In this document: piece by piece, positions 1 through 64,000 of the stretch
Layout: each line of letters starts with the position of its first letter
How positions within the stretch are numbered: the stretch's first letter is position 1
DNA from: Dehalococcoidia bacterium
GTDB lineage: Bacteria; Chloroflexota; Dehalococcoidia; Bin125
Reading direction: 5' to 3'
Assembly (NCBI GenBank): GCA_963662615.2
Contig: CAXXSR010000001.1
Coordinates: 1,632,001-1,696,000 of the forward strand
DNA length: 64,000 nucleotides
The notes under the pieces: model-generated
What the model was told of the DNA's origin: nothing
Databases searched by the model: none
Seen by the model: only the letters and a program-made list of their open reading frames with translations
Made by a program: the position numbers and the translations under genes

Positions 1-274
1 CGGTCGCGACGACCTTGCCCAAGTGCGCCGGATTGCGCATGCCGATGGGCGTCACCAGGGTGCCGATCTGTACCCGCTCCGTGACGGCCGCCAGCGCCGA
101 CACCAATGACCACGCCTCCAGGATGGGAACAGCGGGCGACTGCGGTCCGTAGAGGTGGTCGCTGACCCAAAGTGAATCGAAGCCCATGGACTCGAAGGCG
201 GTGGCGGCGCGCTTGGTCTCCTCCCACGATCGGCGGATCTGGGGGACGGTGACGCCAAAGTGGACAGCGGGCAT
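1..274 (-). CDS. LLM-class (luciferase-like, probably F420-dependent) oxidoreductase, N-terminal part; runs off the window
   Basis: Manual translation MPAVHFGVTVPQ...GFDSLWVSDHLYG...LEAWSLVSALAAVTERVQIGTLVT...RNPAHLGK; GGAGG RBS upstream. Confidence 0.85.
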   Translation of the reverse strand, partial: MPAVHFGVTVPQIRRSWEETKRAATAFESMGFDSLWVSDHLYGPQSPAVPILEAWSLVSALAAVTERVQIGTLVTPIGMRNPAHLGKVVAT

Positions 275-449
275 TCCGCGACCTCCAACCGCCTGTCTCC
301 GCAGGCGCGCAGGCTAACCGGAGGGCGGGGGCGCCCGCCAGCCGCGGCCCACCGCGGGGCCCAGACCGGGGCCCGCGGCTTCCCGGGGGCGGCGGGGGCT
401 CGGGTGACCCCAGCGTGAGCCTCCTAGCGAGCGGGAGGCCGCGGCCGAT

Positions 450-497
450 CCGCTCAGCGCGTCACGCCAGAGGCCGCTCAGCGCGTCACGCCAGAGG
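450..497. repeat. 24-bp perfect tandem repeat x2 (CCGCTCAGCGCGTCACGCCAGAGG)
   Basis: Read directly: 450-473 and 474-497. Confidence 0.9.
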
Positions 498-625
498 GGA
501 GGGCTGAGTCTATGGCGTGGACGGTCCTCTCACCGCGAGAGAGGTCCCAGCGGCAAAGAGGAGAAAGCGCCCGCCCCCGGAGATTTGCACTCTGGGGTCA
601 CGGCGGCGCCGAACGGAGAGGCACC

Positions 626-853
626 ATGCTCCGTGAACTTGTCCGAATCAGTTGCATCGCCTGTGGGAGAAGCCTCGGTCATCTGGAGCGGTTGCAGTCA
701 GCGTTGCGCTTTGTGCCCGCAGCCAAGCTTCCCACCACCGCGCAGCTGGTCCCGGGAGGTGCAACCTCGCCCCACTGCGGTCGCTGCGGCGGCCGGGCGG
801 TGATTGACCGCGTCGACCGGCTGGTCAGCTACGAGGCCATGCCGATCGGCTGA
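626..853 (+). CDS. small zinc-ribbon-like protein
   Basis: CIAC...CGRC pair; GGAGAGG RBS before ATG 626. Confidence 0.6.
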   Translation: MLRELVRISCIACGRSLGHLERLQSALRFVPAAKLPTTAQLVPGGATSPHCGRCGGRAVIDRVDRLVSYEAMPIG

Positions 854-881
854 CGCCGGGTATCAGACCAGGGGGGGTGCC

Positions 882-1061
882 ATGAGCGACATGGAGAAGC
901 GCCAGGGCGGCAGCGCGCGACCGCACAGCAAGGCGGGCTTCTGCCACTTGTGCGAGCAACCGCTCGACGATCACGAATTTCGCGATTTGAAGACGTTTCA
1001 GTGGCTTGAAGAGCCCCAGTGCGCGCCCAAGACCGCGTACGGCGGGCGCCGGAGCCGCTAG
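882..1061 (+). CDS. small Cys/His-containing hypothetical protein
   Basis: CHLC...H...C; G-rich RBS before ATG 882. Confidence 0.45.
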   Translation: MSDMEKRQGGSARPHSKAGFCHLCEQPLDDHEFRDLKTFQWLEEPQCAPKTAYGGRRSR

Positions 1062-1178
1062 CCTTCTCACGAGCTACCTGGCGGGCCTCATCGCGACCCC
1101 CGGCTGATAGCAGCGGATTGCTGCAGCGCTTCCGTCATCTCGATATCGAGGGGCGACAAGAGCAGCGGCGCGGCGCAG

Positions 1179-2588
1179 TTAGGATTTCGAAGCCGCCGCC
1201 CCGGACTGCTCCATCGTGGCTTGCCAGGCGGCGAAGCCGCCGGCGAGGTCGGTGACGTCGTCGAAGCCGTGGCGACGCAGGAGGCTGACCGCGATGGCGG
1301 AGCGGTAACCGCCCGCGCAGTGGATGGCGACGCGGCGGTCGCGGGGCAGCTCGTCCATGCGCGCTCCCAACTCCGTGAGGACGATGTGCACGCTCCCCGG
1401 AATCGTGCCCTGCTCAAGTTCCGCGGCGTTGCGCACGTCGAGCACCAAAGGTGGATTCGGAGTGCGCAGCTCCTCGTCGAGGGTGGCGGGGGCGAGGCGG
1501 TCGAACTGGCCGACGAGGTCGGGGCGCGTCTCGAGCGCGGCCATCCCGTCCTCCAGGTAGCCCGCGACGTTGTCGAAGCCGATGCGGCCCAAGCGCAGGG
1601 CCGCTTCGTCCTCTTGCCCCGGCTCCGTCACGACGATGATGGGACGTTCAGGCGAGAGCAGGATGCCGGCCCAACTTGCGTACTGTCCACCGAGCCCGAT
1701 GTTGGTTGAACCGACGAGGTGCGCGGCGGCGAAGGGACCGGGCTCGCGCACGTCCAGCAGTTGGGCGCCGGCGTTGGACAGTCGCAGCGCCTCATCGAGG
1801 GGGAGCGGCTGCAGCTCGCGCTCGAGCGTTGCATCGAGAGTGGGGCGCTCGCGGCGATTGAGGGTGGCGTCGTAGGAGAAGTAGTCGGGCGTGTCGAGTT
1901 GGTCGGCGGTGACGAGACGGATGAACTCTTCCTTGTTCATGGGCTGCAATGCGTAGTTGTAGCGGCGCTGGACGCCCATGGTGGAGGAGGTGTCGGCGCT
2001 GAGATTCTTGCCGCAGAGGGAGCCAGCTCCGTGGGCCGGGTAGATCAGCGTGTCGTCCGGGAGCGGGAGGAGCTTTGTGTGCAGCGAGTCGTACAACATC
2101 GCGGCCAGCTCTTCAGCGCTCACCCCCACGGAGGCCATGAGGTCAGGCCGGCCAACGTCGCCAATGAACAAGGTATCGCCGGTCAGCACGGCGTGAGGGC
2201 GGCGCGCGGATTTGGCCAGATCAAAGACCAGGAGGGAGATCGCTTCGGGAGTGTGGCCCGGGGTCTCAAGGATCTGGAGGCGGGTCTGGCCGAACTCGAT
2301 GACCTCGCCGTCGTGGAGAGGCGTGAATCGATAGTCCGCTTCCGCCGCCGCGCCCAGACAGATCTCGGCGCCAGCGCGATCCCTGAGCTCAATGTGCCCG
2401 GCCACGAAGTCGGCGTGGAAATGGGTCAGGATCACCCGATCGATCTTGAGGCCGCGTTCCTGGGCGTCGTCAAGGTACTGGTCGACGTCGCGCTGCGGAT
2501 CAACAATGAGCGCCGTCCCACTCTGTTTGTCGCCGATGAGGTAGGAGGCATGGGCCAGGCAATCGAGGTAATACTGCTTGAGCAGCAT
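1179..2588 (-). CDS. MBL-fold hydrolase/persulfide dioxygenase with two rhodanese domains
   Basis: THFHADF, PGHTPE, TGDTLF, PAHGAG; rhodanese motif HCAGGYRS. Confidence 0.9.
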   Translation of the reverse strand: MLLKQYYLDCLAHASYLIGDKQSGTALIVDPQRDVDQYLDDAQERGLKIDRVILTHFHADFVAGHIELRDRAGAEICLGAAAEADYRFTPLHDGEVIEFGQTRLQILETPGHTPEAISLLVFDLAKSARRPHAVLTGDTLFIGDVGRPDLMASVGVSAEELAAMLYDSLHTKLLPLPDDTLIYPAHGAGSLCGKNLSADTSSTMGVQRRYNYALQPMNKEEFIRLVTADQLDTPDYFSYDATLNRRERPTLDATLERELQPLPLDEALRLSNAGAQLLDVREPGPFAAAHLVGSTNIGLGGQYASWAGILLSPERPIIVVTEPGQEDEAALRLGRIGFDNVAGYLEDGMAALETRPDLVGQFDRLAPATLDEELRTPNPPLVLDVRNAAELEQGTIPGSVHIVLTELGARMDELPRDRRVAIHCAGGYRSAIAVSLLRRHGFDDVTDLAGGFAAWQATMEQSGAAASKS

Positions 2589-2685
2589 GCACGGTCCCTT
2601 CGCGGTGTCTTCGCCGTCATGATAGCGGAGGCACCGCGCCCTCCGCGGGCGCGTGCATCGGGGACGCAGCGCGAAGTCGTGCCGG

Positions 2686-3579
2686 TCAGATCAGCCCCAC
2701 GTCGCTGAGTTCCGGCCAGCCGCCATGATAGGCTCCCCAGCCGACGAGGACGCCGATTGCCACGGCAACCGCCGTCAGGCAAAACGTGAACAGCGCGGCG
2801 CGTCGCAATGGCGGCGCCGAACGGTAGAGAAACGCCGCGAAAACGAGGGTCAATACGAAGAAGGAGAACGTGAGAGGGACGACCGCCGCTTCGATAGAGG
2901 AGAGGCCAAGCGTGACGCCGTAGAGCACCGCGGCCAGCAAGACGGCCGGGCCGGCGCGGGCGTCCGACACTGGCCGCCTTCGCCACAGCACCACAAGGAA
3001 AAAGAGCGGCAGCAGGCCGGCGCCCAGGTACCAGATGTAGTGACTGAGCTGCTCGTCGTAGAAGTGGATGAGATCCGGCAAGGCGCCACTGGCGTTCTCA
3101 GGCACTTGATGTTGGATGGAGTTGGCCGCCAGGTGCATGCCCTGCCCTTGCGTCCAGACGAGGGCGAGCAAGAGAAACGCGAAGCCCAAGCGACCGCCGA
3201 GGCTGCCAACGCTCGCGCGCATCAGCGCCCACGCCGTCGCGAAGACCAGGAGCGGCGTGGCAATGTCCAGGACGTCGCCCCACTCGATGTCCCGCCGCAG
3301 GGGAAATTCCTGATGAAAGAGGGCGGGTGCGCTGATGAAGAAGGCGTAGATGACGGAAAAGAGGACGAACAGGATCCAGCTGCGGCGGGGCGCCGTGGCA
3401 GCGCCGCCCGGTCCGGCATGGCCGCCGTCGCTGGGTGCGCGACGCGACCGTCGCGGTGTCGCCCAGGCCGCCAATCGGGCCGTCGCGGGGATCACGGCCC
3501 GAGGCCGGCGGATACGCAATCCTGGGGCCATGCAGCCTCCTTGTCGGTGCGCCGGCGTCCTCGGCAGCGGCCACATCAC
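2686..3579 (-). CDS. multi-pass membrane protein (start uncertain)
   Basis: About 7 hydrophobic segments; GQGMHLAANSI and YDEQLSH conserved-looking motifs. Confidence 0.65.
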   Translation of the reverse strand: MMWPLPRTPAHRQGGCMAPGLRIRRPRAVIPATARLAAWATPRRSRRAPSDGGHAGPGGAATAPRRSWILFVLFSVIYAFFISAPALFHQEFPLRRDIEWGDVLDIATPLLVFATAWALMRASVGSLGGRLGFAFLLLALVWTQGQGMHLAANSIQHQVPENASGALPDLIHFYDEQLSHYIWYLGAGLLPLFFLVVLWRRRPVSDARAGPAVLLAAVLYGVTLGLSSIEAAVVPLTFSFFVLTLVFAAFLYRSAPPLRRAALFTFCLTAVAVAIGVLVGWGAYHGGWPELSDVGLI

Positions 3580-3915
3580 GCTGCAACCGGTCGCACGGGC
3601 GCCAACGGCCCACTATACGCGCGCGCGCCTCTCATGCGGATCGCAGCCGCGCGTGTGACCACCGGACCGCTCCGCCCCCGAGCATCCGAAACCATCGTCG
3701 TCGGCGGGGCGCCAGTCCGACAGGGACAGATGACCCATTGAGGACGGGGGCCTCAGCTGATTTGCATGCCAGCGGCGGCCCGGCCCGCACCACCGTCTCC
3801 GTGGTGCGCGTTGTCGCCGGGGTGCGACCGCCGGGCAGTTGTCCTAACCTGGGATGCGCGCTCTCGGCGGTTCGCCTGCGAGGCCCAGGAGCCGGGTCGC
3901 GGTCAAGAGGATGCC

Positions 3916-5166
3916 ATGCGCTCGCGCGCGGTCAGGCGGCAGGTGGGGGTGGGTTCGCTTGTGGCGGCGGCCGTCCTTCTGGTCGCTTGCAGTGGGGGCG
4001 ATGGCGCAGAGCAGGGCGCAGAGCTGCGCCACGAGCAGCGGCTCGCCGTTCAGACCTCGACCGGTGAGATCGACGTGTTCACACGAGACGGCGGCTTGCA
4101 GCGTGTCTCGCCGCCCACGTCTAACGGTGAAGCAACGGCCTATTCCTGGCCGACCTGGTCCCCGGACGGGACCCGGCTCGCTCTGATCACCACCGCGCTC
4201 CGGTCGAACGAGCAGTGGGTAACTATCGTCGCCGCAGACGGCGTCTCAACGGAGCCACGGGCCAGCGAGGAAGAGGGGGACCTGATCTACCTCTCGTGGG
4301 CGCCGGACAGTGCGACGCTTGGCGCCCTCAGCGCAGGCGAACGGAGCGGCGTCGAGCTGCGCTTCCTGGATGGCTCGACGGCGGAACCGCGACCCGCTCG
4401 CGCGCTCCGCGGCTCTACGTTCTACTTTGCCTGGTCTGCGGACAGCGAGCGTTTGCTGTATCGCTCCGGCACCGGCCAGACCGGCGAGGTGGGCATCTTC
4501 TCCTTGGTTGACGGAAGCTTTAGCCATCAGCGTCCGGACGGCGCCGCCGCCTTTCGCGCGCCGTCATGGTCCAGCCTGGACGGTCTCCCACTCGTGGGCC
4601 TGCGCGACGGCGATGGCATGCAGCGCCTGTCCTATCTCCTCGAAGAGGGAGAGGAGCTGGTCGCGGCGCTGGAGGGGGCGCCCGTGTTCGCGCACGCCCA
4701 CAACGGCTCCGCCATTGCCTATGTGCAGCTCACGCCCGGTGGCGGCCTCTTCCGCAACCTCATGCTGGCGGAGCGGGAGACGGGCGAAACACGCCTCCTG
4801 GTGGAGGGTCCGGTCGTGGCGTTCTTCTGGTCGCCGGACGACAGCCGCATCGCCTTCGTGACGCTGTCCGAGGAACGCACGACGTTTCAGTGGAAGGTTG
4901 TGGATGTGCGAACGGGACGGGTGCGGCCGTTGGACGCGTTCAGGCCCAGCAGCTTCGAGTCCTTCTTCCTCTCCTTCTTCGATCAGTACATCCAGTCGAC
5001 CGAGATTTGGTCTGCGGATAGCTCCACAATCGTGATGGCCGGTACCGTCTTCTTCGGGGGCCAGCCCGTGGATGAGCCCGGCATCTACCTCATCGATGCG
5101 GGCGGCGGGCAGGCCGAGCGCTTGGCCGACGGTGTGCTGGCCTTCTGGGAGCCCGTCCGGCCCTAA
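3916..5166 (+). CDS. TolB-like beta-propeller lipoprotein
   Basis: LLVAC lipobox; repeated WSPDG/WAPDS/WSPDD (PD40-like) motifs. Confidence 0.8.
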   Translation: MRSRAVRRQVGVGSLVAAAVLLVACSGGDGAEQGAELRHEQRLAVQTSTGEIDVFTRDGGLQRVSPPTSNGEATAYSWPTWSPDGTRLALITTALRSNEQWVTIVAADGVSTEPRASEEEGDLIYLSWAPDSATLGALSAGERSGVELRFLDGSTAEPRPARALRGSTFYFAWSADSERLLYRSGTGQTGEVGIFSLVDGSFSHQRPDGAAAFRAPSWSSLDGLPLVGLRDGDGMQRLSYLLEEGEELVAALEGAPVFAHAHNGSAIAYVQLTPGGGLFRNLMLAERETGETRLLVEGPVVAFFWSPDDSRIAFVTLSEERTTFQWKVVDVRTGRVRPLDAFRPSSFESFFLSFFDQYIQSTEIWSADSSTIVMAGTVFFGGQPVDEPGIYLIDAGGGQAERLADGVLAFWEPVRP

Positions 5167-5399
5167 GCCCGCGCCACACGTCTTCCAGCTTCCGTCGCTC
5201 GGGCTCGGCCTGACTCCGCAGCCCCCAGCGCGAGCGCCGACTGGCAAGGGTCCCAGGGGGCCTGCGGACGTCATCCCGAACGTCGTCCAACGGTGACGGC
5301 TGCAGGTCGCAGACGACTCAATCGATGAGGCCGGATCACCTATCGGGGAGCGGACCCTACGTCGATTCTCAGAGTGTGTCAGACAAGGGAAGGTGAGCC

Positions 5400-6428
5400 A
5401 TGCCCGCGGACGGTTCGTCTGGTGCTCCTGGACCAGCCCCCACAGAGGTGGCGCCCGACCGTCGCTACCAGCCGGTGCCCAAGGAGATGTTGGCCAGCGG
5501 CTCCCCCGCCGACTTGTACGTGAAGCGGGGTCAGGACTTCCAGCTCTACTACTCCCAGCATGCGGGAGACTGGGACGCGACGTTGGAGCGCATGGACCGG
5601 GCGCTGATCGGAACGCTCTGGGTCGCCGACGAAGACTTCTCGCTCGTCCTGGCGCACGTGTCTGAGGGCGTCACGAGAGTCGCGGCCGACATCAGCCGTG
5701 ATCCCGTTGAGCGCGGCCAACTCGTCTCGCAGCACTGCTATCAGGCCCTTGAGGAGGCGTACAAACACCCGTCCAACTTGGCCGCCTTCGGAGTTGCAAA
5801 GGCGACGAGCGAGTCGGCCGTGCAAGCGCTCGTGGATCATCCGGAGATTCTGCCCGGCATGGCTCTGCTCCTAGGCCACGACTACGACACGTTCTCCCAC
5901 TCCGTTTGCGTGGCAGCATTCACCGTTAGTCTCGGATTGCGCGTCGGCATTTCGGCGCCTCAGGAGATATTGGCCGTCGGTCTCGGTGCGATGTTTCACG
6001 ACTTCGGCAAGGTTCGCGTGCCTCTTGCGATCCTGACCAAGCCCGGTCCGCTCACGGGCTGGGAGATGGAAGTCGTTCGCCACCATCCCGAGTGGGGCCA
6101 AGCGCTGCTGGAGGACTTGCAGGCCACCGACGTCGCCATGGAGCCGGTGCTCTATCATCACGAACGCTTCAACGGCACCGGCTACCCAGCGGGGCTGAGG
6201 CGAGAGGAGATTCCCTTCTCCGCCCGCGTGGCAGCCGTCGCCGATGTGTTTCACGCCATTACCTCCCGTCGGCCCTATCGCGGTCCGCTCGACATGTACG
6301 CTGCGGCGGAGCTGATGGTCCGCCGCATGCCCGGACACTTCGACCCTGACGTGTTGCGCGAGTTCATCCTCCTGCTTGGTGGCGGTAAGCGGTCCGCTCC
6401 CGGTCCCTCAGTGGGTGCGAGCGGCTAG
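5400..6428 (+). CDS. HD-GYP domain phosphodiesterase
   Basis: HDFGK, HHERFNGTGYP, RRPYR. Confidence 0.9.
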   Translation: MPADGSSGAPGPAPTEVAPDRRYQPVPKEMLASGSPADLYVKRGQDFQLYYSQHAGDWDATLERMDRALIGTLWVADEDFSLVLAHVSEGVTRVAADISRDPVERGQLVSQHCYQALEEAYKHPSNLAAFGVAKATSESAVQALVDHPEILPGMALLLGHDYDTFSHSVCVAAFTVSLGLRVGISAPQEILAVGLGAMFHDFGKVRVPLAILTKPGPLTGWEMEVVRHHPEWGQALLEDLQATDVAMEPVLYHHERFNGTGYPAGLRREEIPFSARVAAVADVFHAITSRRPYRGPLDMYAAAELMVRRMPGHFDPDVLREFILLLGGGKRSAPGPSVGASG

Positions 6429-6487
6429 ACGGCTGCGCCCTCAGTGCGTGTCCGGGTAAGGCCGCGGGCGCCAGCTCTCCCACGCCA

Positions 6488-7072
6488 ATGCAGCCGTATG
6501 ATGGACGTTCAGGCTTGGGGCCGGGCGCGGGAAGGCGGCACCCGATGCGACCACCTGCGTGGCTCCGCGAAGGCGGCCGTCGCCTGCGGCGGCCCATGGA
6601 TATCTTCACGGCGACCCGGCCGATGGCAGGGATGACGAGTCGGTACCTGCACTATCTGGACCGGCCCTTGCTGCGGCTGACGCGAGGCCGGGTGGCGACG
6701 ACGTTCGGGTTGCCGACGCTGCTGCTGACGACGACGGGGGCGAAGACGGGCCGGCCGCGATCGGTGCCAGTCTTGTACCTGACGCATGGGGACGCGCTGG
6801 CCGTCATTGGTTCGAACTCCGGGCGCCGGCGGCAACCGGGGTGGTGTTACAACTTGCGCGCGCACCCTGAGGCGGAGGTGTTGTTTGGGGGCGAATCGTT
6901 CCGCTGCCGAGCGCGTGAGGCGTCCGGGGAGGAACGGGAAGCGATCTGGGAGCGGGCGACGAAGATGTACGCGGGGTACGCGCGGTACGCGTCGCGACTG
7001 CGCACACGCGAGATCCCGGTGCTGATCCTGGAGCGGGCGGAACCAGGGGGCGGGGTTGGAGAAGTGCGATAG
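6488..7072 (+). CDS. deazaflavin (F420)-dependent nitroreductase family protein (start uncertain)
   Basis: LLLTTTGAKTGRPRSVP, SNSG...PGWCYNLRAHP, REIPVLILE. Confidence 0.85.
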   Translation: MQPYDGRSGLGPGAGRRHPMRPPAWLREGGRRLRRPMDIFTATRPMAGMTSRYLHYLDRPLLRLTRGRVATTFGLPTLLLTTTGAKTGRPRSVPVLYLTHGDALAVIGSNSGRRRQPGWCYNLRAHPEAEVLFGGESFRCRAREASGEEREAIWERATKMYAGYARYASRLRTREIPVLILERAEPGGGVGEVR

Positions 7073-7212
7073 GCGGCGGCGCGAGCTGCTGCTCTGTTGC
7101 CAACTACGTTCCGTCCCGGCCGATCGCGGTCCTCGTGTTCTGGCCCGGTTCTGTGGAGGCCAGGTTCTATGGAGGCCGTGTTCTATTGAGGCAGTCGCTC
7201 CGGTCGAGCGGA

Positions 7213-8319
7213 TCAGCGGAGGACCCGGCTGGTCCGGCGTTTCACCAGGTCCCAGTCGATCTCGTAGCCCAGCCCCGGCGCCTCCGGCGCGTGGACGAAG
7301 CCGTGATCGTCCACTTCGATATCGCGCACCAGTCCGTACTTGTGCGCCTCCGGCGGTAGCAACACTTCGAAGTAGTCGCAGTTGTTGATCGCCATCGTGA
7401 CGTGGAGATTGGCCACGTTATTCAACGAGTTGCCGCCGTGATGGATCTCGCATTTCATGCGGAAGGCCTCGGCGGTATGGGCAATCATCATCATGGGGGT
7501 GATGCCGCCTTTGACTGCGACGTCGCCGCGGAGCATGTCCGTGGCCCCTTGCAGAATGAACTGCTGCATCCCGTACAGGCCGGCCGGAGCGTATTCCGTC
7601 GCCAGGATGGGAATGTCCAGCTTGCTGCGCAGCTTGACGCAGCCGTAGACGTCCTCTTCCGCCAACGGATCTTCGTACCAGAAATAGTCAAGCGCCTCGA
7701 TCGCGCGACCGACGCGCAGCGCATCTTCATAGCTGTATGCCCAGATCGCGTCCAGCATCAGCACCATCTCGTCACCCACGGCTTCACGGACGGCCCGGCA
7801 GATCCTGATGTCTTCCTTGGGATCGCCGCGCGGGTGGATCTTGTAGGCAGTCCACCCGCGTGCCTGAAAGGACACCGCTTCGTTCGCGTAGTCCTCAGCG
7901 GCGGGGTACGATGCCGAACTCGCGTAGGCGGGGACTTGTTCGCGGCAGGAACCCAAGAGGCGGTGGATGGGCTGTCCGCACACCTTGCCGGCGATATCCC
8001 AGAGCGCCACGTCGACGGCGCCAATGGTCCTGGGCGGCGCTCCGCGGTGGCGGCGCCACATCTCATGCCAGAGGCGGCCGATGTCGAGCGGATTCTGTCC
8101 CATCACGAGCGGCTTCAGGTAGGTCAAGAGGGGACCCATGTCATCGTTCGCATCGCGGATGGATGAGCCCAGAAAGGAGTGGCCCGTGACGCCCTCATCC
8201 GTCTCGATGGTGACGACGGCAAGCTCCTTCGTGCCACCAAAACCTCCGGCGGCGTGGCCGTAGCTCCCTTGCGGCACATCCCATTGAAAGACAGTGAGCG
8301 TCAAATCGGTGATCTTCAT
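7213..8319 (-). CDS. mandelate racemase/muconate lactonizing enzyme family
   Basis: DVALWDIAGK, KIH, MLDA, WYEDP, APGLG. Confidence 0.9.
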   Translation of the reverse strand: MKITDLTLTVFQWDVPQGSYGHAAGGFGGTKELAVVTIETDEGVTGHSFLGSSIRDANDDMGPLLTYLKPLVMGQNPLDIGRLWHEMWRRHRGAPPRTIGAVDVALWDIAGKVCGQPIHRLLGSCREQVPAYASSASYPAAEDYANEAVSFQARGWTAYKIHPRGDPKEDIRICRAVREAVGDEMVLMLDAIWAYSYEDALRVGRAIEALDYFWYEDPLAEEDVYGCVKLRSKLDIPILATEYAPAGLYGMQQFILQGATDMLRGDVAVKGGITPMMMIAHTAEAFRMKCEIHHGGNSLNNVANLHVTMAINNCDYFEVLLPPEAHKYGLVRDIEVDDHGFVHAPEAPGLGYEIDWDLVKRRTSRVLR

Positions 8320-8727
8320 GGGTTCCCTCTCGTGGACTCGTTGAGGGGTGACGCGCCCTTGCCGGGGCGGCTGCAGCGATGGGCCGCCTCGCCCGCACGC
8401 GGGCATTCAGGCGGGCGGATTCTAGGGGGCAACATCAGTGGAGACAAACGGCAACGGGCCAGGCGGAGATCGGCGCGTGGATCCAGAAGTGGCGGGGCGC
8501 CTCCCAGTCCGGCGTCGGCGCGCCTGGGGAGGTCCGCAAGCGACGCATTTCCGCACGCGCGCGACCGCCGCCGACGAGCGCCAGCCGTCCGGGAATGCGG
8601 CATCGCGGATTGTCCTCGTGATGCGCGGCCCCTATCATCCGCCTTACCCAGATAGAGATCGCGTTGGGTGCTCGTCGACGGAGGTGGAGTTCCGAACGCG
8701 AGGCTCTCTTGCAAGGAGGCTGAGATC

Positions 8728-9894
8728 ATGAAGATCACCGCCGTTCGACCTGTGCCGCTCTCGGATCCTATTCCAACGGAGCGGCGGCATCGCACTGATC
8801 TGGGCACAAAGATGAAAACCGACGCCGTGTTGCTGTTCGTGGATACAGACGAGGGGCTCACGGGCATGGGCACGGCGCTTGGCAATCCGCGGGCGGTCGT
8901 GTCCATTGTGGAAGCCGACCTCGCGCCTTACCTGGTCGGGGAGGACCCGCTGTATTCGGAGCGTCTCTACGAGAAGATGTATAACGCCTCCCGCTGGAAG
9001 CCGGCGCTGGAGCGAGGGCATGCGCAACCGGGTGAAGGGCGGAGCGGCGTGACGATGGAGGCGATCGCGGCGCTGGACATTGCCATCTGGGACGTCAAAG
9101 CGCAAGCGCTGGGCGTGCCGATCTATAAGGCGCTGGGCGCCGTCCGCGATTCCGTGCGCGGGTACGGTTCAGGCGGCTGGGCGCCCGGCGACGAGGCAGA
9201 GGCGGAGATGGCGGGCTATGTAGCCAAGGGATTTGGCGCCGTGAAGATGCGCGCGGTGGGGCGGGACGGATTCTCCATTCCCAACGCGGTCCGCCGGGTG
9301 AAGGCCGCGCGCCGCGGCATTGGCCCGGATGTGGAACTGATGCTGGATGCGCACGGCAGCCTGGACATCTCCACGGCGATCCGGCTGGCGCGGGCCCTGG
9401 AGGCGTACGACCTCGCTTGGTTCGAGGAGCCGATAACGCAGGACGACCACCCCGGTCTCGCTGAGGTCCGCCGGTCCACCGTAATCCCCATCGCGACGGG
9501 TGAGCGCGAGTACACTCGCTTTGACTTCGAGGATCTGTTCGAGCACCGCGCTCTGGACATCGCGCAGCCGGACGTCGCGCGCGCGGGCGGCTTCACGGAG
9601 ATCAGACGCATCGCCGCGATGGCGTCGGCGCGTGGGATCAGATTGGCGCCGCACGCCTGGGGAACGGGCGTGCTCTTCGCCGCCAGCATTCACATCGCGA
9701 TGGCGACCCCCAACTGCCACATCTTGGAGGTCAGCATGGGATACATGCCCATGATGTACGAGCTCTTCGAGGAGCCCTTCGACATTCGCGAGGGGACGGT
9801 CCACGCGCCGCAGGGGCCCGGTCTGGGCTTCACGTTGCGCAAGGAGGCGCTGGAGCGGTTCAAGTACGTTGAGGGCCCCGAGTACGTGTTCTAG
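8728..9894 (+). CDS. mandelate racemase/muconate lactonizing enzyme family
   Basis: DIAIWDVKAQ, KMR, WFEEP, ATGE, QPD, GPGLG; AGGAGG RBS. Confidence 0.9.
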   Translation: MKITAVRPVPLSDPIPTERRHRTDLGTKMKTDAVLLFVDTDEGLTGMGTALGNPRAVVSIVEADLAPYLVGEDPLYSERLYEKMYNASRWKPALERGHAQPGEGRSGVTMEAIAALDIAIWDVKAQALGVPIYKALGAVRDSVRGYGSGGWAPGDEAEAEMAGYVAKGFGAVKMRAVGRDGFSIPNAVRRVKAARRGIGPDVELMLDAHGSLDISTAIRLARALEAYDLAWFEEPITQDDHPGLAEVRRSTVIPIATGEREYTRFDFEDLFEHRALDIAQPDVARAGGFTEIRRIAAMASARGIRLAPHAWGTGVLFAASIHIAMATPNCHILEVSMGYMPMMYELFEEPFDIREGTVHAPQGPGLGFTLRKEALERFKYVEGPEYVF

Positions 9895-10038
9895 AGCGGT
9901 ACGGGCGGTGTGCGCGTTCCCTCGCCGCGGCGCTGCCGGCGCGGGGTTCGAGAATCCGGGCCATTGACACCGTAGCGGCAGGCGAGGGGAGGCTCCGCAG
10001 GTCCACTCCCGGCTCCGCTCGAGCCAATCCTTGGCCGC

Positions 10039-11586
10039 TCAGGGGAGAGTGCGAGCGGGTGCGGCCGCGGTCACCATTGAACGAACATGGGCATGAACAT
10101 CCGTCGGTGCGGAAGATGGAATCACGCCACGGAGTTCGCTTCCGTCGCGTGAGGCATCGACACGAATCTGGAGCGCGTCGAGCAGCAGATTCATATCGTC
10201 GCCCTCGGCGCTGTTGACCCACTCGCGGATTGCATCACACATCGCTCGGAGCCCCTTTGAGTCAGGCAGTTCAGGAACTGTGGCCATGACCGGCTTTGCT
10301 TGTTCGGCGAGGCGTTCTTGCTCCGCCCGGATCAACACCGTCTCACGTCGCAGATGCGGCTCGTCGATCTCACCCAGCTGGAATAGCCGCAGCAGCCGGC
10401 CGCGCTACGCCTCGAGTTCGCGTAGGCGCTGCTTGGTCCGAGCTGCCTCGTTCCTCGGGGAACCAGCGGCCGCGCTTTGCCTCCGGATCTCCGCCATGAC
10501 GATCTCCGGGCGCGAGAGCACTGCGGTGACCGCGGCGCGCACGGCATCTTCAAGGCGGTCTGCTCGCACGTACCTGGAGTCACATCGATCATGCTTCGGT
10601 CCGGCGAACGCAGCCCGGCACCGATAGTAGCGGTACTTCTGGTGCTGGGTCTGGCCAACCATTGCCCGGCCACACTCGCGGCAGCGCACACGCCCTGACA
10701 GCAGGTAGTCCCGCTTGCGGCGACCACTCCGTAGGCGCTCGGGGTCTCGGAGGCGCAACTGCACTGCGTCGAACATCTCTCTGGGCACTACCTCGGGTGT
10801 CGCTCCGGGCACCTCGATCCAATCAGCCTCGTCTCGAGGCTCTACTCGCCGAGGCCGTAAGCCCTTGCGCGGCGTCACCTTCGTCTTCCGGTACAGCGTG
10901 CGTCCGGTGTACGCCTCGTGCTGCAACAAGTGGAAGACCGTCGCTGGCGACCACTGTCCGCCAGCGAATGTCGGGGTCCCCTCGTCGTTCAGCGCGTTGC
11001 ATAGTCCGATGATCGAGCAGCCGGTCGCGAACTCGGTGAAGAGGCGCAGTACAACCTTCGCCTGTTCTGCCACGACCGTTCGTTTGCCGGTACTCGGGTC
11101 GTAGACATAGCCGTACATCCCGCGCCCGGTTCCCTGTGGCAGACGACCGGAGCGGGCCCGCTCAACTTTGCCACGCATCGTGCGCTCAGCGATCTTCTCG
11201 CGCTCGAACTCCGCTGCGAACGCCTTGACCGATCGCAGCAGCTGCCCCGTGGCTGTGTCCTCGAAGTCCTCGGTGACGAAGTGGAGCGCGACACCATGCT
11301 GCTCCATCTCCTCAACAAGGATCGCGACGTGGGTCTGCTTCCGACTCATGCGGTCGAGGGCGTGGGCCAAGACGACATCGACCTGTCCTGAGGCTGCGAG
11401 TTCCCGCATTCGCTCCATTCCGGGTCGCTCGAGAGTGAACCCACTGGCTGTGTCACGCAGAGCCTCCGCGACGATCCAGCCATCCTTCTGCGCATACTCC
11501 GCGCACGCAGCCTCCTGCGTGTCGAGCGAGGTCCCCTCACGCTCCTGGGCGTCGGTCGAGACCCGCGAGTAGATCACGCAGCGCAT
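10039..11586 (-). pseudogene. large serine recombinase with one in-frame TAG at 10405-10407
   Basis: YSRVST, DRMSR, Zn ribbon CRECG...YYRC; frame continues past the stop (ELEA*RGRLLRLF, paralog ESAQGRLVRLY) into ORF 10039-10338. Confidence 0.85.
10071..10096 (-). repeat. att site at island left boundary: displaced 3' end of dnaN
   Basis: TCACCATTGAACGAACATGGGCATGA encodes MPMFVQW* on the minus strand; 22/26 identical to 52112-52137. Confidence 0.9.
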
Positions 11587-11768
11587 CAGGTTGCCTCCGT
11601 CTCCGACTTTGGGGACCGGCCAGGCGGCCCAATCTCGTCTCCGCTGGTGCGGTACTTCTCGTCGATGGCGTCACGCACGAGCCTCGCCATCGCCGTGTGT
11701 TGCTCGAACGCGAGGCGGCGGAGGGTCTCGTACTCATCATCGCTGATGGTCAGCACTATTCGTCTCAT
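11586..11768 (-). CDS. ribbon-helix-helix (CopG-like) DNA-binding protein
   Basis: RRIVLTISDDEYETLRRLA...MARLVRDAIDE; TGATG overlap with the recombinase start. Confidence 0.7.
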   Translation of the reverse strand: MRRIVLTISDDEYETLRRLAFEQHTAMARLVRDAIDEKYRTSGDEIGPPGRSPKSETEAT

Positions 11769-11795
11769 GACAATATAATTATATCACTATATTCC
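11769..11795 (-). promoter_or_regulatory. extended -10 promoter (TGaTATAAT) overlapping a 12-bp palindrome ATATAATTATAT (11773-11784)
   Basis: AT-rich patch in GC-rich DNA, 9 nt before the ATG of the RHH gene. Confidence 0.6.
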
Positions 11796-11823
11796 GCTTG
11801 AAAGGACCGCCTCCAATCCGGCA

Positions 11824-12870
11824 TCACTGCACGGCCAGGCGCGAATGGGCTGTGTCCAGATCAACCGGTAGGGGCCGGGGCGCACGGCGTTGCGCCTGGA
11901 GTCGCTGGTGCGGCCGCAGGAGGCGGTTGAGCGTCCGCATGTCGGCGATGCCGAGCGCGACCGCGACCTCGTGGTCCCGGAGGCCCGCGTCGCTCAGGTA
12001 AGCGGCAGAGGCGCTCCGCAGGGTGCTTCGCGCCGCGTGGGGAAAGCCTGAGGCGGAACATGCGCCGCGCACGATGCGCCGTGCCTGACGATCGGTCAGC
12101 GGCTCGCCGCGCGCGTTCGCGAACACGAACTCGTCAGACGGCTCCACCTTTAGACGATGGCGCGTCATGAGGGCCGCCGCAGGGCCGAAGATCGCGAGGC
12201 GTGTTCGCTGACCACCTCGCGTCGCCGCGACGCTCCACGCCTCGCCTGCGGGCTCCCATCGCAGGGCGCTCCAGCGCAGGCAGCGGATCTCGCCAGCATC
12301 GAGTCCACTGTAGCAATGGACCGTGACGAGCAGCCGATCCCGAAGCGCGCGCGGGCCTCGCTTGCCGGCTCTTGCGGCCTCCACGATGCGCAGCAGGTCG
12401 GACGGCTCGATGGTGGGGCATTGCGCGCGCCTCCGAGACCGATCTCCCGCCAAGATCACGCCGCTCTGGTACCAGTCCGTCCCATCGCGTCTCGGGAGCA
12501 TCTGGTCGAGGTCGTCGATTCGCCGTCGCCCGTCATCGTCACCGAACATCAGCAGGAGCGCCGCATGGATCGCGCCGAGTCGGATCAGCGCGGTCGTCGC
12601 TGAGGGTCGCTTGGCCGGGGAGGTCAGCACCTCAGCCAACGCCGCGGGACGAGCGAGGATCTCGGAGAGCGTGCTGCCCCGTCCCCGCCGTCCGGCCTCG
12701 CGGACAACGGACCGCAACTGCGAGACCTCGCCCCTGACCGCCCCACCCGACCGGTCTCGGCCGTGCTGCTCGCGGTAGCGGACGAGGAACGCCTCGGACT
12801 CGGCATCGAGCCGTCTGGCCATCGGTCGCTCCAGCGGATCGAGGTCAAAGAGCGTGCGCTGGAACATCAT
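11824..12870 (-). CDS. tyrosine-recombinase-fold protein B, predicted catalytically dead
   Basis: SGLDAGEI (R to D), STLR (H lost), LGIADMRTLNRLL (H and Y lost). Confidence 0.75.
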   Translation of the reverse strand: MMFQRTLFDLDPLERPMARRLDAESEAFLVRYREQHGRDRSGGAVRGEVSQLRSVVREAGRRGRGSTLSEILARPAALAEVLTSPAKRPSATTALIRLGAIHAALLLMFGDDDGRRRIDDLDQMLPRRDGTDWYQSGVILAGDRSRRRAQCPTIEPSDLLRIVEAARAGKRGPRALRDRLLVTVHCYSGLDAGEIRCLRWSALRWEPAGEAWSVAATRGGQRTRLAIFGPAAALMTRHRLKVEPSDEFVFANARGEPLTDRQARRIVRGACSASGFPHAARSTLRSASAAYLSDAGLRDHEVAVALGIADMRTLNRLLRPHQRLQAQRRAPRPLPVDLDTAHSRLAVQ

Positions 12871-14068
12871 CCGCTCGCACGGGCTCCGCTCGCGGCTGGG
12901 CGCCGTCCACGCCGAGGCCGCTGAGTTTCGTCCAGACCGCCGCGCGGCTGGGCGTCACATAGGAGGCGTCGAACCGCTCCGTCCCCCGCCAGCCGCCACC
13001 GAGCACGGCCTCCCAGCGGGGCAGCACCGCGGCCGCCCCTGTCGCCCACGCCCGGCGGAAAGCATGGGGCGTGTAGTCGGGTGTCCCTGCGAGGCGGCAC
13101 GCGTGCCGGAGCGCCGCCCGCATCGTCTTGTCCGGCAACTGCGCGCCACGCTCCGTCCGCCAGACTGGCCCAGGTTGCCCGAGGGCGATGCGATCGGGGC
13201 GTCCCGCGGTCCGCATCGTCTCGTTGAACCCGAACACGTACAGCCGCAGCGCCTGGCACGACTCGCGATCCAGTTCCACCTCGTGGCGCTCGCGCCCGTT
13301 CTTCTGGTGCAGGAGGACGCGGACGCGGTCGTCCGGCAGGACGTGGCAGTCCGTCCCATCGAGCGTCCGGAGCGCGTGTCCGCGCGAGGCCGTCCTGGCG
13401 AGCAGTGTCGCGAAGGCGCGATCGCGAAGGCCGAGCCAGCCCTCGGCGCGCCCCATCGCCGTGATGATGGCGCGTAGTTCCTCTGGGCGCGGCGTCGGGC
13501 CCCCGCGTCTTCGCGGCGTCCCTGCGGTGATGCGGTATCCTCCACCTCGCCGTTCGGCAACGCGCCGCAAGGCGTCACGGATGATCTCGTGCGGGTCGCG
13601 CCCGAGGGCCGTCTGGAGTTCGGGGCGCAATATGGTCGCAACCGAGCGGATGGCGGTCCGGCGATGCGCGATCGTGGATTTGGAACAGACACGACCGCTC
13701 GCGCACCGGTCCGAGACCAGCATCCGGCCGAGCAGTTCAGGATTGGCGAACAGGTCCGGAATGCCGACGCGGCGCCCGGTTTCGGCAGAGGCGCAGGCAA
13801 GCATCTCGTTCCTCAGCCAGCGGTACGTCTGCATGCTCCGGGTGCGCAGTCGTCCTTCGGCCCGCTCTTCGTACAGCCGGTCGAGGTCGTCACGCTGCGG
13901 TGGGGCGATGGGCTGGCAGCGGTAGGTGCGGCGGCGAACCTTGGGCGGCCTGAGTCCCTCAAAGTCGGGGAGCGCGAACCGGCGCTGATCCGACCCTGAA
14001 ACCCGTACCGACAGGGGCGGGAGTACATCGCAAAACCGGCCGGACTTTCGGGCGGGGCGGGGAAACAT
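12845..14068 (-). CDS. Cre-like tyrosine recombinase A (start uncertain; ORF open to 14446)
   Basis: RTASRGHAL, HQKNG, TPHAFRR, GGWRGTERFDASY (R-K-H-R-W-Y). Confidence 0.8.
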   Translation of the reverse strand: MFPRPARKSGRFCDVLPPLSVRVSGSDQRRFALPDFEGLRPPKVRRRTYRCQPIAPPQRDDLDRLYEERAEGRLRTRSMQTYRWLRNEMLACASAETGRRVGIPDLFANPELLGRMLVSDRCASGRVCSKSTIAHRRTAIRSVATILRPELQTALGRDPHEIIRDALRRVAERRGGGYRITAGTPRRRGGPTPRPEELRAIITAMGRAEGWLGLRDRAFATLLARTASRGHALRTLDGTDCHVLPDDRVRVLLHQKNGRERHEVELDRESCQALRLYVFGFNETMRTAGRPDRIALGQPGPVWRTERGAQLPDKTMRAALRHACRLAGTPDYTPHAFRRAWATGAAAVLPRWEAVLGGGWRGTERFDASYVTPSRAAVWTKLSGLGVDGAQPRAEPVRADDVPAHAL

Positions 14069-14465
14069 GGTGACACCGGGTTCCGAGGTCGATGGGGTGG
14101 GACTCTCGATCCCCCCTCCCCCATCAGCGGAACCAGTGTCAGAGGAAAATGTCTGATCGCTGCTTAGTAGTAGTCGTATTCGTCGTCGGCGTCGCAGTTC
14201 GTGACCCGGAGTGGTGTGCATCGATCGGAGCCCGCGCGGCAACGGCACTACTGGCCCTCCTCGCCGCACGAGTCGCCGAGCCGTTCGCGAGCCACCGCGA
14301 GCAGGCGACGCCACAACGCCTCCCACGCGAGCGAGCGGTACCGTGCTTTCCCCACGTAGCACTGCACTTCGTTCACGGGGCGTTCGAGTCGGTCGGCAGC
14401 CATGCCCCGATCGAAGCAGAGCTAGGCGAGGCGTTCGTGGGATCACCGTGGAGCTTGGACGTAAT

Positions 14466-16172
14466 TTAGGCGTGTTTTGGGGGGAAGTTCAGCCGGTAGT
14501 GCCGACCCTTCTCGGGAACGACGAGGTTCTTCCAAGCAGCTGAGTCCCTGAACACCTCACTCACGCGCGTGGTGTTCGTGGCAATCCCCTTGAGGGCGTC
14601 GTGGGTGCGCAACGCACGGATGCCCGCCTCGTGTGCGCGGTGCAGATTCTTGACGACCTGCGCTTGTGGCGGCGTCAGCGTGAACTCAGCGTCGCCGAGA
14701 CGCACCGACTCGTAGCTCTCGGTGTGGGTGAACGGGGGAACCGCTGGAGCGTCATCCACCTTGGCAGCCGCCATCACGAGGAGCGAGTGCTGCGGCAGCT
14801 CCCCTCGTGCTAGTGACCCAGCGGCGCGCTCGACCATGCTGGACAGGACCGCCAGTACCGTCTCTGAGTGGCGGACCAGCATATCGAGGTACGCTTCCAG
14901 GTCCTGGGTCTCGCGCCCCTTTCGCAAAGCCGTGATCACGTCCGGATACGCCTCAACGGCTCCCTGATCCGAAAGCGTGCCCAGATCGCGTGCGAAGCGC
15001 ACGTACGAGACCGCGGTCGTTCGCGGATCACCCTCAGGAAGCTCGTCCAGGAACACATCCACGCCGTAACGCTCCGGCGGGTCGTACTCTTCCAATTCGG
15101 TCCCCACAGTAGCGAACCGGCGGTCGATACACTGCGAGCAGTAGCCGCAGTGGGGCCGCGTCCTAGAGCGCCGCTGCGAGTTCACGCATGAGAGCGTCGC
15201 GCCGATCAAGTCCGGCTGCCCAGCGGCAGCGATCTGCTCCACGACCTGGCGCCGCGTGCGGTCCCATAGTGGATTCCTGACCTCCGGCGCCTGACCGAGC
15301 ACCGCGGTGGCCAGCGTATTCAACAGAGCGATGAACCGGGGGTGCGTCGAGCGGGAGGCCCGGCTACCGACGAGCTGTCGGTTTATCGGCAGGTTCAAGC
15401 TAACGACACCGTTGTCCGACAAGAAAACCACGGCGGCGTCCATCCGGTGCGCCGCGGCCAGGGCGAGGGACCCATAGAGGAAGGCCCGTGACCGTCGCGT
15501 GCGTTCGCGCGCCTCGTCTCCGGTGCGATGCACTGCCGCCTCGAGCATCGAGAAGCTATCGCTGCCGAACCGTTGCCGAAGTTCCTCGGCGATCCTGCGG
15601 CGCTCGCCTTCGACCAACCCCCAGCTCCGATGCGAGACGAGCAGAGGCCGCCGCTTCTCAGTGAGTTCAGCGAGAACCGTCGCCAGCGAGTCCATCCCGC
15701 CGGAGAAGAGCACCACGACATCCGTCGAGAGGCCCCTCCTCGGCCCCGCTTCGGGCAGCAGCAATTGCCGATCCTCATCAGCGCCAGCCGGCTCAAAGGC
15801 GAACCGCCACTGATCCTGCGTGAGGAAGCCGACGCACTCCTGGAGCGCTCGGGTGACCGGAGGCGAGGACCAGACGTCCGGCGCATTGACGGGAATGGCC
15901 AGCCGCAGGTCTCGCTCCCAGTGCTCGAGTTTCCAATCCGCGCGGCCGCCGCGAGAGACCGTTTGGTCCGCGGCGTAGACGTAGCTCGCGATGCGGACGA
16001 GGTCGTAGGCGCGCCCATCCAGACGCCCGGCGAACGCGTGCTCGAGGTCCTCGATCCGGAGATTCATGGTCCTGCGTGGGCCACGCGTGTGCAGGGCCAC
16101 AGTCTCGACATCGCCGCCCCGCCACTCGCGCGGGATGGTGGCACCGTCGCAGGGGAAGACGACGGCGCTCAC
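14466..16172 (-). CDS. QueC-like (QatC-like) protein with C-terminal winged-helix-like tail
   Basis: LFSGGMDS PP-loop, RSRAFLY, SRSTHP, SC...HCGYCSQCIDRR; GTGA overlap with upstream gene. Confidence 0.8.
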   Translation of the reverse strand: MSAVVFPCDGATIPREWRGGDVETVALHTRGPRRTMNLRIEDLEHAFAGRLDGRAYDLVRIASYVYAADQTVSRGGRADWKLEHWERDLRLAIPVNAPDVWSSPPVTRALQECVGFLTQDQWRFAFEPAGADEDRQLLLPEAGPRRGLSTDVVVLFSGGMDSLATVLAELTEKRRPLLVSHRSWGLVEGERRRIAEELRQRFGSDSFSMLEAAVHRTGDEARERTRRSRAFLYGSLALAAAHRMDAAVVFLSDNGVVSLNLPINRQLVGSRASRSTHPRFIALLNTLATAVLGQAPEVRNPLWDRTRRQVVEQIAAAGQPDLIGATLSCVNSQRRSRTRPHCGYCSQCIDRRFATVGTELEEYDPPERYGVDVFLDELPEGDPRTTAVSYVRFARDLGTLSDQGAVEAYPDVITALRKGRETQDLEAYLDMLVRHSETVLAVLSSMVERAAGSLARGELPQHSLLVMAAAKVDDAPAVPPFTHTESYESVRLGDAEFTLTPPQAQVVKNLHRAHEAGIRALRTHDALKGIATNTTRVSEVFRDSAAWKNLVVPEKGRHYRLNFPPKHA

Positions 16173-16936
16173 GAGCTTTGCGCCTCCCGCTTCAGCTCGC
16201 TGCGTATCTTCCGGAGCGCGACGGCCGTGAAGCGCTCGGCGTCGGCTTGCGGAATGTCCTGGCCGGTCTCCCAGCCCCGCTTCGAGAGCCATTCGCCAGC
16301 GAAGTCGCGAACGATTCCCGCAGACTGCCGCGCGTGCAGATCGACGGCCGCAAGGACCTCGGTCCCGGCCGCCACGCTGGAGAGAACATTGGGAATCTCC
16401 CGATCGAGCGCAGCCGTCAGCACCCGCGCGAGAAAGTCCCCAAAGAACTTCTGAGACACCTCGCCGAACTGGCGCTCCGTGGAGTGCGCGCGGAACGCAC
16501 GCTCCAGATCCTCAACCGTGCCGCCGAACAGGCTCGTCGCCTGCGTCGCCACCGTCTCCAGCAGGGCGCGGCGGAAGGCCTGGGTGGCGTACTCGCCGGC
16601 GACGGACGTCGAGCCCGCCTGCGCGATGTCGGCCCGCAGGCGGTCCGAGAGTTGCGTGATGAGTGCGACCGAAGAGGTGCCGTCGGCCGCCTCGACGCCG
16701 AGCTGCTCCAGCTCCGGGCCGAGCCGCCCGGCCCGCGAAGCGGACATGAGGCGGACCAGGAGCCAGTACGAGCGCGTAAGAGACGGATCGGTGGCCAGAC
16801 GGCGGAGGTAGTCTTCCGCCGCCACGACGGAGGCAGCGGCGACCGCGGCGGTATCGCCGTGGTCCGCAGTCAGGCGATCGACGACCTGCACCCAGCGATC
16901 CCGCTTTGGCAACCGGCCCAGGCGGTTGTGTCCCAT
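16169..16936 (-). CDS. helical partner of the QueC-like protein (QatB-like position)
   Basis: Begins MGHNRLGRLPK; translationally coupled to the QueC-like gene. Confidence 0.65.
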   Translation of the reverse strand: MGHNRLGRLPKRDRWVQVVDRLTADHGDTAAVAAASVVAAEDYLRRLATDPSLTRSYWLLVRLMSASRAGRLGPELEQLGVEAADGTSSVALITQLSDRLRADIAQAGSTSVAGEYATQAFRRALLETVATQATSLFGGTVEDLERAFRAHSTERQFGEVSQKFFGDFLARVLTAALDREIPNVLSSVAAGTEVLAAVDLHARQSAGIVRDFAGEWLSKRGWETGQDIPQADAERFTAVALRKIRSELKREAQSS

Positions 16937-17309
16937 CAGGCGCGCTTAGGCATCGTGAGCGTTCCGCTCCGCGTCACCGTCGCGGGTGGCGACCTGCACC
17001 GCGACGGTGACGCTCGTGGACGCCGGGTGACCTCGCGGACTCTCCGCCACATCGTAGGCGACCGCCTGCGACGCGAGGGCTTCCATCTGCTTGACCGGCG
17101 AGTACCTCCCACCAGTCACGGTGGATCGACTTCCCGGTGGGGCACCACGCAGCCGTGACCTCATCGATCTCATCGGCTATGTCAGACACCCCGCGGCAGG
17201 GCCCCACCACTCAAGAGGCAATGTATGGGTAGTGTCCTAGTTTGACGAACCACTCTGGGCGCGCGCCGCTCGCTTATGTTCGTGCCAAGATTTCCTAATC
17301 CTCGAGTGG

Positions 17310-17618
17310 CTAGCGGCAAGAGTCCGGCAACGGTTCGCCTACTCGTACCTCTGTAATGCACGCACGGGAGACCTCGGCTGGTGTTGAAGTACGGAACACG
17401 CATGTTTCCTCGACGGAGCCGAAGGCGCGATACCGAACGCATACCTGGGGCGGCGTAAGTTCAGCTTTGACCCCGACGACGATTTCATCTCCCAGTTCTG
17501 CCTGGGTTTCCAGAGCGGCGATCCGCTGTTCGAGATCGCTGGTGTCCGTTCTACAAGCGGCTGCGGAGATGAGGATAATGGCGATGACCGCGATCGTTCC
17601 GACTCCCCGCACGATCAA
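17310..17618 (-). CDS. small putative lipoprotein
   Basis: Hydrophobic N-terminus ending ISAAAC; four further Cys. Confidence 0.45.
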   Translation of the reverse strand: MIVRGVGTIAVIAIILISAAACRTDTSDLEQRIAALETQAELGDEIVVGVKAELTPPQVCVRYRAFGSVEETCVFRTSTPAEVSRACITEVRVGEPLPDSCR

Positions 17619-17962
17619 GAGCCTTTCTGGTAGTCGGCCACGATCGCGGCCTTGACGGCATTCACGGGCGAGTCGATCCCGCCCGAGTGCAGCACAGCGA
17701 CGTAGCGTCGCTTCCCTTCATCCGTCTCGTGGGACCAGGCGTAGGCGCGCTTGGCCTTGGGGTGGTCGATGAGGTCGAAGACCTGGACCACACCCTCCCA
17801 GACCGTCTCACCCTCGAACGTTTCCGTGACAGGTACGGCCTCCACCCAGCGGCTCTCGCAGCCGTGGAGGTCGCGGATGGCGTCTCGCAGAGCCTCTACA
17901 TTTGTCTCCGCCAAAGGGCTACTCGCCAGACTTATCGTGGCTCTGGGCCGCCGGGGGCTCAT
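17615..17962 (-). CDS. hypothetical protein (true start probably ~17915)
   Basis: Globular-looking composition (VWEGVVQVFDL...AYAWS); overlaps next gene. Confidence 0.55.
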   Translation of the reverse strand: MSPRRPRATISLASSPLAETNVEALRDAIRDLHGCESRWVEAVPVTETFEGETVWEGVVQVFDLIDHPKAKRAYAWSHETDEGKRRYVAVLHSGGIDSPVNAVKAAIVADYQKGS

Positions 17963-17963
17963 C

Positions 17964-18783
17964 TGACCTGCCCCCGATCGTTGTACCAGTCGTTAAGTTA
18001 GTCCGATCGCCGGGACGAGCGTCAGGGGACGTTCCCGGGGTTGCTGCGTTTCCGGGGCGGGGGGGCGGTAGCCGAGGGCACGGTGGGGGCGGATCTGGTT
18101 GTACTCCCGCCGCCAGCCCTCGATGAGGATCTGGGCTTCCAGCAGGGTGTCGAAGCGCTCGCGATTGAGGCACTCGTCGCGCAGCTTGCCGTTGCACGAT
18201 TCCACATAGCCGTTCTCCCAAGGACTGCCCGGTTCGATGAAGAGGGTCGTGACCCCGACCCGGTGCAGCCAGTCCCGCACCGCGGTGGCGGTGAACTCCG
18301 GGCCGTTGTCGGACCGCAGCAACGTCGGCGGCCCGCGCTCGACGAACAGCTGGGCCAACCGCGCCAGGACGTCGTCGCTGCGCAGTCGGCGGGCGACGTC
18401 GAGACGCAGGCACTCGCGGGTGGTCCTCATCCACGATGGCGAGGATCCGCACCGGGCGCCCATCGGCGGTGCGGTCGAAGACGAAGTCGTAGGACCAGAC
18501 GTGGGACGGCCGCTCGGCCCGCCGCCGCACCAGCGAGCCGGCCGCGAGCCAGAGGCGGCCCCGTTGGGGGTGCTTCCCGGGGACCCGCAAGCCTTCCTGA
18601 CGCCAGCGCCGCTCGACCCGCTTGTGGTTCACCCGCCAGCCCTCCTGGCGCAGCAGGGCCGTGATGCGACGGGAGCCGTAGCGGCCGAAGCGGGTGGCCA
18701 GCGCGACGATGCGCGCGATCAGCGCCGGCGCATCCGGGGACGGCCGGGGCACGTAGCGCTGTGTCGCCCGCGCCTGGCCGGTG
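17964..18783 (-). mobile_element. IS3-family element, 3' part only, frameshifted orfB
   Basis: IR TGACCTGCCCCC at 17964; WSYDF, SDNGPEF, PWENGYVES; cut at 18783 by the next IS. Confidence 0.85.
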
Positions 18784-18812
18784 TGACCTGCCCCCGATTG
18801 TTGTACCAGGGC

Positions 18813-19655
18813 TTAAGTTAGTGCCAGAACCATCCGGTCTGCCAAAGGGGTGGGGTGGGGAGGTCCGACCTCCAGGGTCTCTGGGGCGGGGGGGCGGTAG
18901 CCGAGGGCGCTGTGAGGCCGGACTTGGTTGTACTCCCGGCGCCAGCGATCGACCAGGATCTGCGCTTCCGTGAGCGTGGTGAAGATCTCGGGGTTGAGGC
19001 ACTCGTCGCGCAGCTTGCCGTTGAAGGATTCCACATAGCCGTTCTCCCAGGGGCTGCCGGGCTCGATGAAGAGTGTCGTCACGCCGAGGCGACGCAGCCA
19101 GGAACGCACCGCCGTCGCCGTGAACTCGGGGCCGTTGTCGGAGCGGACGTAGGTGGGCGGGCCCCGCTGCACGAAGAGCGCCGTCAGCCGGGCGAGGACG
19201 TCGTCGGACCGCAGGCGCCGGGCCACGTCAATGCTGAGGCACTCCCGCGTGTACTCGTCGACGATGGTCAGCAGGCGCAGGGGCCGGCCGTCGTGGGTCC
19301 GCTCGCTGACGAAGTCGTAGGACCAGACGTGGTTCGGGCGCTCCGCCCGGCGCCGCGTGCAGGATCCATCGGCCGCCCAAAGCCGCCGCCGGCGCGGGGC
19401 TTTCCGGGGCACCCGCAGCCCTTCCTGCCGCCAGAGCCGCTCCACCCGCTTGTGGTTCACCCGCCAGCCCTCGGCCCGCAGCAGCGCCGTGATGCGCCGG
19501 GAGCCGTAGCGCCCGAAGCGGCGGGCAAGGGCGATGATCCGGGCGATCAGAGCCGGCTCGTCCGCGGGCACCTGCACGGGGTGCCGCTGCGTGCTGCGCG
19601 GCTGGGCGAGGGCCCGGCAGGCCCGACGCTCCGAGACGGCCAGCGCGGTTCGCAC
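18813..19655 (-). CDS. IS3 transposase OrfB (DDE)
   Basis: WSYDF, DEYTREC, SDNGPEF, ESFNGKLRDECLN. Confidence 0.9.
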   Translation of the reverse strand: MRTALAVSERRACRALAQPRSTQRHPVQVPADEPALIARIIALARRFGRYGSRRITALLRAEGWRVNHKRVERLWRQEGLRVPRKAPRRRRLWAADGSCTRRRAERPNHVWSYDFVSERTHDGRPLRLLTIVDEYTRECLSIDVARRLRSDDVLARLTALFVQRGPPTYVRSDNGPEFTATAVRSWLRRLGVTTLFIEPGSPWENGYVESFNGKLRDECLNPEIFTTLTEAQILVDRWRREYNQVRPHSALGYRPPAPETLEVGPPHPTPLADRMVLALT

Positions 19656-19679
19656 GTGCGCAACCGCCTGCCGCCGGGC

Positions 19680-19958
19680 TCAGAAGTTTCCCGACGCCAC
19701 CTCTTTGAGGATGGCGTGGTCCAGCGCCTGATCGGCCACCAGCCGCTTCAGCCGCGCGTTCTCCTGCTCCAGCTCCTTGAACCGCTTCGCCTGATCCAGC
19801 CGCAGGCCGCCGTACTCCCGCCGCCAGCGGTAGTAGGTCTGCTCGGCGACGCCGAGCCGTCGTGCCACTTTGGCCACACTCTCGCCCTGCGCCAGGGCCA
19901 CCTCCGCCTCCCGCAGTTTCCCGATGATCTGCTCTGCCGTGTACCGCTTCCGCGCCAT
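19680..19958 (-). CDS. IS3 transposase OrfA (HTH)
   Basis: MARKRYTAEQII...QTYYRWRREYGG...ENARLKRLVAD. Confidence 0.9.
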   Translation of the reverse strand: MARKRYTAEQIIGKLREAEVALAQGESVAKVARRLGVAEQTYYRWRREYGGLRLDQAKRFKELEQENARLKRLVADQALDHAILKEVASGNF

Positions 19959-20024
19959 GCCGACTCCCTCCTCCCAGCCCGGATCCTCGCATAGGATCTG
20001 GACCGGTTTTGGGGGGGCAGGTCA

Positions 20025-21572
20025 GTCTACCAGGGCGACTACGAGGGTCGACGCGACCTTGCGGTCGCGGAGGCCACGTTCGAGGCGATGGCGGGCGGCG
20101 AAGAGATCATCTACCAGGGCGTGCTCCGCGATGCCGAGACCCGCACGTGGGGCTCGCCGGACTTTCTGGTCCGATCGGACGTGTTGCAGCGACTGTTTCC
20201 GCGTTCGCTGTCCGAGGAGGGCGCTGCGATGGGCGCGCCTGATCTCGACGCCGGATGGCACTACCGCATCGTTGACTCCAAGTTCGCCACGCTGACCCTC
20301 CTCGCCGGCGGCGACCTCGGGAACACTGGGTCGGCGCCGGCGTACAAGGTCCAGGTCTTCATCTACAATCGCGCGCTCGGTCGCCTCCAAGGATACGAAC
20401 CGCCCGAGGCGTTCTTGCTCGGTCGCGGGTGGCAGCAGCGCATCCGTGGGGAAACGACGCGCGTGCTGAACTGCATGGATCGACTCGCCCCGGTTTCACA
20501 GGACTATGCGTCGCCCGCACGCGGTTCCCTGACAGTCCAAGCCGAACAGGCTGCGGCGTGGCTCCGGCTGATGCGCAAAGAGGGTGGGAAATGGGACGCC
20601 GCACCGGAACCGACCGTCGACGAGCTTCGAGTCAACGCGAAGGCAGACTCGGCGCCTTGGTCGGCAGCTGTGGGGGAGATTCTGCAGCAGACCGAAGACC
20701 TCACCGTGCTTTACCAGGTCGGCCCGAACAAACGGGCACACGCGATCGCCCTAGGCGTCAGCCGCTGGCGCGAGCATTCCTTGTCAAGCGAGACCGTGGG
20801 CGTCACGGGCGACACGCTCGGCCCCCGTCTGCAGGCACTGCTCGATGTGAATCGTGAAGCCGGGAGTCCACCCGTGCAGCCGGAGCGCGTCCAAGCTGCG
20901 CGCGATGTGTGGATCGACGAGCCAAGCCTCGAATTCTACGTTGACTTCGAAACCGTCAGCAGCCTCGATGACGATTTCAGTCGTCTGCCAGATCGGGGTG
21001 GGCAAGAGCTGATCTTCATGATCGGCTGTGGCCATCTCGAGGAAGGGGACTGGAGCTATACGTGCTTTGTCGCCGATCGACTGAACGAGTCAAACGAAGC
21101 GGACGCCATCAACCGCTGGTTCGCGCACATGCGGAAGGTCCGGGAGCGTCTCGGAGTCAGCTTCGATCCCCTGGTCGTCCACTGGTCGCCAGCTGAGCCG
21201 CGATGGCTCGAAAGGGATTGGTATGCCGCGTTCCAGCGGCACCGACAGCATGCCTGGCCGTCACCGAACTGGTTCGACTTCCTCGGTCGCGTCGTTCGTG
21301 AGGAACCCGTGGTTGTCCGTGGCGCGCATGGCTTCGGACTGAAGGAATTGGCGAACGCCATGCAGACGCTCGGCCTGATCGATGCACAGTGGCGCGACGG
21401 CCCGGCCGACGGACTTGGCGCGATGGTCGGCGCCTGGTGGTGCGAGACCCAGGCCGCCGAGCACGCGCAAGTCCTCCTTGAATTCGATTTGATGCGGGAA
21501 ATCCGCGCCTACAACGAGGTCGACTGCCGGGCGATGATGGAGATCGTGCGCTACCTGCGCGCGCACCACTAG
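20025..21572 (+). pseudogene. TM0106-family RecB-like nuclease with RNase H-like domain, N-terminus truncated by IS
   Basis: PDFLVR...IVDSK...Q..IY; YVDFE; FGLK; YNEVDC; frame is open right up to the IS end. Confidence 0.7.
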
Positions 21573-23680
21573 GACAGGCCCGAGCTCGGATGGGCCCCAG
21601 TCTGGAGTGCTTGCAGATCGTCTAGGAACTCCGACGTGGGCTGGACGCCGGTCACAAGCAACTGGTCTCGCGCGCGCGTACAAGCGACGTAGAGGAGATG
21701 GCGTTCGGTGTTGTACACGTCCTCAAGGTCCGCCTCGTCGGTGATGGCCTCGATACGAGGTTGCGATGGAATCACCTCGTCGTCACACGCAAGCACAGCA
21801 ACGTTCCGGAACTCGAGCCCCTTGGCGAGGTGCATCGTGCAGATGGATATCGATCCCGACTCGCCATCGTTGGCGCCATCGAGGACCGTTCCTTGAAGGT
21901 TCGCCTCTTCCGCCGCGGCTAACGCGCGGTCCATCTCGAGCTTGGAGCGCACGATGATGCCCATGCCGTCGGGAGGGACACCGTCGCTAAGGCGATCCCG
22001 CAGCCAAGCCCCGACGAATCGGGACTCTTCCGCATGTGACGCGAACGTGGTGATCATGGGGAAGGGTCCATTGAAGGCGGAAACCGTCCCGCGGCGCTGT
22101 TCGCTGTTGCCGTCGACATCGCTGAGCTCAGGCGGGAGGAGCAGATCGGCCTGTCGTCGGATTTGATGCGACGTGCGGTAGTTAAGCCGCAGGGTGTGCG
22201 ACCGCCCCCGCACATGGACGCCAAGCGAGCGCCAAGAGAACGGCGTCTGAAAGATGCGCTGACCAAGGTCACCGGCGAAGAAGAGTGAGTTCGGGCGATC
22301 GCCCGCCAGGGCGGCCAGGAACCGCAACTGCGGTCCTCCGATGTCCTGTGCCTCATCGACGACGGCGGCGTCGAACGGTCGCACGTCGCTCGCCAGGAGA
22401 TGTTCAGTCGCCCAGGCGAACACGCCCGGCAACGTAATCAGCTCACGATTCTTAAGGTCAGCTCGAACGCGCTCGAAGATCGACCAGAGCAGTTCGCGTT
22501 GCTTCTCACCGATTCGTGTCCTTCGACCCAGGCGTGCGACGTCTCGGTAGTCCTCCCAGGTCGAGAGCTGCCAGGCATCTACCACCTCGTGCCACTCCGC
22601 CTCGAGGAAATGGTCAGCGAAGCGGTGTTCCTTGGCGGCCTTAGACGCCGCCCCTATGAGCGACGCAATGTCGGCATCGGACGCCAGGACCGCTTGTCCG
22701 AGAGCTGACGCGTAGAGCTCGAGTGCCACGCGGTCGATGGCGCGCACGGTGATTTGACCCCGCACCTCCGGCTCGCCGCCGACGAGGAGATCGAGCTTCC
22801 GCTCAAGTAGGCTCGCGAGTGTGTCGCTAAACGTCGTGAGCAGCACGCGTGCGGGGGGATCGGAACGCGCCAGATGATCGGCGCGGTGGAGAGCCACCAC
22901 GGTCTTACCCGTCCCGGCCGAGCCCGACACCCGAGCGGGCCCACCATGCTCACGTTCGACGACGCTCCACTGCGCGGGATGGAGGAACACCAGCCACTTC
23001 TCCCACGGATACTCGAGGGCACGCTCCAGCTCCTCGACGTTCGTCGTGAGGCGGAAGCGTCGCTGTGCGTCCGGATGGGAGAAGGGGTCGGCATCGGCGG
23101 CCACGACGACCGGCACGCGGGGGGTTCCGCCCGTGGCCAGCTCGAGCAGGGCCTCCGCGGCCTCGGCGGGGAGGTGGTCCGCGATGTCGAAGAGCGTGTC
23201 CTCAGTATCGGCGCGGACATCGTTGAGCCACTCAGGCGGGACGCCGTAGCCGAGCAAGTCGTCTTCAGGGGTGTCGGAAAACAGGGGCGCTAGAGCAGGT
23301 TTGGCTTCGGGCTCCGCCGCGACGTAGGCGGGAATCTCGATTTCGCGCACGGTCTCGCGGATTTCGACGATCTGAGCGGCGCCCGTGGTCGGGTGGCGCT
23401 CCAGCTTTCGACGCTCCGCCCAGCGGTAGGCGGCGTCGTGGTGGCTCACGTAACAGAGAAGGACGCTCGCGTCGGTCCGGTGCACGATCAGCCGAACGTC
23501 GCGCCCGACGCGCGCCGACCAGAAATTCTTGTCCCGGGCGGCGCCGAGGCGATGGAGTTGGATACCCGGGCTCGCGGGATTGAGCTGGAGATCGAAGGCG
23601 GTCGTCTTGACGGCCTTCTGCTCGTCGGCGGTAAGCCGCGCCAAGCTGGCGGTGAACGTGTCGGCGATTCGGAACTCCAT
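21569..23680 (-). CDS. SF1 UvrD-like helicase with N-terminal RelE/ParE-like domain
   Basis: GSAGTGKT, VDEAQD, GDLGQRI, NYRT, AKGLEF, LYVACTRAR; N-terminal FWSARVGRDVRLI. Confidence 0.85.
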   Translation of the reverse strand: MEFRIADTFTASLARLTADEQKAVKTTAFDLQLNPASPGIQLHRLGAARDKNFWSARVGRDVRLIVHRTDASVLLCYVSHHDAAYRWAERRKLERHPTTGAAQIVEIRETVREIEIPAYVAAEPEAKPALAPLFSDTPEDDLLGYGVPPEWLNDVRADTEDTLFDIADHLPAEAAEALLELATGGTPRVPVVVAADADPFSHPDAQRRFRLTTNVEELERALEYPWEKWLVFLHPAQWSVVEREHGGPARVSGSAGTGKTVVALHRADHLARSDPPARVLLTTFSDTLASLLERKLDLLVGGEPEVRGQITVRAIDRVALELYASALGQAVLASDADIASLIGAASKAAKEHRFADHFLEAEWHEVVDAWQLSTWEDYRDVARLGRRTRIGEKQRELLWSIFERVRADLKNRELITLPGVFAWATEHLLASDVRPFDAAVVDEAQDIGGPQLRFLAALAGDRPNSLFFAGDLGQRIFQTPFSWRSLGVHVRGRSHTLRLNYRTSHQIRRQADLLLPPELSDVDGNSEQRRGTVSAFNGPFPMITTFASHAEESRFVGAWLRDRLSDGVPPDGMGIIVRSKLEMDRALAAAEEANLQGTVLDGANDGESGSISICTMHLAKGLEFRNVAVLACDDEVIPSQPRIEAITDEADLEDVYNTERHLLYVACTRARDQLLVTGVQPTSEFLDDLQALQTGAHPSSGLS

Positions 23681-23691
23681 ACGACGCCAGG

Positions 23692-26501
23692 CTAGTCGAC
23701 GCGAAAGACCTTCATCACCTCGTCGCCGAGGTGGTTAATGACCTTGACCGCGATGCGTCCCGAGGCCGGTTTGTCGAAGGGGCGGGAGAGATCGCTGTGC
23801 AGCGTCTCCCACGCCTCCTCGTTGATCTCCGCCTTGAGGGTGGTCTTGAGCGCCTTGTGGGGTCGTTGGCGCCAAGGAAGTAGGCGTGGCGGACGAAAAA
23901 GCTCTCCTCGTTGTAGTCGGTGTCGATGAACCAGCAGGCGATGCCGTCCGGGCCGTCGCTGCGGACCTCACCGGTGCTGGGGTGGAAGACGTCAACGCCG
24001 TTGACCTTGACCTGGATCTGATCCCCTTCGGCGTTCAGGATGTCGAGGTCCGGCTCGCCGAAGATGACGAAGAGGTTGCCCATGCCGGTGTTCTTGAGCT
24101 CGCCGGCCATGTGCAGGTCCGCGTTCATGCGCGCCTTCAGGACGGGGACGCGGCCGAGCTTATTGAACTCCGACGCCAGCGCCTCGTAGTTGAAGGCGCA
24201 GCTGATGAGCACGTCGAAGTCCGCTTCGGCAGCCTCCCGGGCAGCCTGCACGAGGTCCGGGCGCGAGACGGTGCCAAACTCCGGGCCGATCAAGATCGCG
24301 GCGCGCTTTTCCGTGCCGCCCTCGTAGTCGTTCTCGGGGTCGCCGCCTTCGACATAGCGGCCCTCCGCGCCGACCATTTCACCCGGCCACGGCGTGAGCG
24401 ACGAGAAAACGATCTTGTCCTCCTTGTGGGCCTGCTGTACCCCGGCTGTGCGTAGGTTCTCCAGGATCACGCTGGCGAAGTCCTGCGACTCGCCGTAGCC
24501 GAGCCGGGCCTCTGCGACGTTGTCGATCAACTCATCTTCCTCGTCGACGCCCAGCATGCGGTGCGGCGAGACGCTCTCGACCGTGAACGGCCCGGCGACG
24601 CGCACCTTGCGCTTGTCCTCGTAGGGCTTGTCGTAGAGGTACTCGTCGTCGGCCTTGGCGGCGATAGAGGCGTCGATTGCCTGCTGGCGGGCGATGCGCT
24701 GCTCCCACCACTGCGCGTGGAGTTGTTTCGCTGTCGCTTTCCAGGCGTCGTCCGCCTCGCGGGGGATCTCCCACTCCTCCCAGGACTCGTCGAGCGCCGC
24801 GTTGAGCTGCTCCCGCAGCGGTTCGAGGGTCTCCTGGTAGGTCTCCCAAATCACGTCGATCTCGGCGTTGTTGGCGATCGATTTGAGGGTGATATGGGGG
24901 ATGCGCGCGTAAACGAAGCCTTGGCGCACGTCGTTGGCGGTGGGAGCGTCGGAGGGGATGGTATGCGTCACCTCTGCCTCCTTCTGCTGGCCGTCTTCGG
25001 AGTCGGCGAGGAGGTAGTAGGGGTAGCGAGCGCCCATGACGCGGGCACGCGCCAGCGCCAGTGCAACCCGCGATGTGTCGATCGTGATCCAACGGCGACC
25101 CCATTGCTCAGCGACATATGCCGTAGTCCCGCTTCCGCAAGTCGGGTCGACCACGAGGTCACCAGGGTCAGTAGTCATCAGAATGCATCGCTCAGCAAGC
25201 CTTTGCGACGTCTGGACGATATATGTCTTCTGCTCTGTAAAACCTGTCGCGAGCACATCATCCCAGACATTCGCGATGGGGTAGACCGAAAAGTCAGACA
25301 GGTGCCGCCTATACATCAGAGAGTTCCCGATCGGCTTGAGCCGGAAGGCCCTGTCTAGCCGGCCCATGCCGCGGATGTTCGTCTTCCATCCACCCCGAGC
25401 GACACGGAACTCTCTCCCAGCGGCGGTGTATGAATATCTGGTTGACTCTCCTCCCGATTGGCTAGACAGATTGTCGGCTGCGAATGCTACGCCTAGCGGT
25501 TCACTGCCTCTGCCAATCCGCGACTCTTGCAGGTCTGCAGACAACTGCCAGACGTACTGTGTGGTCCCTGCCTCGCCAAGCTTCTTCGGCCTGTATAGCC
25601 GACGATACTTCAGCGCGCTTCTGTCTTTAGCGTATAGGAGTACATAGTCTGCCACCGCTGCTAGGTATTGCGATGTCTGGCTGCTCGTCTTCACGCAGAC
25701 GGCATCTGCTATGTGATTCTCGGCTCCGAAGACTTCATCCATCACGGCCCGCACTCGGTGGACGTTCTCGTCCCCAATCTGCACAAACACCGAGCCCGAG
25801 TCGGCGAGGAGGTCGCGGGCGATCTCAAGGCGGTCACGGAGGTACGACAGGTAGGAGTGGATACCGTCGCGCCACGTGTCGCGGAACGCCTTCACCTGCT
25901 CCGGCTCGCGGGTGATGTGGTCGGCCTTGCCGTCGCGCACGTCGCGGTTGGTGGTGGACCACTGGAAGTTGGAGTTGAACTTGATCCCGTAGGGCGGATC
26001 CAGGTAGATGCACTGGACCTTGCCGCGCAGCCCCTCGCGCTCGGCGAGCGAGGCCATGACCTGGAGGCTGTCGCCCAGGATCATGCGGTTGGTCCAGTTG
26101 GCATCGTGCTGGTAGAACTCCGTCTTGGCGTCGCTGTCCTCCAAGCCGTTGAAGTCCGCGAAGAGGTCGGTTTGAAATCCCTCAGCGAGCCTCTCCGCTT
26201 CGCTGGGCTCACTGCGTCGCATGAGGTCGTCGACTAAGATCTTGGGATGCACCTTCTCCTGGATGAACAGCGGCGGCGCTTGCACGACCAGGTCAAAGGC
26301 GTCCTGTTCGTCCTTGCCGCGCCAGACGAGCTGCGGATCGAGGTCGCGGTTGCGACGTTCGTAGGCAACCTGGATCGGGCTCTGCTGATCCTCATTCATG
26401 ACCGGCTCGAGCTCGGCCGTGGGGATGTTTGGCCGCTTCGCGTCGTCGTGCTTGAAGGTCGCGACCTGCTTGCGCTTCTTCGGCTGCGCGCGCCTAGCCA
26501 T
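23692..26501 (-). pseudogene. mod: type III RM Mod methyltransferase with 1-bp deletion near 23859
   Basis: DPPY, DPTCGSGTT; restoring one T gives NDPYKALKTTLKAEI...KVINHLGDEVMKVFRVD*. Confidence 0.85.
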
Positions 26502-29500
26502 CGCCGCCTCCTGTTGCTGTTGCTTCTGCCGCCGCAGCGGGCGCCGCCGCCGCCCCCTCAATCATGGTGCCGAAGTTCGACTCGACCTTGGCTTCGAAGT
26601 CGGGTTCGATCTCATACGCGTCGGTGAACTCGGCAAAGGCCCAACGCCCGTAGATGCCGAGGTTGTTGACGCCCGGCACCCAGTAGGTGTCCATCGTGGC
26701 CTTCTTCTCCTTCGCGTCCTCGCGCCGGTAGCCCTTGATCTCGACGACGAGATGGAGGAGGTCATCCTCGCCGTGCCCGTCGTCGACGAGGACGATGAAG
26801 TCCGGGATGTAGGAGCGGGAGTCCGAGCCGAACCTGTAGGGCACCTCGAGCCCGAGATTGTGGTTCTTCACGTAAGCGCGCACGCGCGCGTGGTTCTCCG
26901 CCACGCGACAGAATTCGGCCTCCCAGCCGCTGTCGTAGACCACCCAGTTAACGTGGCAGCGACGGGCGTCGGTCGGCCAGCGGCTGTCCCGCGACGTGAC
27001 GAAGTTCACGTACCGCGTCGATCCGGTCGGGTTGTACGGATCGAGCACCGCCAGGATCGGCGTCGTGTCCATATGGCTACTGACGATGCCTCGCGTGATG
27101 CGCTCGCAGGCCATGTCGGCGAGCACCTGGTACATGAGCTGCGCCGGATACGTGCCGCCCTTGCAGACAAGGTGCTCATCGAGCCACTACTTCGTGATTC
27201 GCTTGAGCTGGCCGAAGAGGTGCAACTTGGGCTCTTCCCCGGGGTCGCGCCACTTGGTTTCGATGAGGCGCTTGGTGAGGCGGAAGATGAGGCTCGAGCG
27301 GCGGAAGTCCTCCAAATGGTCGAGGTCCAGTTCGACCGACTCGCCAATGATGCCCTGATTCTACGTGATCGAGGGTCCGACGATGTCCGGCGTCAGCTCG
27401 AGCGTCGCGTCCTCGTTGAACTCGGCGGTCAGGCGTTCGTCCGGGAGTTCAACGCGATAGCCCTCGACGCGCGGGAAACGAATCTCGAGGTGGTTGCGGT
27501 CCGGACTGATCGCCGTGACTTGCACCGTCGGGCGAGGCGGCACCACCTTGGCGACGACCGGCTTGGCCGTGAAGGCAAAGGGGATGCCCAGGATGTCCGC
27601 GTACTCGACGTGGAAGCGTTCCTCTTCGTCGACCTCGTAGGACTGCCGCCGCAGCGCGCGACCGATCACCTGCTCGCAGAGCAGCTGCGTCCCGAAGGCG
27701 CGCACGCCCAAAACGTGCGTGACCGTGTTCGCGTCCCATCCCTCGGTCAGCATCGAGACCGAGACCACACAGCGAATCGATTCGCCGAGCTGGCCCTTCT
27801 TGCCCACGGTGTTCATCACCTCGCGCAGCAAGTCCTCGTCGCTGAGGTTGTCGGCCTCGCGTTGATCGCCGGTCCGCTGGATGATCTCGCGGCGGAAACG
27901 CTCGATTTCGGTAGCGGCCATCTTGCGGAATCTGGAATCGAGGGCATCGCCCGATTCAAGTTGCTCGCTGTCAATGAGCAGCGTGTTGGGGCGACCGAGC
28001 TGGTTGCCGTGCTCATCGAAGTTGTCGAACAAGGTGAGCCGGCCGTTGACGGGCGCCGTCGTCCCATCGTCGTTCTCGCGGTAGAAGCCGGAGATGTAGT
28101 CGTAGACGAGCTTCGAGGTGGACGTGTTGTTGCAAACCACGATGAAGCAGGGCGGTATCTCGATGCCGTCCGCCTCCCAGCGTTCGTACGTCTCCACGTA
28201 GTGGCCGTAGAGGGCCTCGAGCGCGGTCGAGAGCTCGGCGGGAATGCTGAGAGGGTCGAGCGGTCCGCTTTTGCCACGTCCCTTCTTTGGCATCCGGGTG
28301 CCGATGTGCTCCCAGAGGTTGCGGAACATGGGCATGTCCTCGCCCGGAATGTTGTCGGCGACCGGTACGCGGGGGAGCTTCACGATGCCGCACTCGATCG
28401 CGTCCATGAGCGAGAAGTTGCACATGGTACAGGGGAACAAGGTGCCCTCCGCGTAGCCGGAGCCGCGCAGGAAGAACGGGGTGGCGGACAGGTCGAGGAC
28501 GCGCTGCACGCCGAGCTTCTGCGTCACCGCCTCGAGGCCCGAGATCCAGACGCGCGCGGCCTCGGTGTTCTTCGCGGCCTCCTTGCGATCGTCGCCCTTG
28601 AGCGTCCCCTCATCGTCATCTCCGAGCTTCTCGCGGTAGCAGTGGTGCGCCTCGTCATTAAGCACCAAGATGCCCTTCATGCCCATGAGCTCCGGCAGGA
28701 CCCGCTGGAGCATCTGCCCCTCAGTCTCACGCGTCTGCAGCTCAGGGCCGCGCCCTTTCAGGAGCCGGCGTCCGCCAGCCGAGAGCTCCGTCGTCTCGCG
28801 CAACATGAAGGCGTGGTAGTTCGTGATGACGATCTGGGCGCGCTCGACGTCGCGCTTCATCTCGGGTGGCACGAGTTCGCGGCTTGTGTAGTAGGCGTCC
28901 GGGTCGTTGGGTTGCAGGACGCGGAGCCGGTCCCGGATCGTAATCCCGGGCGCGACGACGAGGAAGCCGCGGGTGAACTTCTTGCTGTTGGGGCGGCGAA
29001 TGGCGTTGACCGTCTGCCAGGCGATGATCATCGCCATGACGGTGGTCTTGCCCGTGCCGGTCGCGAGCTTCAGGGCGAGCCGGGGCAGACCCGGATTCGA
29101 CAGCTCGTTCGCACCGTCCAGATGGTCCAAGAACGTACGGCCCACCTTGCCCAGTTTCGGCGCCACTTCGGTCAGCCAAATAACCGTCTCGACGGCCTCG
29201 ACTTGGCAAAAAAAAGGACGGATGCCGCTGAAGCGGTGATGGCGCCAGTGCTTGAGCAAACGTGCGGTCTCTGGTGTGACATGCCAGTTCGCCTCGGGAG
29301 ACTCGCGCCACCGATCCACCTGCGTGCGCAGGGCGTTGATGATGGGCGTGGGGTCGTACTGCTGCGCCTCCGTCGAGAGGCCCTTGCCTTCGTCCAAGAC
29401 GAGCGGGCGCTGTTCGGCCGCCTGACGTCCCCGCCGCGGCTTGGGAATCGGCGTGATGAACTCCGCACTGCGGCGGAGGTCGAGGATGCGGTTGGTGGGT

Positions 29501-29592
29501 TGCCCGTCGTCGAGCTCCCAATGGCGAGCGGGGTAGGCGTAGGGAGAGTTCAGGATCGGCTGCTCGAAGAAGTCAACGGCCATGCTTGACAC
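26494..29592 (-). pseudogene. res: type III RM Res subunit with two in-frame TAG stops (27361-27363, 27187-27189)
   Basis: LATGTGKT, DEAHH, SAT, EGWD; C-terminal PDF...VEIKG nuclease in the same frame after the stops. Confidence 0.85.
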
Positions 29593-29662
29593 CCTATATC
29601 CGCGAGCCGCCCCGACCCATGCTACTCATGCACCAGCGCGTCGTCGCGGCCACTTGGCGAGT

Positions 29663-29866
29663 CTAAGCCATGCGCTTCATTCCGGTCGGGCGCCGCCCAG
29701 ATGCGGATAAGTTTCTGGTTCCTTCCGCCGCTGCCATCCCGATCATCTCCGGCACCCGCTGTTCCAGCTCCTCCGCGAGGATGTGGTCGATGTACCGCTG
29801 CGTCACCGTGATGCTGGAGTATCCCAGCAGCCGAGCCACCTCGTGGATCTCGAGCCCCGACCTCAA
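29663..29866 (-). pseudogene. C-terminal fragment of a tyrosine recombinase
   Basis: EVARLLGYSSITVTQRY (box II-like). Confidence 0.6.
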
Positions 29867-29878
29867 CCAGCGCCACGC

Positions 29879-30361
29879 TCATTCGGGAAGCGCCCGATGA
29901 TTCACGAGCCAAGTCACCCGATCCATCAGCCAATGCTTCCGTCGCCGGGGAACGCCAACCTCCACGTACGCCACATGGGTCTTGCTGATCCGCGCCATCC
30001 AGAGACCCATGGGCCCGTCGGGGGCCTTCCCGCCGTCGCTGGGCTGGATGTCGAGCGAGTCATCCAGCAGCATAGGGTTCTTGTGAATCCACTGGCCGAC
30101 GGGTGATCGCCAGAATGCTTTCAGGTGCGCCGCCTTACGCTGTTCCCGTTGTGCTTTTTTCCATCGGTCCGTCCGCCCAGCGATGAACTCGTCGCTGTGC
30201 CGTTTGCGCACTTCCATCCCAATGAGGCCGATGACGCAGGCCGCGATGATCAGCCCGCCGATCGTCCCGATCAGAATGTCCGCGCGCGAGGGTTCCATCA
30301 GGAACCCCCCCGCCAGGAAGGCAATGGCTGCCACGAGAACGGCGACCAGGACACCCTGCAT
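29879..30361 (-). CDS. hypothetical membrane protein
   Basis: Two N-terminal hydrophobic helices. Confidence 0.4.
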   Translation of the reverse strand: MQGVLVAVLVAAIAFLAGGFLMEPSRADILIGTIGGLIIAACVIGLIGMEVRKRHSDEFIAGRTDRWKKAQREQRKAAHLKAFWRSPVGQWIHKNPMLLDDSLDIQPSDGGKAPDGPMGLWMARISKTHVAYVEVGVPRRRKHWLMDRVTWLVNHRALPE

Positions 30362-30490
30362 CCCGTCAGGCTAGCCATCCTTGGGCTAAAAGTGGATATA
30401 ATTCCCCTATACAAGGCCCCACCGAACGGGCTGCTGGACGGCATCCACGGACGGGTGACTACAGCCCAAGCTCATTGCTGCCGCCGTGCG

Positions 30491-30561
30491 GAACACGCGC
30501 CGAGAGCTGCAAGCTCAAACGGTGCCCACGCCACGCGACTTCACGCGGATCGCACGCGACG
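30491..30561 (+). repeat. 71-bp copy of serine recombinase gene segment 51876-51946
   Basis: 68/71 identity by manual alignment. Confidence 0.9.
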
Positions 30562-30744
30562 CCGGTCCAGTACTCTGGGACATCCTTGCTGGGCGTCCCC
30601 CCACTGACCGCTCTCGCGAGAAGTCCCATTCGGCGCTGGTCCCAATGCGCCGGGGTCTCCCCCAACCACTCGACGCCGGAGTTCTTTGTACTCGGAGTAG
30701 GGCTTCCAGCGGCTCGCAGCCGCCTCAGCGTCGCTATCGCTCAT
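30562..30744 (-). pseudogene. hsdS: type I RM HsdS N-terminal remnant
   Basis: WKPYSEYK/(frameshift)SGVEWLGETPAHW...SGGTPSKDVPEYW. Confidence 0.75.
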
Positions 30745-32606
30745 CCTGCGTCGACCTCCAAGGGCTCGTCGACTTCCCACTCCACCGGCCCGTCGTCGTA
30801 CTCCTCGACAGGTGCACTACTGGTAAACAGACCGTCGTCCCGCACGACCGGCGTGCCCAGCGCATCCTCGATGAGCTTCAGCAGGTTCTCGGCTCGGGTG
30901 GCATAGAACCCCCAAAAATCATCTAGGCGCAGAAGCTGCGCCGGGATCTGATGCGAGGCGAGAATTTCGTCCATCCGCTCCGGTACGATGCTTGCGTCTC
31001 TCTCCAGTGTGCCCAGATAGACCGATGGCGCCCGACCACCCACCTTGCGGTTCGTGTAGGCGGAGACGGCTGCCTTGTTGATGATGCTGTCGTAGGTCTT
31101 GTCCGCAATGCCCTGCTTCTGGCACCAGGCCTTGGGGAAGATGTGGTGGATATCGATCTTGTCGTCGAAGAAGGTTTGCGCCTCGATCCGTTCGCCGGTG
31201 CGGAAGTCTCGTCCGCCCTGGCGCATCAGCAGCGCGTGAACGCCTTTGTAGGCCGCGCTGTTCCTGGTGCGGAGTGTGAGGAGCCGATTCGCCTGAAAGT
31301 TCGCTTCGCCGATCGCGCTCGGAACACCATCACCGCCGCGCACCATGGCGACCACCTCTGGCAGATCGCGCGCGAAGCGCGTCTCGATCGCTCCGCCGTA
31401 CAGCTCTCCCAGGATGCCGCTCCAAAACCACCGAGCAATCTGCTGGCGAGCCGTGTCCGTCTCCGCCTCTTTCCCGAGATCCACCATGATCGCTGCCAGC
31501 GGAACGAGTTGCGTTCGGTAGGGAAGGTCCTTGGCGTTGAAGATGTTTTGATGATGCAAGAAGCGGGCGGCCTGGATGAATCCCGTCTCTGCTCTGTCCG
31601 CCCAAGCCTCGTAGTCAGCAACTCCCAAGCGCAGGATGTCGCGTCGGCGGCAGCCGATGCCCGGGGCGCTCTCGACACCGGTTCCTTCGCCACTGGCGTT
31701 CCTGCGGCGGGCCATCGTCGTCAGGAGCGAGATGACCTGCAAGAAGTCGTCACTTTGGATCCCACGCAGGACCGGATGCTCGCCCTTCAGGCGCTCCTCT
31801 CGCGCCCGCCAATCGTCGCGCAGCTGGAAGTTCTCGGCGGCGAAAGACGCTGTCAGGAGTTCGAAGACGCTGAGTGTCACGCCCCCCGTGTTGACCTTCT
31901 CGAAGACCAGGCATACCGCTTCCTTCGGCGTCTCCTTGCCCAGCGTGATGACGGGAATTTGGTACCCCTCGAACCGCTTGATGACGAGGCGCTCGAACGT
32001 GTCGAAGAGTTCCATCTTTTGTGAGTCGTAATTCCAGTGCTGGTTGTATCCCCGTCGCCAGCCGGCAGCATCGAAGACCTGATCTGCCGGAAACAGGCTC
32101 TGGCCGTACTCACCCTCGGCCTGCGACAAATCCGTTTTCACCTCGCCGCGGAAGGTTCGTACGATCCGGTCCGCAGGAACGCTCAATACGGTCTCGTCGG
32201 CTTCCGGATCGACCGCACGCTCCATATCGAGGTAGTAGTGCCGTTCGATCGCCTTCCCCTTCGGGTCCTTGGTTTGCACCGGGACCGGGCTCATGAGCGC
32301 CTGATAGAGCGAGGTCAGCCGTTGCTGACCATCCAGAATCAGCGTGTCTGGCCCAATCCGGGCGAGGCTATCGTCTGTCCCTTCCACGGGACGCGGTTTA
32401 AAGGTGACGCCCTCGCCTCCCGTCTCCAGAATCATCACGGCGCCGATCGGGAACGACACCGAAATGCTCTCCAAAAGGCTTCGGATGCGTTCGTCGTCCC
32501 AGACCCAGCCGCGCTGGAAGTCCGGGAGCTGCATCTTCCCGGAATCGACGTATCGGAGTAGCTCCAGAAGCCCGGTCTTCGTGCTGTCGAACGTCGCACC
32601 AATCAT
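30741..32606 (-). CDS. GmrSD-like DUF262 (+DUF1524-like) protein
   Basis: LPDFQRGWVW, DGQQRLT, FEKVNTGG; C-terminal DIHHIFP...N...N. Confidence 0.85.
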   Translation of the reverse strand: MIGATFDSTKTGLLELLRYVDSGKMQLPDFQRGWVWDDERIRSLLESISVSFPIGAVMILETGGEGVTFKPRPVEGTDDSLARIGPDTLILDGQQRLTSLYQALMSPVPVQTKDPKGKAIERHYYLDMERAVDPEADETVLSVPADRIVRTFRGEVKTDLSQAEGEYGQSLFPADQVFDAAGWRRGYNQHWNYDSQKMELFDTFERLVIKRFEGYQIPVITLGKETPKEAVCLVFEKVNTGGVTLSVFELLTASFAAENFQLRDDWRAREERLKGEHPVLRGIQSDDFLQVISLLTTMARRRNASGEGTGVESAPGIGCRRRDILRLGVADYEAWADRAETGFIQAARFLHHQNIFNAKDLPYRTQLVPLAAIMVDLGKEAETDTARQQIARWFWSGILGELYGGAIETRFARDLPEVVAMVRGGDGVPSAIGEANFQANRLLTLRTRNSAAYKGVHALLMRQGGRDFRTGERIEAQTFFDDKIDIHHIFPKAWCQKQGIADKTYDSIINKAAVSAYTNRKVGGRAPSVYLGTLERDASIVPERMDEILASHQIPAQLLRLDDFWGFYATRAENLLKLIEDALGTPVVRDDGLFTSSAPVEEYDDGPVEWEVDEPLEVDAG

Positions 32607-32629
32607 CCCGATACCCCTTCTGCTGAACT

Positions 32630-32800
32630 CCCCGTGATCTCCCCCAGCATCTCACGATGTCCCCTTCGATCTCCCGAATATCCGCCTCGATCTCCTCGAG
32701 AGGACGAGGCGGGGTGTAGGCGTAGAACTCGCGGTTGAAGTTGATCTCGTAGCCGACGAGGCCGACTTCGGCGTCCTTTGCGTCGCGACGGTCCTGGTAT
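32630..32800 (-). pseudogene. hsdM: type I RM HsdM C-terminal remnant (approximate ends)
   Basis: VGYEINFNREFYAYTPPRPLEEIEADI. Confidence 0.75.
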
Positions 32801-33099
32801 ACGTTAGCGATCGAACTCATCGGCGAGGTTGCCGATGAGATCCGCAGGCGCTTCCAGGACACCTCAGGACAGGGCGCGACGACCGAGTTACACCGCCAAG
32901 GTGATCCTCGCCAGCGTGCGCGCAGCACCAGCTCCTCCTCAGCGAGGAAGCGCGATCTCTATCCGGAAGGGGATCCCATCTGTACTCACCACTGGACGAA
33001 CATCGGGATGTGTGTTCAATCCGGGCGAAAGAATGGTTGGTGTCCCCTTCGCGATCAGCCTGAGCGCTGGGCTCCAAGAACAGCCTCGCAGCCGGGTTA

Positions 33100-33469
33100 C
33101 CCGGAGCGGTCACCGAACGGAGGGCTGTTCGGGGGCTTGATCGAGGCGAACGCCCTGGTCGAGCGCACGTGGGGTGCCGCGATCCATGAGGCCGTCGCGC
33201 CTGAAGATGGCGAACTCGTCGTCACGAAGCGGGCGAATGCCATCCTGCCAGGACTCATGAACACACTCATGGCGATCGAGAACCGCGTCGCGAAAGGTGT
33301 CGACCGCGATGAGCTCATCGCTCAGCGTGATAGCCAAGTGCCGCTCGGTCGGAAGATGGGCACCGGCTGGGACGTGGCCAACGCGGTCCTCTTCCTCCAC
33401 TCCGATGACGCCGCCTTCATCACCGGTATCGCGCTCCCCGTCGACGGTGGCTCCGCTCTGACTCGCTAG
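33100..33469 (+). pseudogene. chimera of an isochorismatase-like fragment and an SDR C-terminal fragment
   Basis: PGYPE...WGAAIHEAVAPEDGELVVTKR joined to NAILPGLMNT...DVANAVLFLHSD...ITGIALPVDGG. Confidence 0.6.
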
Positions 33470-33731
33470 AGCGTCGATCACCGGTCTGGATCGCCGTCGC
33501 GGCGGGCACTGACGTGGGCTCTGCGGGAGATCCGAGCGAATCGGTTCAGCCCGGCTTGGAGAGTCAGCGGTATCTGCGCGGAATGCGTAACGGGGCGGGC
33601 GGCGAGACGATGAAATTCGGATGCGGCCCTTATGTGCGCGCGCCGCTGGATGAGGTGACAATCGACCCTTCGACGTGGTTTGCTGATTGTGAGGTCGCAG
33701 AGCAGTACACGCGACCAGCGAGAGGGTGGGG

Positions 33732-36700
33732 ATGACGACAGCGAGCAGGGCACAATCGTTGCCTACGGTCGCTCCAGATGTTGGGCAGCTCGTGCATGTC
33801 CGCTCCCGACGGTGGCTCGTCGAGGAGATTGTTCCGCCCGCGAGCCCCGGCGACTCTTGCCTCGTTCGCCTCGCCTGTGCCGACGACGATGCTCAAGGAC
33901 AGTCCCTGGACGTGTACTGGGACTACGAGCTCGACAGGAGAGTTCTGGAGGAAGAGGGCTGGCAAGACCTGGCCAGCCAAGGGTTCGACGACCCGCGCCA
34001 GTTCGCAGCCTTCCTGCACACGTTGCAGTGGAACTGCGTCACGGCGACAGATCCGAACATCTTCCAGGCGCCCTTCCGGGCTGGCATCAAGATCGACGCC
34101 TACCAGATGGAGCCGCTGCGCAAGGCGCTCCGGCTCCCCCGCGTCAATCTCTTCATCGCGGACGACACGGGCCTTGGAAAGACGATCGAGGCGGGCCTCA
34201 TCGCCCGGGAACTGCTGCTCCGCAAGAAAGTCAAGACAATCGTGGTCGCGGCACCCGCCTCGGTCATCGAGCAATGGAAGGGCGAGATGGAGGATCGCTT
34301 TGGCTTGGTGTTCGAGATTCTGGACCGTGCGTACCTGACGAAGATGCGTCGCGAGCGGGGGTTCGGCGTGAACCCGTGGCGAACCCATAGCCGCTTTTTG
34401 ATCTCCCACAGTCTGTTGATCGACCCGACTTACGCCGACCCAATGCGTGAGTGGCTCGGCCCCCTGCTGCCAGGGAGTCTTTTGATCCTCGACGAAGCTC
34501 ATCACGCGGCACCGTCCAGCGGTGGGCGCTACGGCATCGAGACGAAGTTCACGCGCGCCGTGCGAGACCTCTCCGGCCGCTTCGAGCACCGGCTGTTTCT
34601 GTCCGCCACTCCGCACAACGGCCACTCCAACAGCTTCTCGACGCTCCTGGAGCTACTCGACCCATATCGGTTCACCCGGGGGGTGAAGGTGCGCGGCAAG
34701 CGGGAGCTTGACGATGTCATGGTCCGGCGACTCAAGGACGACATCCGCGCCATCCAAGGTGGCTTCCCCGTACGCGTCGTGCAGCGCGTGGTCATCGATG
34801 GGCTCCCGGAAGATGCGCCAGAGCTCGTCCTGTCCCGCCTTCTTGACGAATATCGGACCGTTCGAGAGGAGCGTCACGCCGCCGCATCGCGGAAAGCGCA
34901 AGCGTCAGCTGGCCTCTTGATTGTTGGGTTGCAGCAGCGGCTGCTGTCCTCCACAGAGGCTTTCGCGCGCAGTCTCAAGGTCCACCGGCAGACGGTGAAG
35001 CGTCATTGGGAGAAAGAGTCGACGACTGCCGTCCCAGAATCCAAGACGGCGGACGAGGACGCCCGCCTCTTTACGATGGCACCGGACGTGGATGACGAGC
35101 GTGGTGTGTGGACCGATAACCAGCTCGACGCAGAGGAGGACGACCAAATCGAGTCGATCACCAGCGCCGCGGAAGCTGGAACTGCACGCGACAAGGCTGC
35201 GGTGGACCTGTGGAACCGGGAGCAGGAACTGCTGGATGAGATGGAAGAGGTCGCGGAGGCGACACGTCACCTGCCCGAGGCGAAGGCTCGGCGCCTCATC
35301 GACTGGATCCGGGAGAACATGTGCCCCGACCTGCCACCGTTCGGGAAGTCGCCAACGGAATCGCGCCCTGCCTGGAACGCGCGGCGGGTCCTGATCTTCA
35401 CAGAGAATCGCGAGGGCACAAAGCGATATCTGCGGACGATCCTGGAACAGGCCATCGAGGGGACCGACCGAGCGGATGAGCGGATCGAGGTCATCGACGG
35501 TCTCACAAGTAGCACCCGACGCAAGGAAATCCAGCGCCGGTTCAACGCGGACCCTGCGAAAGACCCACTACGGATTCTGCTCGCCACGGACGCCGCCCGA
35601 GAGGGGCTGAACTTCCAGGCCCACTGCGCGGACTTGTTCCACTTCGACTTGCCCTGGAATCCCGGACGAATCGAGCAGCGCAACGGCCGGATCGATCGCA
35701 AACTGCAGCGGGCCCCCGAGGTCCGCTGCCACTACTTCGCCTTGCCCCAGCGCGTGGAGGATCGCGTCCTCCGGGTCCTGGTTCGGAAGACTGAGACGAT
35801 CAAGAAGGAACTCGGAAGCCTCTCAAAGGTGATCGACGACGACATTGAGCGCCAGCTTCGGGGCGGGATTCGGCATCGAGACGTGGATCGACTCGCTCGC
35901 GAACTCGAACAAGCGGACCTCGACGAGGAGCGCAAACGAATCACGAATGAGGAGTTGGAATCCGCGAGAGACCGACAAGAGGACCTAAAGCAACAGATCG
36001 AGCGCTGCCAGACGCTTCTGGAACGTTCGCGGGAGTGGGTCGGCTTCGCGCCGGAGCCGTTCCGCGACGCGCTCTCTTGCTCGCTGAAACTGATCGGCGC
36101 CGAGCCGCTAACAGAGAGTCGAGACGACGACGGTAACCTCGTCTGGACGTTCCCCCCGCTCGATCGCCGCGCCGAGACCGACGCGAGCTGGGCGGCGACG
36201 CTTGATACCCTCCGGGCGCCCCGCAAGACGAACGAGAAGCTCGCCGAGTGGCGTCGCGAGGCACCGATTCGCCCGATCGTCTTCCAAGATGCCGGCGTCT
36301 TGAGCGACGACACTGTCCACCTCCACCTCGAGCAGCGTGTTGCACAGCGTCTTCTCGCCCGCTTCCGCTCGCAGGGTTTCATCCACCATGATCTCTCTCG
36401 CGCCTGCCTCGCCCAGACCGCCGACTCCGTCCCCCGGGTCATTCTGCTCGGTCGGCTCTCGCTCTACGGACGCAACGCAGAGCGCCTCCATGAGGAGATC
36501 GTTCCGCTAGCCGCACGTTGGGTGGAGCCATCCCGGCGACAGACTCCGCTCCGAGCGTACGCGCGCGCGGCTGAGACCAGGACTTTGGACCTGCTCGAGG
36601 CTTCTCTCGATCGCGGGGGGTCTGAGCCGAACGAAACGGTTCGGGGCAAGATCCTCGCCTCCGCGGCGCGCGATGTTGAGGAGCTGCGTCCCCAGCTCGA

Positions 36701-37037
36701 GCCCCGCGCGGAGGAGCTGGCTGAGGTTGCGATCGACAGACTTCGTGAGCGAGGTGAGCGTGAGGAGCGCGACCTCCGCGGGATCCTCGAGCGTCACCGG
36801 AAGCGTGTAGCGGAGGAGCTGGAGAAGCAGGAGGATCAACCGCTTCAGCTTCGCCTCGGCTTTGGCGAGGAGGAGAGACGCCAGCGGGAAGCCGACGTGC
36901 GTTCCTGGCGCATTCGGTTGGAGCAGTTCGACCGTGACCTCGACGAGGAGCCGCAACGTGTCCGTGACTTCTACGAGGTCCGCGCCAGGCGGGTGGAGCC
37001 GATCGGGCTCGTCTATCTCTGGCCGGACACGAACTGA
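33732..37037 (+). CDS. drmD: DISARM SNF2-like helicase
   Basis: ADDTGLGKT, DEAHH, SATPHNG, REGLN, EQRNGRIDR; first gene of canonical order. Confidence 0.88.
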   Translation: MTTASRAQSLPTVAPDVGQLVHVRSRRWLVEEIVPPASPGDSCLVRLACADDDAQGQSLDVYWDYELDRRVLEEEGWQDLASQGFDDPRQFAAFLHTLQWNCVTATDPNIFQAPFRAGIKIDAYQMEPLRKALRLPRVNLFIADDTGLGKTIEAGLIARELLLRKKVKTIVVAAPASVIEQWKGEMEDRFGLVFEILDRAYLTKMRRERGFGVNPWRTHSRFLISHSLLIDPTYADPMREWLGPLLPGSLLILDEAHHAAPSSGGRYGIETKFTRAVRDLSGRFEHRLFLSATPHNGHSNSFSTLLELLDPYRFTRGVKVRGKRELDDVMVRRLKDDIRAIQGGFPVRVVQRVVIDGLPEDAPELVLSRLLDEYRTVREERHAAASRKAQASAGLLIVGLQQRLLSSTEAFARSLKVHRQTVKRHWEKESTTAVPESKTADEDARLFTMAPDVDDERGVWTDNQLDAEEDDQIESITSAAEAGTARDKAAVDLWNREQELLDEMEEVAEATRHLPEAKARRLIDWIRENMCPDLPPFGKSPTESRPAWNARRVLIFTENREGTKRYLRTILEQAIEGTDRADERIEVIDGLTSSTRRKEIQRRFNADPAKDPLRILLATDAAREGLNFQAHCADLFHFDLPWNPGRIEQRNGRIDRKLQRAPEVRCHYFALPQRVEDRVLRVLVRKTETIKKELGSLSKVIDDDIERQLRGGIRHRDVDRLARELEQADLDEERKRITNEELESARDRQEDLKQQIERCQTLLERSREWVGFAPEPFRDALSCSLKLIGAEPLTESRDDDGNLVWTFPPLDRRAETDASWAATLDTLRAPRKTNEKLAEWRREAPIRPIVFQDAGVLSDDTVHLHLEQRVAQRLLARFRSQGFIHHDLSRACLAQTADSVPRVILLGRLSLYGRNAERLHEEIVPLAARWVEPSRRQTPLRAYARAAETRTLDLLEASLDRGGSEPNETVRGKILASAARDVEELRPQLEPRAEELAEVAIDRLRERGEREERDLRGILERHRKRVAEELEKQEDQPLQLRLGFGEEERRQREADVRSWRIRLEQFDRDLDEEPQRVRDFYEVRARRVEPIGLVYLWPDTN

Positions 37038-40000
37038 TGGCCACACTCGATCCACAAATCGCCGCGCATCTCGAATGGATTGGCTTTGTGCGGCCGACGG
37101 GTCTCGTCGTCTCCGCGCCTGCTCTCGTGCGGGCCGGTGCCATCCTGGACCGAAACGATGCGGAGGGTCAGCGCTTCCTCCGGGAGAACGTCGAGCAGCG
37201 AGAGTTCGACCCGGCGGAAGGCTCCACTGCGTGGGCCCCGAGCTTCCACGCGTTCGCTTCCACAGTGCTGGGTTGGAACTTCTCTCCTACAGGATACGCC
37301 GGGAGCGAAGAAAGCCCGATCCCCGCCGACCTTGAGGTGCCGCTTCCCGACTATGGGACGACGCTTCGACCTGATTTCGTGGTCCGGGAGCTCGACGCAG
37401 CTGCGGGCGACGTGCCCTGGCAGCTCCTGGTCCGTGTGCTTGAGGCCGGCCAGGACTTCGATACGACCATTCGCGGGGATGGGAACCTCGAGGCCTCGGC
37501 TCACGGGCGCATGGAGCGGCTCTTGCGGCGAACCGGCGTTCCCGCTGGGCTCCTCTTCAATGGCCGGGCGCTTCGCCTGGTTTCCGCGCCCCGCGGTGAA
37601 AGCTCGGGTTGGATCGACTTCTGCGTCGACGACATGGTCCAGACCGCTGGGCGGCCTATTTGCACCGCACTGCGATTGCTCCTGGGGCAGACGCGCCTCC
37701 TAAGTCTCCCCAGGGCACAGCGCCTGACCGCCCTCCTTGAGGACAGCCGCAAGTTTCAGAACGAGGTCAGTGAGCGCCTGGCCGAACAGGTCCTGCACGG
37801 CCTCTATGACCTGCTGCGTGGATTCCAAGCAGCACATGACGCCTCCGGCGGCGAGTTGCTACGGGAACCGCTGCGCGAGAATCCTGACGAGGTCTACCGC
37901 GCCTTGCTGACGGTGACCCTCCGGCTCGTCTTCCTGCTCTACGCCGAAGAGCGCGACATGCTCCCAGGGGATGAAGCCTTTCAGAAGTACTATTCGCTCG
38001 CGGGGCTCCACGCTCGGCTCCGAGAAGATGCCGCGCTCTTCCCCGACACAATGGAGCAGCGGTACGGCGCCTGGCCGCAACTCCTCGTTCTCTTCCGAAT
38101 GGTCTTCGACGGGGCCGAGAGCGGGGAGATGCGCTTGCCGCAACGACACGGTGTGCTCTTTGATCCGGACCGCTTCCCCTTCCTCGAGGGGCGGCCCGCG
38201 GCGGACTCGCGGCAAATCGACGGGCGGATCGAACCTCCTCTCGTGCCAGACGGCACGATCTATCGAGTTCTCGAGAACCTGCTTGTGCTCGACGGTGAGC
38301 GCATCTCCTACCGCGCTCTTGACGTGGAACAGATCGGCTCCGTCTACGAGACGATGATGGGCTTCCGCCTGGAGCAAGCGACCGGCCGCTCCGTGGCGAT
38401 CAAGGCGTCGAAGAGGCATGGCGCGCCGACGACCATCAATCTCGAAACGCTCCTCGCGGAGTCACCGGCCGCGCGGGAGAAGTGGGTGAAGGATCAAGCC
38501 GATCGGGCGTTGACGGACAAGGTCAACAAAGCGGTCAAGGACGCCGTGACCCTCGATGACCTGCATGCGGCGCTCGATTCCGTGGTGGATAGGCGCGCCA
38601 CCCCGGACCTCATACCCGTGGGGGCGATGGCCTTACAACCGAGCGAGGAACGACGTAGGTCCGGTTCCCACTACACTCCCCGGACGCTGACTGAGCCGAT
38701 CATCCGCACGACCTTGGAGCCCATCCTCAAGAGACTGCGAGGCGAGGAGGATCGGCCACCGATGCCGGCGCAGATCCTAGAACTCAAGGTCTGCGACCCG
38801 GCAATGGGCTCAGGCGCATTCCTCGTCGAGGCTTGCCGCCACCTCGGAGATGCCTTGATCGAGGCCTGGCGTTTCCACGACCAGTTGCCCAGCATCCCAC
38901 CAGACGAAGATGAAGTGGTCCTGGCGCGCAGGCTGATCGCGCAGCGTTGCCTCTACGGGGTGGACAAGAATCCTGTCGCAGTTGACCTTGCCAAGATGTC
39001 GCTCTGGCTCGTCACGCTTGCCCGCGACCATCCCTTGACCTTCCTGGATCACGCGCTGCGGCACGGCGACTCACTCGTTGGGCTTTCGCGCAAGCAGATC
39101 GAAGCCTTTCACTGGGATGGGGACGCGCCCCGCTTTCAGGCGGGGCTTGAGATCATGCAGGTTCGCGAACATGTGGCGAGAGTCACGAATCTGCGCCGGC
39201 GAATCCGTGAGGCGGACGAGAGCGTCCAGGACTGGCAACTGCGCGACCTCTGGAACGAGGCGCAGATGGAGCTCGGGAATATCCGCTTGTTCGGCGACCT
39301 GGTGCTTGCGGCCTTTTTCGAGGAAGAGAAGCCCAAGGAGCGAGAACGGAAGCGAAACGAGTACGCCACGTCCGTTCTCGCCGGCGAGACGGAGGGCAAC
39401 CGCGAACGGCTCGATGGCTGGAGGGACGCGACCCTGCCGCTCGTTCCCTTCCATTGGGAGATCGAGTTCCCGGAAGTCTTCGAAAGACGCGCGCCTGGGT
39501 TTGATGTCTTCGTCGGGAACCCGCCGTTCGCGGGCAAGAACAATCTCGCGAGTGCGAATCTCGCTGGATACGCTGATTGGCTCAGGCAGTCGCATGAAGG
39601 GAGCCACGGAAATGCTGATCTCGTGGCCCACTTCTTCCGTCGCGCCTTTGATCTCCTGAGGGAGGGCGGGGCCTTCGGCCTGATCGCCACGAACACCATC
39701 GGACAGGGCGATACGCGCTCGACAGGGCTCCGCTGGATCTGCGAGCACGGTGGCGATCTTTTCGCCGCGCGGAAGCGCCTCATCTGGCCCGGTCTCGCTG
39801 CTGTGGTGGTGAGCGTAATTCACGGGACCAAGGGACGCTTTTTCGAGCAGCGATGGTTGGACGATCGGCCAGTGGAGATCATCACCGCATTCCTCGCTGA
39901 TCGAGGTCCACACAGTGATCCCAGCAGCCTTTCTGCGAACGCCAGCCTAGCCTTCGTCGGTAATTATGTACTTGGAGACGGGTTCATCTTCGACGATTCT

Positions 40001-40972
40001 AAACCTACGCGCTGGCCGGTCTCGGCAGGTTCTGAACTACTTGTGAATCCGCACAACAGAGAGGTTCTCCGCCCGTACCTCACGGGGGACGCCTTGAATT
40101 CCTTGCCGGATTCGATACCGTGCGAGATTGTCATCGATTTTGGGAATCGCGACGAGGAGGCCGCGAGGGAGTGGCCTGAGCTCATAGCGCTGGCAGAGGA
40201 GCGAGTAAAACCGGGCCGGGAGAAGTACAAAGGGGCGATGCGGGAGAAGTGGTGGCTCCACGCGCGCAGTAAAGCGAGTTTCTACACGAGCGTTCGCCCA
40301 CTTGAGCGCGTGATCGTCACTAGCCAAACAAGCCCTCGCTGGTCATTCACGCTAGTAGATTCAGCTTGGACCTATGACCAGACGGTTACGGTGATCTTGT
40401 CCGATTCACATGCCATGTTCGCCATCCTCAGCTCTCGATTGCACGAGGCCTGGGCTCGTTTCGTCGGGTCGTCGATGAAGGACGATCTTCGCTACACGCC
40501 GTCCGACTGTTTCGAGACCTTCCCCTTTCCCGAGGACTGGGAGACTCATGCGGCGCTGGAGGAGGTGGGCAAGGCCTACTACGCGTTCCGCGCGGATTCG
40601 ATGGTCAAAAACAACGAGGGCTTGACCAGGACATACAACCGCTTCCATCACCCAGACGAGCGCGACCCTGCCATCCAGGGATTGCGCGAGCTCCACGCGA
40701 CCATCGACCGTGTCATGCTCGACGCCTACGGCTGGAACGACATCCCAACCGATTGCGAGTTCCTCCTCGACTACGAGATCGACGAGGAGGAGTGGGGCCG
40801 CAAGAAGAAGCCTTACCGCTACCGCTGGCCCGATGACGTCCATGATGAAGTGCTGGCTCGGCTGCTTGAGCTAAACGCAGCTCGTGCGAAAGAGGAAGTG
40901 TGGGCCGGAGTCACGACCGAAAAGCCGAAGAGCCGCCGGAAGAAGGCCGCTAAGCAAAGGGAGCTCATCTAG
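37037..40972 (+). CDS. drmMI: DISARM class I adenine methyltransferase
   Basis: GSHYTP, DPAMGSGAF, GNPPF; position after drmD. Confidence 0.85.
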   Translation: MATLDPQIAAHLEWIGFVRPTGLVVSAPALVRAGAILDRNDAEGQRFLRENVEQREFDPAEGSTAWAPSFHAFASTVLGWNFSPTGYAGSEESPIPADLEVPLPDYGTTLRPDFVVRELDAAAGDVPWQLLVRVLEAGQDFDTTIRGDGNLEASAHGRMERLLRRTGVPAGLLFNGRALRLVSAPRGESSGWIDFCVDDMVQTAGRPICTALRLLLGQTRLLSLPRAQRLTALLEDSRKFQNEVSERLAEQVLHGLYDLLRGFQAAHDASGGELLREPLRENPDEVYRALLTVTLRLVFLLYAEERDMLPGDEAFQKYYSLAGLHARLREDAALFPDTMEQRYGAWPQLLVLFRMVFDGAESGEMRLPQRHGVLFDPDRFPFLEGRPAADSRQIDGRIEPPLVPDGTIYRVLENLLVLDGERISYRALDVEQIGSVYETMMGFRLEQATGRSVAIKASKRHGAPTTINLETLLAESPAAREKWVKDQADRALTDKVNKAVKDAVTLDDLHAALDSVVDRRATPDLIPVGAMALQPSEERRRSGSHYTPRTLTEPIIRTTLEPILKRLRGEEDRPPMPAQILELKVCDPAMGSGAFLVEACRHLGDALIEAWRFHDQLPSIPPDEDEVVLARRLIAQRCLYGVDKNPVAVDLAKMSLWLVTLARDHPLTFLDHALRHGDSLVGLSRKQIEAFHWDGDAPRFQAGLEIMQVREHVARVTNLRRRIREADESVQDWQLRDLWNEAQMELGNIRLFGDLVLAAFFEEEKPKERERKRNEYATSVLAGETEGNRERLDGWRDATLPLVPFHWEIEFPEVFERRAPGFDVFVGNPPFAGKNNLASANLAGYADWLRQSHEGSHGNADLVAHFFRRAFDLLREGGAFGLIATNTIGQGDTRSTGLRWICEHGGDLFAARKRLIWPGLAAVVVSVIHGTKGRFFEQRWLDDRPVEIITAFLADRGPHSDPSSLSANASLAFVGNYVLGDGFIFDDSKPTRWPVSAGSELLVNPHNREVLRPYLTGDALNSLPDSIPCEIVIDFGNRDEEAAREWPELIALAEERVKPGREKYKGAMREKWWLHARSKASFYTSVRPLERVIVTSQTSPRWSFTLVDSAWTYDQTVTVILSDSHAMFAILSSRLHEAWARFVGSSMKDDLRYTPSDCFETFPFPEDWETHAALEEVGKAYYAFRADSMVKNNEGLTRTYNRFHHPDERDPAIQGLRELHATIDRVMLDAYGWNDIPTDCEFLLDYEIDEEEWGRKKKPYRYRWPDDVHDEVLARLLELNAARAKEEVWAGVTTEKPKSRRKKAAKQRELI

Positions 40973-43900
40973 ATGGCCAAGACCGGAACGGACGACGCCC
41001 CCGCGACGACCTCCTTCGAAGTGCGAGCCAGCCTGGTCCAGGCGTTGCACCTTGACCTGGTTGGGCCGGGCTCGGATCACGAACTCGCTGAGGAGCGGCT
41101 ACCTGGTTGGGTGCGACCATCGAATTGGTATTTAACCGGTTTTCTGATCCCGTCGGGCACGCCACCTGAACAGGCCGCCGACACAGACGAGGGTGAAGAT
41201 CTGGACGAAACGCCGGAATCCGCCGGCCTCGCCGAAGAGAGCTCGGAGGACCGCAAGGCCGCCAAGCGAGGTTTCTTCCCGTCCTCCATGGGCTTGAGCT
41301 TCCTTGTGCCGGCCGGTGCGCAGACCCTTCAAGTCCTCGTGAGTTGGGGTGACTACACGGCGGAGGAAATCGAAGGCGAGGACCGGAAGTCGTCGTCCGT
41401 CTGGCAGCGGCACCCGCGGGAGCAGACGGTTGATGCCTCCCTTGGCGCTGGCGGGGGAGCGCCATGGGTCGTCCCCCTGCCAGACTCTGGCGGTCTCGAG
41501 CTAAACATCGTCGAGCGGGCGGTGTCGGTCGTGGACCTCGAGGGGCAGATCCCTGCGGGTACTCGGTCCATCTCCCTCTTCCTCGTGAACCACCGACCGC
41601 CGCTCGAGGCCAGGCTCGACGAGGCCTTCGTCTTCCAGCCGCAGCTCGACGTGCGGTGCGAGGTTCCCTTCGTGCCCCGGCCTGACCTTCGCGGCGCCTC
41701 CCCCGAGGATTGGGACGAGCAAGTGGCTGACCTGCACTACGCAGATGTGCCGGCATACGCCACAGGCCACAGTGTTTCGGCGGAGTGGGAAACGGCGGAC
41801 GGCGCGTGCCGCCTCCTGCGCACCGCCTGGATCCCCAGCGCCGAAGTCGAGAAGACCAGCACTGTCGAGCTTCCCGGCGTCGAACTGTCAATGAACGTCC
41901 TCGGAGTCTTGGAGGGTGGCCCTGCCGTTGAAAAGGCCTTGGCCCCATTGGTCGAACGCTACCGGACCTGGATCGAGGAACGGCGAGACGAGACCGCACA
42001 ACTCGCCGGGACCCGCCGTGACACGGCTGATCAGCTTCTCAGCTCCGCTTCATTCGCGGCCGACCGCATTGAGCGTGGGATCGCCGTCCTTGCCGAGGAC
42101 CCCGACGTCCTCGACGCGTTTCGGGTCGCGAACCGGGCCGTGGCCCGCGCCCTGCAGAAGCGCCTCGACGTCGAATCGCCGCAGTGGCGAGCCTTCCAAC
42201 TCGCTTTCGTCCTGCTCAACCTGCCCGGCATGGCCGACCCAAGCGACCCCAATCGCGACACAGTAGACCTGCTCTTCTTCCCGACCGGCGGGGGCAAGAC
42301 GGAGGCGTACTTTGGGCTCGCCGCCTTCGCGATGGTGCTGCGGCGGCTGCGTCATCGGGGGTCTCCCGCGGGCGTTGGGGTCAGCGTCATCATGCGCTAC
42401 ACCCTCCGGCTCCTCACACTGGACCAACTCAGCCGCGCGGCCGGACTCGTCTGTGCTTTGGAACTGGAGCGCGACCAGGATCCCATCTCTTACGGCGAGT
42501 GGCCCTTCGAGATCGGATTGTGGGTGGGTAAGGCTGCGACGCCAAACGTGCTTGGCCACAAAGGCGACGGACGGTCAGACTCCGCGCGCAGCAAGGTGCG
42601 CCAGTTCAAGAGCGATCCACGCAACAGGCCTTCACCAATCCCGCTCGAAAACTGCCCCTGGTGCGGGGAGTCTTTCAAGCCCGAGTCGTTTGAGCTTCGG
42701 CCAGACGACGACCGACCCCGTGAGCTACGGATCGTCTGCATGAACTTCGAGTGTGACTTCACCCGGGATCGCGCGCTGCCGATCGTGGCCGTCGACGAGC
42801 CCATCTATCGACGCTTGCCTGCCTTCCTGATCGCGACCGTCGACAAGTTCGCCTCGCTGCCTTGGGTTGGGCAGGCCGGCGCGCTCCTTGGCGGCGCGGA
42901 TCATCACGATTCAACGGGGTTCTATGGCGCCGCGGACCCGGGCAGCGGTACCCGCCTCGACACGCCCCTCCCCCCGCCCGACCTCATCATCCAGGATGAA
43001 CTCCACCTGATTTCTGGCCCGCTCGGCACCATGGCGGGGTTGTACGAGACGGCCATCGAGGCCCTCTGCGTGCGCCAGCTCGAGGGGCGCGCCGTCCGGC
43101 CCAAGATTGTCGCCTCGACCGCGACGGTGCGCCGTGCCCCCGATCAAATCCAGGCACTCTTCGGGCGGGCGTCCACCCAAGTCTTCCCACCTCCCGGGCC
43201 GGGACGCCGGCACTCGTTTTTTGCCAAGACGCTCTCGCCGACGGAGGTCCCTGCCAGGCTGTATCTCGGAGTTGCTGCGCAGGGTCGTAACCCAAAGGAG
43301 GTCCTCCGGAAGACGTGGCTCGCGCTGATGGGTGCCGCGCAGCGGGCCTACCGCGACGCGGGCGGCCACCAGAATGAAGCAAATCCTGCCGACCCCTATA
43401 TGACGGTCCTGGGGTACTTCAACAGCCTGCGCGAGTTGGGCGGCTGCCGCCGCATCCTCGAGGAGCAGGTCCAGAACACGATCAAGGCATACGGCGGCCG
43501 CAAGCGGGTCGGCGAGGATCGCGGGCTCTTCCGTGACCGGAAGACCTTCTCTGAGGTGGTCGAACTGACCTCCCGCGTCCCGACCAACAAGGTGGCGGAG
43601 GCGCGGCGCCGCTTGGAGGCCCGCTTCCACGAGAAGCAGCGTGTGGACTGTGCGATCGCGACGAACATGATCTCGGTCGGGCTTGATATTCAGCGGCTGG
43701 GACTGATGGTGGTGCAGGGCCAGCCCAAGACCACGTCCGAGTACATTCAGGCGACGAGTCGCGTGGGCCGAGACGAGGAGCGCCCTGGGCTCGTCGTCAC
43801 GCTGCTCAACATTCACAAGCCGCGGGATCGATCCCACTACGAGCGCTTCCGCCACTACCACGAGACCTTTTACCGCTCGGTCGAGGTGAGCAGCGTCACA

Positions 43901-44371
43901 CCGTTCTCTGCCCGCGCACTGGATCGCGGCTTCGCTGGTGCATGCGTTGCACTGGCGCGGTACGCCGAGCCGGCGCTGGCACCGCCGCGCGGTGCCGAGC
44001 AGATCGCGGCGGTCCGAGTTTCCCTAGAGATGCAGCTCCTCGACGCATTCCTTGAGCGGGTCCGGCAGCAGCCGATCGAGGACGCAGACGAGCTGGAGGA
44101 ACGCTTACGCAGTGTGCGAAACCGGACCGTGGATCTGCTCGACTCCTGGCGGGCGGTCTTCGACGAGTACCTCGCTGACGGAGTGGCGCTGCAGTACCAG
44201 AAGTACGAGCTGGACGGTCCTCGGCCACTCCTGCGCGACATCCTCGACCGAGATTTCGAGTCGGAACACCACCGAAAATTCCGTGCTAACCGGTCGCTTC
44301 GCGACGTGGAGCCGGAGGTCAACTTGTTTCTCCATGACCTCAACGGCAGGCAGGTGGACGCCGGGCCATGA
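40973..44371 (+). CDS. drmA: DISARM helicase
   Basis: PTGGGKTEAY, QDELH, ATNMISVGLD, QATSRVGR. Confidence 0.88.
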   Translation: MAKTGTDDAPATTSFEVRASLVQALHLDLVGPGSDHELAEERLPGWVRPSNWYLTGFLIPSGTPPEQAADTDEGEDLDETPESAGLAEESSEDRKAAKRGFFPSSMGLSFLVPAGAQTLQVLVSWGDYTAEEIEGEDRKSSSVWQRHPREQTVDASLGAGGGAPWVVPLPDSGGLELNIVERAVSVVDLEGQIPAGTRSISLFLVNHRPPLEARLDEAFVFQPQLDVRCEVPFVPRPDLRGASPEDWDEQVADLHYADVPAYATGHSVSAEWETADGACRLLRTAWIPSAEVEKTSTVELPGVELSMNVLGVLEGGPAVEKALAPLVERYRTWIEERRDETAQLAGTRRDTADQLLSSASFAADRIERGIAVLAEDPDVLDAFRVANRAVARALQKRLDVESPQWRAFQLAFVLLNLPGMADPSDPNRDTVDLLFFPTGGGKTEAYFGLAAFAMVLRRLRHRGSPAGVGVSVIMRYTLRLLTLDQLSRAAGLVCALELERDQDPISYGEWPFEIGLWVGKAATPNVLGHKGDGRSDSARSKVRQFKSDPRNRPSPIPLENCPWCGESFKPESFELRPDDDRPRELRIVCMNFECDFTRDRALPIVAVDEPIYRRLPAFLIATVDKFASLPWVGQAGALLGGADHHDSTGFYGAADPGSGTRLDTPLPPPDLIIQDELHLISGPLGTMAGLYETAIEALCVRQLEGRAVRPKIVASTATVRRAPDQIQALFGRASTQVFPPPGPGRRHSFFAKTLSPTEVPARLYLGVAAQGRNPKEVLRKTWLALMGAAQRAYRDAGGHQNEANPADPYMTVLGYFNSLRELGGCRRILEEQVQNTIKAYGGRKRVGEDRGLFRDRKTFSEVVELTSRVPTNKVAEARRRLEARFHEKQRVDCAIATNMISVGLDIQRLGLMVVQGQPKTTSEYIQATSRVGRDEERPGLVVTLLNIHKPRDRSHYERFRHYHETFYRSVEVSSVTPFSARALDRGFAGACVALARYAEPALAPPRGAEQIAAVRVSLEMQLLDAFLERVRQQPIEDADELEERLRSVRNRTVDLLDSWRAVFDEYLADGVALQYQKYELDGPRPLLRDILDRDFESEHHRKFRANRSLRDVEPEVNLFLHDLNGRQVDAGP

Positions 44372-46161
44372 GCAAGCGCGCACACGGCCAGATTCGACGG
44401 AGCCAAGTCATCACCACGTGGGGCCCCGGTGCGCTCCTGGATCTCCCCCGCCACTCGGCGATCGTCGGGGGCTTGGACACCTGGCCCCGAATCAACGACC
44501 TCGAGGAGATCGTGGAGCCATTCCTGTCGCGAAAACTTCAAGAGATGACGGGCGTTGCTGCCCCGCGCTTATACGCTCCACCGGCGGACTCGAACGACCC
44601 CCGGGAGCCGAAGCAGGGCATCACGGTCTACCGCTTTCCGGAGTGGTTCATCGTCCAAGAGGCCGCGGGCGAAGACGGACGCCAGCGCTCCCGACGCCTC
44701 GTGTCCCGGCGCGCCCTCGATGAGCGGGGAAAGTTCGACGGGCACCTGGTCGTCGCGACCCGGTTCGTGCGGGGGTGCCCGCGAGGACACGTGGACGATC
44801 TCGATTGGCCTACGTTCGTCCATGGCCCCGGGGACGGCTGTCATCGCCAGCTCTGGCTGGACGAGCGGGGGACCAGCGGAGACCTGGGCGAGAACGTCGT
44901 GCGCTGTGAATGCAAACGGACGCGCGGGATGCACGAAGCGATGCTTCTCGAGGACAATCCGCTGGGTACGTGTCGCGGCACGCGCCCCTGGCTCGGACTG
45001 CATTCCAAGGAGGACTGTACGCTGCCCAGCCGCCTTCTCACCCGGACAGCCGCCAACGCCTACTTCCCGCAAGTGGTCAGTGTGCTCTCGCTCCCAGACC
45101 AGGGATCGGCCGTCCAGGGGGTAGTGCGAGCACTCTGGGACGATCTGCAGATCGTAGACACCGTCGACCAGCTCGCGTTTCTCAAGAAAAAGCCTCAAAT
45201 CGCAGATCTGCTCTCGCCGTTCAGCAACGACGAGGTCTTCGAGGCGATCGGCGTGGTCAAAGGTGGGCACGACGACGAGCGACCCGTTAAACACGTGGAG
45301 ATCGAAGCGATACTCGCCGCTCCCGAGGGCTTCGGGGACGACGTCCCGGTCGACCCGAACTTCCATGCACGGCGCCTGCCAGACGCAGCCTGGCGCCAGT
45401 TCTCTCGGAGCGACGGAATCGAGAGCGTCACCCAGCTCCATCGATTGCGAGAGGTCCTCGCCCTCAGCGGCTTCACCCGGTTCGAGGCGGAAGTACCCGA
45501 CATTCACGGCGAGTACGACAGCGATGTGCAGCGTGCGGAGCTTGCCCTGGAGCCCCAGTGGTTCCCCGCCGTCGAGAATCGCGGCGAGGGACTCTTCGTC
45601 CAGCTTCGTGCCACGGCCCTGCAGAGCTGGCTTGAGCAGCCGGGTGTCCAGGACCGACTCGATCACCTCACGACCGGCCATGACAGATGGATCAAGGACC
45701 GCAAGAGTAAGAGACAGTTCCCCGGCGGGCCGTACATTCTCCTGCACACGCTGTCGCATCTTCTGATGGAGTCGCTCTCGATGCGCTGCGGCTATCCAGC
45801 GAGCTCGATCCGCGAGCGGATCTATGCGGATGCAGCGGGGCAACGCTTCGGCGTCTTGCTCTACACGGGTAGCCCAGACGCAGAAGGCACACTCGGAGGG
45901 CTCGTCCAAGAAGCGCGTCATTTTGAGGCCCATCTTGCCTACGCGCTGCGGATGGGGGCGCTGTGCTCCAACGATCCGATTTGCGCAGAACACGCCCCTG
46001 GAGAAAGTTTGGAAGAACGCTGGCTCCACGGTGCCGCCTGCCACGGCTGTGCGCTGGTCGCGGAGACGTCATGCGAGATGCGCAACGACCATCTCGATCG
46101 CGCACTCCTCGTCCCCGTCCTGGGAGTCTCGGATGCGGCGTTCTTCGAGACCGTGGAATGA
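44368..46161 (+). CDS. drmB: DISARM DUF1998 protein
   Basis: RSQVITTWGPG; LHTLSH; GTLGGL; CSNDPIC...ACHGC...ETSCE. Confidence 0.88.
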   Translation: MSKRAHGQIRRSQVITTWGPGALLDLPRHSAIVGGLDTWPRINDLEEIVEPFLSRKLQEMTGVAAPRLYAPPADSNDPREPKQGITVYRFPEWFIVQEAAGEDGRQRSRRLVSRRALDERGKFDGHLVVATRFVRGCPRGHVDDLDWPTFVHGPGDGCHRQLWLDERGTSGDLGENVVRCECKRTRGMHEAMLLEDNPLGTCRGTRPWLGLHSKEDCTLPSRLLTRTAANAYFPQVVSVLSLPDQGSAVQGVVRALWDDLQIVDTVDQLAFLKKKPQIADLLSPFSNDEVFEAIGVVKGGHDDERPVKHVEIEAILAAPEGFGDDVPVDPNFHARRLPDAAWRQFSRSDGIESVTQLHRLREVLALSGFTRFEAEVPDIHGEYDSDVQRAELALEPQWFPAVENRGEGLFVQLRATALQSWLEQPGVQDRLDHLTTGHDRWIKDRKSKRQFPGGPYILLHTLSHLLMESLSMRCGYPASSIRERIYADAAGQRFGVLLYTGSPDAEGTLGGLVQEARHFEAHLAYALRMGALCSNDPICAEHAPGESLEERWLHGAACHGCALVAETSCEMRNDHLDRALLVPVLGVSDAAFFETVE

Positions 46162-46940
46162 CCGCGGCCCTCTTCGGTCTCCCGGCGCATCGGCGGAGGC
46201 GGCTTGTGGAAGCCCTTCAGTCGGGTCAGCTCTCTACGCCTTATTCCCCCACTTCGCTGCGATCAGTCCTCGGGCTGCGCGAGGGGGGCGAGGCCGTGCT
46301 CGATGCCCTGGGGGAGTTGGAAGGGATGAGCATCACTGGACGGGCCGCGGCGGCCTGGATTCGCGCCGTTGATGAGGCAGTCGATCGGCTGCCGCGGCCG
46401 GATCTCGTCTGGTCAGGCCCGGAGGTACTCGGGCTGCACGCCCGCGACACGCGGCGCGTGTACGAGGAGCTTCTGGGTGCGGCGGAGGACTCGATCTGGG
46501 CGTGCAGTTACGCCTACTTCGATGGTCGGCGCGCCTTCGAGGCGCTGGCGCGCCGGATGGACGAGAAGCCCGAGTTACGTGTGACGCTACTGCTCAACAT
46601 TCAGCGCCGACGCGGGGACACGACGACGGCGGAGCAGCTGGTGCGGAAATTCGCGGATCGCTTCTGGGGCACGGATTGGCCCGGCTCGTCCCGGCCGAGG
46701 GTCTTCTACGACCCGCGCTCGCTTGAGCCCGATGGTCCCGCTGGGGTCTTGCACGCGAAGGCCGTGGTAGCGGACGACAGGGCGGTCTTCGTGACATCCG
46801 CCAACCTCACCGAAGCGGCGCTCGACAGAAACATTGAGATCGGTCTGCTGGTTCGCGATCCGGCGATCGCCGCTACCGTCTCGACGCACTTCCGCACACT
46901 GGTCGAACAACGCTTGCTGCTCCAGTTGCCTGGGGACTAA
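46158..46940 (+). CDS. drmC: DISARM phospholipase D-like nuclease
   Basis: LHAKAVVAD (HKD), SANLT, NIEIG. Confidence 0.88.
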   Translation: MTAALFGLPAHRRRRLVEALQSGQLSTPYSPTSLRSVLGLREGGEAVLDALGELEGMSITGRAAAAWIRAVDEAVDRLPRPDLVWSGPEVLGLHARDTRRVYEELLGAAEDSIWACSYAYFDGRRAFEALARRMDEKPELRVTLLLNIQRRRGDTTTAEQLVRKFADRFWGTDWPGSSRPRVFYDPRSLEPDGPAGVLHAKAVVADDRAVFVTSANLTEAALDRNIEIGLLVRDPAIAATVSTHFRTLVEQRLLLQLPGD

Positions 46941-47011
46941 GACCAGTCGTCTGGGAGCGCTCCTCTAGCGGCCCGGAGTTCAACGACGCGCTCGGCCACG
47001 CCTCGTCGATG

Positions 47012-47962
47012 TGACCTGCCCCCCCAGAACCGGTCCAGATCCTGTGCGAGGATTCGGGCCGGTGCGAAGGGAGTCGGCATGGCACGCAAGCGGTACGCGG
47101 CCGAGGAGATCATCAGCAAACTGCGGGAGGCGGAGGTGGTGCTCGCGCAGGGGGAATCGGTCGCGCCGGTCGCGCGCCGCCTCGGCGTGGCCGAGCCAAC
47201 GTATTACCGCTGGCGGCGGGAGTACGGGGGGCTGCGGGTCGACCAGGCCAAGCGGCTGAAAGAACTGGAGCGCGAGAACAGTCGGCTGAAGCGGTTGGTG
47301 GCCGATCAGGCGCTGGACAACGCGATGTTGCGGGGCGTCGCAGCGGGAACCTGCTGAGCCCGGCCAAGCGGCGCCGGGCGACATCCTCCCGCACGGACCC
47401 GTACGCGGTGTCGGAGCGGCGGGCCTGCCGGGTCACCGGCCAGGCGCGGGCACCGCAGCGCTACGTGCCCCGGCCGTCCCCGGATGAGCCGGCGCTGATC
47501 GCGCGCATCGTCGCGCTGGCCACCCGCTTCGGCCGCTACGGCTCCCGCCGCATCACGGCCCGGCTGCGCCAGGCGGGCTGGCGGGTGAACCCCAAGCGGG
47601 TCGAGCGGCTCTGGCGTCAGGAAGGCTTGCGGGTCCCCGGGAAGCACCCCAAACGGGGCCGCCTCTGGCTCGCGGCCGGCTCGCTGGTGCGGCGGCGGGC
47701 CGAGCGGCCGAACCACGTCTGGTCCTACGACTTCGTCTTCGACCGCACCGCCGCTGGGCGCCCGGTGCGGATCCTCGCCATCGTGGATGAGTACACCCGC
47801 GAGTGCCTGCGTCTCGACGTCGCCCGCCGACTGCGCAGCGACGACGTCCTGGCGCGGTTGGCCCAGCTGTTCGTCGAGCGCGGGCCGCCGACGTTTCTGC
47901 GGTCCGACAACGGCCCGGAGTTCACCGCCACCGCGGTGCGGGACTGGCTGCACCGGGTCGGG
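47012..47962 (+). mobile_element. IS3-family element, 3'-truncated
   Basis: IR at 47012; orfA 47079-47357; orfB stops matching the 17964-18783 copy at 47962. Confidence 0.88.
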
Positions 47963-49255
47963 CTCCCGCCCGAGACTGGCGCGCAGTCGCGCCGGAGGCG
48001 GGAACGGACTAAGGGAAGATCGGCACTCCACGACCCTATACCAGATGGGAAGATCGGCACTCAGCTTGAGCTTTCTCTGGATGGGTTGGACGTGTCGCCG
48101 GTCTCGAAGGAGAAGCGCAAGCGCGCGGCTAAGAGACCAGCCCGACACGACGAGCTGTTCGATCTCTACCAGCGTCGGATCGCCGGCCGCGTCGCACCCG
48201 CGACAGTGACGAAGTACGCCTGGACGCTCGAACAGTGTCTTCGTCTGGCCGAGGAGCGAACCTCCCGGCCGGTGAGCATAGCGATGCTGTTGACTGACGG
48301 AACGGCGCTGGGATACGTCTGTTCCACGACTCGACGCCCTGGTGGCGGACTCCCCATCTCGGCATGGACCGCCGCGCATAGAAGGACGGTCTTGCGGTCC
48401 GTGGCCGGGACTCTCGCACCGGAACTCAGGTCTTTGGGCCTGAACGACGCGATCCAACACGTCGATCTCGCGATCCGGCGAGTGGCCGAGAGGGTGGGCG
48501 GTGGATCTCGCTTGCCGGTCGGAACGACGCGGAACAGAGGCCGGCCCGTGCCGTCGACGGCGGAAGTGAGCTCGCTACTGAACGTCGTAGGAAGCGACGA
48601 AGGCTGGGCTGGTCAGCGAAATGCGCTGTTCTACGGAATCCTCGCCGCGACGGGCACGCGCGTCGGCGCACTTCTTGTACTGGATGGCCAAGACTTGTGT
48701 CTGACTCCGGACGGTGCCGTCCGGCTTTCTCTCCACGACAAAGCCTCCGGTGGGCGGTTCGAGCTGGAACTTCCGGATCGCTTCCACGCACCGCTAGATG
48801 CCTACTTCGAGGCTACCAATCTGTCGCTCACCGGTCTGGGAAAAGGGCGAGTCGGGTTCGGGAGATTAGGCCCTGTTTGGCGCGGTCCAACGGGCGATCG
48901 ATGGCCAGCCGCCCAGATGCGCCGCCGCTTGCGAGCGGCCTGCCGCACGGCTGGGATAGAGGACTACACGCCGCATTCGTTCAGAGCCTACTTCGCCACG
49001 CAAGCGACCAACGTCGCGTCGCGCCGAGTCGCGGCCCTTGCCGGAGGCTGGCGGGGGACCGAGCGAATGGATGACCACTACGTCGGAGTCAAGCGCGATT
49101 CCATCGAGCGGAAGCTCGCCCAGATCGGCGTATCCGACAGAAGCCAACGCGGCTCCCGTCGTCGCCCGGCGGTTGAACAGCCTCATATGTCGCCCGCCGC
49201 AACTACACCGACGGCGGGTGCAGATCTCATTGCGAAGATCCGGTCGCGCCAATGA
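47963..49255 (+). CDS. Cre-like tyrosine recombinase A, right module (in frame with IS orfB; native start unclear)
   Basis: ATGTRVGAL, HDKASG, TPHSFRAY, AGGWRGTERMDDHY; homologous to 12845-14068. Confidence 0.78.
   Translation, partial: LPPETGAQSRRRRERTKGRSALHDPIPDGKIGTQLELSLDGLDVSPVSKEKRKRAAKRPARHDELFDLYQRRIAGRVAPATVTKYAWTLEQCLRLAEERTSRPVSIAMLLTDGTALGYVCSTTRRPGGGLPISAWTAAHRRTVLRSVAGTLAPELRSLGLNDAIQHVDLAIRRVAERVGGGSRLPVGTTRNRGRPVPSTAEVSSLLNVVGSDEGWAGQRNALFYGILAATGTRVGALLVLDGQDLCLTPDGAVRLSLHDKASGGRFELELPDRFHAPLDAYFEATNLSLTGLGKGRVGFGRLGPVWRGPTGDRWPAAQMRRRLRAACRTAGIEDYTPHSFRAYFATQATNVASRRVAALAGGWRGTERMDDHYVGVKRDSIERKLAQIGVSDRSQRGSRRRPAVEQPHMSPAATTPTAGADLIAKIRSRQ
48013..48062. repeat. 16-bp direct repeat GGGAAGATCGGCACTC x2 (48013-48028, 48047-48062)
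   Basis: Read directly. Confidence 0.85.
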
Positions 49256-50277
49256 CAGCGCTCCAACCCGATCTGTTGAAGTCCAAGCGTGCGTCGCTCG
49301 ACGAAGACTCCGAACGGTTGCTGACGACCTACACGCAGGCACGGCTCGACGAGGGAGCAGCCGCATCGACCGTGTCGTCTGAGCGCTCCCAGCTCAGGAG
49401 CCTGCTACGGGACTCGATCGAATCCGGCAAGGCCAGGACCCTCGCTGAGCTGGTGATGGACCCGTCGAGCGCCGCATCCGCGCTGACCTGCCCCACAGGT
49501 TCACCGGGCAGGGCGTCGATGCAGACGAGACTTCGCGCCTTCCAGCGGCTCTCGGGGCTCGGAGTTTCCGACGCGGAACGCAGGGCACGCCTCGAAGTCT
49601 TGGATGGGTCCCTCCCTTCCCGGCGCAGCCGAGGGTGGCACGACGCCGGTATCGCCGTCGCTGGACTACGGGGAACAGGACGGTGTAGAACTTCGACGAT
49701 CGATCCATCAGCGCTGGAGGCGATCGTTCTCGGGAGCGGTGTCCGAGCGAACGACGATTCCGCCCTTCTGGGCGCGCTCTGCTTCAGCGGCCTGCGCGTC
49801 GCGGAGGTTCGCATGCTGCGCTGGGGAGATCTGATCTGGAACGGCGCGGCAGAATCCTGGGAAGCTTCGGTCCAGCGTACCGGGAGACGTGGCCTGCGGT
49901 TTCTCATCGTTGGACCCGGTGCCCAAACCATGACGAATTGGAGACTTGAATCGCGCGCCGACGACGACCAAGCTGTCTTCGGCGCGCGGGACTCCGGGAA
50001 ACCCCTATCGGCGCGTGGCTTCCGACGGCGCGTGGACTTCGCTCTAACTCAGGCTGGGCATCCCTCGACCCGGCATTCCCAGATTCAGTCGGCGTTCGCG
50101 GGCTGGCTCTCCGCGTCCGGCTTCACGGACCACGAGATCAAAGTGGTGATGGGGCGCCGGGAGGTCAGATCGGTTGACCGGCTCCTGTTCGCTCACCGGG
50201 CGTTGGCGGCGCAGCGGCAGCTTGCCGAGCAAATGGAGGGTGCGCCCCTTGGCTCGGGCTCGATCGGGAGCCATTGA
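49252..50277 (+). CDS. tyrosine-recombinase-fold protein B, predicted catalytically dead
   Basis: SGLRVAEV retained; HxxR replaced by SQIQ; MGRREVRSVDRLL lacks H and Y; ATGA overlap with A. Confidence 0.75.
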   Translation: MTALQPDLLKSKRASLDEDSERLLTTYTQARLDEGAAASTVSSERSQLRSLLRDSIESGKARTLAELVMDPSSAASALTCPTGSPGRASMQTRLRAFQRLSGLGVSDAERRARLEVLDGSLPSRRSRGWHDAGIAVAGLRGTGRCRTSTIDPSALEAIVLGSGVRANDDSALLGALCFSGLRVAEVRMLRWGDLIWNGAAESWEASVQRTGRRGLRFLIVGPGAQTMTNWRLESRADDDQAVFGARDSGKPLSARGFRRRVDFALTQAGHPSTRHSQIQSAFAGWLSASGFTDHEIKVVMGRREVRSVDRLLFAHRALAAQRQLAEQMEGAPLGSGSIGSH

Positions 50278-50341
50278 AGTGCTCTGGGTACTTGAGGCTA
50301 GAGATAAAGACGGTGATAATAATGAGGAAGGGGGTGCTGCG

Positions 50342-50578
50342 ATGGATGTGACGCTCAATGGGAAGCGCTACTCGATGACGAAAGCGGATGTGGAGCGGGT
50401 CGTCGACGAGGCTCCGGACTCGCCGCGACGATACGTCGTGAAAGTCAAACGAAAGCGCTACCCGATCAAACAGGCCGCAAGTGCGGGCCTCGGTGTGCCG
50501 CCCGTCGCGTTCACTTCCCAGCAGGCGTACCAATGGCTCTCGCGACTCGACTTCGACGTGATCGATCTGAAGGGCTGA
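50342..50578 (+). CDS. small basic putative DNA-binding protein (resembles SCO5918 family)
   Basis: YPIKQ...FTSQQA...LSRLDF; TTGAGG-17-GATAAT promoter-like sequence and purine-rich RBS upstream. Confidence 0.6.
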   Translation: MDVTLNGKRYSMTKADVERVVDEAPDSPRRYVVKVKRKRYPIKQAASAGLGVPPVAFTSQQAYQWLSRLDFDVIDLKG

Positions 50579-50583
50579 CGACC

Positions 50584-52137
50584 ATGCGAGCACTCGTCTA
50601 CTGCCGCGTGTCGACCGATGCCCAAGAGCGAGATGGCACTTCCCTCGATACTCAGGAGCGGGCGGCCGTCAAGGTTGCGCGCGAGTCCGGCTATTCGGTG
50701 ACCGAAACGGTCCGCGACACCGCGAGCGGATTCACGCTCGAACGGCCGGGAATCGAACACGTCCGGCGTCTGCTCAGGGCCGGCGCCGTCGACATCGTGC
50801 TGGCCTACGCCGTCGACCGATTGTCCCGCAACCAGAACCACATCGGTGTCCTCTTCGACGAGGTCGCTCAAGCTGGGGCTCAACTGGAGTTCGTGACGGA
50901 GGACTTCGAGGACACGGCGATCGGCCGCTTCATCTTGGCGGCGCGCGCGTTCACGGCGGAGGTCGAGCGCGAGAAGATCGCCGAGAGAACGATGCGCGGC
51001 AAGGCGGAGCGCGCGCGGCGAGGGAAGCTCCCTCAGGGTACGGGCAAGGGGATGTACGGATACGCGTACGACCCGGATACCGGAACTCGACAGATTGTCG
51101 AGGCGCAAGCAGCGGTCGTTCGACGGATCTTCGAGGCGTTCGTCGCGGGTCGAGCGTGCAACGGGATCTCGAACGATCTGAACGGCGACGGTGTTCCTGC
51201 GTTCAGCGGCGGGCGCTGGTACGCGCTGACGATCCGTCGACTGCTCAAGAATGAAGCGTTCGCGGGACGAACGATCTACCGGCGGACCCGCGCAGATCGG
51301 GTGCGGGATGTGGCGCGCGGTCGCTGGACGCGGCGCATCGTGGAGCGGGACCAGTCAGAGTGGATTGAGGTCGCGGGAGCGACGCCGGTGATCATCGACC
51401 GAGGCCTGTTCGACGCGGCACAGAAGATTCTCGACGATCCATCTCGCCGCCCACAGACGGCTCCGTCAGACGTGTACCTGCTCCGGGGCCGGATCTCTTG
51501 CCGGGAGTGCGGTGCGAAGATGGTCGGCCATGCTTCGAATCGAGGGCGCTATCGCTACTACCGCTGCCCGAACGGCTCAAGCGGTCCGGGAGAGACATCG
51601 TGCTGCTCAAGGTACATCCGCATCGAGCGCCTTGAGGGCGCGGTGAAGACGGCCTTGACCGATCTGCTTGCTTCACCGGACCGGCTTCTTGGTGAGGCGA
51701 AGCGTCTCGCCAGACGTCAGCCGCAAGACGAGGACCTTGAGAAAGTGTTCCAAGCCTTAGGCGAGGTGGAGTCCGCTCAGGGAAGACTGGTCCGACTGTA
51801 TACGACCGAGGCGCTTCCCGAGCACCTGCTGCGCGAAGAATCTCGGGTCCTGTCTGAGCGGCGTGAGGTGCTGGAGAACACGCGCCGAGAGCTGCAAGCT
51901 CAAACGGTGCCCACGCCCCGCGACTTCTCGCGGATCGCAGGCGACGTACCAGCGGCACTCTCGGCCATCCGCAGTTGGGTTAAGGACGCGAGCGGGGACG
52001 ACTTCGATCTCATGCTGCGGGCTGTCGATGCACAGGTCAGAGCCTCACACGAAGGGGTCGAGATCGCGGGCGCCGTGCCGATCTTCCCAGATGGGGATCA
52101 GGCGGATTTCGCTACCATTGAACAAACATCGGCATGA
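50584..52137 (+). CDS. large serine recombinase (integrase), intact
   Basis: YCRVST, DRLSR, CRECG...YYRC; stop codon lies inside the att/dnaN overlap. Confidence 0.9.
   Translation: MRALVYCRVSTDAQERDGTSLDTQERAAVKVARESGYSVTETVRDTASGFTLERPGIEHVRRLLRAGAVDIVLAYAVDRLSRNQNHIGVLFDEVAQAGAQLEFVTEDFEDTAIGRFILAARAFTAEVEREKIAERTMRGKAERARRGKLPQGTGKGMYGYAYDPDTGTRQIVEAQAAVVRRIFEAFVAGRACNGISNDLNGDGVPAFSGGRWYALTIRRLLKNEAFAGRTIYRRTRADRVRDVARGRWTRRIVERDQSEWIEVAGATPVIIDRGLFDAAQKILDDPSRRPQTAPSDVYLLRGRISCRECGAKMVGHASNRGRYRYYRCPNGSSGPGETSCCSRYIRIERLEGAVKTALTDLLASPDRLLGEAKRLARRQPQDEDLEKVFQALGEVESAQGRLVRLYTTEALPEHLLREESRVLSERREVLENTRRELQAQTVPTPRDFSRIAGDVPAALSAIRSWVKDASGDDFDLMLRAVDAQVRASHEGVEIAGAVPIFPDGDQADFATIEQTSA
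52112..52137 (-). repeat. att site at island right boundary: recoded 3' end of dnaN
   Basis: CTACCATTGAACAAACATCGGCATGA. Confidence 0.9.
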
Positions 52138-53242
52138 TGACGTGGATGTAGTTGTCACGGCCAAGAGGCCGGAAGACGCCCGGGTTGGACGGACCGGTTG
52201 ACTCCAGGGCGATCTGACCGCCTCCCAGCACTTGCAGCACGTCCTGAAGATAGCGGCTATTGAAGGCGACCTTGGCTTCCTCGCCTTCGACCGTCGCGTC
52301 CATCTCCCCTTGATGATCGCCCTGCTCTTCCGCGCGGGCCGAGATGGCGATCTTCCCCGGCTGCGTGTTGGCCGGCACGATCACCAGCCGCACGATGCCG
52401 CTGCCGTCCCGCGCGAAGACCGCCGCCGTGCGGACTTCGCGGAGGAATTCGGCCGTGTCAACCGTGGCGCGGGTTTGATAATCGGCGGGGATGAGCTGGT
52501 TGAAACTGGGGAACGTTCCCTGGATCAGCTGCGCCGTCAGTTCGAGATCAGTGAGCCGGAACAGGACCTGGCTGCGGGCGCCGTTCACGTGCAACTCTAC
52601 GGGCTCTTCTTGTTCAGCCAGGAGCCGGCTCAGCTCTTGCAACGCCCGCGCGGGCACGATGATCTCAATGGAAGCCTCCGGCGCCTCCGCGATGTCCAAG
52701 TGATAGACAGCGAGCCGGAAGCCGTCAGCGGCCGCGAGCGTGAGCCGCTCCTCATCAATGCGGAGATGAACGCCGGTCAGCACCGGCCGGCTGTCGTCCG
52801 TGGCGGCGGCGAAGACGACGTGCTCGATCGCTTCGCGGAGGGCATCAGGCTCGAGACGGATCGTGTCGCCTTCGGTGATGGTGGGGATGGGCGGAAAGTC
52901 GTCCGCGTCCATCCCGCTGATCGTCGCCTCGTTGCGCGCGCAGACGATCTGGGCCTGGCGCGAACGCGGGGCCACCGTCACGGTGATGTCCGCGGGAGGC
53001 AGCGAGGCGACGAATTCCGTCAGCAGCCGCGCCGGGATCGTGATCGCGCCCTCTTCTTCGACGGTTGCCGTCACCCAACCCGTGATGGCGATCTCCAGAT
53101 TCGTGGCCGCGAGCTTGAGGCGATCCCCTTCCGTGGCCAGGTAGATATGCGAGGTCTGGGGGAGGGTGCTGCGCGCCGCCACTGCCCGGCCGACTGTGGC
53201 GAGCCCGCGCTGCAAGACCTCTTGCCGCGTAGCGAGCTTCAC
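52112..53242 (-). CDS. dnaN: DNA polymerase III beta sliding clamp
   Basis: ATNLEIAI, SRPVLTGV, AADGFRL, GTFP, AFNSRYL, VIMPM. Confidence 0.97.
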   Translation of the reverse strand: MKLATRQEVLQRGLATVGRAVAARSTLPQTSHIYLATEGDRLKLAATNLEIAITGWVTATVEEEGAITIPARLLTEFVASLPPADITVTVAPRSRQAQIVCARNEATISGMDADDFPPIPTITEGDTIRLEPDALREAIEHVVFAAATDDSRPVLTGVHLRIDEERLTLAAADGFRLAVYHLDIAEAPEASIEIIVPARALQELSRLLAEQEEPVELHVNGARSQVLFRLTDLELTAQLIQGTFPSFNQLIPADYQTRATVDTAEFLREVRTAAVFARDGSGIVRLVIVPANTQPGKIAISARAEEQGDHQGEMDATVEGEEAKVAFNSRYLQDVLQVLGGGQIALESTGPSNPGVFRPLGRDNYIHVIMPMFVQW

Positions 53243-53357
53243 GAGTTCCTCCGCAGAATTGTTTAGCCGGCTATGCTATTGACTGTTTCAGTCTAGTGAA
53301 AAACTGCCGCACTGGTGAGCGCGAATCAGGAAAAGATCGCCACTGGCGACAAAACGC

Positions 53358-53377
53358 GGTGGATAAGCTGTGGAAAA
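53358..53377 (-). promoter_or_regulatory. two DnaA-box-like 9-mers upstream of dnaN
   Basis: TTATCCACC and TTTTCCACA on the minus strand, each one mismatch from TTATCCACA. Confidence 0.55.
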
Positions 53378-53383
53378 ACGGAA

Positions 53384-54682
53384 TTACGGTCGCCGATGGA
53401 CCGTCGCCATCGCCCCGACAGCCGCCTCAAGCGTCGCGTCGATGACGGCGTCATCGTGCGCCAGCGAAACGAACATGGCCTCGAATTGCGAGGGGGCCAG
53501 GTTGACGCCGCCATTGAGCGCGCCGTGAAAGAAGCGGCTGTAGGCGTCGGTGTCGCTGGCGGCCGCTGCGGCGTAGTCCGTGGGGAGCTCCGCGCGGAAG
53601 AAGCCGGTCAGGATTGAGCCCGCGCGGCTCACGACGTAGTCCAGCTCCGCCTGTCGGGCGGCGTGGACGAGCCCGTCCCCCAGACGGCGAGCGCGCCGCT
53701 CAAGGTCGTCGTAGACGGCGGGATCGGTAAGCGCGTCGAGGGTGGCGATGCCGGCGGACATAGCCAGAGGGTTGCCGGATAATGTTCCGGCCTGATACAC
53801 CGGACCCGCCGGGGCAAGGGATTGCATGATCCCTGCTGGACCGCCCAGCGCGCCGACGGGAAGCCCGCCTCCGATGATCTTGCCCAAGCAAGTGAGATCC
53901 GGCTTGACGTCCAGTAGCGTCTGCGCGCCGCCCCGGTGCACGCGGAAGCCAGTGATGACCTCGTCAAAGATCAGCAGTGCGCCCGTCCCCGTGGCGATAT
54001 CCCGCAAGGCGGGCAGGAAGCCTTCAAGCGGGGAAATGACGCCCATGTTGGCGGCGATGGGCTCAACGATGATCGCCGCCAAGTCGTCGCTGTGGCGCTC
54101 GGCGATCGTCCGAGCCGCGTCCGCATCGTTGTAGGGCGCCACCAGCGTCTCGGCGGCGTACGTCGGGGGGACGCCTGCCGTATCGGGGAGCGCGAAGGTT
54201 GCGAGGCCGGACCCTGCCTTGACGAGCAGCCCATCGCTGTGCCCGTGATAGCAGCCGGCAAACTTCAGGACCTTCTGCCGCCCGGTATAGCCGCGCGCGA
54301 GCCGAATCGCCGTCATCGTCGCCTCCGTGCCGGAGTTGACGAAGCGCACCATCTCGATCGAGGGCAGGACGTCGACGACGCGTTGCGCCAGCGCCGTCTC
54401 CAGCTCCGTAGGAGCGCCGTAGGCCGTGCCGCGAGTCGCGGCCTCCTGCAATGCCGTGACGACTGCAGCGGGCGCGTGCCCGAGGATCAAGGGCCCGTAG
54501 GCGGAGACGTAGTCGATGTAGCGATTGCCATCGACGTCGAAGAGATAGGGGCCCTCCCCCCTGGCGATCACGAGGGGATCGCCGCCGACAGCCTTGAACG
54601 CACGGACGGGGCTATTGACCCCCCCGGGGAGGACGCCAAGGGCGTCGGCGAATGCCCTGGCTGACGCGGGGCCAGCGCTCAT
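53384..54682 (-). CDS. hemL: glutamate-1-semialdehyde aminomutase
   Basis: PGGVNSPVRAF, NSGTEA, LGKIIGGG, YQAGTLSGNP. Confidence 0.95.
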   Translation of the reverse strand: MSAGPASARAFADALGVLPGGVNSPVRAFKAVGGDPLVIARGEGPYLFDVDGNRYIDYVSAYGPLILGHAPAAVVTALQEAATRGTAYGAPTELETALAQRVVDVLPSIEMVRFVNSGTEATMTAIRLARGYTGRQKVLKFAGCYHGHSDGLLVKAGSGLATFALPDTAGVPPTYAAETLVAPYNDADAARTIAERHSDDLAAIIVEPIAANMGVISPLEGFLPALRDIATGTGALLIFDEVITGFRVHRGGAQTLLDVKPDLTCLGKIIGGGLPVGALGGPAGIMQSLAPAGPVYQAGTLSGNPLAMSAGIATLDALTDPAVYDDLERRARRLGDGLVHAARQAELDYVVSRAGSILTGFFRAELPTDYAAAAASDTDAYSRFFHGALNGGVNLAPSQFEAMFVSLAHDDAVIDATLEAAVGAMATVHRRP

Positions 54683-54833
54683 TTGGGTTTCCCAGCCGGC
54701 CCAGATACGGAGCCGCTCGGCTTGGCAGGGAGAAGCGGCGGCAAGACGCCGTCATGGGCGTGTGGCCGCTCGCCGTTGGGGATTGAGACACCGGCGCTCG
54801 CCCCGAAGCGATCGTTGTCCTTACGAGCGCGGT

Positions 54834-55832
54834 TCACTGGAGCCATTGAGCCATCTCTTTGGCGTGATAGGTGAGGATCAGGTCCGCGCCCGCCCGCTTG
54901 ATGCCCAGCAGCGTTTCCTGCACCACGCGCTCTTCGTCCAGCCAGCCGTTGGCGGCGGCCGCTTTGATCATGGCGTACTCCCCGCTGACGTTGTAGGCGG
55001 CGAGGGGGAGATCGAAGCGCTGGCGGACCCGTTGCACCACATCCAGATAGGCGAGCGCCGGCTTCACCATGATCAGGTCGGCCCCTTCCGCGATGTCCAA
55101 GGCGACCTCGCGGAGCGCCTCGCGAACGTTCGCCGGATCCATTTGATAGCCGCGCCGGTCCCCGAAGGCGGGAGCCGAGTCCGCGGCCTCCCGGAAGGGC
55201 CCGTAGTAGGCGGAGGCGAACTTCGCGGCGTAGGCGAGGATCGCCGTCGTTTCGAATCCCGCCTCGTCAAGGGCGCGGCGAATCGCTTCCACGCGGCCGT
55301 CCATCATGTCGCTGGGGGCGACGATGTCGGCGCCGGCTTCGGCGTGGCTGACGGCGGTCGCCGTGAGCAGCTCCACCGAGGGATCGTTCAGCACTTCACC
55401 CTCCGCGGAGACCACGCCGCAATGGCCGTGATCGGTGTACTCGCAGAGGCAGACGTCCGTGATCACCACCAGGTCCGGGGCAGCCGCTTTGAGCGTCCGG
55501 ATCGCGTCTTGCACGATGCCTCCGCGCGCGTACGCCTCCGAGCCGTTGGGATCCTTGGTCGCCGGGAGGCCGAAGAGGAGAACCGCCGGCACCTGCAGCC
55601 GGCCGAGCTCCGCCGCTTCCGCCGGCAGCTGGTCCAGCGAGAGATGGAACTGGCCGGGCATGGAGGGGATGGCCTCGCGGACGTCGTGATCGTGCACGAT
55701 GAAGAGCGGGTAGATGAAGTCCGACGGACTGAGGGTGGTCTCGCGGACCATGGCACGGAGCGCGCCGGTCCGGCGCAGGCGGCGCAGCCGTTGCGGGAGA
55801 ATGAGAGAACTCTTGCGTGCGGTCTCAAGCAT
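54834..55832 (-). CDS. hemB: porphobilinogen synthase
   Basis: [34 protein letters not shown]. Confidence 0.95.
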
Positions 55833-57369
55833 GGGCGACGACCTTTCGGTAGTGATCGCGCAGGGCCGCGACGAGTCCCGGGATGGTGTGAACCGGGCTC
55901 ACGAGGCCGACCCTGAGCCCCAGCTCCGCTGCTGTCTGGGCGGTCACGGGGCCGATACAGGCGATCAGCGTCTCGTTCAGCAGCTCGGCCCGATCCTGCA
56001 GGAGATCGACGCAGCCTCGGACCGTGGAGGAGGCGGTGAAGGTGGCGACGTCCACCTCTCCGGCATCGAGGGGCGACAGGATCGCGGGATCGACCTGAGC
56101 GACGGGGCGCGTGTGGTACACCGGCACTTCGTCCACGCACGCGCCGCGGGCTTGGAGGGCGCGTGGCAGCACGTCGCGAGCCTCGGCGGCGCGGGCGAGT
56201 AAGACTCGCGCGCCCGCCATCGGCTCGGCCGCCAATGCGGCCACGAGGGCCTCGGCGACGAAGCGCTCCGGCACCACGTCCGCGCTCAATCCCCGCTCGC
56301 GCAGCGCCTTCGCCGTCTCGGGCCCGATGGCAGCGATCCGCGTGCCCGCGAACGCCCGGCTATCGAGAGACGCCGCGTCCAGGCGCCGAATGAACTCGGT
56401 CACGCCGTTCGGGCTCGTGAAGAGCGCCCAATCGTACTGGCCCGCCGCAAGCCGCGCGATGGCCGCGCGCACGGGCTCCGCTGCGGCGGGAGCGATCTCA
56501 ATCGTCGGCAGTTCCAGCGCGTCGGCGCCCTCGTCTCGCAGGCGGCGGACCAGCGCGCCGGCCTGCGGGCGGGATCGCGTCACCAGCACCCGCTTGCCGA
56601 AGAGGGGCCGATTTTCGAACCATTGGATCTCCCGGCGCAGCCGGACGACCTCCCCGACGACGATCACGACAGGCGGCGGCAGCTCCTCGCGCTCAACTTC
56701 GACCGCCAGGCCGTCCAGGCGCGCCGTGACGACACGCTGTTGCGGCGTGGCGCCGCGGTGGATGGCGGCGGCGGGCGTGGCCGGGTCACGCCCCTCGGCG
56801 ATGAGCCTGTTGGCAATGTGGGACAGGTTGCGGCGGCCCATCAGAAAGAGCAGGGTGTCCGCGCCATGCGCCAGATGCGCCCAGTCGATCGCGCTGGCAT
56901 CCTTCGATTCGTCCTCATGGCCGGTGGCCACGGTGAAGGAGGAGGCCAGCGCGCGGTGCGTCACGGGGATGCCGGCGTACGCGGGCGCCGCCACGGCCGA
57001 GGTCAGGCCGGGCACCACCTCAAAGGCGATGCCGGCCCGGGCCAGCGCCTGGGCTTCCTCCCCGCCGCGACCGAATACGAAGGGATCGCCGCCCTTGAGG
57101 CGCACGACGTCCTTGCCGGCGCGAGCGCGCTCCACGAGGAGCCGATTGATCTGATCCTGGCTCATGCCTGGAGCGGCCGGCGTCTTGCCCACGTCGATCA
57201 GCTCTGCGTGTGCGGGGACGTCGCGGAGCAGGGTTCGATCGACCAGGCGGTCATAGAGCACGGCATCGGCGCGCCGGAGTCGCGCCTCTCCGGCGACGGT
57301 AATCAGGTCGGGATCGCCCGGGCCGGCGCCGACCAGGCTGACGAAGCCTGCACGCCCGTTGTCGCTCAC
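55825..57369 (-). CDS. cobA/hemD: uroporphyrinogen-III methyltransferase/synthase fusion (CobA-HemD)
   Basis: [23 protein letters not shown]; FTSPNGV, FTASSTV, IGPVTA. Confidence 0.92.
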
Positions 57370-58280
57370 GGCACCCGCTCCCGCAGGAGGGCGTCGGCGC
57401 CTTGGGCGAGCAGCGCTTCCGCCACGGCGTCGCCGAGCGCTTCGGGGTCGGCGGCCGCGCCGGCGCGCTGCGCGGAGACGACACGGGCGCCGTCGTCGGA
57501 GAGGATGCGGGCCTGCAGCGTCAACTCCCTTGCCCGGACCTGCGCGAGCGCCGCCACGGCGAGCGTGCAGCCCGCGCCCAGCCTGCGCAGGAGGGCGCGC
57601 TCGGCTCGCACGGCCAGCGCCGTCGGTTGGTGATTGATGCGTCGCAGGACGGCAACCGTGTCGGCGTCGTCCCGCCGCGCCTGCAGGGCGATCGCGCCCT
57701 GGCCCGGGGAGGGCAGCATCACCTCAAGGGACAAGTATTCCGTCACGACGTTGAGGCGGTCCAATCGCGCCAGGCCGGCGGCGGCCAGCACGATGGCGTC
57801 GTAGGCGCCGTCGCTGACCTTCTGCAAACGCGTATCGACGTTGCCACGGATGTCCGCGGCCCGCAGGTCCGGCCGCTGGGCGCGCAACTGGGCCTCGCGG
57901 CGGCGACTGCTCGTGCCGATCAGCGCGCCGGGGGGGAGGTCGGCGAGAGGCCGACCGTCACGGCTGACGAGGGCGTCGCGCACGTCGGCGCGGGGCAGGA
58001 ACGCGACAAGCTCGGTGCCCTCCAGCAGTTGGGGAGGAATGTCCTTGGCGCTGTGCGCGGCCACGTCCACGCGGTGTTCCCGCAGCGCCTCCTCCAACTG
58101 ACGGACGAACACGCCTTGCCCTCCCAGGACGCGCAACGATGTCCCGCGGTCGCGGTCGCCTTGGGTGGAGCAGATCACTTCCTCTGTCTCGACACCGCAG
58201 GTGGCGAGGGCGCGGGCGGCTTCCTGCGCCTGGCGCCGCGCCAGCGCGCTGCCGCGCGTGCCGAGCCGTAGGGGCGGCAC
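57366..58280 (-). CDS. hemC: hydroxymethylbilane synthase
   Basis: GTRGSALA, HSAKD, GTSSRRR, RGNVDTRL. Confidence 0.95.
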   Translation of the reverse strand: MPPLRLGTRGSALARRQAQEAARALATCGVETEEVICSTQGDRDRGTSLRVLGGQGVFVRQLEEALREHRVDVAAHSAKDIPPQLLEGTELVAFLPRADVRDALVSRDGRPLADLPPGALIGTSSRRREAQLRAQRPDLRAADIRGNVDTRLQKVSDGAYDAIVLAAAGLARLDRLNVVTEYLSLEVMLPSPGQGAIALQARRDDADTVAVLRRINHQPTALAVRAERALLRRLGAGCTLAVAALAQVRARELTLQARILSDDGARVVSAQRAGAAADPEALGDAVAEALLAQGADALLRERVP

Positions 58281-58281
58281 C

Positions 58282-59595
58282 TCAGCCGTCCTCGACGCCG
58301 AGCAGACGCCGGACCATGGGCCCGCCATCCTGACCGTCCTCGGCGCCGTCCTCGACCCCAAAGATGGCACGGACGGTTTGCGTCGCTTCCCAGCTGTCGT
58401 CCGCGTATCGGAGGTAGGCGATGGGTTCGTGCAGCAGCTTCTTGACGATGGCGGCCGTCATGCGATCGAGCTTTTCCGCGGTTTGTGCATCCAGGCGGAG
58501 CTGGCGGAGCGTGCGCTCCAGCTCCGCATGTCGCACGGCCTCAGCCCGCTGCACCAGCGCCTTGATCGTGGGGACGGCGCGGCGGCCATCCAGCCACTCG
58601 TCGAAATCGCGGGCGGCCCGGCGGACGATGGTCCGCACGTCGTCCGCCGCTTCTTCACGGAGCTTGAGGTTGGCCTCCGAGACGGCCTGGAGGTTGTCGA
58701 TGTCGAAGAGGCGCACGCCGGGGATCTCGCCGACCTTGGGGTCGACATCGCGGGGGACCGCGACGTCCATGAATGTGATCGGCGTCGTTCGCCGAGAGAC
58801 GGCCTCTTTCACCAGGGCCGGGGCAACTACGAAGCCGGGAGCACTGCTGCAGGTGATCACCAGGTCCGCCTCGGCCAGCCCGTCGGCCAGGCGCGAGAAG
58901 GGCAGCACGGCGCCCTCAAGGAAGGCGGCCAGCTCCTCCGCTCGGCGCTCGGTGCGGCTGGTCACGGTGATCCGCCGCACGCCGTGATCGCGAAGCGCGC
59001 GGGCGGCCAGCTTGCCGGCGTCGCCGGCGCCGACGACGAGCGCGCGGCACTCACTGAGGGGCGGCACGTGGGCGCGGATCAGATTCACGGCCGCACTGCT
59101 CACGGAAACGGCGTGCCTGGCAATAGGAGTCTCGGAGCGGGCGCGCTTGCCCGTGCGGAGGGCGTCGTGGAACAGACGTGCGAGGACCGGGTCCAACGAC
59201 CCTGCTTGGTGCGCCGCGCTGAAGGCGCTCCGCACCTGCCCCAGGATCTGGCCTTCCCCCAAGATCATGGAATCCACGCCGGCCGCCACCGCGAACAGGT
59301 GCTCCGCTACCGCTCGCCCCTCCAGCGCATAGAAGGGGGGCAGATCCGTGGCCGGATCCAGGCCGCGGAGCCGCGCCAGATGGGACATCAATTCAGCCGG
59401 CGGCACCTCATTCGTGTCGTGGTTGGGATGGACATAGACCTCCGTGCGATTGCAGGTGGAAAGGAGGACGCCGTTGCCGTATTCCCTGCGGAAGTGGAGC
59501 AGCGCCCCGGGCAGGTCGCCGTTGCCGAGGGCGAGCTGCTCTCGTTGTTTCAGCGGAGCGGTCCGATGACTCACACCCGCGGCGATCAGCGTCAC
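58282..59595 (-). CDS. hemA: glutamyl-tRNA reductase
   Basis: STCNRTE, GEGQILGQV, DVAVPRD; GTG start overlaps upstream stop. Confidence 0.95.
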   Translation of the reverse strand: MTLIAAGVSHRTAPLKQREQLALGNGDLPGALLHFRREYGNGVLLSTCNRTEVYVHPNHDTNEVPPAELMSHLARLRGLDPATDLPPFYALEGRAVAEHLFAVAAGVDSMILGEGQILGQVRSAFSAAHQAGSLDPVLARLFHDALRTGKRARSETPIARHAVSVSSAAVNLIRAHVPPLSECRALVVGAGDAGKLAARALRDHGVRRITVTSRTERRAEELAAFLEGAVLPFSRLADGLAEADLVITCSSAPGFVVAPALVKEAVSRRTTPITFMDVAVPRDVDPKVGEIPGVRLFDIDNLQAVSEANLKLREEAADDVRTIVRRAARDFDEWLDGRRAVPTIKALVQRAEAVRHAELERTLRQLRLDAQTAEKLDRMTAAIVKKLLHEPIAYLRYADDSWEATQTVRAIFGVEDGAEDGQDGGPMVRRLLGVEDG

Positions 59596-60290
59596 GACGC
59601 GCTCCCCACAGATGCGGGCCGCTCGACCGGGGCCGTGCTGCTCACCTCCAGCGGAATCAGTGGCACACCCAGGCGGGAAAGCAACAAGGCTTTGGCTTGG
59701 CCCCAGCGCCTCTGCGCGAGAAGTGCGCGCAGCCGGCCGTCGATGGCGCGTTGCCACGTGTCTTGGCTGACGTGCGGCAATACGCCCCGATCCTTCAGCT
59801 CTCGCCGGACCTCCGCGAGCAGCTCCGCCAGGGGCACGAAGTCCTCCGTGAAATAGTCCGTCAGCTCCTCCCGCACGCGCCGCGCGAAGGCGGGACTGCC
59901 GCCGCCGGTGGAGATGCCAATGGTGATGGGGCCGCGCCGCACGACGGAGGGCAAGATGAAGTCGCAGTGCTGGGGATCGTCGGCGCAGTTCACCCAAATC
60001 CGTCGCTCTTGTCCCTCGGCGCGGATCGCCGCGTTGGCGGAGCGGTCGTCGGTGGCCACCATGACGATGGCGTAGCCCACCATGTCGCCGCGCTCGTAGG
60101 GGCGGGGGATGTGCCGGATGCGGCCGGCCGCCAGGCCCGCCTGCAGCGTGGCCTCGAGGCCCGGGCTGATCACGGTGACGTCGGCGCCAGCGTTGAGCAG
60201 GCCCGTCACCTTCCCCTGCGCCACCGTGCCGCCCCCGACGACAAGGCAGGGGCGCCGCCGGACGTCCAGGAAGATCGGGTAATACGTCAC
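59592..60290 (-). CDS. precorrin-2 dehydrogenase/ferrochelatase (SirC / CysG N-terminal)
   Basis: VVGGGTVA, VNCADDP..CDF, ISTGGGSP. Confidence 0.9.
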   Translation of the reverse strand: MTYYPIFLDVRRRPCLVVGGGTVAQGKVTGLLNAGADVTVISPGLEATLQAGLAAGRIRHIPRPYERGDMVGYAIVMVATDDRSANAAIRAEGQERRIWVNCADDPQHCDFILPSVVRRGPITIGISTGGGSPAFARRVREELTDYFTEDFVPLAELLAEVRRELKDRGVLPHVSQDTWQRAIDGRLRALLAQRRWGQAKALLLSRLGVPLIPLEVSSTAPVERPASVGSAS

Positions 60291-60406
60291 GAAGTCAACC
60301 GATCTTGGTTGCGGCCGCAGCCCGAGTTGCTGCCCCGAGGCGAAGAGTTCCTCCCGGCGTGGGGAGGCTTCGTCCCTGGCAACGGACTTCGTTGCCTGGC
60401 ATGCGC

Positions 60407-61108
60407 CTAGGTGCGGGCATGGTCCGTGCTTTCGCGATCGCCCGGGCCGCCGGCGGCGCCGCTGACCGCCGGCATCCGGCTGGAGTCGTCGTAGCCGCCG
60501 GTGAGCGCCACCAGCAGGTGATCTTCAAGGACAGCGACCCGCTCCCAGAGCCCCGCCGCGACGTCAGTGGGGAGGCCGTGTGCGCCGGCGTACGTGCGCA
60601 CGGCTTCATCCATGCCGCGACGAAAATAGGCGAAGGCGGCCACGGCATCGGTCAGGGTGACGCCGGCTTCGCGCAGCAGCGCGGCGTACCGCCGCCCCAG
60701 GGCAGCGGCGGCCGCCTCCAGGGCCGGTCGGTCGGCGGTGGAGGAGAGATAGCGCTCGACCAGCGCGACCGTCTCCCGCCCCAGTTCGGCGAGCCGGTTG
60801 CGCACGTCCGCCCCCAGCCCCACGAGCCACGCGGGCGGCGCGCCATTGTCGCCGTCAAGACGCGCACGAATCCGCTCAATGGCTTCGCCGTCGAACTCGC
60901 GCAGTTCATGCCGGGCTTCCTCCGTCAGCCTGAGAAGATCGCCGCCGAAAAAGCGGCGGTGTCCTCCCGGCGTGCGGAACGTGCGGACCGCGCCTGCGTC
61001 AGCCCAGCGTCGTAGCGTGGACTCGTTGACGCCGAGCGCACGGGAGGCCTCACCCAGGCCGATCCAGTCGCTCTGGCCAGTGCCTCGACGGGATGAAGAT
61101 GTCGCCAA
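60407..61108 (-). CDS. MerR/excisionase-type HTH protein with helical C-terminal domain
   Basis: ASRALGVNESTLRRWADAG...RTPGGHRRF. Confidence 0.75.
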   Translation of the reverse strand: MATSSSRRGTGQSDWIGLGEASRALGVNESTLRRWADAGAVRTFRTPGGHRRFFGGDLLRLTEEARHELREFDGEAIERIRARLDGDNGAPPAWLVGLGADVRNRLAELGRETVALVERYLSSTADRPALEAAAAALGRRYAALLREAGVTLTDAVAAFAYFRRGMDEAVRTYAGAHGLPTDVAAGLWERVAVLEDHLLVALTGGYDDSSRMPAVSGAAGGPGDRESTDHART

Positions 61109-61272
61109 AACTTAGGCAAATCTACAGAAACCTGCTTGAAGCTCGGTCAGTTTATGGCTCTTCAATCGCTGGCACAACCGTTGGCGGGGGAGGGATCGCG
61201 CGGCGAGAGATGAAGCAGGGAGGAGGTGGGGGAGTGCTGCAGCTCGGCGGCGGTCTTGGGTCGCCTCGCCGC

Positions 61273-61755
61273 CTATTCCATTCGCGGTTCGCGGACCTTG
61301 GTCAGCAGTCGCGCAACCTCAATGGCGGCATTCGCCGCTTCCTCACCCTTGTTGCCTGCGGCGCCGCCGGCGCGGGCCAGTGCCAGTTCAACACTCTCGG
61401 TCGCAAGGATCTCAAAGATGCAGGGCACGCCTGTGTCGAGCGCGACCCGGGCGATTCCGCGCGCGGCTTCGTTAGCCACCAGCGAATAGTGATCGGTCTC
61501 CCCCCGGATCACGGCGCCAAGGCAGACGATCGTGTCGTAGCGCCCGCTGCGCGCGGCCACCTGCGCCACCAGCGGCACTTCGAACGAGCCCGGTACCCAG
61601 TACACGTCGACGTCGTCATCGGCGGCGCCGCGCTCGCTCAGGGTCGAAAGGGCCCCATCCAGCAGCTTGCTCGTAATGAAGTCGTTGAAGCGGGCAACGA
61701 CAATGGCGAAGCGAAGGCCGGCGGCATCATGGCCGCCTTCGTAGACCTTCGGCAT
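61273..61755 (-). CDS. ribH: lumazine synthase
   Basis: ARFN, VPGSFEVP, GAVIRGETDHY, GNKG. Confidence 0.95.
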   Translation of the reverse strand: MPKVYEGGHDAAGLRFAIVVARFNDFITSKLLDGALSTLSERGAADDDVDVYWVPGSFEVPLVAQVAARSGRYDTIVCLGAVIRGETDHYSLVANEAARGIARVALDTGVPCIFEILATESVELALARAGGAAGNKGEEAANAAIEVARLLTKVREPRME

Positions 61756-61758
61756 GGG

Positions 61759-63144
61759 CTAGCCGCTCTGGTCGGCGACCGACGGCGTCGTGGTTCCGCG
61801 CTCGGCTACCTCTCGCCGTTCAGGGCTGGGGACGGCGGAAGGTGAGTCCGGCGACGCCTCTGCGCTCTCGTCATCGGGTGGGAAGCTGTCGCCGTCCAGG
61901 ATGTGCCCCATCTTTTCCCGTTTGGTTCCCAGATAGCGGACGTTGTAGGGATTGGGCCGGGCGACAATGGGGACCCGTTCCACGACTTCCAAGCCGTAGC
62001 CGGAGAGGCCGTGTCGCTTCGCCGGGTTGTTGGTGAGCAGGCGGATCTTCGAGATCCCCAAGTCGCGAAGGATCTGCATGCCCACGCCGTAGTCTCGTCG
62101 ATCCGCCGGGAAGCCCAGGACCAGATTCGCTTCCACCGTGTCCAAGCCGTCGTCCTGAAGTGCGTACGCCCGCAGCTTGTTGTGCAGACCGATCCCCCGG
62201 CCCTCTTGGCGCATGTAGACGAAGGCGCCCCGCCCTTCTTCGGCGATTTGCTCCAGCGCGATGTCCATCTGTTCGCCGCAATCGCAGCGCAAGGAGCCGA
62301 AGGCGTCGCCCGTGACGCATTGCGAGTGCACCCGCACGAGGACCGGCTCTTCCACGCGCACGTCGCCCGTGACGAGCGCCAGGTGCTCGTCTCCGTGCCC
62401 GTGCACACGGTAGCCGACGGCGCGGAAGATGCCGAAGCGGGTAGGCAGATTCGCCTCCGTGGTCCGCTCCACCAGTTTCTCAGTCCGGAGCCGATGCTTA
62501 ATGATCTCATCCACGCTGATCATTTTGATTGTGTGCCGTTTTGAGAAGCGCATGAGGTCCGGCAGGCGGGCCATGCTGCCGTCTGCCTTCATGATCTCGC
62601 AGATCACGGCGCCGGGGGGCAGGCTGGCGAGTTTGCACAGGTCCACGCTGGCTTCGGTCTGGCCGGCGCGAACCAGCACCCCTCCCCGCCGGGCACGGAG
62701 GGGAAACATGTGGCCGGGCGAGACGAGGTCCGCCGCCGTGCTCTCCGGATTAATGAGCACATGCACGGTGCGGGCGCGGTCAGAGACGGAGATGCCGGTG
62801 CTGACACCGGTTCGGGCCTCCACGGTGACCGTGAAGGCGGTCCCGTGGGGGGCGGAGTTCTCCCCCTGATCCACCATCAACCGCAGACCCAAGTCGTCCA
62901 GCCGCTCGCCGGTCATCGCCATACAGACGAGACCGCGACCATGCTTGGCCATGAAGTTGATTGATTCCGGCGTGACGAACTGAGCCGGCAAGCTCAGGTC
63001 GCCTTCGTTCTCGCGATCCTCGTCGTCGGTAATGATGACGAAGCGGCCGGCGCGATACTCTTCGATCGCTTCTTCGACCGTGCAAAAGGGGGCGCCGCGC
63101 GGATTCCCCCGCGCTTTCCGGCTCCCCGTCGTCGTGCGTACCAT
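61759..63144 (-). CDS. ribBA: bifunctional DHBP synthase / GTP cyclohydrolase II
   Basis: [10 protein letters not shown]; [16 protein letters not shown]; QEGRGIG; TNNP. Confidence 0.95.
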
Positions 63145-63174
63145 CTCTCTCCCCGAACGGTCGAGCGTCCGCCG

Positions 63175-63771
63175 TCAACTCGAGGGTAAGAGCCCTCGCT
63201 CGCCCAGCAGTTCGCCAACGTAGCGGGCCAAGATGTCCGTCTCCAGGTTCACGCGATCACCCGGCTCGCGGTCGAGCAGGTTCGTGTGGGCTTGAGTATA
63301 TGCCACCAGCGAGACTGAGAAGGTGCGCTCTGTCTTGGCGGTGACGGTGACGCTGACGCCGTCGATACAGACTGGGCCCTTCACCACCATGTAGCGAAGC
63401 AGCTCCGACGGCGCCTCATATGTAGCGATGATCGCGTCCGCCTCCGCTGCCAGCGAGCGCAGATTGCCGGTGCCCTCAACGACGCCGCGAACAATGTGAC
63501 CGCTGAGCCGGTCAGTGGGACGGACGGATCGCTCCAGGTTGACGCGGTCGCCCGGGCGCAGTGCTCCCAGGTCGGATCGCCGGTAGGTCTCCGGCATGAC
63601 GTTGGCGGCAAGCGAGCCGGCTTCCAGCTCGGTGACGGTCAGATCCACCCCGTTGATGGCGATGCTGTCGCCGGGCTTTGTGCCTTCAAGCACGAGCGAG
63701 GCGCTGATGCGCAGCACGCCGTCCCGCGCCTCCAGCACGGTTCCTACCTCCTCCACGATCCCCGTGAACAT
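63175..63771 (-). CDS. ribE: riboflavin synthase alpha chain
   Basis: MFTGIVEE, GDRVNLE twice. Confidence 0.93.
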   Translation of the reverse strand: MFTGIVEEVGTVLEARDGVLRISASLVLEGTKPGDSIAINGVDLTVTELEAGSLAANVMPETYRRSDLGALRPGDRVNLERSVRPTDRLSGHIVRGVVEGTGNLRSLAAEADAIIATYEAPSELLRYMVVKGPVCIDGVSVTVTAKTERTFSVSLVAYTQAHTNLLDREPGDRVNLETDILARYVGELLGERGLLPSS

Positions 63772-64000
63772 TGCCGCTCCCCCCGCGCCTTTTCCTTACC
63801 GCAGGTTCAGGGTGGACCGCCGCCCCTTCCCAGCTCTTTGATGCGGAGCGTCACGCCGTCCTCCGTCCGTCTGTAGTAGCGGTAGCCGCGACGCCCCCAC
63901 TCCTCTCGTGAACACGGCGCCATCCCTGAGAGGTCAGTGTCGCCGGTCGTCAGCCAACGGAAGGCGCGGCCGGCGGCGGAAGCTTCCGCCGTGTCCAACA

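Follow-up and report, generated by a model that had tools for sequence, protein, structure and literature searches.

The 42-kb island downstream of dnaN in this Dehalococcoidia genome is probably a tandem arrangement of two or more independent defence islands, each integrated at the dnaN tail by a large serine recombinase (LSR), with an exchangeable cassette of two tyrosine-recombinase-type genes (A and B) that is able to exist or move alone. Within the window (the whole 64,000-nucleotide stretch analysed), a module in the order A, B, small gene and LSR lies at each end of the island, and all four genes read outward, towards a repeated dnaN tail. The modules, their attachment (att) sites and the target gene are as follows, E1 and E2 denoting the two elements and types 1 and 2 the two LSR geometries described below.

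ORF 12845..14446 (probable start 14068), minus strand: A_L, tyrosine recombinase A (Pfam Phage_integrase, E 6e-9)
11824..12870, minus strand: B_L, tyrosine-recombinase-fold protein (Phage_integrase, E 1e-13)
11586..11768, minus strand: S_L, 60-aa small ORF, weak ribbon-helix-helix match
10039..11586, minus strand: LSR_L, large serine recombinase, type 2 (Resolvase, Recombinase and Zn_ribbon_recom)
10071..10096, minus strand: attL core, displaced dnaN tail (..MPMFVQW*) at the left array boundary, read co-directionally by the LSR_L 3' end
32986..33009, minus strand: attM, internal degenerate att copy, dnaN tail IPMFVQW*, E1/E2 junction
47012-47962, plus strand: IS3-family fragment (HTH_21 and rve), abutting A_R
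about 47963/48007..49255, plus strand: A_R, tyrosine recombinase, start codon uncertain
49252..50277, plus strand: B_R, degenerate tyrosine-recombinase-fold protein
50342..50578, plus strand: S_R, 78-aa small ORF
50533 (more likely 50584)..52137, plus strand: LSR_R, intact large serine recombinase, type 1
52112..52137, minus strand: attR core, functional dnaN tail
52112..53242, minus strand: dnaN, target gene

The order and orientation of the four genes at both ends are those described in the first-pass annotation, which also had both modules pointing outward and ending at an att site; the dnaN-tail core indeed overlaps the 3' end of each LSR gene. Its view of the modules as diverged copies holds for A (41% identity between left and right), B (36%) and the LSR (53%), the motifs it quoted being visible in the alignments, but not for the small proteins: S_L and S_R show no homology to each other, and tblastn of each across the genome returns itself alone. 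Homology of A_R to the other copies begins at 48007, the TTG at 47963 being the start picked in the first-pass annotation, and the IS3-family fragment is fused in frame to A_R within ORF 47408..49255.

The repeated core, which consists of the final 7 dnaN codons plus the stop, occurs as a direct repeat at 10074-10096 and 52115-52137 (2 matches in a pattern search versus 0 expected from shuffles) and is overlapped by both LSR genes; the final 8 codons of LSR_R are antisense to the final 8 codons of dnaN. Across all six frames of the 2.66-Mb genome, the dnaN-tail motif PMFVQW*, with at most one substitution, occurs exactly three times, always on the dnaN strand and always in the window (at 10091, 33006 and 52132). 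Because the island contains the third, degenerate att copy at 32986-33009, it reads as a tandem array. The earlier suggestion of two related dnaN-targeting elements was thus essentially right, except that the internal att site, which it supposed lost, turned up when the island was scanned for degenerate copies. The assembled contigs showed no excision product, circle junction or empty site, nor any joint of 33.0 kb to 52.1 kb.

Either side of the internal copy, E1 spans 10.07-33.0 kb and E2 spans 33.0-52.1 kb. Their contents are listed below, the cargo region of E1 extending over 14466..32606 and that of E2, a class 1 DISARM set on the plus strand, over 33726..46940.

14466-16292: E1, QatC-like protein
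17956-20026: E1, IS3-family copies
21569-23680: E1, UvrD/GajB-like helicase
23715-26561: E1, type III Mod
27361-29592: E1, type III Res
29663-29878, minus strand: E1, tyrosine-recombinase C-terminal fragment
30486-30575, plus strand: E1, LSR C-terminal fragment
30741-32606: E1, GmrSD-like protein
33726-37037, plus strand: E2, DrmD (PADLOC, E 0)
37037-40972, plus strand: E2, DrmMI (PADLOC, E 0)
40973-44371, plus strand: E2, DrmA (PADLOC, 7e-276)
44368-46161, plus strand: E2, DrmB (PADLOC, 1e-78; Pfam MZB)
45963-46940, plus strand: E2, PLD protein, DrmC-like (Pfam PLDc_2, 1e-13)

E2 holds DrmD, DrmMI, DrmA, DrmB (DUF1998/MZB) and the DrmC PLD protein in one cluster, the composition that defines class 1 DISARM. 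A two-element history leaves the LSR fragment at 30486-30575 and the tyrosine-recombinase fragment at 29663-29878 unexplained, so that the array likely includes a third, decayed element.

Both LSRs have the three-domain organization in Pfam (Resolvase, Recombinase and zinc beta-ribbon at 7e-36, 6e-20 and 6e-18 for LSR_L, and at 2e-30, 2e-21 and 6e-13 for LSR_R). The N-terminal catalytic serine motif of large serine recombinases, Y-x-R-V-S-T, is present in each (IYSRVSTDAQ in LSR_L and VYCRVSTDAQ in LSR_R), and NCBIfam similarity to XisF and CcrA/B/C is weak, far under the cut-offs. LSR_L is probably a pseudogene, judging from a single in-frame TAG at 10405-10407. The LSRs would be the integrases of these islands, with a putative attP x attB reaction. 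Their clade was found in 67 of the 401 genomes sampled from the class, and we surveyed the geometry of 30 of its genes in 29 loci of other genomes. The LSR gene 3' end overlaps the dnaN-tail core in both window LSRs and in 28 of these 30 genes. Two geometries are seen, both of them also in other Dehalococcoidia: in type 1, the LSR occupies the dnaN-proximal end of the element and is convergent with dnaN, and in type 2 it occupies the dnaN-distal end and has the same direction as the displaced dnaN tail into which it reads. Type 1 accounts for 24 of the 30 genes (17 of these loci have a full dnaN convergent with the LSR, and at L063 dnaN is broken into two pieces), and type 2 for four (L044, L048, L056 and L066), plus L077. 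Type 2 LSRs and LSR_L have a common tail, ..[DH]A[HD]VR..VV., although they do not form one well-supported clade in the LSR tree (supports 0.33-0.68). E1-like and E2-like elements, representing both architectures, also occur alone at dnaN in other genomes. The mirror image in the window hence reflects two architectures, with the LSR at opposite ends of E1 and E2, rather than a shared design.

This bears directly on two other explanations of the symmetry. Were the 42 kb a single composite element that moves whole, its two modules would converge on one attP in the circle, as the first-pass annotation had proposed as one option; both modules do face outward, each terminating at an att copy, and one genome (G175) has two LSR genes convergent on one core, as such an attP would look. 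That pair, however, lies within an array 12.7 kb from dnaN (dnaN at 2805-3932, plus strand, then a type 2 LSR at 16672-18147, plus strand, the core and a type 1 LSR), which fits a type 2/type 1 junction. Together with the internal att copy at 32986-33009, the premature TAG in LSR_L and the relatives, which carry one module per element with dnaN-tail copies at the boundaries, this makes a composite element very improbable. Even less credible is that the left module was flipped by DNA inversion of a canonical element, or that misassembly produced the mirror image. Relative to its LSR gene, the left core is reverse-complemented compared with the canonical arrangement, and a further array (G332), with dnaN-tail copies at four further places, includes one inverted att copy. 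Yet five independent loci in other genomes and metagenomes repeat the co-directional geometry together with the LSR tail motif, the placement of dnaN is consistent with it in G175 and in G283 (dnaN at 607265-608395 and LSR at 541335-542834, both minus strand, co-directional with 64 kb between them), and the window lies inside a 2.0-Mb contig. In another array (G247), a dnaN-tail copy at 27 kb precedes a further LSR.

The more original aspect of the finding is the A-B cassette. The A residues R..K..HxxR..W..Y are kept in 9/9 sequences, with R229, K256, H335, R338, W360 and Y370 (A_L numbering) invariant across 8 aligned sequences, and A is accordingly predicted to be a catalytically competent tyrosine recombinase. 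B, by the same kind of evidence, is predicted to be a catalytically dead protein of the same fold, an apt match to its earlier label of 'Tyr-fold protein': the catalytic set (Arg, His-x-x-Arg, Tyr) is missing from all 9 aligned homologues, with the first Arg in just two of the nine, the second Arg in two of the nine and the nucleophile Tyr in none of the eight that reach its position (the truncated L010, the ninth, ends short of that point). The fold is recognized in B_L, and B_R scores 25.0 bits against Phage_integrase, under the 27.1-bit cut-off. The B gene overlaps the A gene. In NCBIfam, A and B give weak XerC/XerD matches and no other named family. The A family is rare (6/401 class genomes), and tblastn with A against 72,556 plasmid records and 50,697 phage records yielded nothing at a threshold of E 1e-5; in the same genome, a solitary A at another place shares 78% identity with A_L. 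The small gene of the cassette has a non-recombinase product of 60-80 aa. The ribbon-helix-helix match of S_L is under Pfam cut-offs; its stop overlaps the LSR_L start, and homologues occupy the same slot at L021 and L024. S_R has no Pfam match, its sole lead being a SCO5918-like match in Atlas.

Scoring of A-B-small-LSR synteny and dnaN adjacency, a check proposed in the first-pass annotation, covered 13 informative A-B loci, that is, those with sequence beyond B. The LSR comes next in eight (seven full, one with the LSR start only), and the dnaN gene or its tail lies at the LSR end in 7/7 loci with a full LSR. In other Dehalococcoidia, the four genes stand by dnaN at L020, L021, L022, L024 and L077, and partially at L042 and L079. 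A literature search found no description of an A-B-small-LSR unit, in line with the earlier statement that no described unit is known to couple such a tyrosine pair to a serine integrase. The claim of a conserved functional unit is borne out as far as the synteny recurs by dnaN, but the unit is not obligatory: the pair is solitary in 5/13 informative loci, and B stands upstream of only 4 of the 25 LSR genes of the clade in other genomes for which 1.2 kb or more of upstream sequence is available. Cassettes and LSRs also have incongruent histories, indicating that A-B and the small gene have been exchanged between LSR lineages. Specifically, G332a and G296 have LSRs 90% identical and B proteins 49% identical, their DNA similarity (83.6%) running from dnaN across the LSR and ending at the LSR start, and G247a and G296 have B proteins 78% identical and LSRs 46% identical. 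B-linked LSRs are scattered over four separate positions of the LSR tree, and LSR_R has a sister that is without B. The solitary unit, 2573 bp long, is 98.1% identical between two genomes of different families (G000 and G220) with unrelated flanks; we found no terminal repeats or common target motif, no inverted repeat reaching 12 bp between its ends and no clean empty site in relatives of G220.

An obligate four-protein machine, in which the tyrosine pair would aid the LSR as a directionality or excision factor or in array resolution and solitary pairs would be decayed remnants, appears unlikely, although it has the better case among the alternatives. Order, orientation and tight spacing are alike in eight loci of very diverged sequence, the small-gene stop overlaps or abuts the LSR start, and the cassette accompanies LSRs of both types. 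Against it stand the 21 of 25 clade LSR genes without upstream B, the incongruent histories and the solitary unit, since decay would not give the same boundaries in two genomes whose flanks are unrelated. We thus favour a tandem array with an exchangeable cassette. E1, the older, type 2 element with type III restriction-modification, QatC-like and GmrSD-like cargo, would have inserted at the dnaN end, and E2, the younger, type 1 DISARM element, would then have entered the dnaN tail supplied by E1, pushing that tail to 32986-33009. The A-B-small cassette would be an accessory docking directly 5' of the LSR gene and dispensable for dnaN targeting; it is probably self-mobile, and A with B may mobilize it by a Tn554-like, site-specific circle-and-insert route. 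Conversely, the fixed place and orientation of strongly diverged cassettes (30-50% identity) directly 5' of the LSR would also be expected from an old functional partnership.

A bolder combination, which we regard as possible but doubtful, is that A and B, with or without the small gene, form an undescribed two-gene mobile element (an active recombinase and a dead partner) that moves itself among distant Dehalococcoidia and docks preferentially 5' of serine-integrase genes, and that the dnaN tail is a major undescribed island hot spot of the class, with the C-terminus of its LSRs rewritten by recombination. If so, the A-B element would be a parasite or hitch-hiker of genomic islands, possibly hijacking their excision. 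If A and its dead paralogue are a self-mobile 2.5-kb unit, they add a new small class beside Tn554, RIT and GInt, and one site-specific system is nested on another. The locus is also a worked example of the stacking of defence islands at one chromosomal site and defines a dnaN-tail attachment site for a widespread LSR clade, in which integrases can occupy either element end, their final codons spanning the crossover site. LSRs whose attB is defined and conserved attract interest as genome-engineering tools.

Islands and prophages integrated by LSRs are known from phiC31/Bxb1-type integrases, SCCmec Ccr and the fdxN-element XisF, and the ssrA islands of Dehalococcoides treated by McMurdie et al. 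in 2011 are reportedly LSR-integrated as well. The present elements resemble them in the three-domain LSR, the integrase gene by the att site, the defence cargo and the insertion at a conserved gene's 3' end, the tail of which the element restores. They differ in that the target is the last 8 dnaN codons, with tandem arrays at the site, and in that the LSR frame runs through the att core in either orientation; our literature search found no paper combining 'large serine recombinase' and 'dnaN'. In Tn554 (tnpA, tnpB and tnpC), a pair of neighbouring genes of tyrosine-recombinase type precedes a small gene. Compared by description, the cassette resembles it in the order of A, B and small gene, in being compact (about 2.4-2.6 kb here) and in that the solitary unit is discrete, lacks terminal inverted repeats and occurs at unrelated sites. 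By contrast, B here has lost its catalytic residues, and the usual site is directly 5' of an LSR gene. PMC3414803 mentions Tn554 and describes BIM (bipartite module) elements of beta-proteobacteria, with one recombinase and an SMC-domain protein; RIT (recombinase in trio) and GInt elements have three recombinase genes according to PMC3414803 and PMC5385486. As outlined there, all use several tyrosine-recombinase genes as a module of a mobile element, as here; unlike them, the present cassette, from Dehalococcoidia, couples an active recombinase fold to a dead one and is associated with a serine integrase. The cassette is not a RIT element, having only two recombinase-fold genes and a third, non-recombinase gene of 60-80 aa, nor a BIM, B having a Phage_integrase fold and the hosts being Dehalococcoidia. 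Finally, in the Islander concept, as presented in PMC4383910, islands accrete in tandem at tRNA and tmRNA genes through tyrosine integrases acting at tDNA. The arrays described here would likewise arise from repeated use of one site, but through a serine integrase and with the tail of a protein gene as the target.

Mirror-image four-gene modules cap the 42-kb island, each reading outwards through a tyrosine recombinase (A), a tyrosine-recombinase-fold protein (B), a small gene (S) and a large serine recombinase (LSR) and ending at an att core derived from dnaN. The gene order, strands and terminal att sites reported in the first-pass annotation were all confirmed, the left (_L) and right (_R) modules comprising the following features.

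12845 to 14446, minus strand: A_L, an ORF with a Phage_integrase domain (domain search)
11824 to 12870, minus strand: B_L, Phage_integrase domain (domain search)
11586 to 11768, minus strand: S_L, a 60-aa ORF
10039 to 11586, minus strand: LSR_L, a three-domain large serine recombinase
ending at 49255, plus strand: A_R
49252 to 50277, plus strand: B_R
50342 to 50578, plus strand: S_R, a 78-aa ORF
ending at 52137, plus strand: LSR_R
52112 to 53242, minus strand: dnaN

The window (GC 62-73%) is part of a 2.0-Mb contig, and the genome totals 2.66 Mb. Identity between left and right copies is 41% for A, 36% for B and 53% for LSR, and both LSR genes reach into a direct-repeat core (10074-10096 and 52115-52137; two matches in a pattern search against zero expected) that corresponds to the final seven codons and stop of dnaN. 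The earlier module description stands overall, with several corrections: LSR_L is interrupted by a single in-frame TAG (10405-10407); the S_L and S_R proteins are mutually unrelated; B is devoid of the catalytic residues of A (R, K, HxxR, W and Y, kept in every A sequence compared); and an IS3-family fragment (47012-47962) abuts A_R, with which it is fused in frame in ORF 47408..49255. Upstream of dnaN, a class III aminotransferase gene (53384-54682) takes the place of dnaA, which puts this dnaN outside the classical dnaA-dnaN arrangement.

By eye, no internal att had been recognized in the island, but following up a 48-bp match with locus L011 uncovered a third, degenerate dnaN-tail copy at 32986-33009 (attM), whose translation in the direction of dnaN is IPMFVQW*. 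When the whole genome was scanned in six frames for PMFVQW*, with at most one substitution allowed, only three matches emerged, all on the minus strand (window 10091, 33006 and 52132). The island thus resolves into two elements, E1 (10.07-33.0 kb) and E2 (33.0-52.1 kb). The cargo of E2 is a complete DISARM class 1 set, and that of E1 consists of a type III Mod/Res pair, a GajB-like helicase and two further proteins, one QatC-like and one GmrSD-like. Also present in E1 are an orphan LSR C-terminal fragment (30486-30575; 84% amino acid identity to LSR_R residues 447-471), located 2.4 kb from attM with the GmrSD-like gene in between, and an orphan tyrosine-recombinase C-terminal fragment (29663-29878), which together suggest the debris of a further element. 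We consider it likely that two LSR islands of opposite architecture lie here in tandem, each accompanied by a rare accessory cassette of tyrosine-recombinase genes. Both elements contain IS3-family copies or fragments (HTH_21, rve), at 17956-20026 and next to A_R, and several further copies lie elsewhere in the same genome.

Both architectures recur in other genomes. A class-wide search with LSR_R (E 1e-40 or better) detected the LSR clade in 67 of 401 genomes, and geometry was examined for 30 LSR genes at the 29 top-ranking loci in other genomes. In type 1, the arrangement of 24 of these genes, the LSR occupies the dnaN-proximal end and converges with dnaN (full in 17 loci and in two pieces in L063); in type 2 (four genes), it occupies the dnaN-distal end and runs co-directionally into a displaced dnaN tail; two genes could not be assigned to either type. 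Four other genomes (L020, L021, L022 and L024) repeat the layout of the window's right end, an A-B-(small)-LSR module that converges on the 3′ end of a full dnaN. The final eight codons of type 1 LSRs (..TIE[QR]TSA*) lie antisense to the final eight codons of dnaN (MPMFVQW*; window 52112-52137 and homologous sites), so that the two proteins share the crossover region. Type 2 LSRs read the same DNA in the sense direction, in another reading frame, and share the resulting tail ..[DH]A[HD]VR..VV.., with which LSR_L (..VHAHVRSMV..) and the LSR of metagenome contig L077 also end.

Two genomes reveal the placement of the type 2 integrase. In G283, a type 2 LSR lies 64 kb from dnaN and is read in the same direction; in G175, 12.7 kb separate dnaN from a type 2 LSR, beyond which come the core and finally a type 1 LSR. 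These layouts put the type 2 integrase at the dnaN-distal end and identify the adjoining core as the displaced dnaN tail. At L044 (G175:C251:16672-19739), two full LSR genes 90 bp apart converge on one dnaN-tail core, a pair that we read as marking where a type 2 element meets a type 1 element, the type 1 LSR belonging to the next element. The left end of the window is accordingly a type 2 element end. Inversion of the left module was rejected because the same co-directional geometry of LSR and dnaN tail occurs in other genomes, and misassembly is equally unnecessary as an explanation. Arrays are common at the dnaN-tail site: in G332 there are four more copies of the tail, of which one is inverted, and in G247 there is one more, followed by a distant LSR. 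Comparison of junctions suggests an attP in which inverted half-sites would flank the Met-Pro codons of the tail. Within the G332 array, which exceeds 70 kb, two dnaN-tail copies lie 6 kb apart in inverted orientation (C1, ~882.8 kb and ~889.0 kb; 83821 and 89968 in assembled coordinates), and each is bordered on either side by ~150 bp of identical sequence; this pair may be an invertible or duplicated segment.

Excision was sought with window 32600-52500 in the Logan assembled contigs of four metagenome runs from four studies. Neither a joint of ~33.0 to 52.1 kb nor a circle junction was found in these contigs, which break at 48007, at 50172 and inside the att core. A joint of 39310 to 52127 was treated as spurious, having just 25 letters on one side. 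In runs X1 and X2, A-B pieces reach a depth of 10-16 versus 3-5 for DISARM pieces, about three times as much, which hints that the cassette stands in further contexts in those communities. In the search for an empty site of the island, the enolase-family gene of the left flank showed no close orthologue (one of 40 same-family genomes matches at E 1e-60 or better, with 42% identity).

The cassette itself is rare. A occurs in six of 401 genomes of the class, in none of 25 same-family genomes and, among 401 genomes sampled across the phylum, in the window's own genome only. A collection of 5.8 billion sequences yielded 35 protein clusters (E 1e-10 or better), the named ones labelled only 'integrase', and tblastn of plasmid and phage records gave no match. 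B follows A in all 15 loci with sequence downstream of A, a count that leaves out L011, where an IS cuts A at residue 288. Scanning genome contigs with alignment A1 recovered only three loci owing to the strictness of its two peptide patterns, and the metagenome scan yielded five short contigs. Just upstream of A, L021 (14463-14657) and L022 (14794-14973) share a conserved small ORF (..W.ELWRRI..EV..), no counterpart of which was recognized in the window.

The proposal that A, B, the small gene and the LSR form a conserved functional unit is borne out in part. Sequence extends at least 0.5 kb past B in 13 A-B loci. A full LSR comes next in seven of them (the two window modules, L020, L021, L022, L024 and L077), all ending at dnaN or its tail; L079 retains the first four LSR codons followed by unrelated AT-rich DNA, and five have no LSR (a third copy in the host genome G000, L009, L023, L010 and L076). 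B-LSR is also seen in L042, where A is off the contig. The synteny and dnaN adjacency therefore recur, but the unit is not obligatory, B being upstream of just four of 25 LSR genes from other genomes with at least 1.2 kb of upstream sequence, and the island is an array of two elements.

Within the LSR tree, LSRs linked to B are dispersed, the sister of LSR_R being without B. The parts have also been shuffled: between G332a and G296, identity is 90% for the LSRs but only 49% for the B proteins, and between G247a and G296 it is 78% for the B proteins but only 46% for the LSRs. At the DNA level, G296 and G332a, of the same genus, match at 83.6% from dnaN through the LSR, the match ending at the LSR start, and G296 matches G247a at 76.5% from the N-terminal part of the LSR across the small gene as well as B and A. 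Three mutually unrelated types occupy the small-gene slot:

RHH-like: left module of the window, L021 and L024
S_R: right module of the window, and its first 30 codons in L010
Cys-rich (third type): L020, L022, L077 and L079

S_R and the third type have no Pfam match; as leads only, Atlas offers a SCO5918-like assignment for S_R (0.91, low recognition) and unnamed clusters for the third type. No shared docking motif emerged from the 110-bp regions preceding 29 LSR starts. We read the A-B cassette as an exchangeable unit, usually directly 5′ of an LSR gene.

A 2573-bp unit containing A-B only is 98.1% identical between G000 (C1:893685-896255) and G220 (L009:9700-12267), members of different families, and its flanks are unrelated between the two. 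The left limit of the R-type unit falls at window 48007 in the window, L010, L011 and one metagenome contig. Same-genus genomes retain the left flank of the G220 unit as far as the unit edge, and the sequence beyond differs per genome; this comparison gave no clean empty site and no readable target duplication, and the solitary unit showed neither terminal repeats nor a shared docking motif at its ends. The cassette is probably self-mobile, by an inferred mechanism. That A-B is a new two-gene mobile element parasitising serine-integrase islands is a bolder and more doubtful proposition. Prediction of an A-B complex from two alignments (A2 and A3) scored 0.24 against a mark of 0.32, which counts neither for nor against such a complex. 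G000 and G220 also have IS3-family copies in common, at ~96% identity.

Literature searches found no paper with both 'large serine recombinase' and 'dnaN' and, among the papers listed, no description of dnaN-targeting islands. The definitions of RIT, GInt and BIM elements do not cover the cassette; the supplementary BIM and RIT lists of PMC3414803 could hold related pairs. Compared by description, it resembles Tn554 in its logic, with two recombinase-type genes, a small gene and no terminal repeats. The islands themselves work like LSR-integrated islands and prophages, displaying the features of that family that were tested.

Follow-up and report, generated by a model that had tools for sequence, protein, structure and literature searches.

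Overlapping genes for an active tyrosine recombinase and a non-catalytic partner of the same fold: a probable two-subunit recombinase cassette on mobile DNA of Dehalococcoidia

A defence island of about 42 kb in the window (the whole stretch of DNA that was analysed, 64,000 nt from a Dehalococcoidia bacterium) carried a cassette of two overlapping genes, called A and B, at each of its ends (Table 1). In module 1 the B1 ATG was located 26 nt before the A1 stop, and in module 2 the two genes shared an ATGA overlap; the A/B overlaps in three copies of the cassette in this genome were 26, 23, and 4 nt. A1 and A2 were 39% identical, and B1 and B2 were 36% identical. The A1 frame was open to position 14446, and its start was set at the ATG common to the paralogue A3. 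The start of A2 was uncertain, being either an in-frame TTG (48086) or GTG (48092), and its frame remained open upstream, running without a shift of frame into a truncated IS3 transposase (47408-47971).

Each B gene in the window was followed by a small gene and a large serine recombinase gene (LSR). The stop of the small gene in module 1 overlapped the LSR1 start, an AT-rich palindromic region was found upstream of it, and a homolog was present at the equivalent position in another locus (L062). The in-frame TAG of LSR1 corresponded to a Gln codon in LSR2, and the LSR1 frame resumed past this stop. The 3' ends of LSR2 and dnaN overlapped, and synteny with the relatives G404 and G408 was broken there. 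No tRNA genes or Rfam families were found in the window or in locus L004.

Table 1. Cassette genes, neighbouring genes, and upstream motifs, with positions in the window
Feature	Position	Strand	Remarks
LSR1, large serine recombinase	10039..11586	-	In-frame TAG at 10405-10407
Ribbon-helix-helix gene, 60 aa	11586..11768	-	Between B1 and LSR1
B1, non-catalytic protein of tyrosine recombinase fold	11824..12870	-	348 aa; paralogous to A; two-domain; 26-nt overlap with end of A1
A1, tyrosine recombinase	12845..14068	-	407 aa from ATG; R229, K256, H335-x-x-R338, GGW360, Y370
ACT-repeat and conserved motif, ACTAA-N5-GATCAGACATTT	14147..14174	-	About 80 nt upstream of A1 ATG; candidate site
QatC-like PP-loop protein	14466-16292	-	Upstream of A1
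Protein X, 255 aa	16169-16936	-	With QatC-like gene directly upstream of A1 (pair spans 14466..16936)
Module-2 counterpart motif, ACTAA-N5-GATCGGCAC	48008..48062	+	37 nt past end of IS3 fragment; candidate site
A2, tyrosine recombinase	48086..49255	+	Diverged second copy with R-K-H-R-W-Y
B2, second non-catalytic copy	49252..50277	+	Leu at Tyr position, Q at Arg-II position
78-aa gene, no known family	50342..50578	+	Between B2 and LSR2
LSR2, intact large serine recombinase	50533..52137	+	Probable start ATG 50585

Both A proteins matched the Pfam family Phage_integrase (PF00589; A1, E 3.7e-9, 37.0 bits; A2, E 2.8e-6, 27.6 bits) above its cut-off of 27.1 bits. In an alignment of 30 members of the A family, R229, K256, and W360 of the GGW motif were invariant, and H335, R338, and Y370 were each present in at least 90% of the sequences. 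The complete set, R-K-H-R-W-Y, was read in all 14 A genes from the loci. The family and locus alignments agreed with the preliminary description of the window, in which both A proteins kept R, K, HxxR, GGW, and Y. Searches of solved structures by phmmer with A1 and B1 as single sequences gave nothing useful, so profiles were required to compare A and B with these structures. The A profile matched XerD (2.1e-6), and its fit in sequence was better to XerD and XerA than to Cre. The invariant GGW, which stands where most family members have LGH, is a likeness to Cre, in which Trp replaces the third His; Cre is a homotetramer without an inactive partner.

PF00589 was also the sole family match of B (B1, E 9.8e-14, 51.9 bits; B2, E 1.9e-5, 25.0 bits, slightly below the cut-off). 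Positions in B, including the linker region, were mapped to A by profile-profile alignment (hhalign probability 99.1) and to solved XerA and XerD by profile alignment, and residues were counted in an alignment of 78 B sequences. At the position of the catalytic Tyr there was Leu in 65 of the 78 sequences and Tyr in one, and none of the 15 B genes read at loci had a Tyr there. B1 had Leu317/318 at this position and D191, S282, and I308 at the Arg-I, His-II, and His-III positions; at Arg-II it had R. B2 had R at Arg-I and Q at Arg-II. Across the family, His was found at the His-II position in 4 of the 78 sequences, and the third His/Trp position was occupied by I, L, V, R, or Y, never by His or Trp. 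The pocket is not simply eroded, because Arg was kept at the Arg-I position in 35 sequences and at the Arg-II position in 36, and His321 was kept in 66. The alignment and the loci bore out the earlier observation that B has neither the catalytic Tyr nor an intact HxxR and is nonetheless encoded by full-length frames overlapping the end of A, and the motifs it had named, RTLNRLL and RSVDRLL, were both found.

The core traits of B were an N-terminal core-binding domain, the catalytic-domain fold, and a Gly/Arg-rich linker in common with A, together with a very conserved C-terminal helix (R-T/S-V-D-R-L-L-x-x-H-x-x-L-x-A-Q-R). An AlphaFold2 model of B1 (pLDDT 91.7, pTM 0.81) had a complete tyrosine recombinase fold, and its best Foldseek matches were XerA, XerH, XerD, Cre, and IntI, each with a probability of 1.0. 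B has the two-domain fold of the tyrosine recombinase superfamily but lacks both its Tyr nucleophile and its RHR(H/W) pocket. A and B are paralogues by sequence comparison, and their split was probably ancient. The ESM Atlas returned only generic integrase clusters.

Comparison of B1 with its paralogue B3 gave a dN/dS of 0.20, and the value for A1 and A3 was 0.21. Fifty-nine of the 98 cluster representatives of B (set with E ≤ 1e-10) were at least 300 aa long, and length and motifs were conserved in the B family at 25-40% identity. Loss of Tyr and His is a family trait of B and not decay; the earlier proposal that B is under selection is supported by these data and by the complete predicted fold. 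In 15 of the 16 loci that were informative, the A gene was immediately 5' of B. The pairwise identities of A and B co-varied (r 0.88, 55 non-independent pairs). Complex prediction for A1 and B1, both given as alignments, scored 0.62-0.68, but one unrelated control also scored 0.63, and the prediction was given no weight in either direction. Among 401 genomes of the class, 8 encoded full-length B, and G000 had three copies; in a phylum sample it was present in 1 of 401 genomes. No relative turned up when viral contigs were scanned. The A-B cassette is rare, multi-copy, and mobile in its class.

The A-B pair has moved recently by itself, as a 2573-bp segment containing only A and B was 98.1% identical in G000 and G588, which belong to two different GTDB families (f1 and f125), and the flanks were unrelated. 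This segment, the A3-B3 unit, had its ends at 5686 and 8256 of L004. The contigs of two metagenome runs covered the unit 3-7 times as deeply as its flanks, with alternative flanks joined at position 8256. Neither a circular junction (go-back joints) nor a clean empty site was seen in these contigs; one short-sided joint, from 5678 to 5887 of L004, was supported by just one contig, of which one side was 25 nt long. An empty site was not recovered among relatives, whose DNA was too diverged and in which the left-flank gene had only paralogue-level matches. No pair of direct or inverted repeats that could serve as recombination sites was found at the ends of the unit. An 18-nt resemblance at its right end, which required an indel, was taken as chance because matches with four mismatches were just as frequent elsewhere. 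The cassette was located on islands or on plasmid-like contigs.

Upstream of A, an ACT-repeat with a conserved motif is a candidate recombination or operator site. The DNA homology of module 1 to the A3-B3 unit began exactly and sharply at this motif. The number of ACT copies varied (about 1, 2, 3, and 8) and was polymorphic in contigs. The motif was found in six of ten regions upstream of A and was not found in L043, L044, L046, and L048; a search for a second copy yielded nothing beyond chance resemblance. Direct repeats of 16-20 nt containing GATC were present upstream of A in module 2, where the motif region held two direct 16-nt repeats (48013-48028 and 48047-48062), and in locus L047.

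The reading that best accounts for these data, at somewhat better than even odds (probability about 0.55), is that A-B, on mobile DNA of Chloroflexota of the class Dehalococcoidia, encodes a two-subunit recombinase in which B is a non-catalytic, DNA-binding partner of A. In sponge-associated Chloroflexota the cassette was part of mobile DNA and was usually located immediately upstream of a serine recombinase. The overlap of the genes, the strict A-B synteny, and the co-variation of A and B make it plausible that the two proteins form a heteromer that exchanges one strand pair only. A and B would be co-produced from the overlapping genes and would assemble, like XerC and XerD, on a site with non-equivalent half-sites, for which the ACT-repeat/GATC motif upstream of A is the candidate. 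B would provide DNA binding and, through its C terminus, a contact by which A is positioned or activated, and cleavage would be limited to the strands bound by A. One strand pair would then be exchanged, and the Holliday junction would be completed by replication or by host enzymes; alternatively, B may be purely a subunit for synapsis. Heteromer formation, the recombination site, and the single-strand-pair chemistry are the parts of this model that we infer. The cassette is able to move by itself, as seen from the 2.57-kb unit, and most often it is lodged just upstream of a unit of a small gene and a serine recombinase, at the edge of larger islands.

Of the other explanations, the strongest, though rather unlikely, gives B a stand-alone role in DNA binding, as a regulator or an architectural protein that derives from a recombinase and acts outside the strand-exchange tetramer; it may repress A and promoters nearby or occupy accessory sites. 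The GATC-containing direct repeats in module 2 and L047 resemble operator or accessory sites more than a core site, an AT-rich promoter is located directly downstream of B1, and B has many conserved Arg residues in addition to its core-binding domain. However, conservation in B is greatest in the C-terminal helix, which is the subunit-subunit contact in Cre and XerCD, and in the full two-domain clamp, and the strict gene overlap and co-variation with A would be expected of a stoichiometric partner more than of a regulator.

The preliminary description had also suggested a role for B with the serine integrase, as its directionality factor or an architectural one. More broadly, B, or A and B together, might be the partner of the adjacent large serine recombinase, as a directionality factor or targeting subunit, and in 9 of the 13 informative loci, among them both modules of the window, B indeed had a serine recombinase in the same orientation on its 3' side. 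The other four had none, nor did the 2.57-kb unit that moved by itself. B was tied to A in all but one of its 16 informative loci. The neighbouring serine recombinases belonged to unrelated lineages, 26-32% identical to one another, compared with 36-45% for the adjacent A-B pairs, and their identities did not co-vary with those of A (r -0.36) or B (r 0.00; 15 non-independent pairs). Each serine recombinase had its own small gene, encoding a ribbon-helix-helix, excisionase-type HTH, or zinc-ribbon protein, in the usual place of a directionality factor; the gene following B differed among loci and was part of the serine recombinase unit. B showed neither the constant pairing nor the co-evolution with the serine recombinase that would mark it as such a factor. 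The unrelated lineages, the lack of co-variation, and the separate small DNA-binding gene make this role for B improbable, and the earlier suggestion is disfavoured. That the cassette recurs beside serine recombinases of unrelated lineages suggests that island ends with several recombinases are assembled in a modular way. The two-subunit reading leaves the frequency of this neighbour unaccounted for.

Less probable still is an enzymatic B that works through different residues, for example His321, one helical turn past the Tyr position, or Thr/Ser313, and might act as a nickase or phosphodiesterase on an A-DNA intermediate. Thr/Ser313 (66/78) and Arg218 (71/78) were kept in the B family as well as His321, and with Arg-I and Arg-II in roughly half of its members some other activity of B is possible. 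The Arg-I, Arg-II, and Lys positions nevertheless vary freely, including between B1 and B2, which would be unexpected for a working phosphoryl-transfer pocket, and we know of no tyrosine recombinase fold with a His or Thr nucleophile. That B is a decaying, functionless duplicate is scarcely credible, since the selection and conservation data and the confidently predicted full-length fold contradict it, although damaged copies do occur (an N-terminally truncated B without A in L066, a degenerate copy in L067, and one interrupted by an IS end in P0007).

If A-B is a two-subunit recombinase, its closest precedents appear to be GinC of the GInt elements and Tfp of the SE elements, proteins described as having a tyrosine recombinase fold without the catalytic residues and encoded in the GInt and SE recombination operons (PMC10214605, PMC5385486). 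The account of GInt, from Gamma- and Betaproteobacteria, describes GinA, GinB, GinC, and GinD, that is, two active recombinases plus GinC and the small GinD; recombination required all four gin genes, and cargo varied (Bardaji et al. 2017, PMC5385486). Strand-biased circularizing integrative elements (SE) of Gammaproteobacteria are likewise reported to have four core genes, IntA, Tfp, IntB, and Srap, with two active recombinases; Tfp has a tyrosine recombinase fold without RHRY, is longer than 550 aa, and has the fold confined to its centre (PMC9345347, PMC10214605). SE are described as copying out one specific strand and leaving no empty site (PMC9345347, PMC10214605), and such one-strand copy-out is the chemistry that would be expected of a half-inactive complex. 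As far as these accounts describe the elements, the A-B cassette resembles them in the overlap of the B gene with A and in its recent transfer on islands or plasmid-like contigs. It differs in having a single active recombinase, A, with one inactive protein in place of two active recombinases and a GinD/Srap-type small protein. There was no GinD-like gene in the cassette, the host is a member of the Chloroflexota, and a serine recombinase is often beside the pair.

XerC and XerD are two paralogous recombinases that act on the non-equivalent half-sites of one core site, and in some Xer pathways only one partner carries out exchange, the junction being dealt with by another route. Both Xer proteins are catalytically complete and are encoded by single-copy chromosomal housekeeping genes that most genomes of a clade have. 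In sequence and fold, A and B matched XerA, XerD, and XerH best, but B is permanently without the catalytic set, the cassette is rare, multi-copy, and mobile, and A and B did not qualify as an XerC/XerD pair, with NCBIfam XerC/XerD scores far under the cut-offs. The comparison with Xer takes in XerC/XerD at dif and the elements that exploit Xer; a review is PMC5357621. The RIT (recombinase in trio) elements and TnpA/TnpB/TnpC of Tn554 are compact mobile units whose sole enzymes are several adjacent, overlapping tyrosine recombinases; in contrast to A-B, all of these recombinases, as described there, keep the catalytic Tyr, and no serine recombinase is involved (PMC10214605).

The literature searched held no account of a pairing between a serine recombinase and a tyrosine recombinase that is inactive, nor of modules of this kind in Dehalococcoidia; the supplementary tables for GInt and SE were outside this search and may list hosts other than Proteobacteria. 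To our knowledge, heteromers of active and inactive recombinases have barely been characterised, and GinC and Tfp are required for activity by a mode of action that is not understood. A-B, in which 2.3 kb of coding sequence specifies an active and an inactive subunit, appears to be the simplest system of this type seen so far and would therefore be a tractable model for how a non-catalytic paralogue controls strand choice, whether the complex stops at the Holliday junction, and how copy-out or strand-biased mobility results. The cassette also marks a mobile-element family of sponge-associated Chloroflexota that carries defence systems, and a well-defined asymmetric recombinase could serve as a directional tool for genome engineering.

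More speculatively, and with the odds against it, A-B alone might be a tyrosine recombinase transposon of about 2.6 kb whose transposase is an obligate heteromer of an active and a permanently inactive subunit. Such an element would exchange a single strand pair at the ACT-repeat crossover in an SE-like copy-out. It would prefer the ends of serine recombinase islands and could there exchange cargo among islands, for instance the DISARM and QatC-like defence genes. The pair of genes for the QatC-like protein and protein X also preceded A-B in three other loci (L043, L044, and L062).

The window carries two pairs of genes that each encode a catalytically complete tyrosine recombinase (A) and a sister protein of the same fold without the Tyr nucleophile (B): A1-B1, which with the large serine recombinase LSR1 makes up module 1, and A2-B2, which with LSR2 makes up module 2. 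From the open reading frames, B1 starts 26 nt ahead of the A1 stop. A1 and A2 were 39% identical, and B1 and B2 36%. All four proteins matched Pfam Phage_integrase, B2 with 25.0 bits, slightly below the 27.1-bit cut-off. A third pair, A3-B3, was found on the same chromosome in locus L004, and B3 was 70% identical to B1.

Features of the recombinase modules and the region between them, in window coordinates
Feature	Position	Strand	Remark
LSR1 in-frame TAG	10405-10407	-	Gln there in LSR2; frame runs on to 10039
B1	11824-12870	-	348 aa
DNA homology of module 1 to A3-B3 unit	11906-14171
A1	12845-14068	-	407 aa counted from ATG
QatC-like gene and 255-aa-protein gene	14466-16936	-	directly 5' of A1
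IS3-family	17919-20024	-
95-nt direct repeat	30491-30585 and 51876-51970		86% identical
Class 1 DISARM	33726-46940	+	drmD-MI-A-B-C
drmD	33726-37037	+	PADLOC
drmMI	37037-40972	+	PADLOC
drmA	40973-44371	+	PADLOC
drmB	44368-46161	+	PADLOC
drmC	45963-46940	+	PADLOC
IS3-family	47012-47971	+
A2	end at 49255	+	diverged second module
B2	49252-50277	+	ATGA overlap with A2
LSR2/dnaN overlap	52112-52137		convergent frames, 26 nt

In an alignment of 30 A relatives, R229, K256 and W360 (of GGW) were invariant and H335, R338 and Y370 were present in at least 90%, and profile alignment matched the catalytic residues of A to Arg-I and HxxR of the solved XerD. All 14 A genes taken directly from loci encoded R-K-H-R-W-Y, and none of the 15 B genes taken directly from loci encoded the Tyr. 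Relatives of B were drawn from 1.84 billion cluster representatives (281 passed E ≤ 1e-3, of which 98 reached 1e-10 and 33 reached 1e-30), and 59 of the 98 at E ≤ 1e-10 were at least 300 aa long. Catalytic positions in B were assigned by profile-profile alignment to A (probability 99.1), B was also aligned to the solved structures of XerA and XerD (E from 3.7e-13 to 9.5e-8), and residues were counted in 78 B sequences. The Arg-I position (D191 in B1) was Arg in 35 of the 78, the Arg-II position (R285) was Arg in 36, the His-II position (S282) was His in 4, and the His/Trp-III position (I308) was I, L, V, R or Y. The nucleophile position (L317) was Leu in 65 of the 78 and Tyr in 1, and the predicted B1 structure (pLDDT 91.7) had a tyrosine-recombinase fold, with XerA, XerH, XerD, Cre and IntI as matches at probability 1.0. 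The residue alignments and the confident B1 fold therefore confirm the preliminary description, according to which both A proteins are intact and both B proteins lack the catalytic Tyr and an intact HxxR; loss of catalytic residues is a character of the whole B family.

That description had also suggested that B is under selection, and the dN/dS ratios (Nei-Gojobori) agree with it: 0.20 for B1 against B3, close to the 0.21 for A1 against A3, both single pairwise estimates. The best-conserved parts of B were an SQLRS helix of the N-terminal domain, a W...G...RRR linker common to A, R218, and the C-terminal helix, whose H321 was present in 66 of the 78 sequences.

Of 401 genomes searched from this class, 8 encode full-length B, including the window genome; of 401 in a phylum sample, the window genome alone does, and the remaining matches there were to the generic catalytic domain only; the phylum sample takes in four unpublished genomes, on which no result depends. 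Additional loci came from species-representative genomes (L035, L036), metagenome contigs (L043-L048) and a profile search of the class genomes (L060-L067). A directly preceded B in 15 of the 16 loci with a visible upstream side, a count that excludes the degenerate L067 and L045, which starts inside B; B of the sole exception, L066, is truncated at the N-terminus. Of the 13 loci with sufficient downstream sequence, 9 had a serine recombinase 3' of B and oriented as B is (modules 1 and 2, L043, L046, and L062 to L066); the four that lacked one were L044, L045, L061 and the A3-B3 unit, taken as a single locus. L036, L047 and L048 were excluded because the contig end was reached. A small gene always separated B from the serine recombinase and differed in kind between loci. 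In module 1 and L062 it codes for a ribbon-helix-helix protein, in L043 and L046 for an excisionase-type HTH protein, in L063 and L065 for a zinc-ribbon-like protein of about 80 aa, and in module 2 for a 78-aa protein of unknown kind. In L066 the gap held a toxin-antitoxin pair. The L063/L065 protein is conserved, with a CxCxC...H motif, and occupies the ribbon-helix-helix/HTH slot of other modules; it possibly serves those serine recombinases as a directionality factor not described before.

Identities of A and B co-varied (r = 0.88, 55 non-independent pairs), and co-variation with the serine recombinase was absent (r = -0.36 with A and 0.00 with B, 15 non-independent pairs). Those of L043 and L046 shared only 26-32% identity, both between themselves and with the remaining serine recombinases. 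By synteny and co-variation A-B is thus a single evolutionary unit adjoining interchangeable serine-recombinase units, which argues against B as a dedicated serine-recombinase factor, so this earlier proposal is disfavoured. In two metagenome contigs, L044 (9278-10120, minus strand) and L045 (1221-3309, minus strand), a phage RepO-like gene in convergent orientation came after A-B, with ParA also in L045; the cassette is therefore also found on plasmid- or phage-like replicons.

The A-B pair is also mobile by itself. The window genome (GTDB family f1) and G588, which is from family f125 and was judged to be the same record as L035, shared one segment in blastn besides an IS fragment: 2573 bp at 98.1% identity (L004 5686-8256), containing A3-B3 only. 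Its right end is sharp, and its left end lies inside an imperfect palindrome. In Logan contigs from two metagenome runs, unit depth was 3-7 times the summed flank depth (contigs only), and the ends were joined to the G588-type flank and to other flanks. Four further carriers of the stretch bear the label sponge metagenome.

The evidence best supports a two-subunit tyrosine recombinase, in which A would perform the chemistry and B is a putative non-catalytic partner for DNA binding and synapsis. This reading draws on the residue pattern, the overlapping genes, synteny, co-variation, the behaviour of XerCD, and the GInt and SE elements. The predicted A/B complex, with one catalytic subunit, would exchange one strand pair only. 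Work on GInt and SE elements places their inactive tyrosine-recombinase-fold proteins, GinC and Tfp, in operons required for recombination (PMC5385486, PMC10214605). Searches of the literature, including article text on GInt and SE elements, turned up no description of a one-active/one-inactive cassette or of its link with serine recombinases in Chloroflexota.

The DNA shared by module 1 and the A3-B3 unit begins precisely where an ACT repeat leads into ACTAA-N5-GATCAGACATTT, about 80 nt 5' of the A start. Related motifs were found upstream of A in L036, L047 and module 2, the last two with two or three direct repeats, and none was recognised in L043, L044, L046 or L048. The number of ACT units varies from copy to copy, and a 3-nt ACT deletion at L004 5887 was polymorphic in contigs from two runs. 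This variation fits a crossover or slippage site, as a candidate and not as proof; a partner site was looked for and none was found. One metagenome contig joined L004 5678 straight to 5887 and lacked the 208 bp that separate the left end of the unit from the ACT motif; evidence for this joint is weak because its shorter side is only 25 nt.

At the edges of the variable region, module 1 reads toward the left and module 2 toward the right. LSR2 stops within the 3' end of dnaN, at the exact point where synteny with two relatives ends: genomes G404 and G408 share hemL-dnaN and have nothing in common past the dnaN stop, so the dnaN 3' end is the island boundary. A lone in-frame TAG breaks LSR1, and the frame is open again beyond it; the enzyme thus looks recently inactivated, or truncated ahead of its coiled-coil.

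The DISARM system between the modules is complete, with very strong PADLOC matches throughout. The QatC-like PP-loop protein upstream of A1 matched PADLOC QatC (E 2e-58), its 255-aa neighbor belonged to no family, and neither QatA nor QatD was found near it. This pair also precedes A in L043, L044 and L062, and the A proteins of the four loci are only 38-45% identical; together the two genes may form a cassette for defence or modification that travels with A-B.

IS3-family copies between the modules were gathered round the cassettes, with a tandem pair lying 3.5 kb from A1 and, 37 nt from the module 2 motif, a truncated copy fused in frame with the A2 ORF. A transposase C-terminus is likewise fused upstream of the conserved motif in P0181, a protein from another assembly, and the B gene of P0007, from a third, is broken by an IS end. 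An isolated piece of LSR2 3' coding sequence recurs 21.4 kb upstream, with no further recombinase homology round it. The 95-nt repeat may be the scar of an old attachment site, or all that is left of a third element.

Follow-up and report, generated by a model that had tools for sequence, protein, structure and literature searches.

The question raised by this locus is how mobile DNA may come to rest in the 3′-end of an essential replication gene while the protein product of that gene stays the same. The window, by which we mean the whole 64,000-nt stretch of Dehalococcoidia DNA that was analysed, contains a full-length dnaN gene, the sole dnaN match in the 2.66-Mb genome, in which residues M370-P371-M372 align with residues 362–364 of the Escherichia coli clamp (query 3–372 versus chain 3–364). 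These C-terminal MPM residues are the ones that we take to line the peptide-binding cleft of the β clamp. A sequence-only reading of this DNA had noted that MPMFVQW* is encoded on the minus strand at both 10071–10096 and 52112–52137, with silent differences only, and this was confirmed: the differences (CCC/CCG, TTC/TTT and TGA/TAG) are every one silent, and the common minus-strand form is xTC ATG CCx ATG TTy GTT CAA TGG followed by a stop codon. The 24-nt pattern covering both copies matched twice in the window with 0 matches expected (100 shuffles), so the repeat is real and beyond chance, but the pair is incomplete, because a third copy at 32986–33009 had been missed; a looser 21-nt pattern matched three times, with a shuffle mean of 0.01. 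The MPMFVQW* tail of dnaN has exactly three copies in the genome, all inside the window and all on the dnaN strand, and we denote them R, M and L (Table 1). The first codon of copy M is ATC instead of ATG, and joining the dnaN body to tail R, M or L gives an identical 376-aa protein in all three cases. An Rfam scan of the window found no RNA family, hence the integration target is not a tRNA or tmRNA gene.

We consider it likely that the 3′-end of dnaN is the attB site of a clade of large serine recombinases (LSRs), and that the window holds two tandem elements, each with its own tail copy. The direct observations behind this reading are the gene content and its overlaps, the three repeats, the symmetry of attP, the recurrence in other genomes and an empty site in another genus. 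Outward from dnaN, the order is dnaN body, tail R, element B, tail M, element A, tail L and host flank, i.e. direct repeats of the target 3′-end at the borders and an integrase at one border, as in an integrated island. To the right of the crossover at copy R lies the body of dnaN and to its left lies element DNA, while the DNA left of copy L is host flank. Judged by the order of events which this arrangement suggests, element B (about 33007–52130), the nearer to dnaN, would be the most recent of the two, element A (about 10092–33004) would be older, and copy M would be the tail that served dnaN before the arrival of B.

Table 1. Features of the dnaN locus, listed from dnaN outward; att roles are those of the proposed two-element arrangement
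Feature	Positions	Strand	Remarks
dnaN, full length	52112-53242	-	376 aa
Tail copy R	52112-52137	-	in use; attR of B; ATG CCG ATG TTT GTT CAA TGG TAG
IntR, large serine recombinase	50533-52137	+	intact; 534 aa from 50533
Short tyrosine recombinase of B	49252-50277	+	36% identical to A counterpart
Long tyrosine recombinase of B	47408-49255	+	41% identical to A counterpart over 333 aa
drmC	45963-46940	+	PADLOC best match DrmC, matching Pfam domains
drmB	44368-46161	+	PADLOC best match DrmB, matching Pfam domains
drmA	40973-44371	+	PADLOC best match DrmA, matching Pfam domains
drmMI (adenine methylase)	37037-40972	+	PADLOC best match DrmMI, matching Pfam domains
drmD (SNF2)	33726-37037	+	PADLOC best match DrmD, matching Pfam domains
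Left end of B, P′ arm of attP	33007-33036		inverted repeat of 52101-52130
Tail copy M	32986-33009	-	attL of B; ATC CCG ATG TTC GTC CAG TGG TGA
Putative remnant of older convergent serine recombinase 3′-end	32920-32985	+	~66 nt; frame read by eye
GmrSD-like	30741-32606	-	A cargo
Type III R-M Res	27361-29592	-	A cargo
Endonuclease-domain ORF of type III R-M	26494-27135	-	A cargo
Type III R-M Mod	23715-26561	-	A cargo
UvrD/GajB-like helicase	21569-23680	-	A cargo
IS3-type copies	17919-19655	-	A cargo
QatC-like	14466-16292	-	A cargo
Long tyrosine recombinase of A	12845-14446	-	homologous to that of B
Short tyrosine recombinase of A	11824-12870	-	homologous to that of B
IntL, second large serine recombinase	10039-11586	-	about 49% identical to IntR
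Tail copy L	10071-10096	-	outermost displaced tail; attL of A; ATG CCC ATG TTC GTT CAA TGG TGA

The central claim of the sequence-only reading, that a serine recombinase island lies in the 3′-end of a single dnaN and supplies a synonymously recoded C-terminus, is upheld. That reading supposed a single island of 42 kb, reaching from 10071 to 52112 and integrated in one step by the recombinase at 50584–52137, with attL at 10071–10096 and attR at 52112–52137. The two outer copies do bracket mobile and defence genes, and the GC content across 10–52 kb is slightly below that of the flanks, but the third copy contradicts a single island, the attP rebuilt from the right and left copies is symmetric at only 8/20 positions versus 15/20 for the right and middle copies, a second and diverged recombinase module stands at the left end, and tandem arrays are common in the class, so that we regard one-step integration as very improbable. 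That reading also missed IntL, which lies inverted and nonsense-mutated at the left end. Its view of the left copy as the displaced host end holds insofar as host-type tails are displaced further out, but copy L belongs to the older element A. Moreover, the convergent gene left of 10071, which had been taken for an enolase, encodes a mandelate racemase/muconate lactonizing enzyme (MR_MLE), a member of the enolase superfamily.

The point of strand exchange was located from the symmetry of the attachment site. Sites of serine integrases have imperfect dyad symmetry (∼50 bp for attP) around a non-palindromic 2-bp centre. We rebuilt attP from the inner flanks of the far and near ends of each element and scored inverted symmetry at every centre. 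For element B (R + M), a centre at CC makes 15 of the 20 innermost positions symmetric, against 4–7 at offsets of ±1 to 3, and further out there is a second, short block of symmetry. The symmetry also peaks at CC in four homologous elements of other genomes (G313 13, G206 13, G369 11 and G098 10 of 20), where other offsets give 2–7 of 20; the CC peak is thus found in 5/5 elements including B. The far copies in these four genomes begin with ATA, ATC or ATT, not ATG, which indicates that the base just before CC comes from the element. From these data the crossover dinucleotide is probably the CC of the Pro371 codon, i.e. GG on the plus strand at 52131–52132, 33005–33006 and 10090–10091. The earlier proposal of a crossover at or near GGCATGA agrees with this result, attP symmetry and the comparison of G534 with G369 described below placing the likely exchange at the start of that motif.

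The crossover falls 5 nt before the stop codon of IntR, and therefore the final bases of the integrated IntR gene (534 aa) derive from the host; in the excised form its reading frame would run on to 577 aa. IntR runs convergently towards dnaN and overlaps it antisense over 26 nt at its 3′-end. The last codons of IntR (T-I-E-Q-T-S-A) lie antisense to the supplied dnaN tail, and its TGA stop is composed of the dnaN codon ATC plus an A, i.e. it is completed by dnaN sequence. The DNA supplied by element B comprises the last seven codons and the stop codon of dnaN (52112–52135). Taken together, the attP of each element would carry the last seven dnaN codons and a stop codon, strand exchange would occur at the CC of the Pro371 codon, the host tail would be replaced by the synonymous copy of the element, the old tail would be pushed to the far end of the element, and the clamp protein would never be altered by integration.

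A comparison of occupied and empty sites was possible in another genus (g50). In the island-free genome G534, dnaN ends with ATG CCC ATG TTC GTC CAG TGG. In genome G369, the copy in use reads ATG CCG ATG TTT GTT CAA TGG, with four silent differences from G534, and the far copy, on another contig, reads ATT CCC ATG TTC GTC CAG TGG; the dnaN end of G534 is identical to this displaced copy over the stretch that starts at CC and ends ahead of the stop codon. Because the host-type codons start right after CC and the dnaN body ends right before it, the exchange is confined to 2 bp, as expected for a serine recombinase. The surrounding DNA was compared as well: dnaN of G534 with its upstream DNA shows 90% identity to the dnaN contig of G369 up to the tail, and 7.2 kb downstream of dnaN in G534 shows 82% identity to the DNA after the far copy of G369. 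Over roughly 1 kb directly behind the tail the two genomes share no homology, and synteny begins 1.08 and 1.01 kb downstream. Apart from this first ∼1 kb, the prediction that an island-free relative would carry a dnaN end of the displaced type is thus borne out, in another genus. In genus g25, comparison of G098 with G086, G179 and G161 revealed no conserved synteny downstream of dnaN, which fits a hotspot. For the window lineage, the best DnaN identity was 81% (metagenome scan of 80 loci, and other collections), and its genus is represented by one species in the collection. The MR_MLE gene of the left flank has no orthologue near dnaN in 20 relatives, and the dnaN loci of relatives show no similarity to the window flank. 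The collections searched hold no island-free close relative, and insertion in the window lineage itself is proposed from the features of the locus.

Which enzyme would carry out the exchange has to be weighed, since both modules keep two tyrosine recombinases beside the LSR. If the tyrosine recombinase pair integrated the elements at dnaN, the LSR would have another role, e.g. resolution or inversion. In the 6.3-kb element of G098 the LSR is closely preceded by a tyrosine recombinase, and copies R and M share eight identical bases (CCGATGTT), which could be an overlap region of the tyrosine type. On the other hand, the 6.9-kb element of G313 has an LSR and no Phage_integrase domain in the five other ORFs tested, and in every case the gene whose 3′-end overlaps the core is the LSR. 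The two arms of attP form inverted repeats that meet at a 2-bp centre, rather than arms separated by an overlap of 6–8 bp, and the comparison of G369 with G534 limits the exchange to 2 bp. Inverted arms that abut a 2-bp centre are the layout of serine recombinases. Integration by the tyrosine pair is therefore very improbable, and it is the LSR that would catalyse the exchange.

IntR and IntL have the domain set Resolvase (PF00239; residues 1–144/145 in IntR and 2–144/145 in IntL), Recombinase (PF07508) and Zn_ribbon_recom (PF13408), the latter two above their cut-offs; the Ser nucleophile motif R-V-S-T-D-A-Q is present in both, and the nearest solved relatives of IntR are serine integrases and resolvases. 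The true start of IntR is probably the ATG at 50584, as the earlier reading had it, since the homologue IntL begins at the equivalent residue when the two are aligned. The ORF of the long tyrosine recombinase of B opens with an IS3-type HTH_21/rve segment. Upstream of the recombinases, element B carries a complete class-1 DISARM system, with the five genes of that class adjacent to each other (33726–46940), and also a truncated SDR gene. Because its LSR and both of its junctions are intact, element B looks mobile at present. In assembled contigs of three public runs, element B is nearly identical; none of these contigs bridges 33006 to 52131 or contains a circle junction, which is uninformative on excision. 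The joints listed in the public contigs have short sides of 20–35 nt and look like repeat noise, and one joint with a 78-nt side is a 95-nt skip inside a multicopy IS region.

Elements A and B have homologous Tyr-Tyr-Ser recombinase modules, that of A being inverted relative to that of B, and A is probably fixed. IntL lies at the far end of A and reads outward across copy L, in the sense direction but in another frame, and it has one in-frame TAG (10405–10407) at a position where IntR has Gln. The rebuilt attP of A is moderately symmetric (12/20, with 10/20 at offset +3). Next to copy M, the ∼66 nt at 32920–32985 look like the remnant of an older convergent serine recombinase, judged from the reading frame and from likeness to the end of the G313 integrase; the recombinase profile gave no detection of it. 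Together with copy M (32920–33010), ∼90 nt have 86% and 80% nucleotide identity to G003 and to one metagenome contig, respectively, and the matched region in both is the dnaN end plus the sequence after dnaN. No fourth, degenerate tail that would split A was found, either with up to three mismatches in the fixed positions or at the peptide level, and the flanks of copy M have no significant DNA similarity to those of the outer copies. A, which combines a convergent-type LSR remnant at its near end with a co-directional LSR at its far end, may be one co-directional element or a fusion of two.

To see how far this arrangement extends, we turn to other genomes. Among 400 other genomes of the phylum there are 13 non-self homologues of IntR (E ≤ 1e-60), four of which overlap a full convergent dnaN (G272, G369, G098 and G313) and three abut or read through remnants of a dnaN tail (G224, G272 and G376), while six have no dnaN within ±1.5 kb. 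A recombinase profile run on 104 dnaN loci of relatives and metagenomes detected an LSR or a C-terminal remnant beside dnaN in 11, and the ORF ends exactly 26 nt inside dnaN at locus L008 and at all seven metagenome loci (of 80) that have an LSR or LSR remnant. The tail mimic tracks the host lineage, being MPMFVQW in Dehalococcoidia, MPMHVAR in G272 and MPMQVSG(G)R in G376. Second copies lie downstream at 6.3 kb in G098, 6.9 kb in G313 and 38 kb in G206, and in G313 the displaced tail is followed by an older LSR remnant. Across the class, the exact 21-nt tail pattern occurs at least once in 230/301 genomes and at least twice in 57/301 (a hand count of the table; the unpublished genome G613 adds one match to the tallies only), and the reversed pattern, used as a control, occurs 0 times in the genomes listed among the 301 searched.

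Arrays were drawn from eight multi-copy genomes, and in six of them the extra copies lie downstream of dnaN on the same strand; G170 has at least five tail copies within 36 kb. Several segments between copies in other genomes have no recognisable recombinase. One of the two remaining stretches ran to a contig end, and in the other (G582) the extra copy is upstream of dnaN; in G003 the extra copy is 120 kb away from dnaN on the opposite strand. Copies placed as in G582 and G003 would suit the idea that the repeats arose by local duplication of the 3′-end of dnaN, are partial paralogues of that gene or match it by chance, instead of being scars of recombination. Against this idea, the expectation is only 0.01 matches per window and the reversed pattern is absent as stated, the displaced copies stop exactly at the Pro codon with no more dnaN sequence beyond, they are flanked by the 3′-ends of recombinases, and the empty-site comparison fits insertion; we give duplication or chance hardly any credence. 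Under repeated insertion, which we prefer, the arrays represent accretion with decay, resembling what PMC3146451 describes for tmRNA-gene islands of Dehalococcoides.

The orientation of the LSR is not the same in all elements. IntR and most of its relatives are convergent with dnaN, with last codons that are the antisense of the tail mimic and a TGA stop formed by the ATC/GTC codon of dnaN plus the A of ATG. IntL and the homologues of G224 and G376 instead lie at the far end of their element and read the tail in the +1 frame of the sense strand (…H-A-D/H-…). IntL has 53–57% identity to these co-directional homologues over the best-aligned regions and 55–58% to the convergent pair of G272, and from these values the geometry of the LSR appears to have flipped during evolution. 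With attP being near-palindromic, reversal of its core dinucleotide would produce such a change.

Several known systems share part of this arrangement. Phage-type large serine integrases (SPβ SprA/YokA, TP901-1 and the 500-aa ‘Integrase’ 9iu2) have the same set of Resolvase, Recombinase and zinc ribbon domains and a dyad-symmetric attP with a 2-bp centre, and in sequence they match only distantly (best E 1e-10 to 1e-11). The target gene is split by many of the characterised serine integrases (sigK, spsM, comK), whereas here dnaN is rebuilt and attP overlaps the stop codon of the integrase. The SSV1-type integrase is a tyrosine recombinase with attP inside int, and integration splits the gene into two large parts. 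The dnaN elements likewise have the crossover inside the integrase ORF, so that integration alters the 3′-end of the integrase, but the LSR is of the serine type and only its last 5 nt are exchanged. Recombinase-in-trio (RIT) elements have three tyrosine recombinases, and a row of three recombinase genes at the element end is also what we see here. Membership in the RIT group was ruled out, each module having two Phage_integrase proteins and one serine recombinase.

In staphylococci, SCCmec elements use the serine recombinases CcrAB and integrate at the 3′-end of rlmH (orfX). The dnaN elements resemble them in having a serine recombinase, in using as target the 3′-end of a protein gene with a conserved housekeeping role, which stays intact, and in forming tandem or composite elements. 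However, CcrA and CcrB are co-transcribed neighbours, while the two LSRs here stand at opposite ends of two elements, and the target gene is another one. SCCmec also appears in PMC3146451, which describes the ssrA islands of Dehalococcoides (DsiB; McMurdie et al. 2011). According to that paper, a ∼540-aa serine recombinase lies at the island edge, the 3′-end of the single-copy essential tmRNA gene is the target, a short direct repeat of this end bounds each island, and several islands are stacked in tandem downstream, some without integrases. The class, the serine recombinase at the edge, the 3′-end of an essential gene, the bounding repeats and the stacking are thus shared with the dnaN elements. 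The ssrA islands differ in targeting a tmRNA gene instead of a protein-coding gene, in having a second small serine recombinase, DsiA, where the dnaN elements have two tyrosine recombinases beside the LSR, and in that only the dnaN elements have the core inside the last codons of their own integrase. Since dnaN is protein-coding, its repeat must also keep the reading frame and the stop codon. The word dnaN has 0 occurrences in that paper (PMC3146451).

The sequence-only reading had called dnaN an unusual target for a serine integrase. This stands as regards the literature searched, in which dnaN was nowhere described as the natural target of an integrase, although data tables and supplements of surveys may list it, but it does not stand as regards the class, in which dnaN is a common target (57/301 genomes). 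In the main text of Durrant et al. 2022 and of two TIGER/Islander papers dnaN is absent. The sole literature match for dnaN together with an integrase is a paper on engineering of mycobacteria. In mechanism these elements follow the usual course of serine integrases; new are the target, the placing of attP in the end of the integrase itself across from a mimic of the clamp tail, the occurrence of two orientations and the use of the site throughout the class.

A wider proposal, which we advance tentatively and hold to be doubtful, is that the dnaN end is the main island-accretion site of Dehalococcoidia, in the role that tRNA and tmRNA genes have elsewhere, and that its recombinases carry attP in their own last codons, antisense to the clamp-tail mimic. 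If true, one 21-nt stretch would serve as clamp C-terminus, integrase C-terminus and integrase binding site at once. The C-terminus of the integrase would be rewritten between the integrated form and the predicted excised form, and could thereby sense the state of the element and bias directionality. Moreover, a flip of the core in a nearly palindromic attP would lead to insertion in the opposite orientation, which would explain the co-directional LSRs here and in G224 and G376.

As far as the literature searched goes, the dnaN end is an integration hotspot that had not been described before; it belongs to an essential replication gene and is used class-wide, and defence genes (DISARM, R-M and GmrSD-like) pile up at it. 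The repeated clamp tail is a simple sequence handle by which mobile islands can be located in Dehalococcoidia and in other Chloroflexota. Dehalococcoidia include organohalide respirers, and few genetic tools exist for them; for these organisms the locus offers an integrase whose landing site is defined, conserved and harmless. The locus is also a compact case of one DNA stretch under three simultaneous constraints.

The window holds a tandem array of elements A and B at the 3′ end of dnaN. At the left end of B a short-chain dehydrogenase fragment begins directly, and this gene at the extreme edge of the element is truncated. Left of the array, the host flank holds two mandelate racemase/muconate lactonizing enzyme genes in divergent arrangement, and the gene that the sequence-only reading had called an enolase is in fact one of these two. 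On the other side, dnaA was ruled out as the gene upstream of dnaN because a class-III aminotransferase takes that position, and therefore the classical dnaA-dnaN context is absent at the dnaN of the window.

Features of the array, its flanks and the small dnaN-inserted elements
Feature	Position	Strand	Remark
Mandelate racemase/muconate lactonizing enzyme gene	window 7213-8406	-	host flank left of array
Mandelate racemase/muconate lactonizing enzyme gene	window 8668-9894	+	host flank left of array
Ribbon-helix-helix-like ORF, 60 aa	window 11586-11768	-	weak RHH_5 match
IS3-type HTH_21/rve sequences, two further copies	window 17919-19655		element A
Short-chain dehydrogenase, C-terminal part	window 33008-33469	+	adh_short_C2 positions 167-234 of 236
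IS3-type HTH_21/rve sequence	window 47088-47930		element B
Class-III aminotransferase	window 53384-54682	-	upstream of dnaN
G098 small element, genes of note	L123 7504-8808 and 5987-6862		
G313 small element, gene of note	L124 4286-5446		

Within element B, the long tyrosine recombinase ORF opens with ~240 aa of IS3-type HTH_21/rve sequence. The contig depth of this sequence in public runs is 10-100x that of its neighbours; it is therefore a multicopy IS. Element A also carries an isolated 71-nt piece (30491-30561, +) with 68/71 identity to codons ~447-471 (51877-51947) of IntR, the large serine recombinase of B, and its neighbours are a GmrSD-like gene and an unannotated stretch. An old paralogue was ruled out as the source of this piece, since the similarity is too high. 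Directly upstream of IntL, the large serine recombinase of A, lies the ribbon-helix-helix-like ORF, a possible regulator or directionality factor.

Tail copies, the repeats of the last dnaN codons, were also found in other genomes. One genome of the class, G170, has 12 exact tail copies spread over several contigs, with at least five of them downstream of dnaN in 36 kb of contig C28 (64-100 kb), where a search with the recombinase profile found no recombinase. At L036 (G272:C73), a recombinase of convergent type (facing dnaN) adjoins a 13-codon dnaN end (YLHVIMPMHVAR*), in which body-side codons are present and the dnaN body is absent; this looks like a stranded attR, the junction at the dnaN-body side, or a longer mimic. 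From position 52125 to the right (52125-52267), a 217-nt sponge metagenome contig (run X1 record 8) is identical to the dnaN end. Its remaining 74 letters do not fit the window, and the contig possibly comes from a close strain with a different tail or occupant.

The dnaN-inserted elements of 6-7 kb in the related genomes G098 and G313 bear replication genes, namely a phage replisome organiser in the former and a Rep_trans-like protein in the latter, and in the G098 element the large serine recombinase is also closely preceded by a tyrosine recombinase. These small elements resemble integrative elements of plasmid or satellite type.
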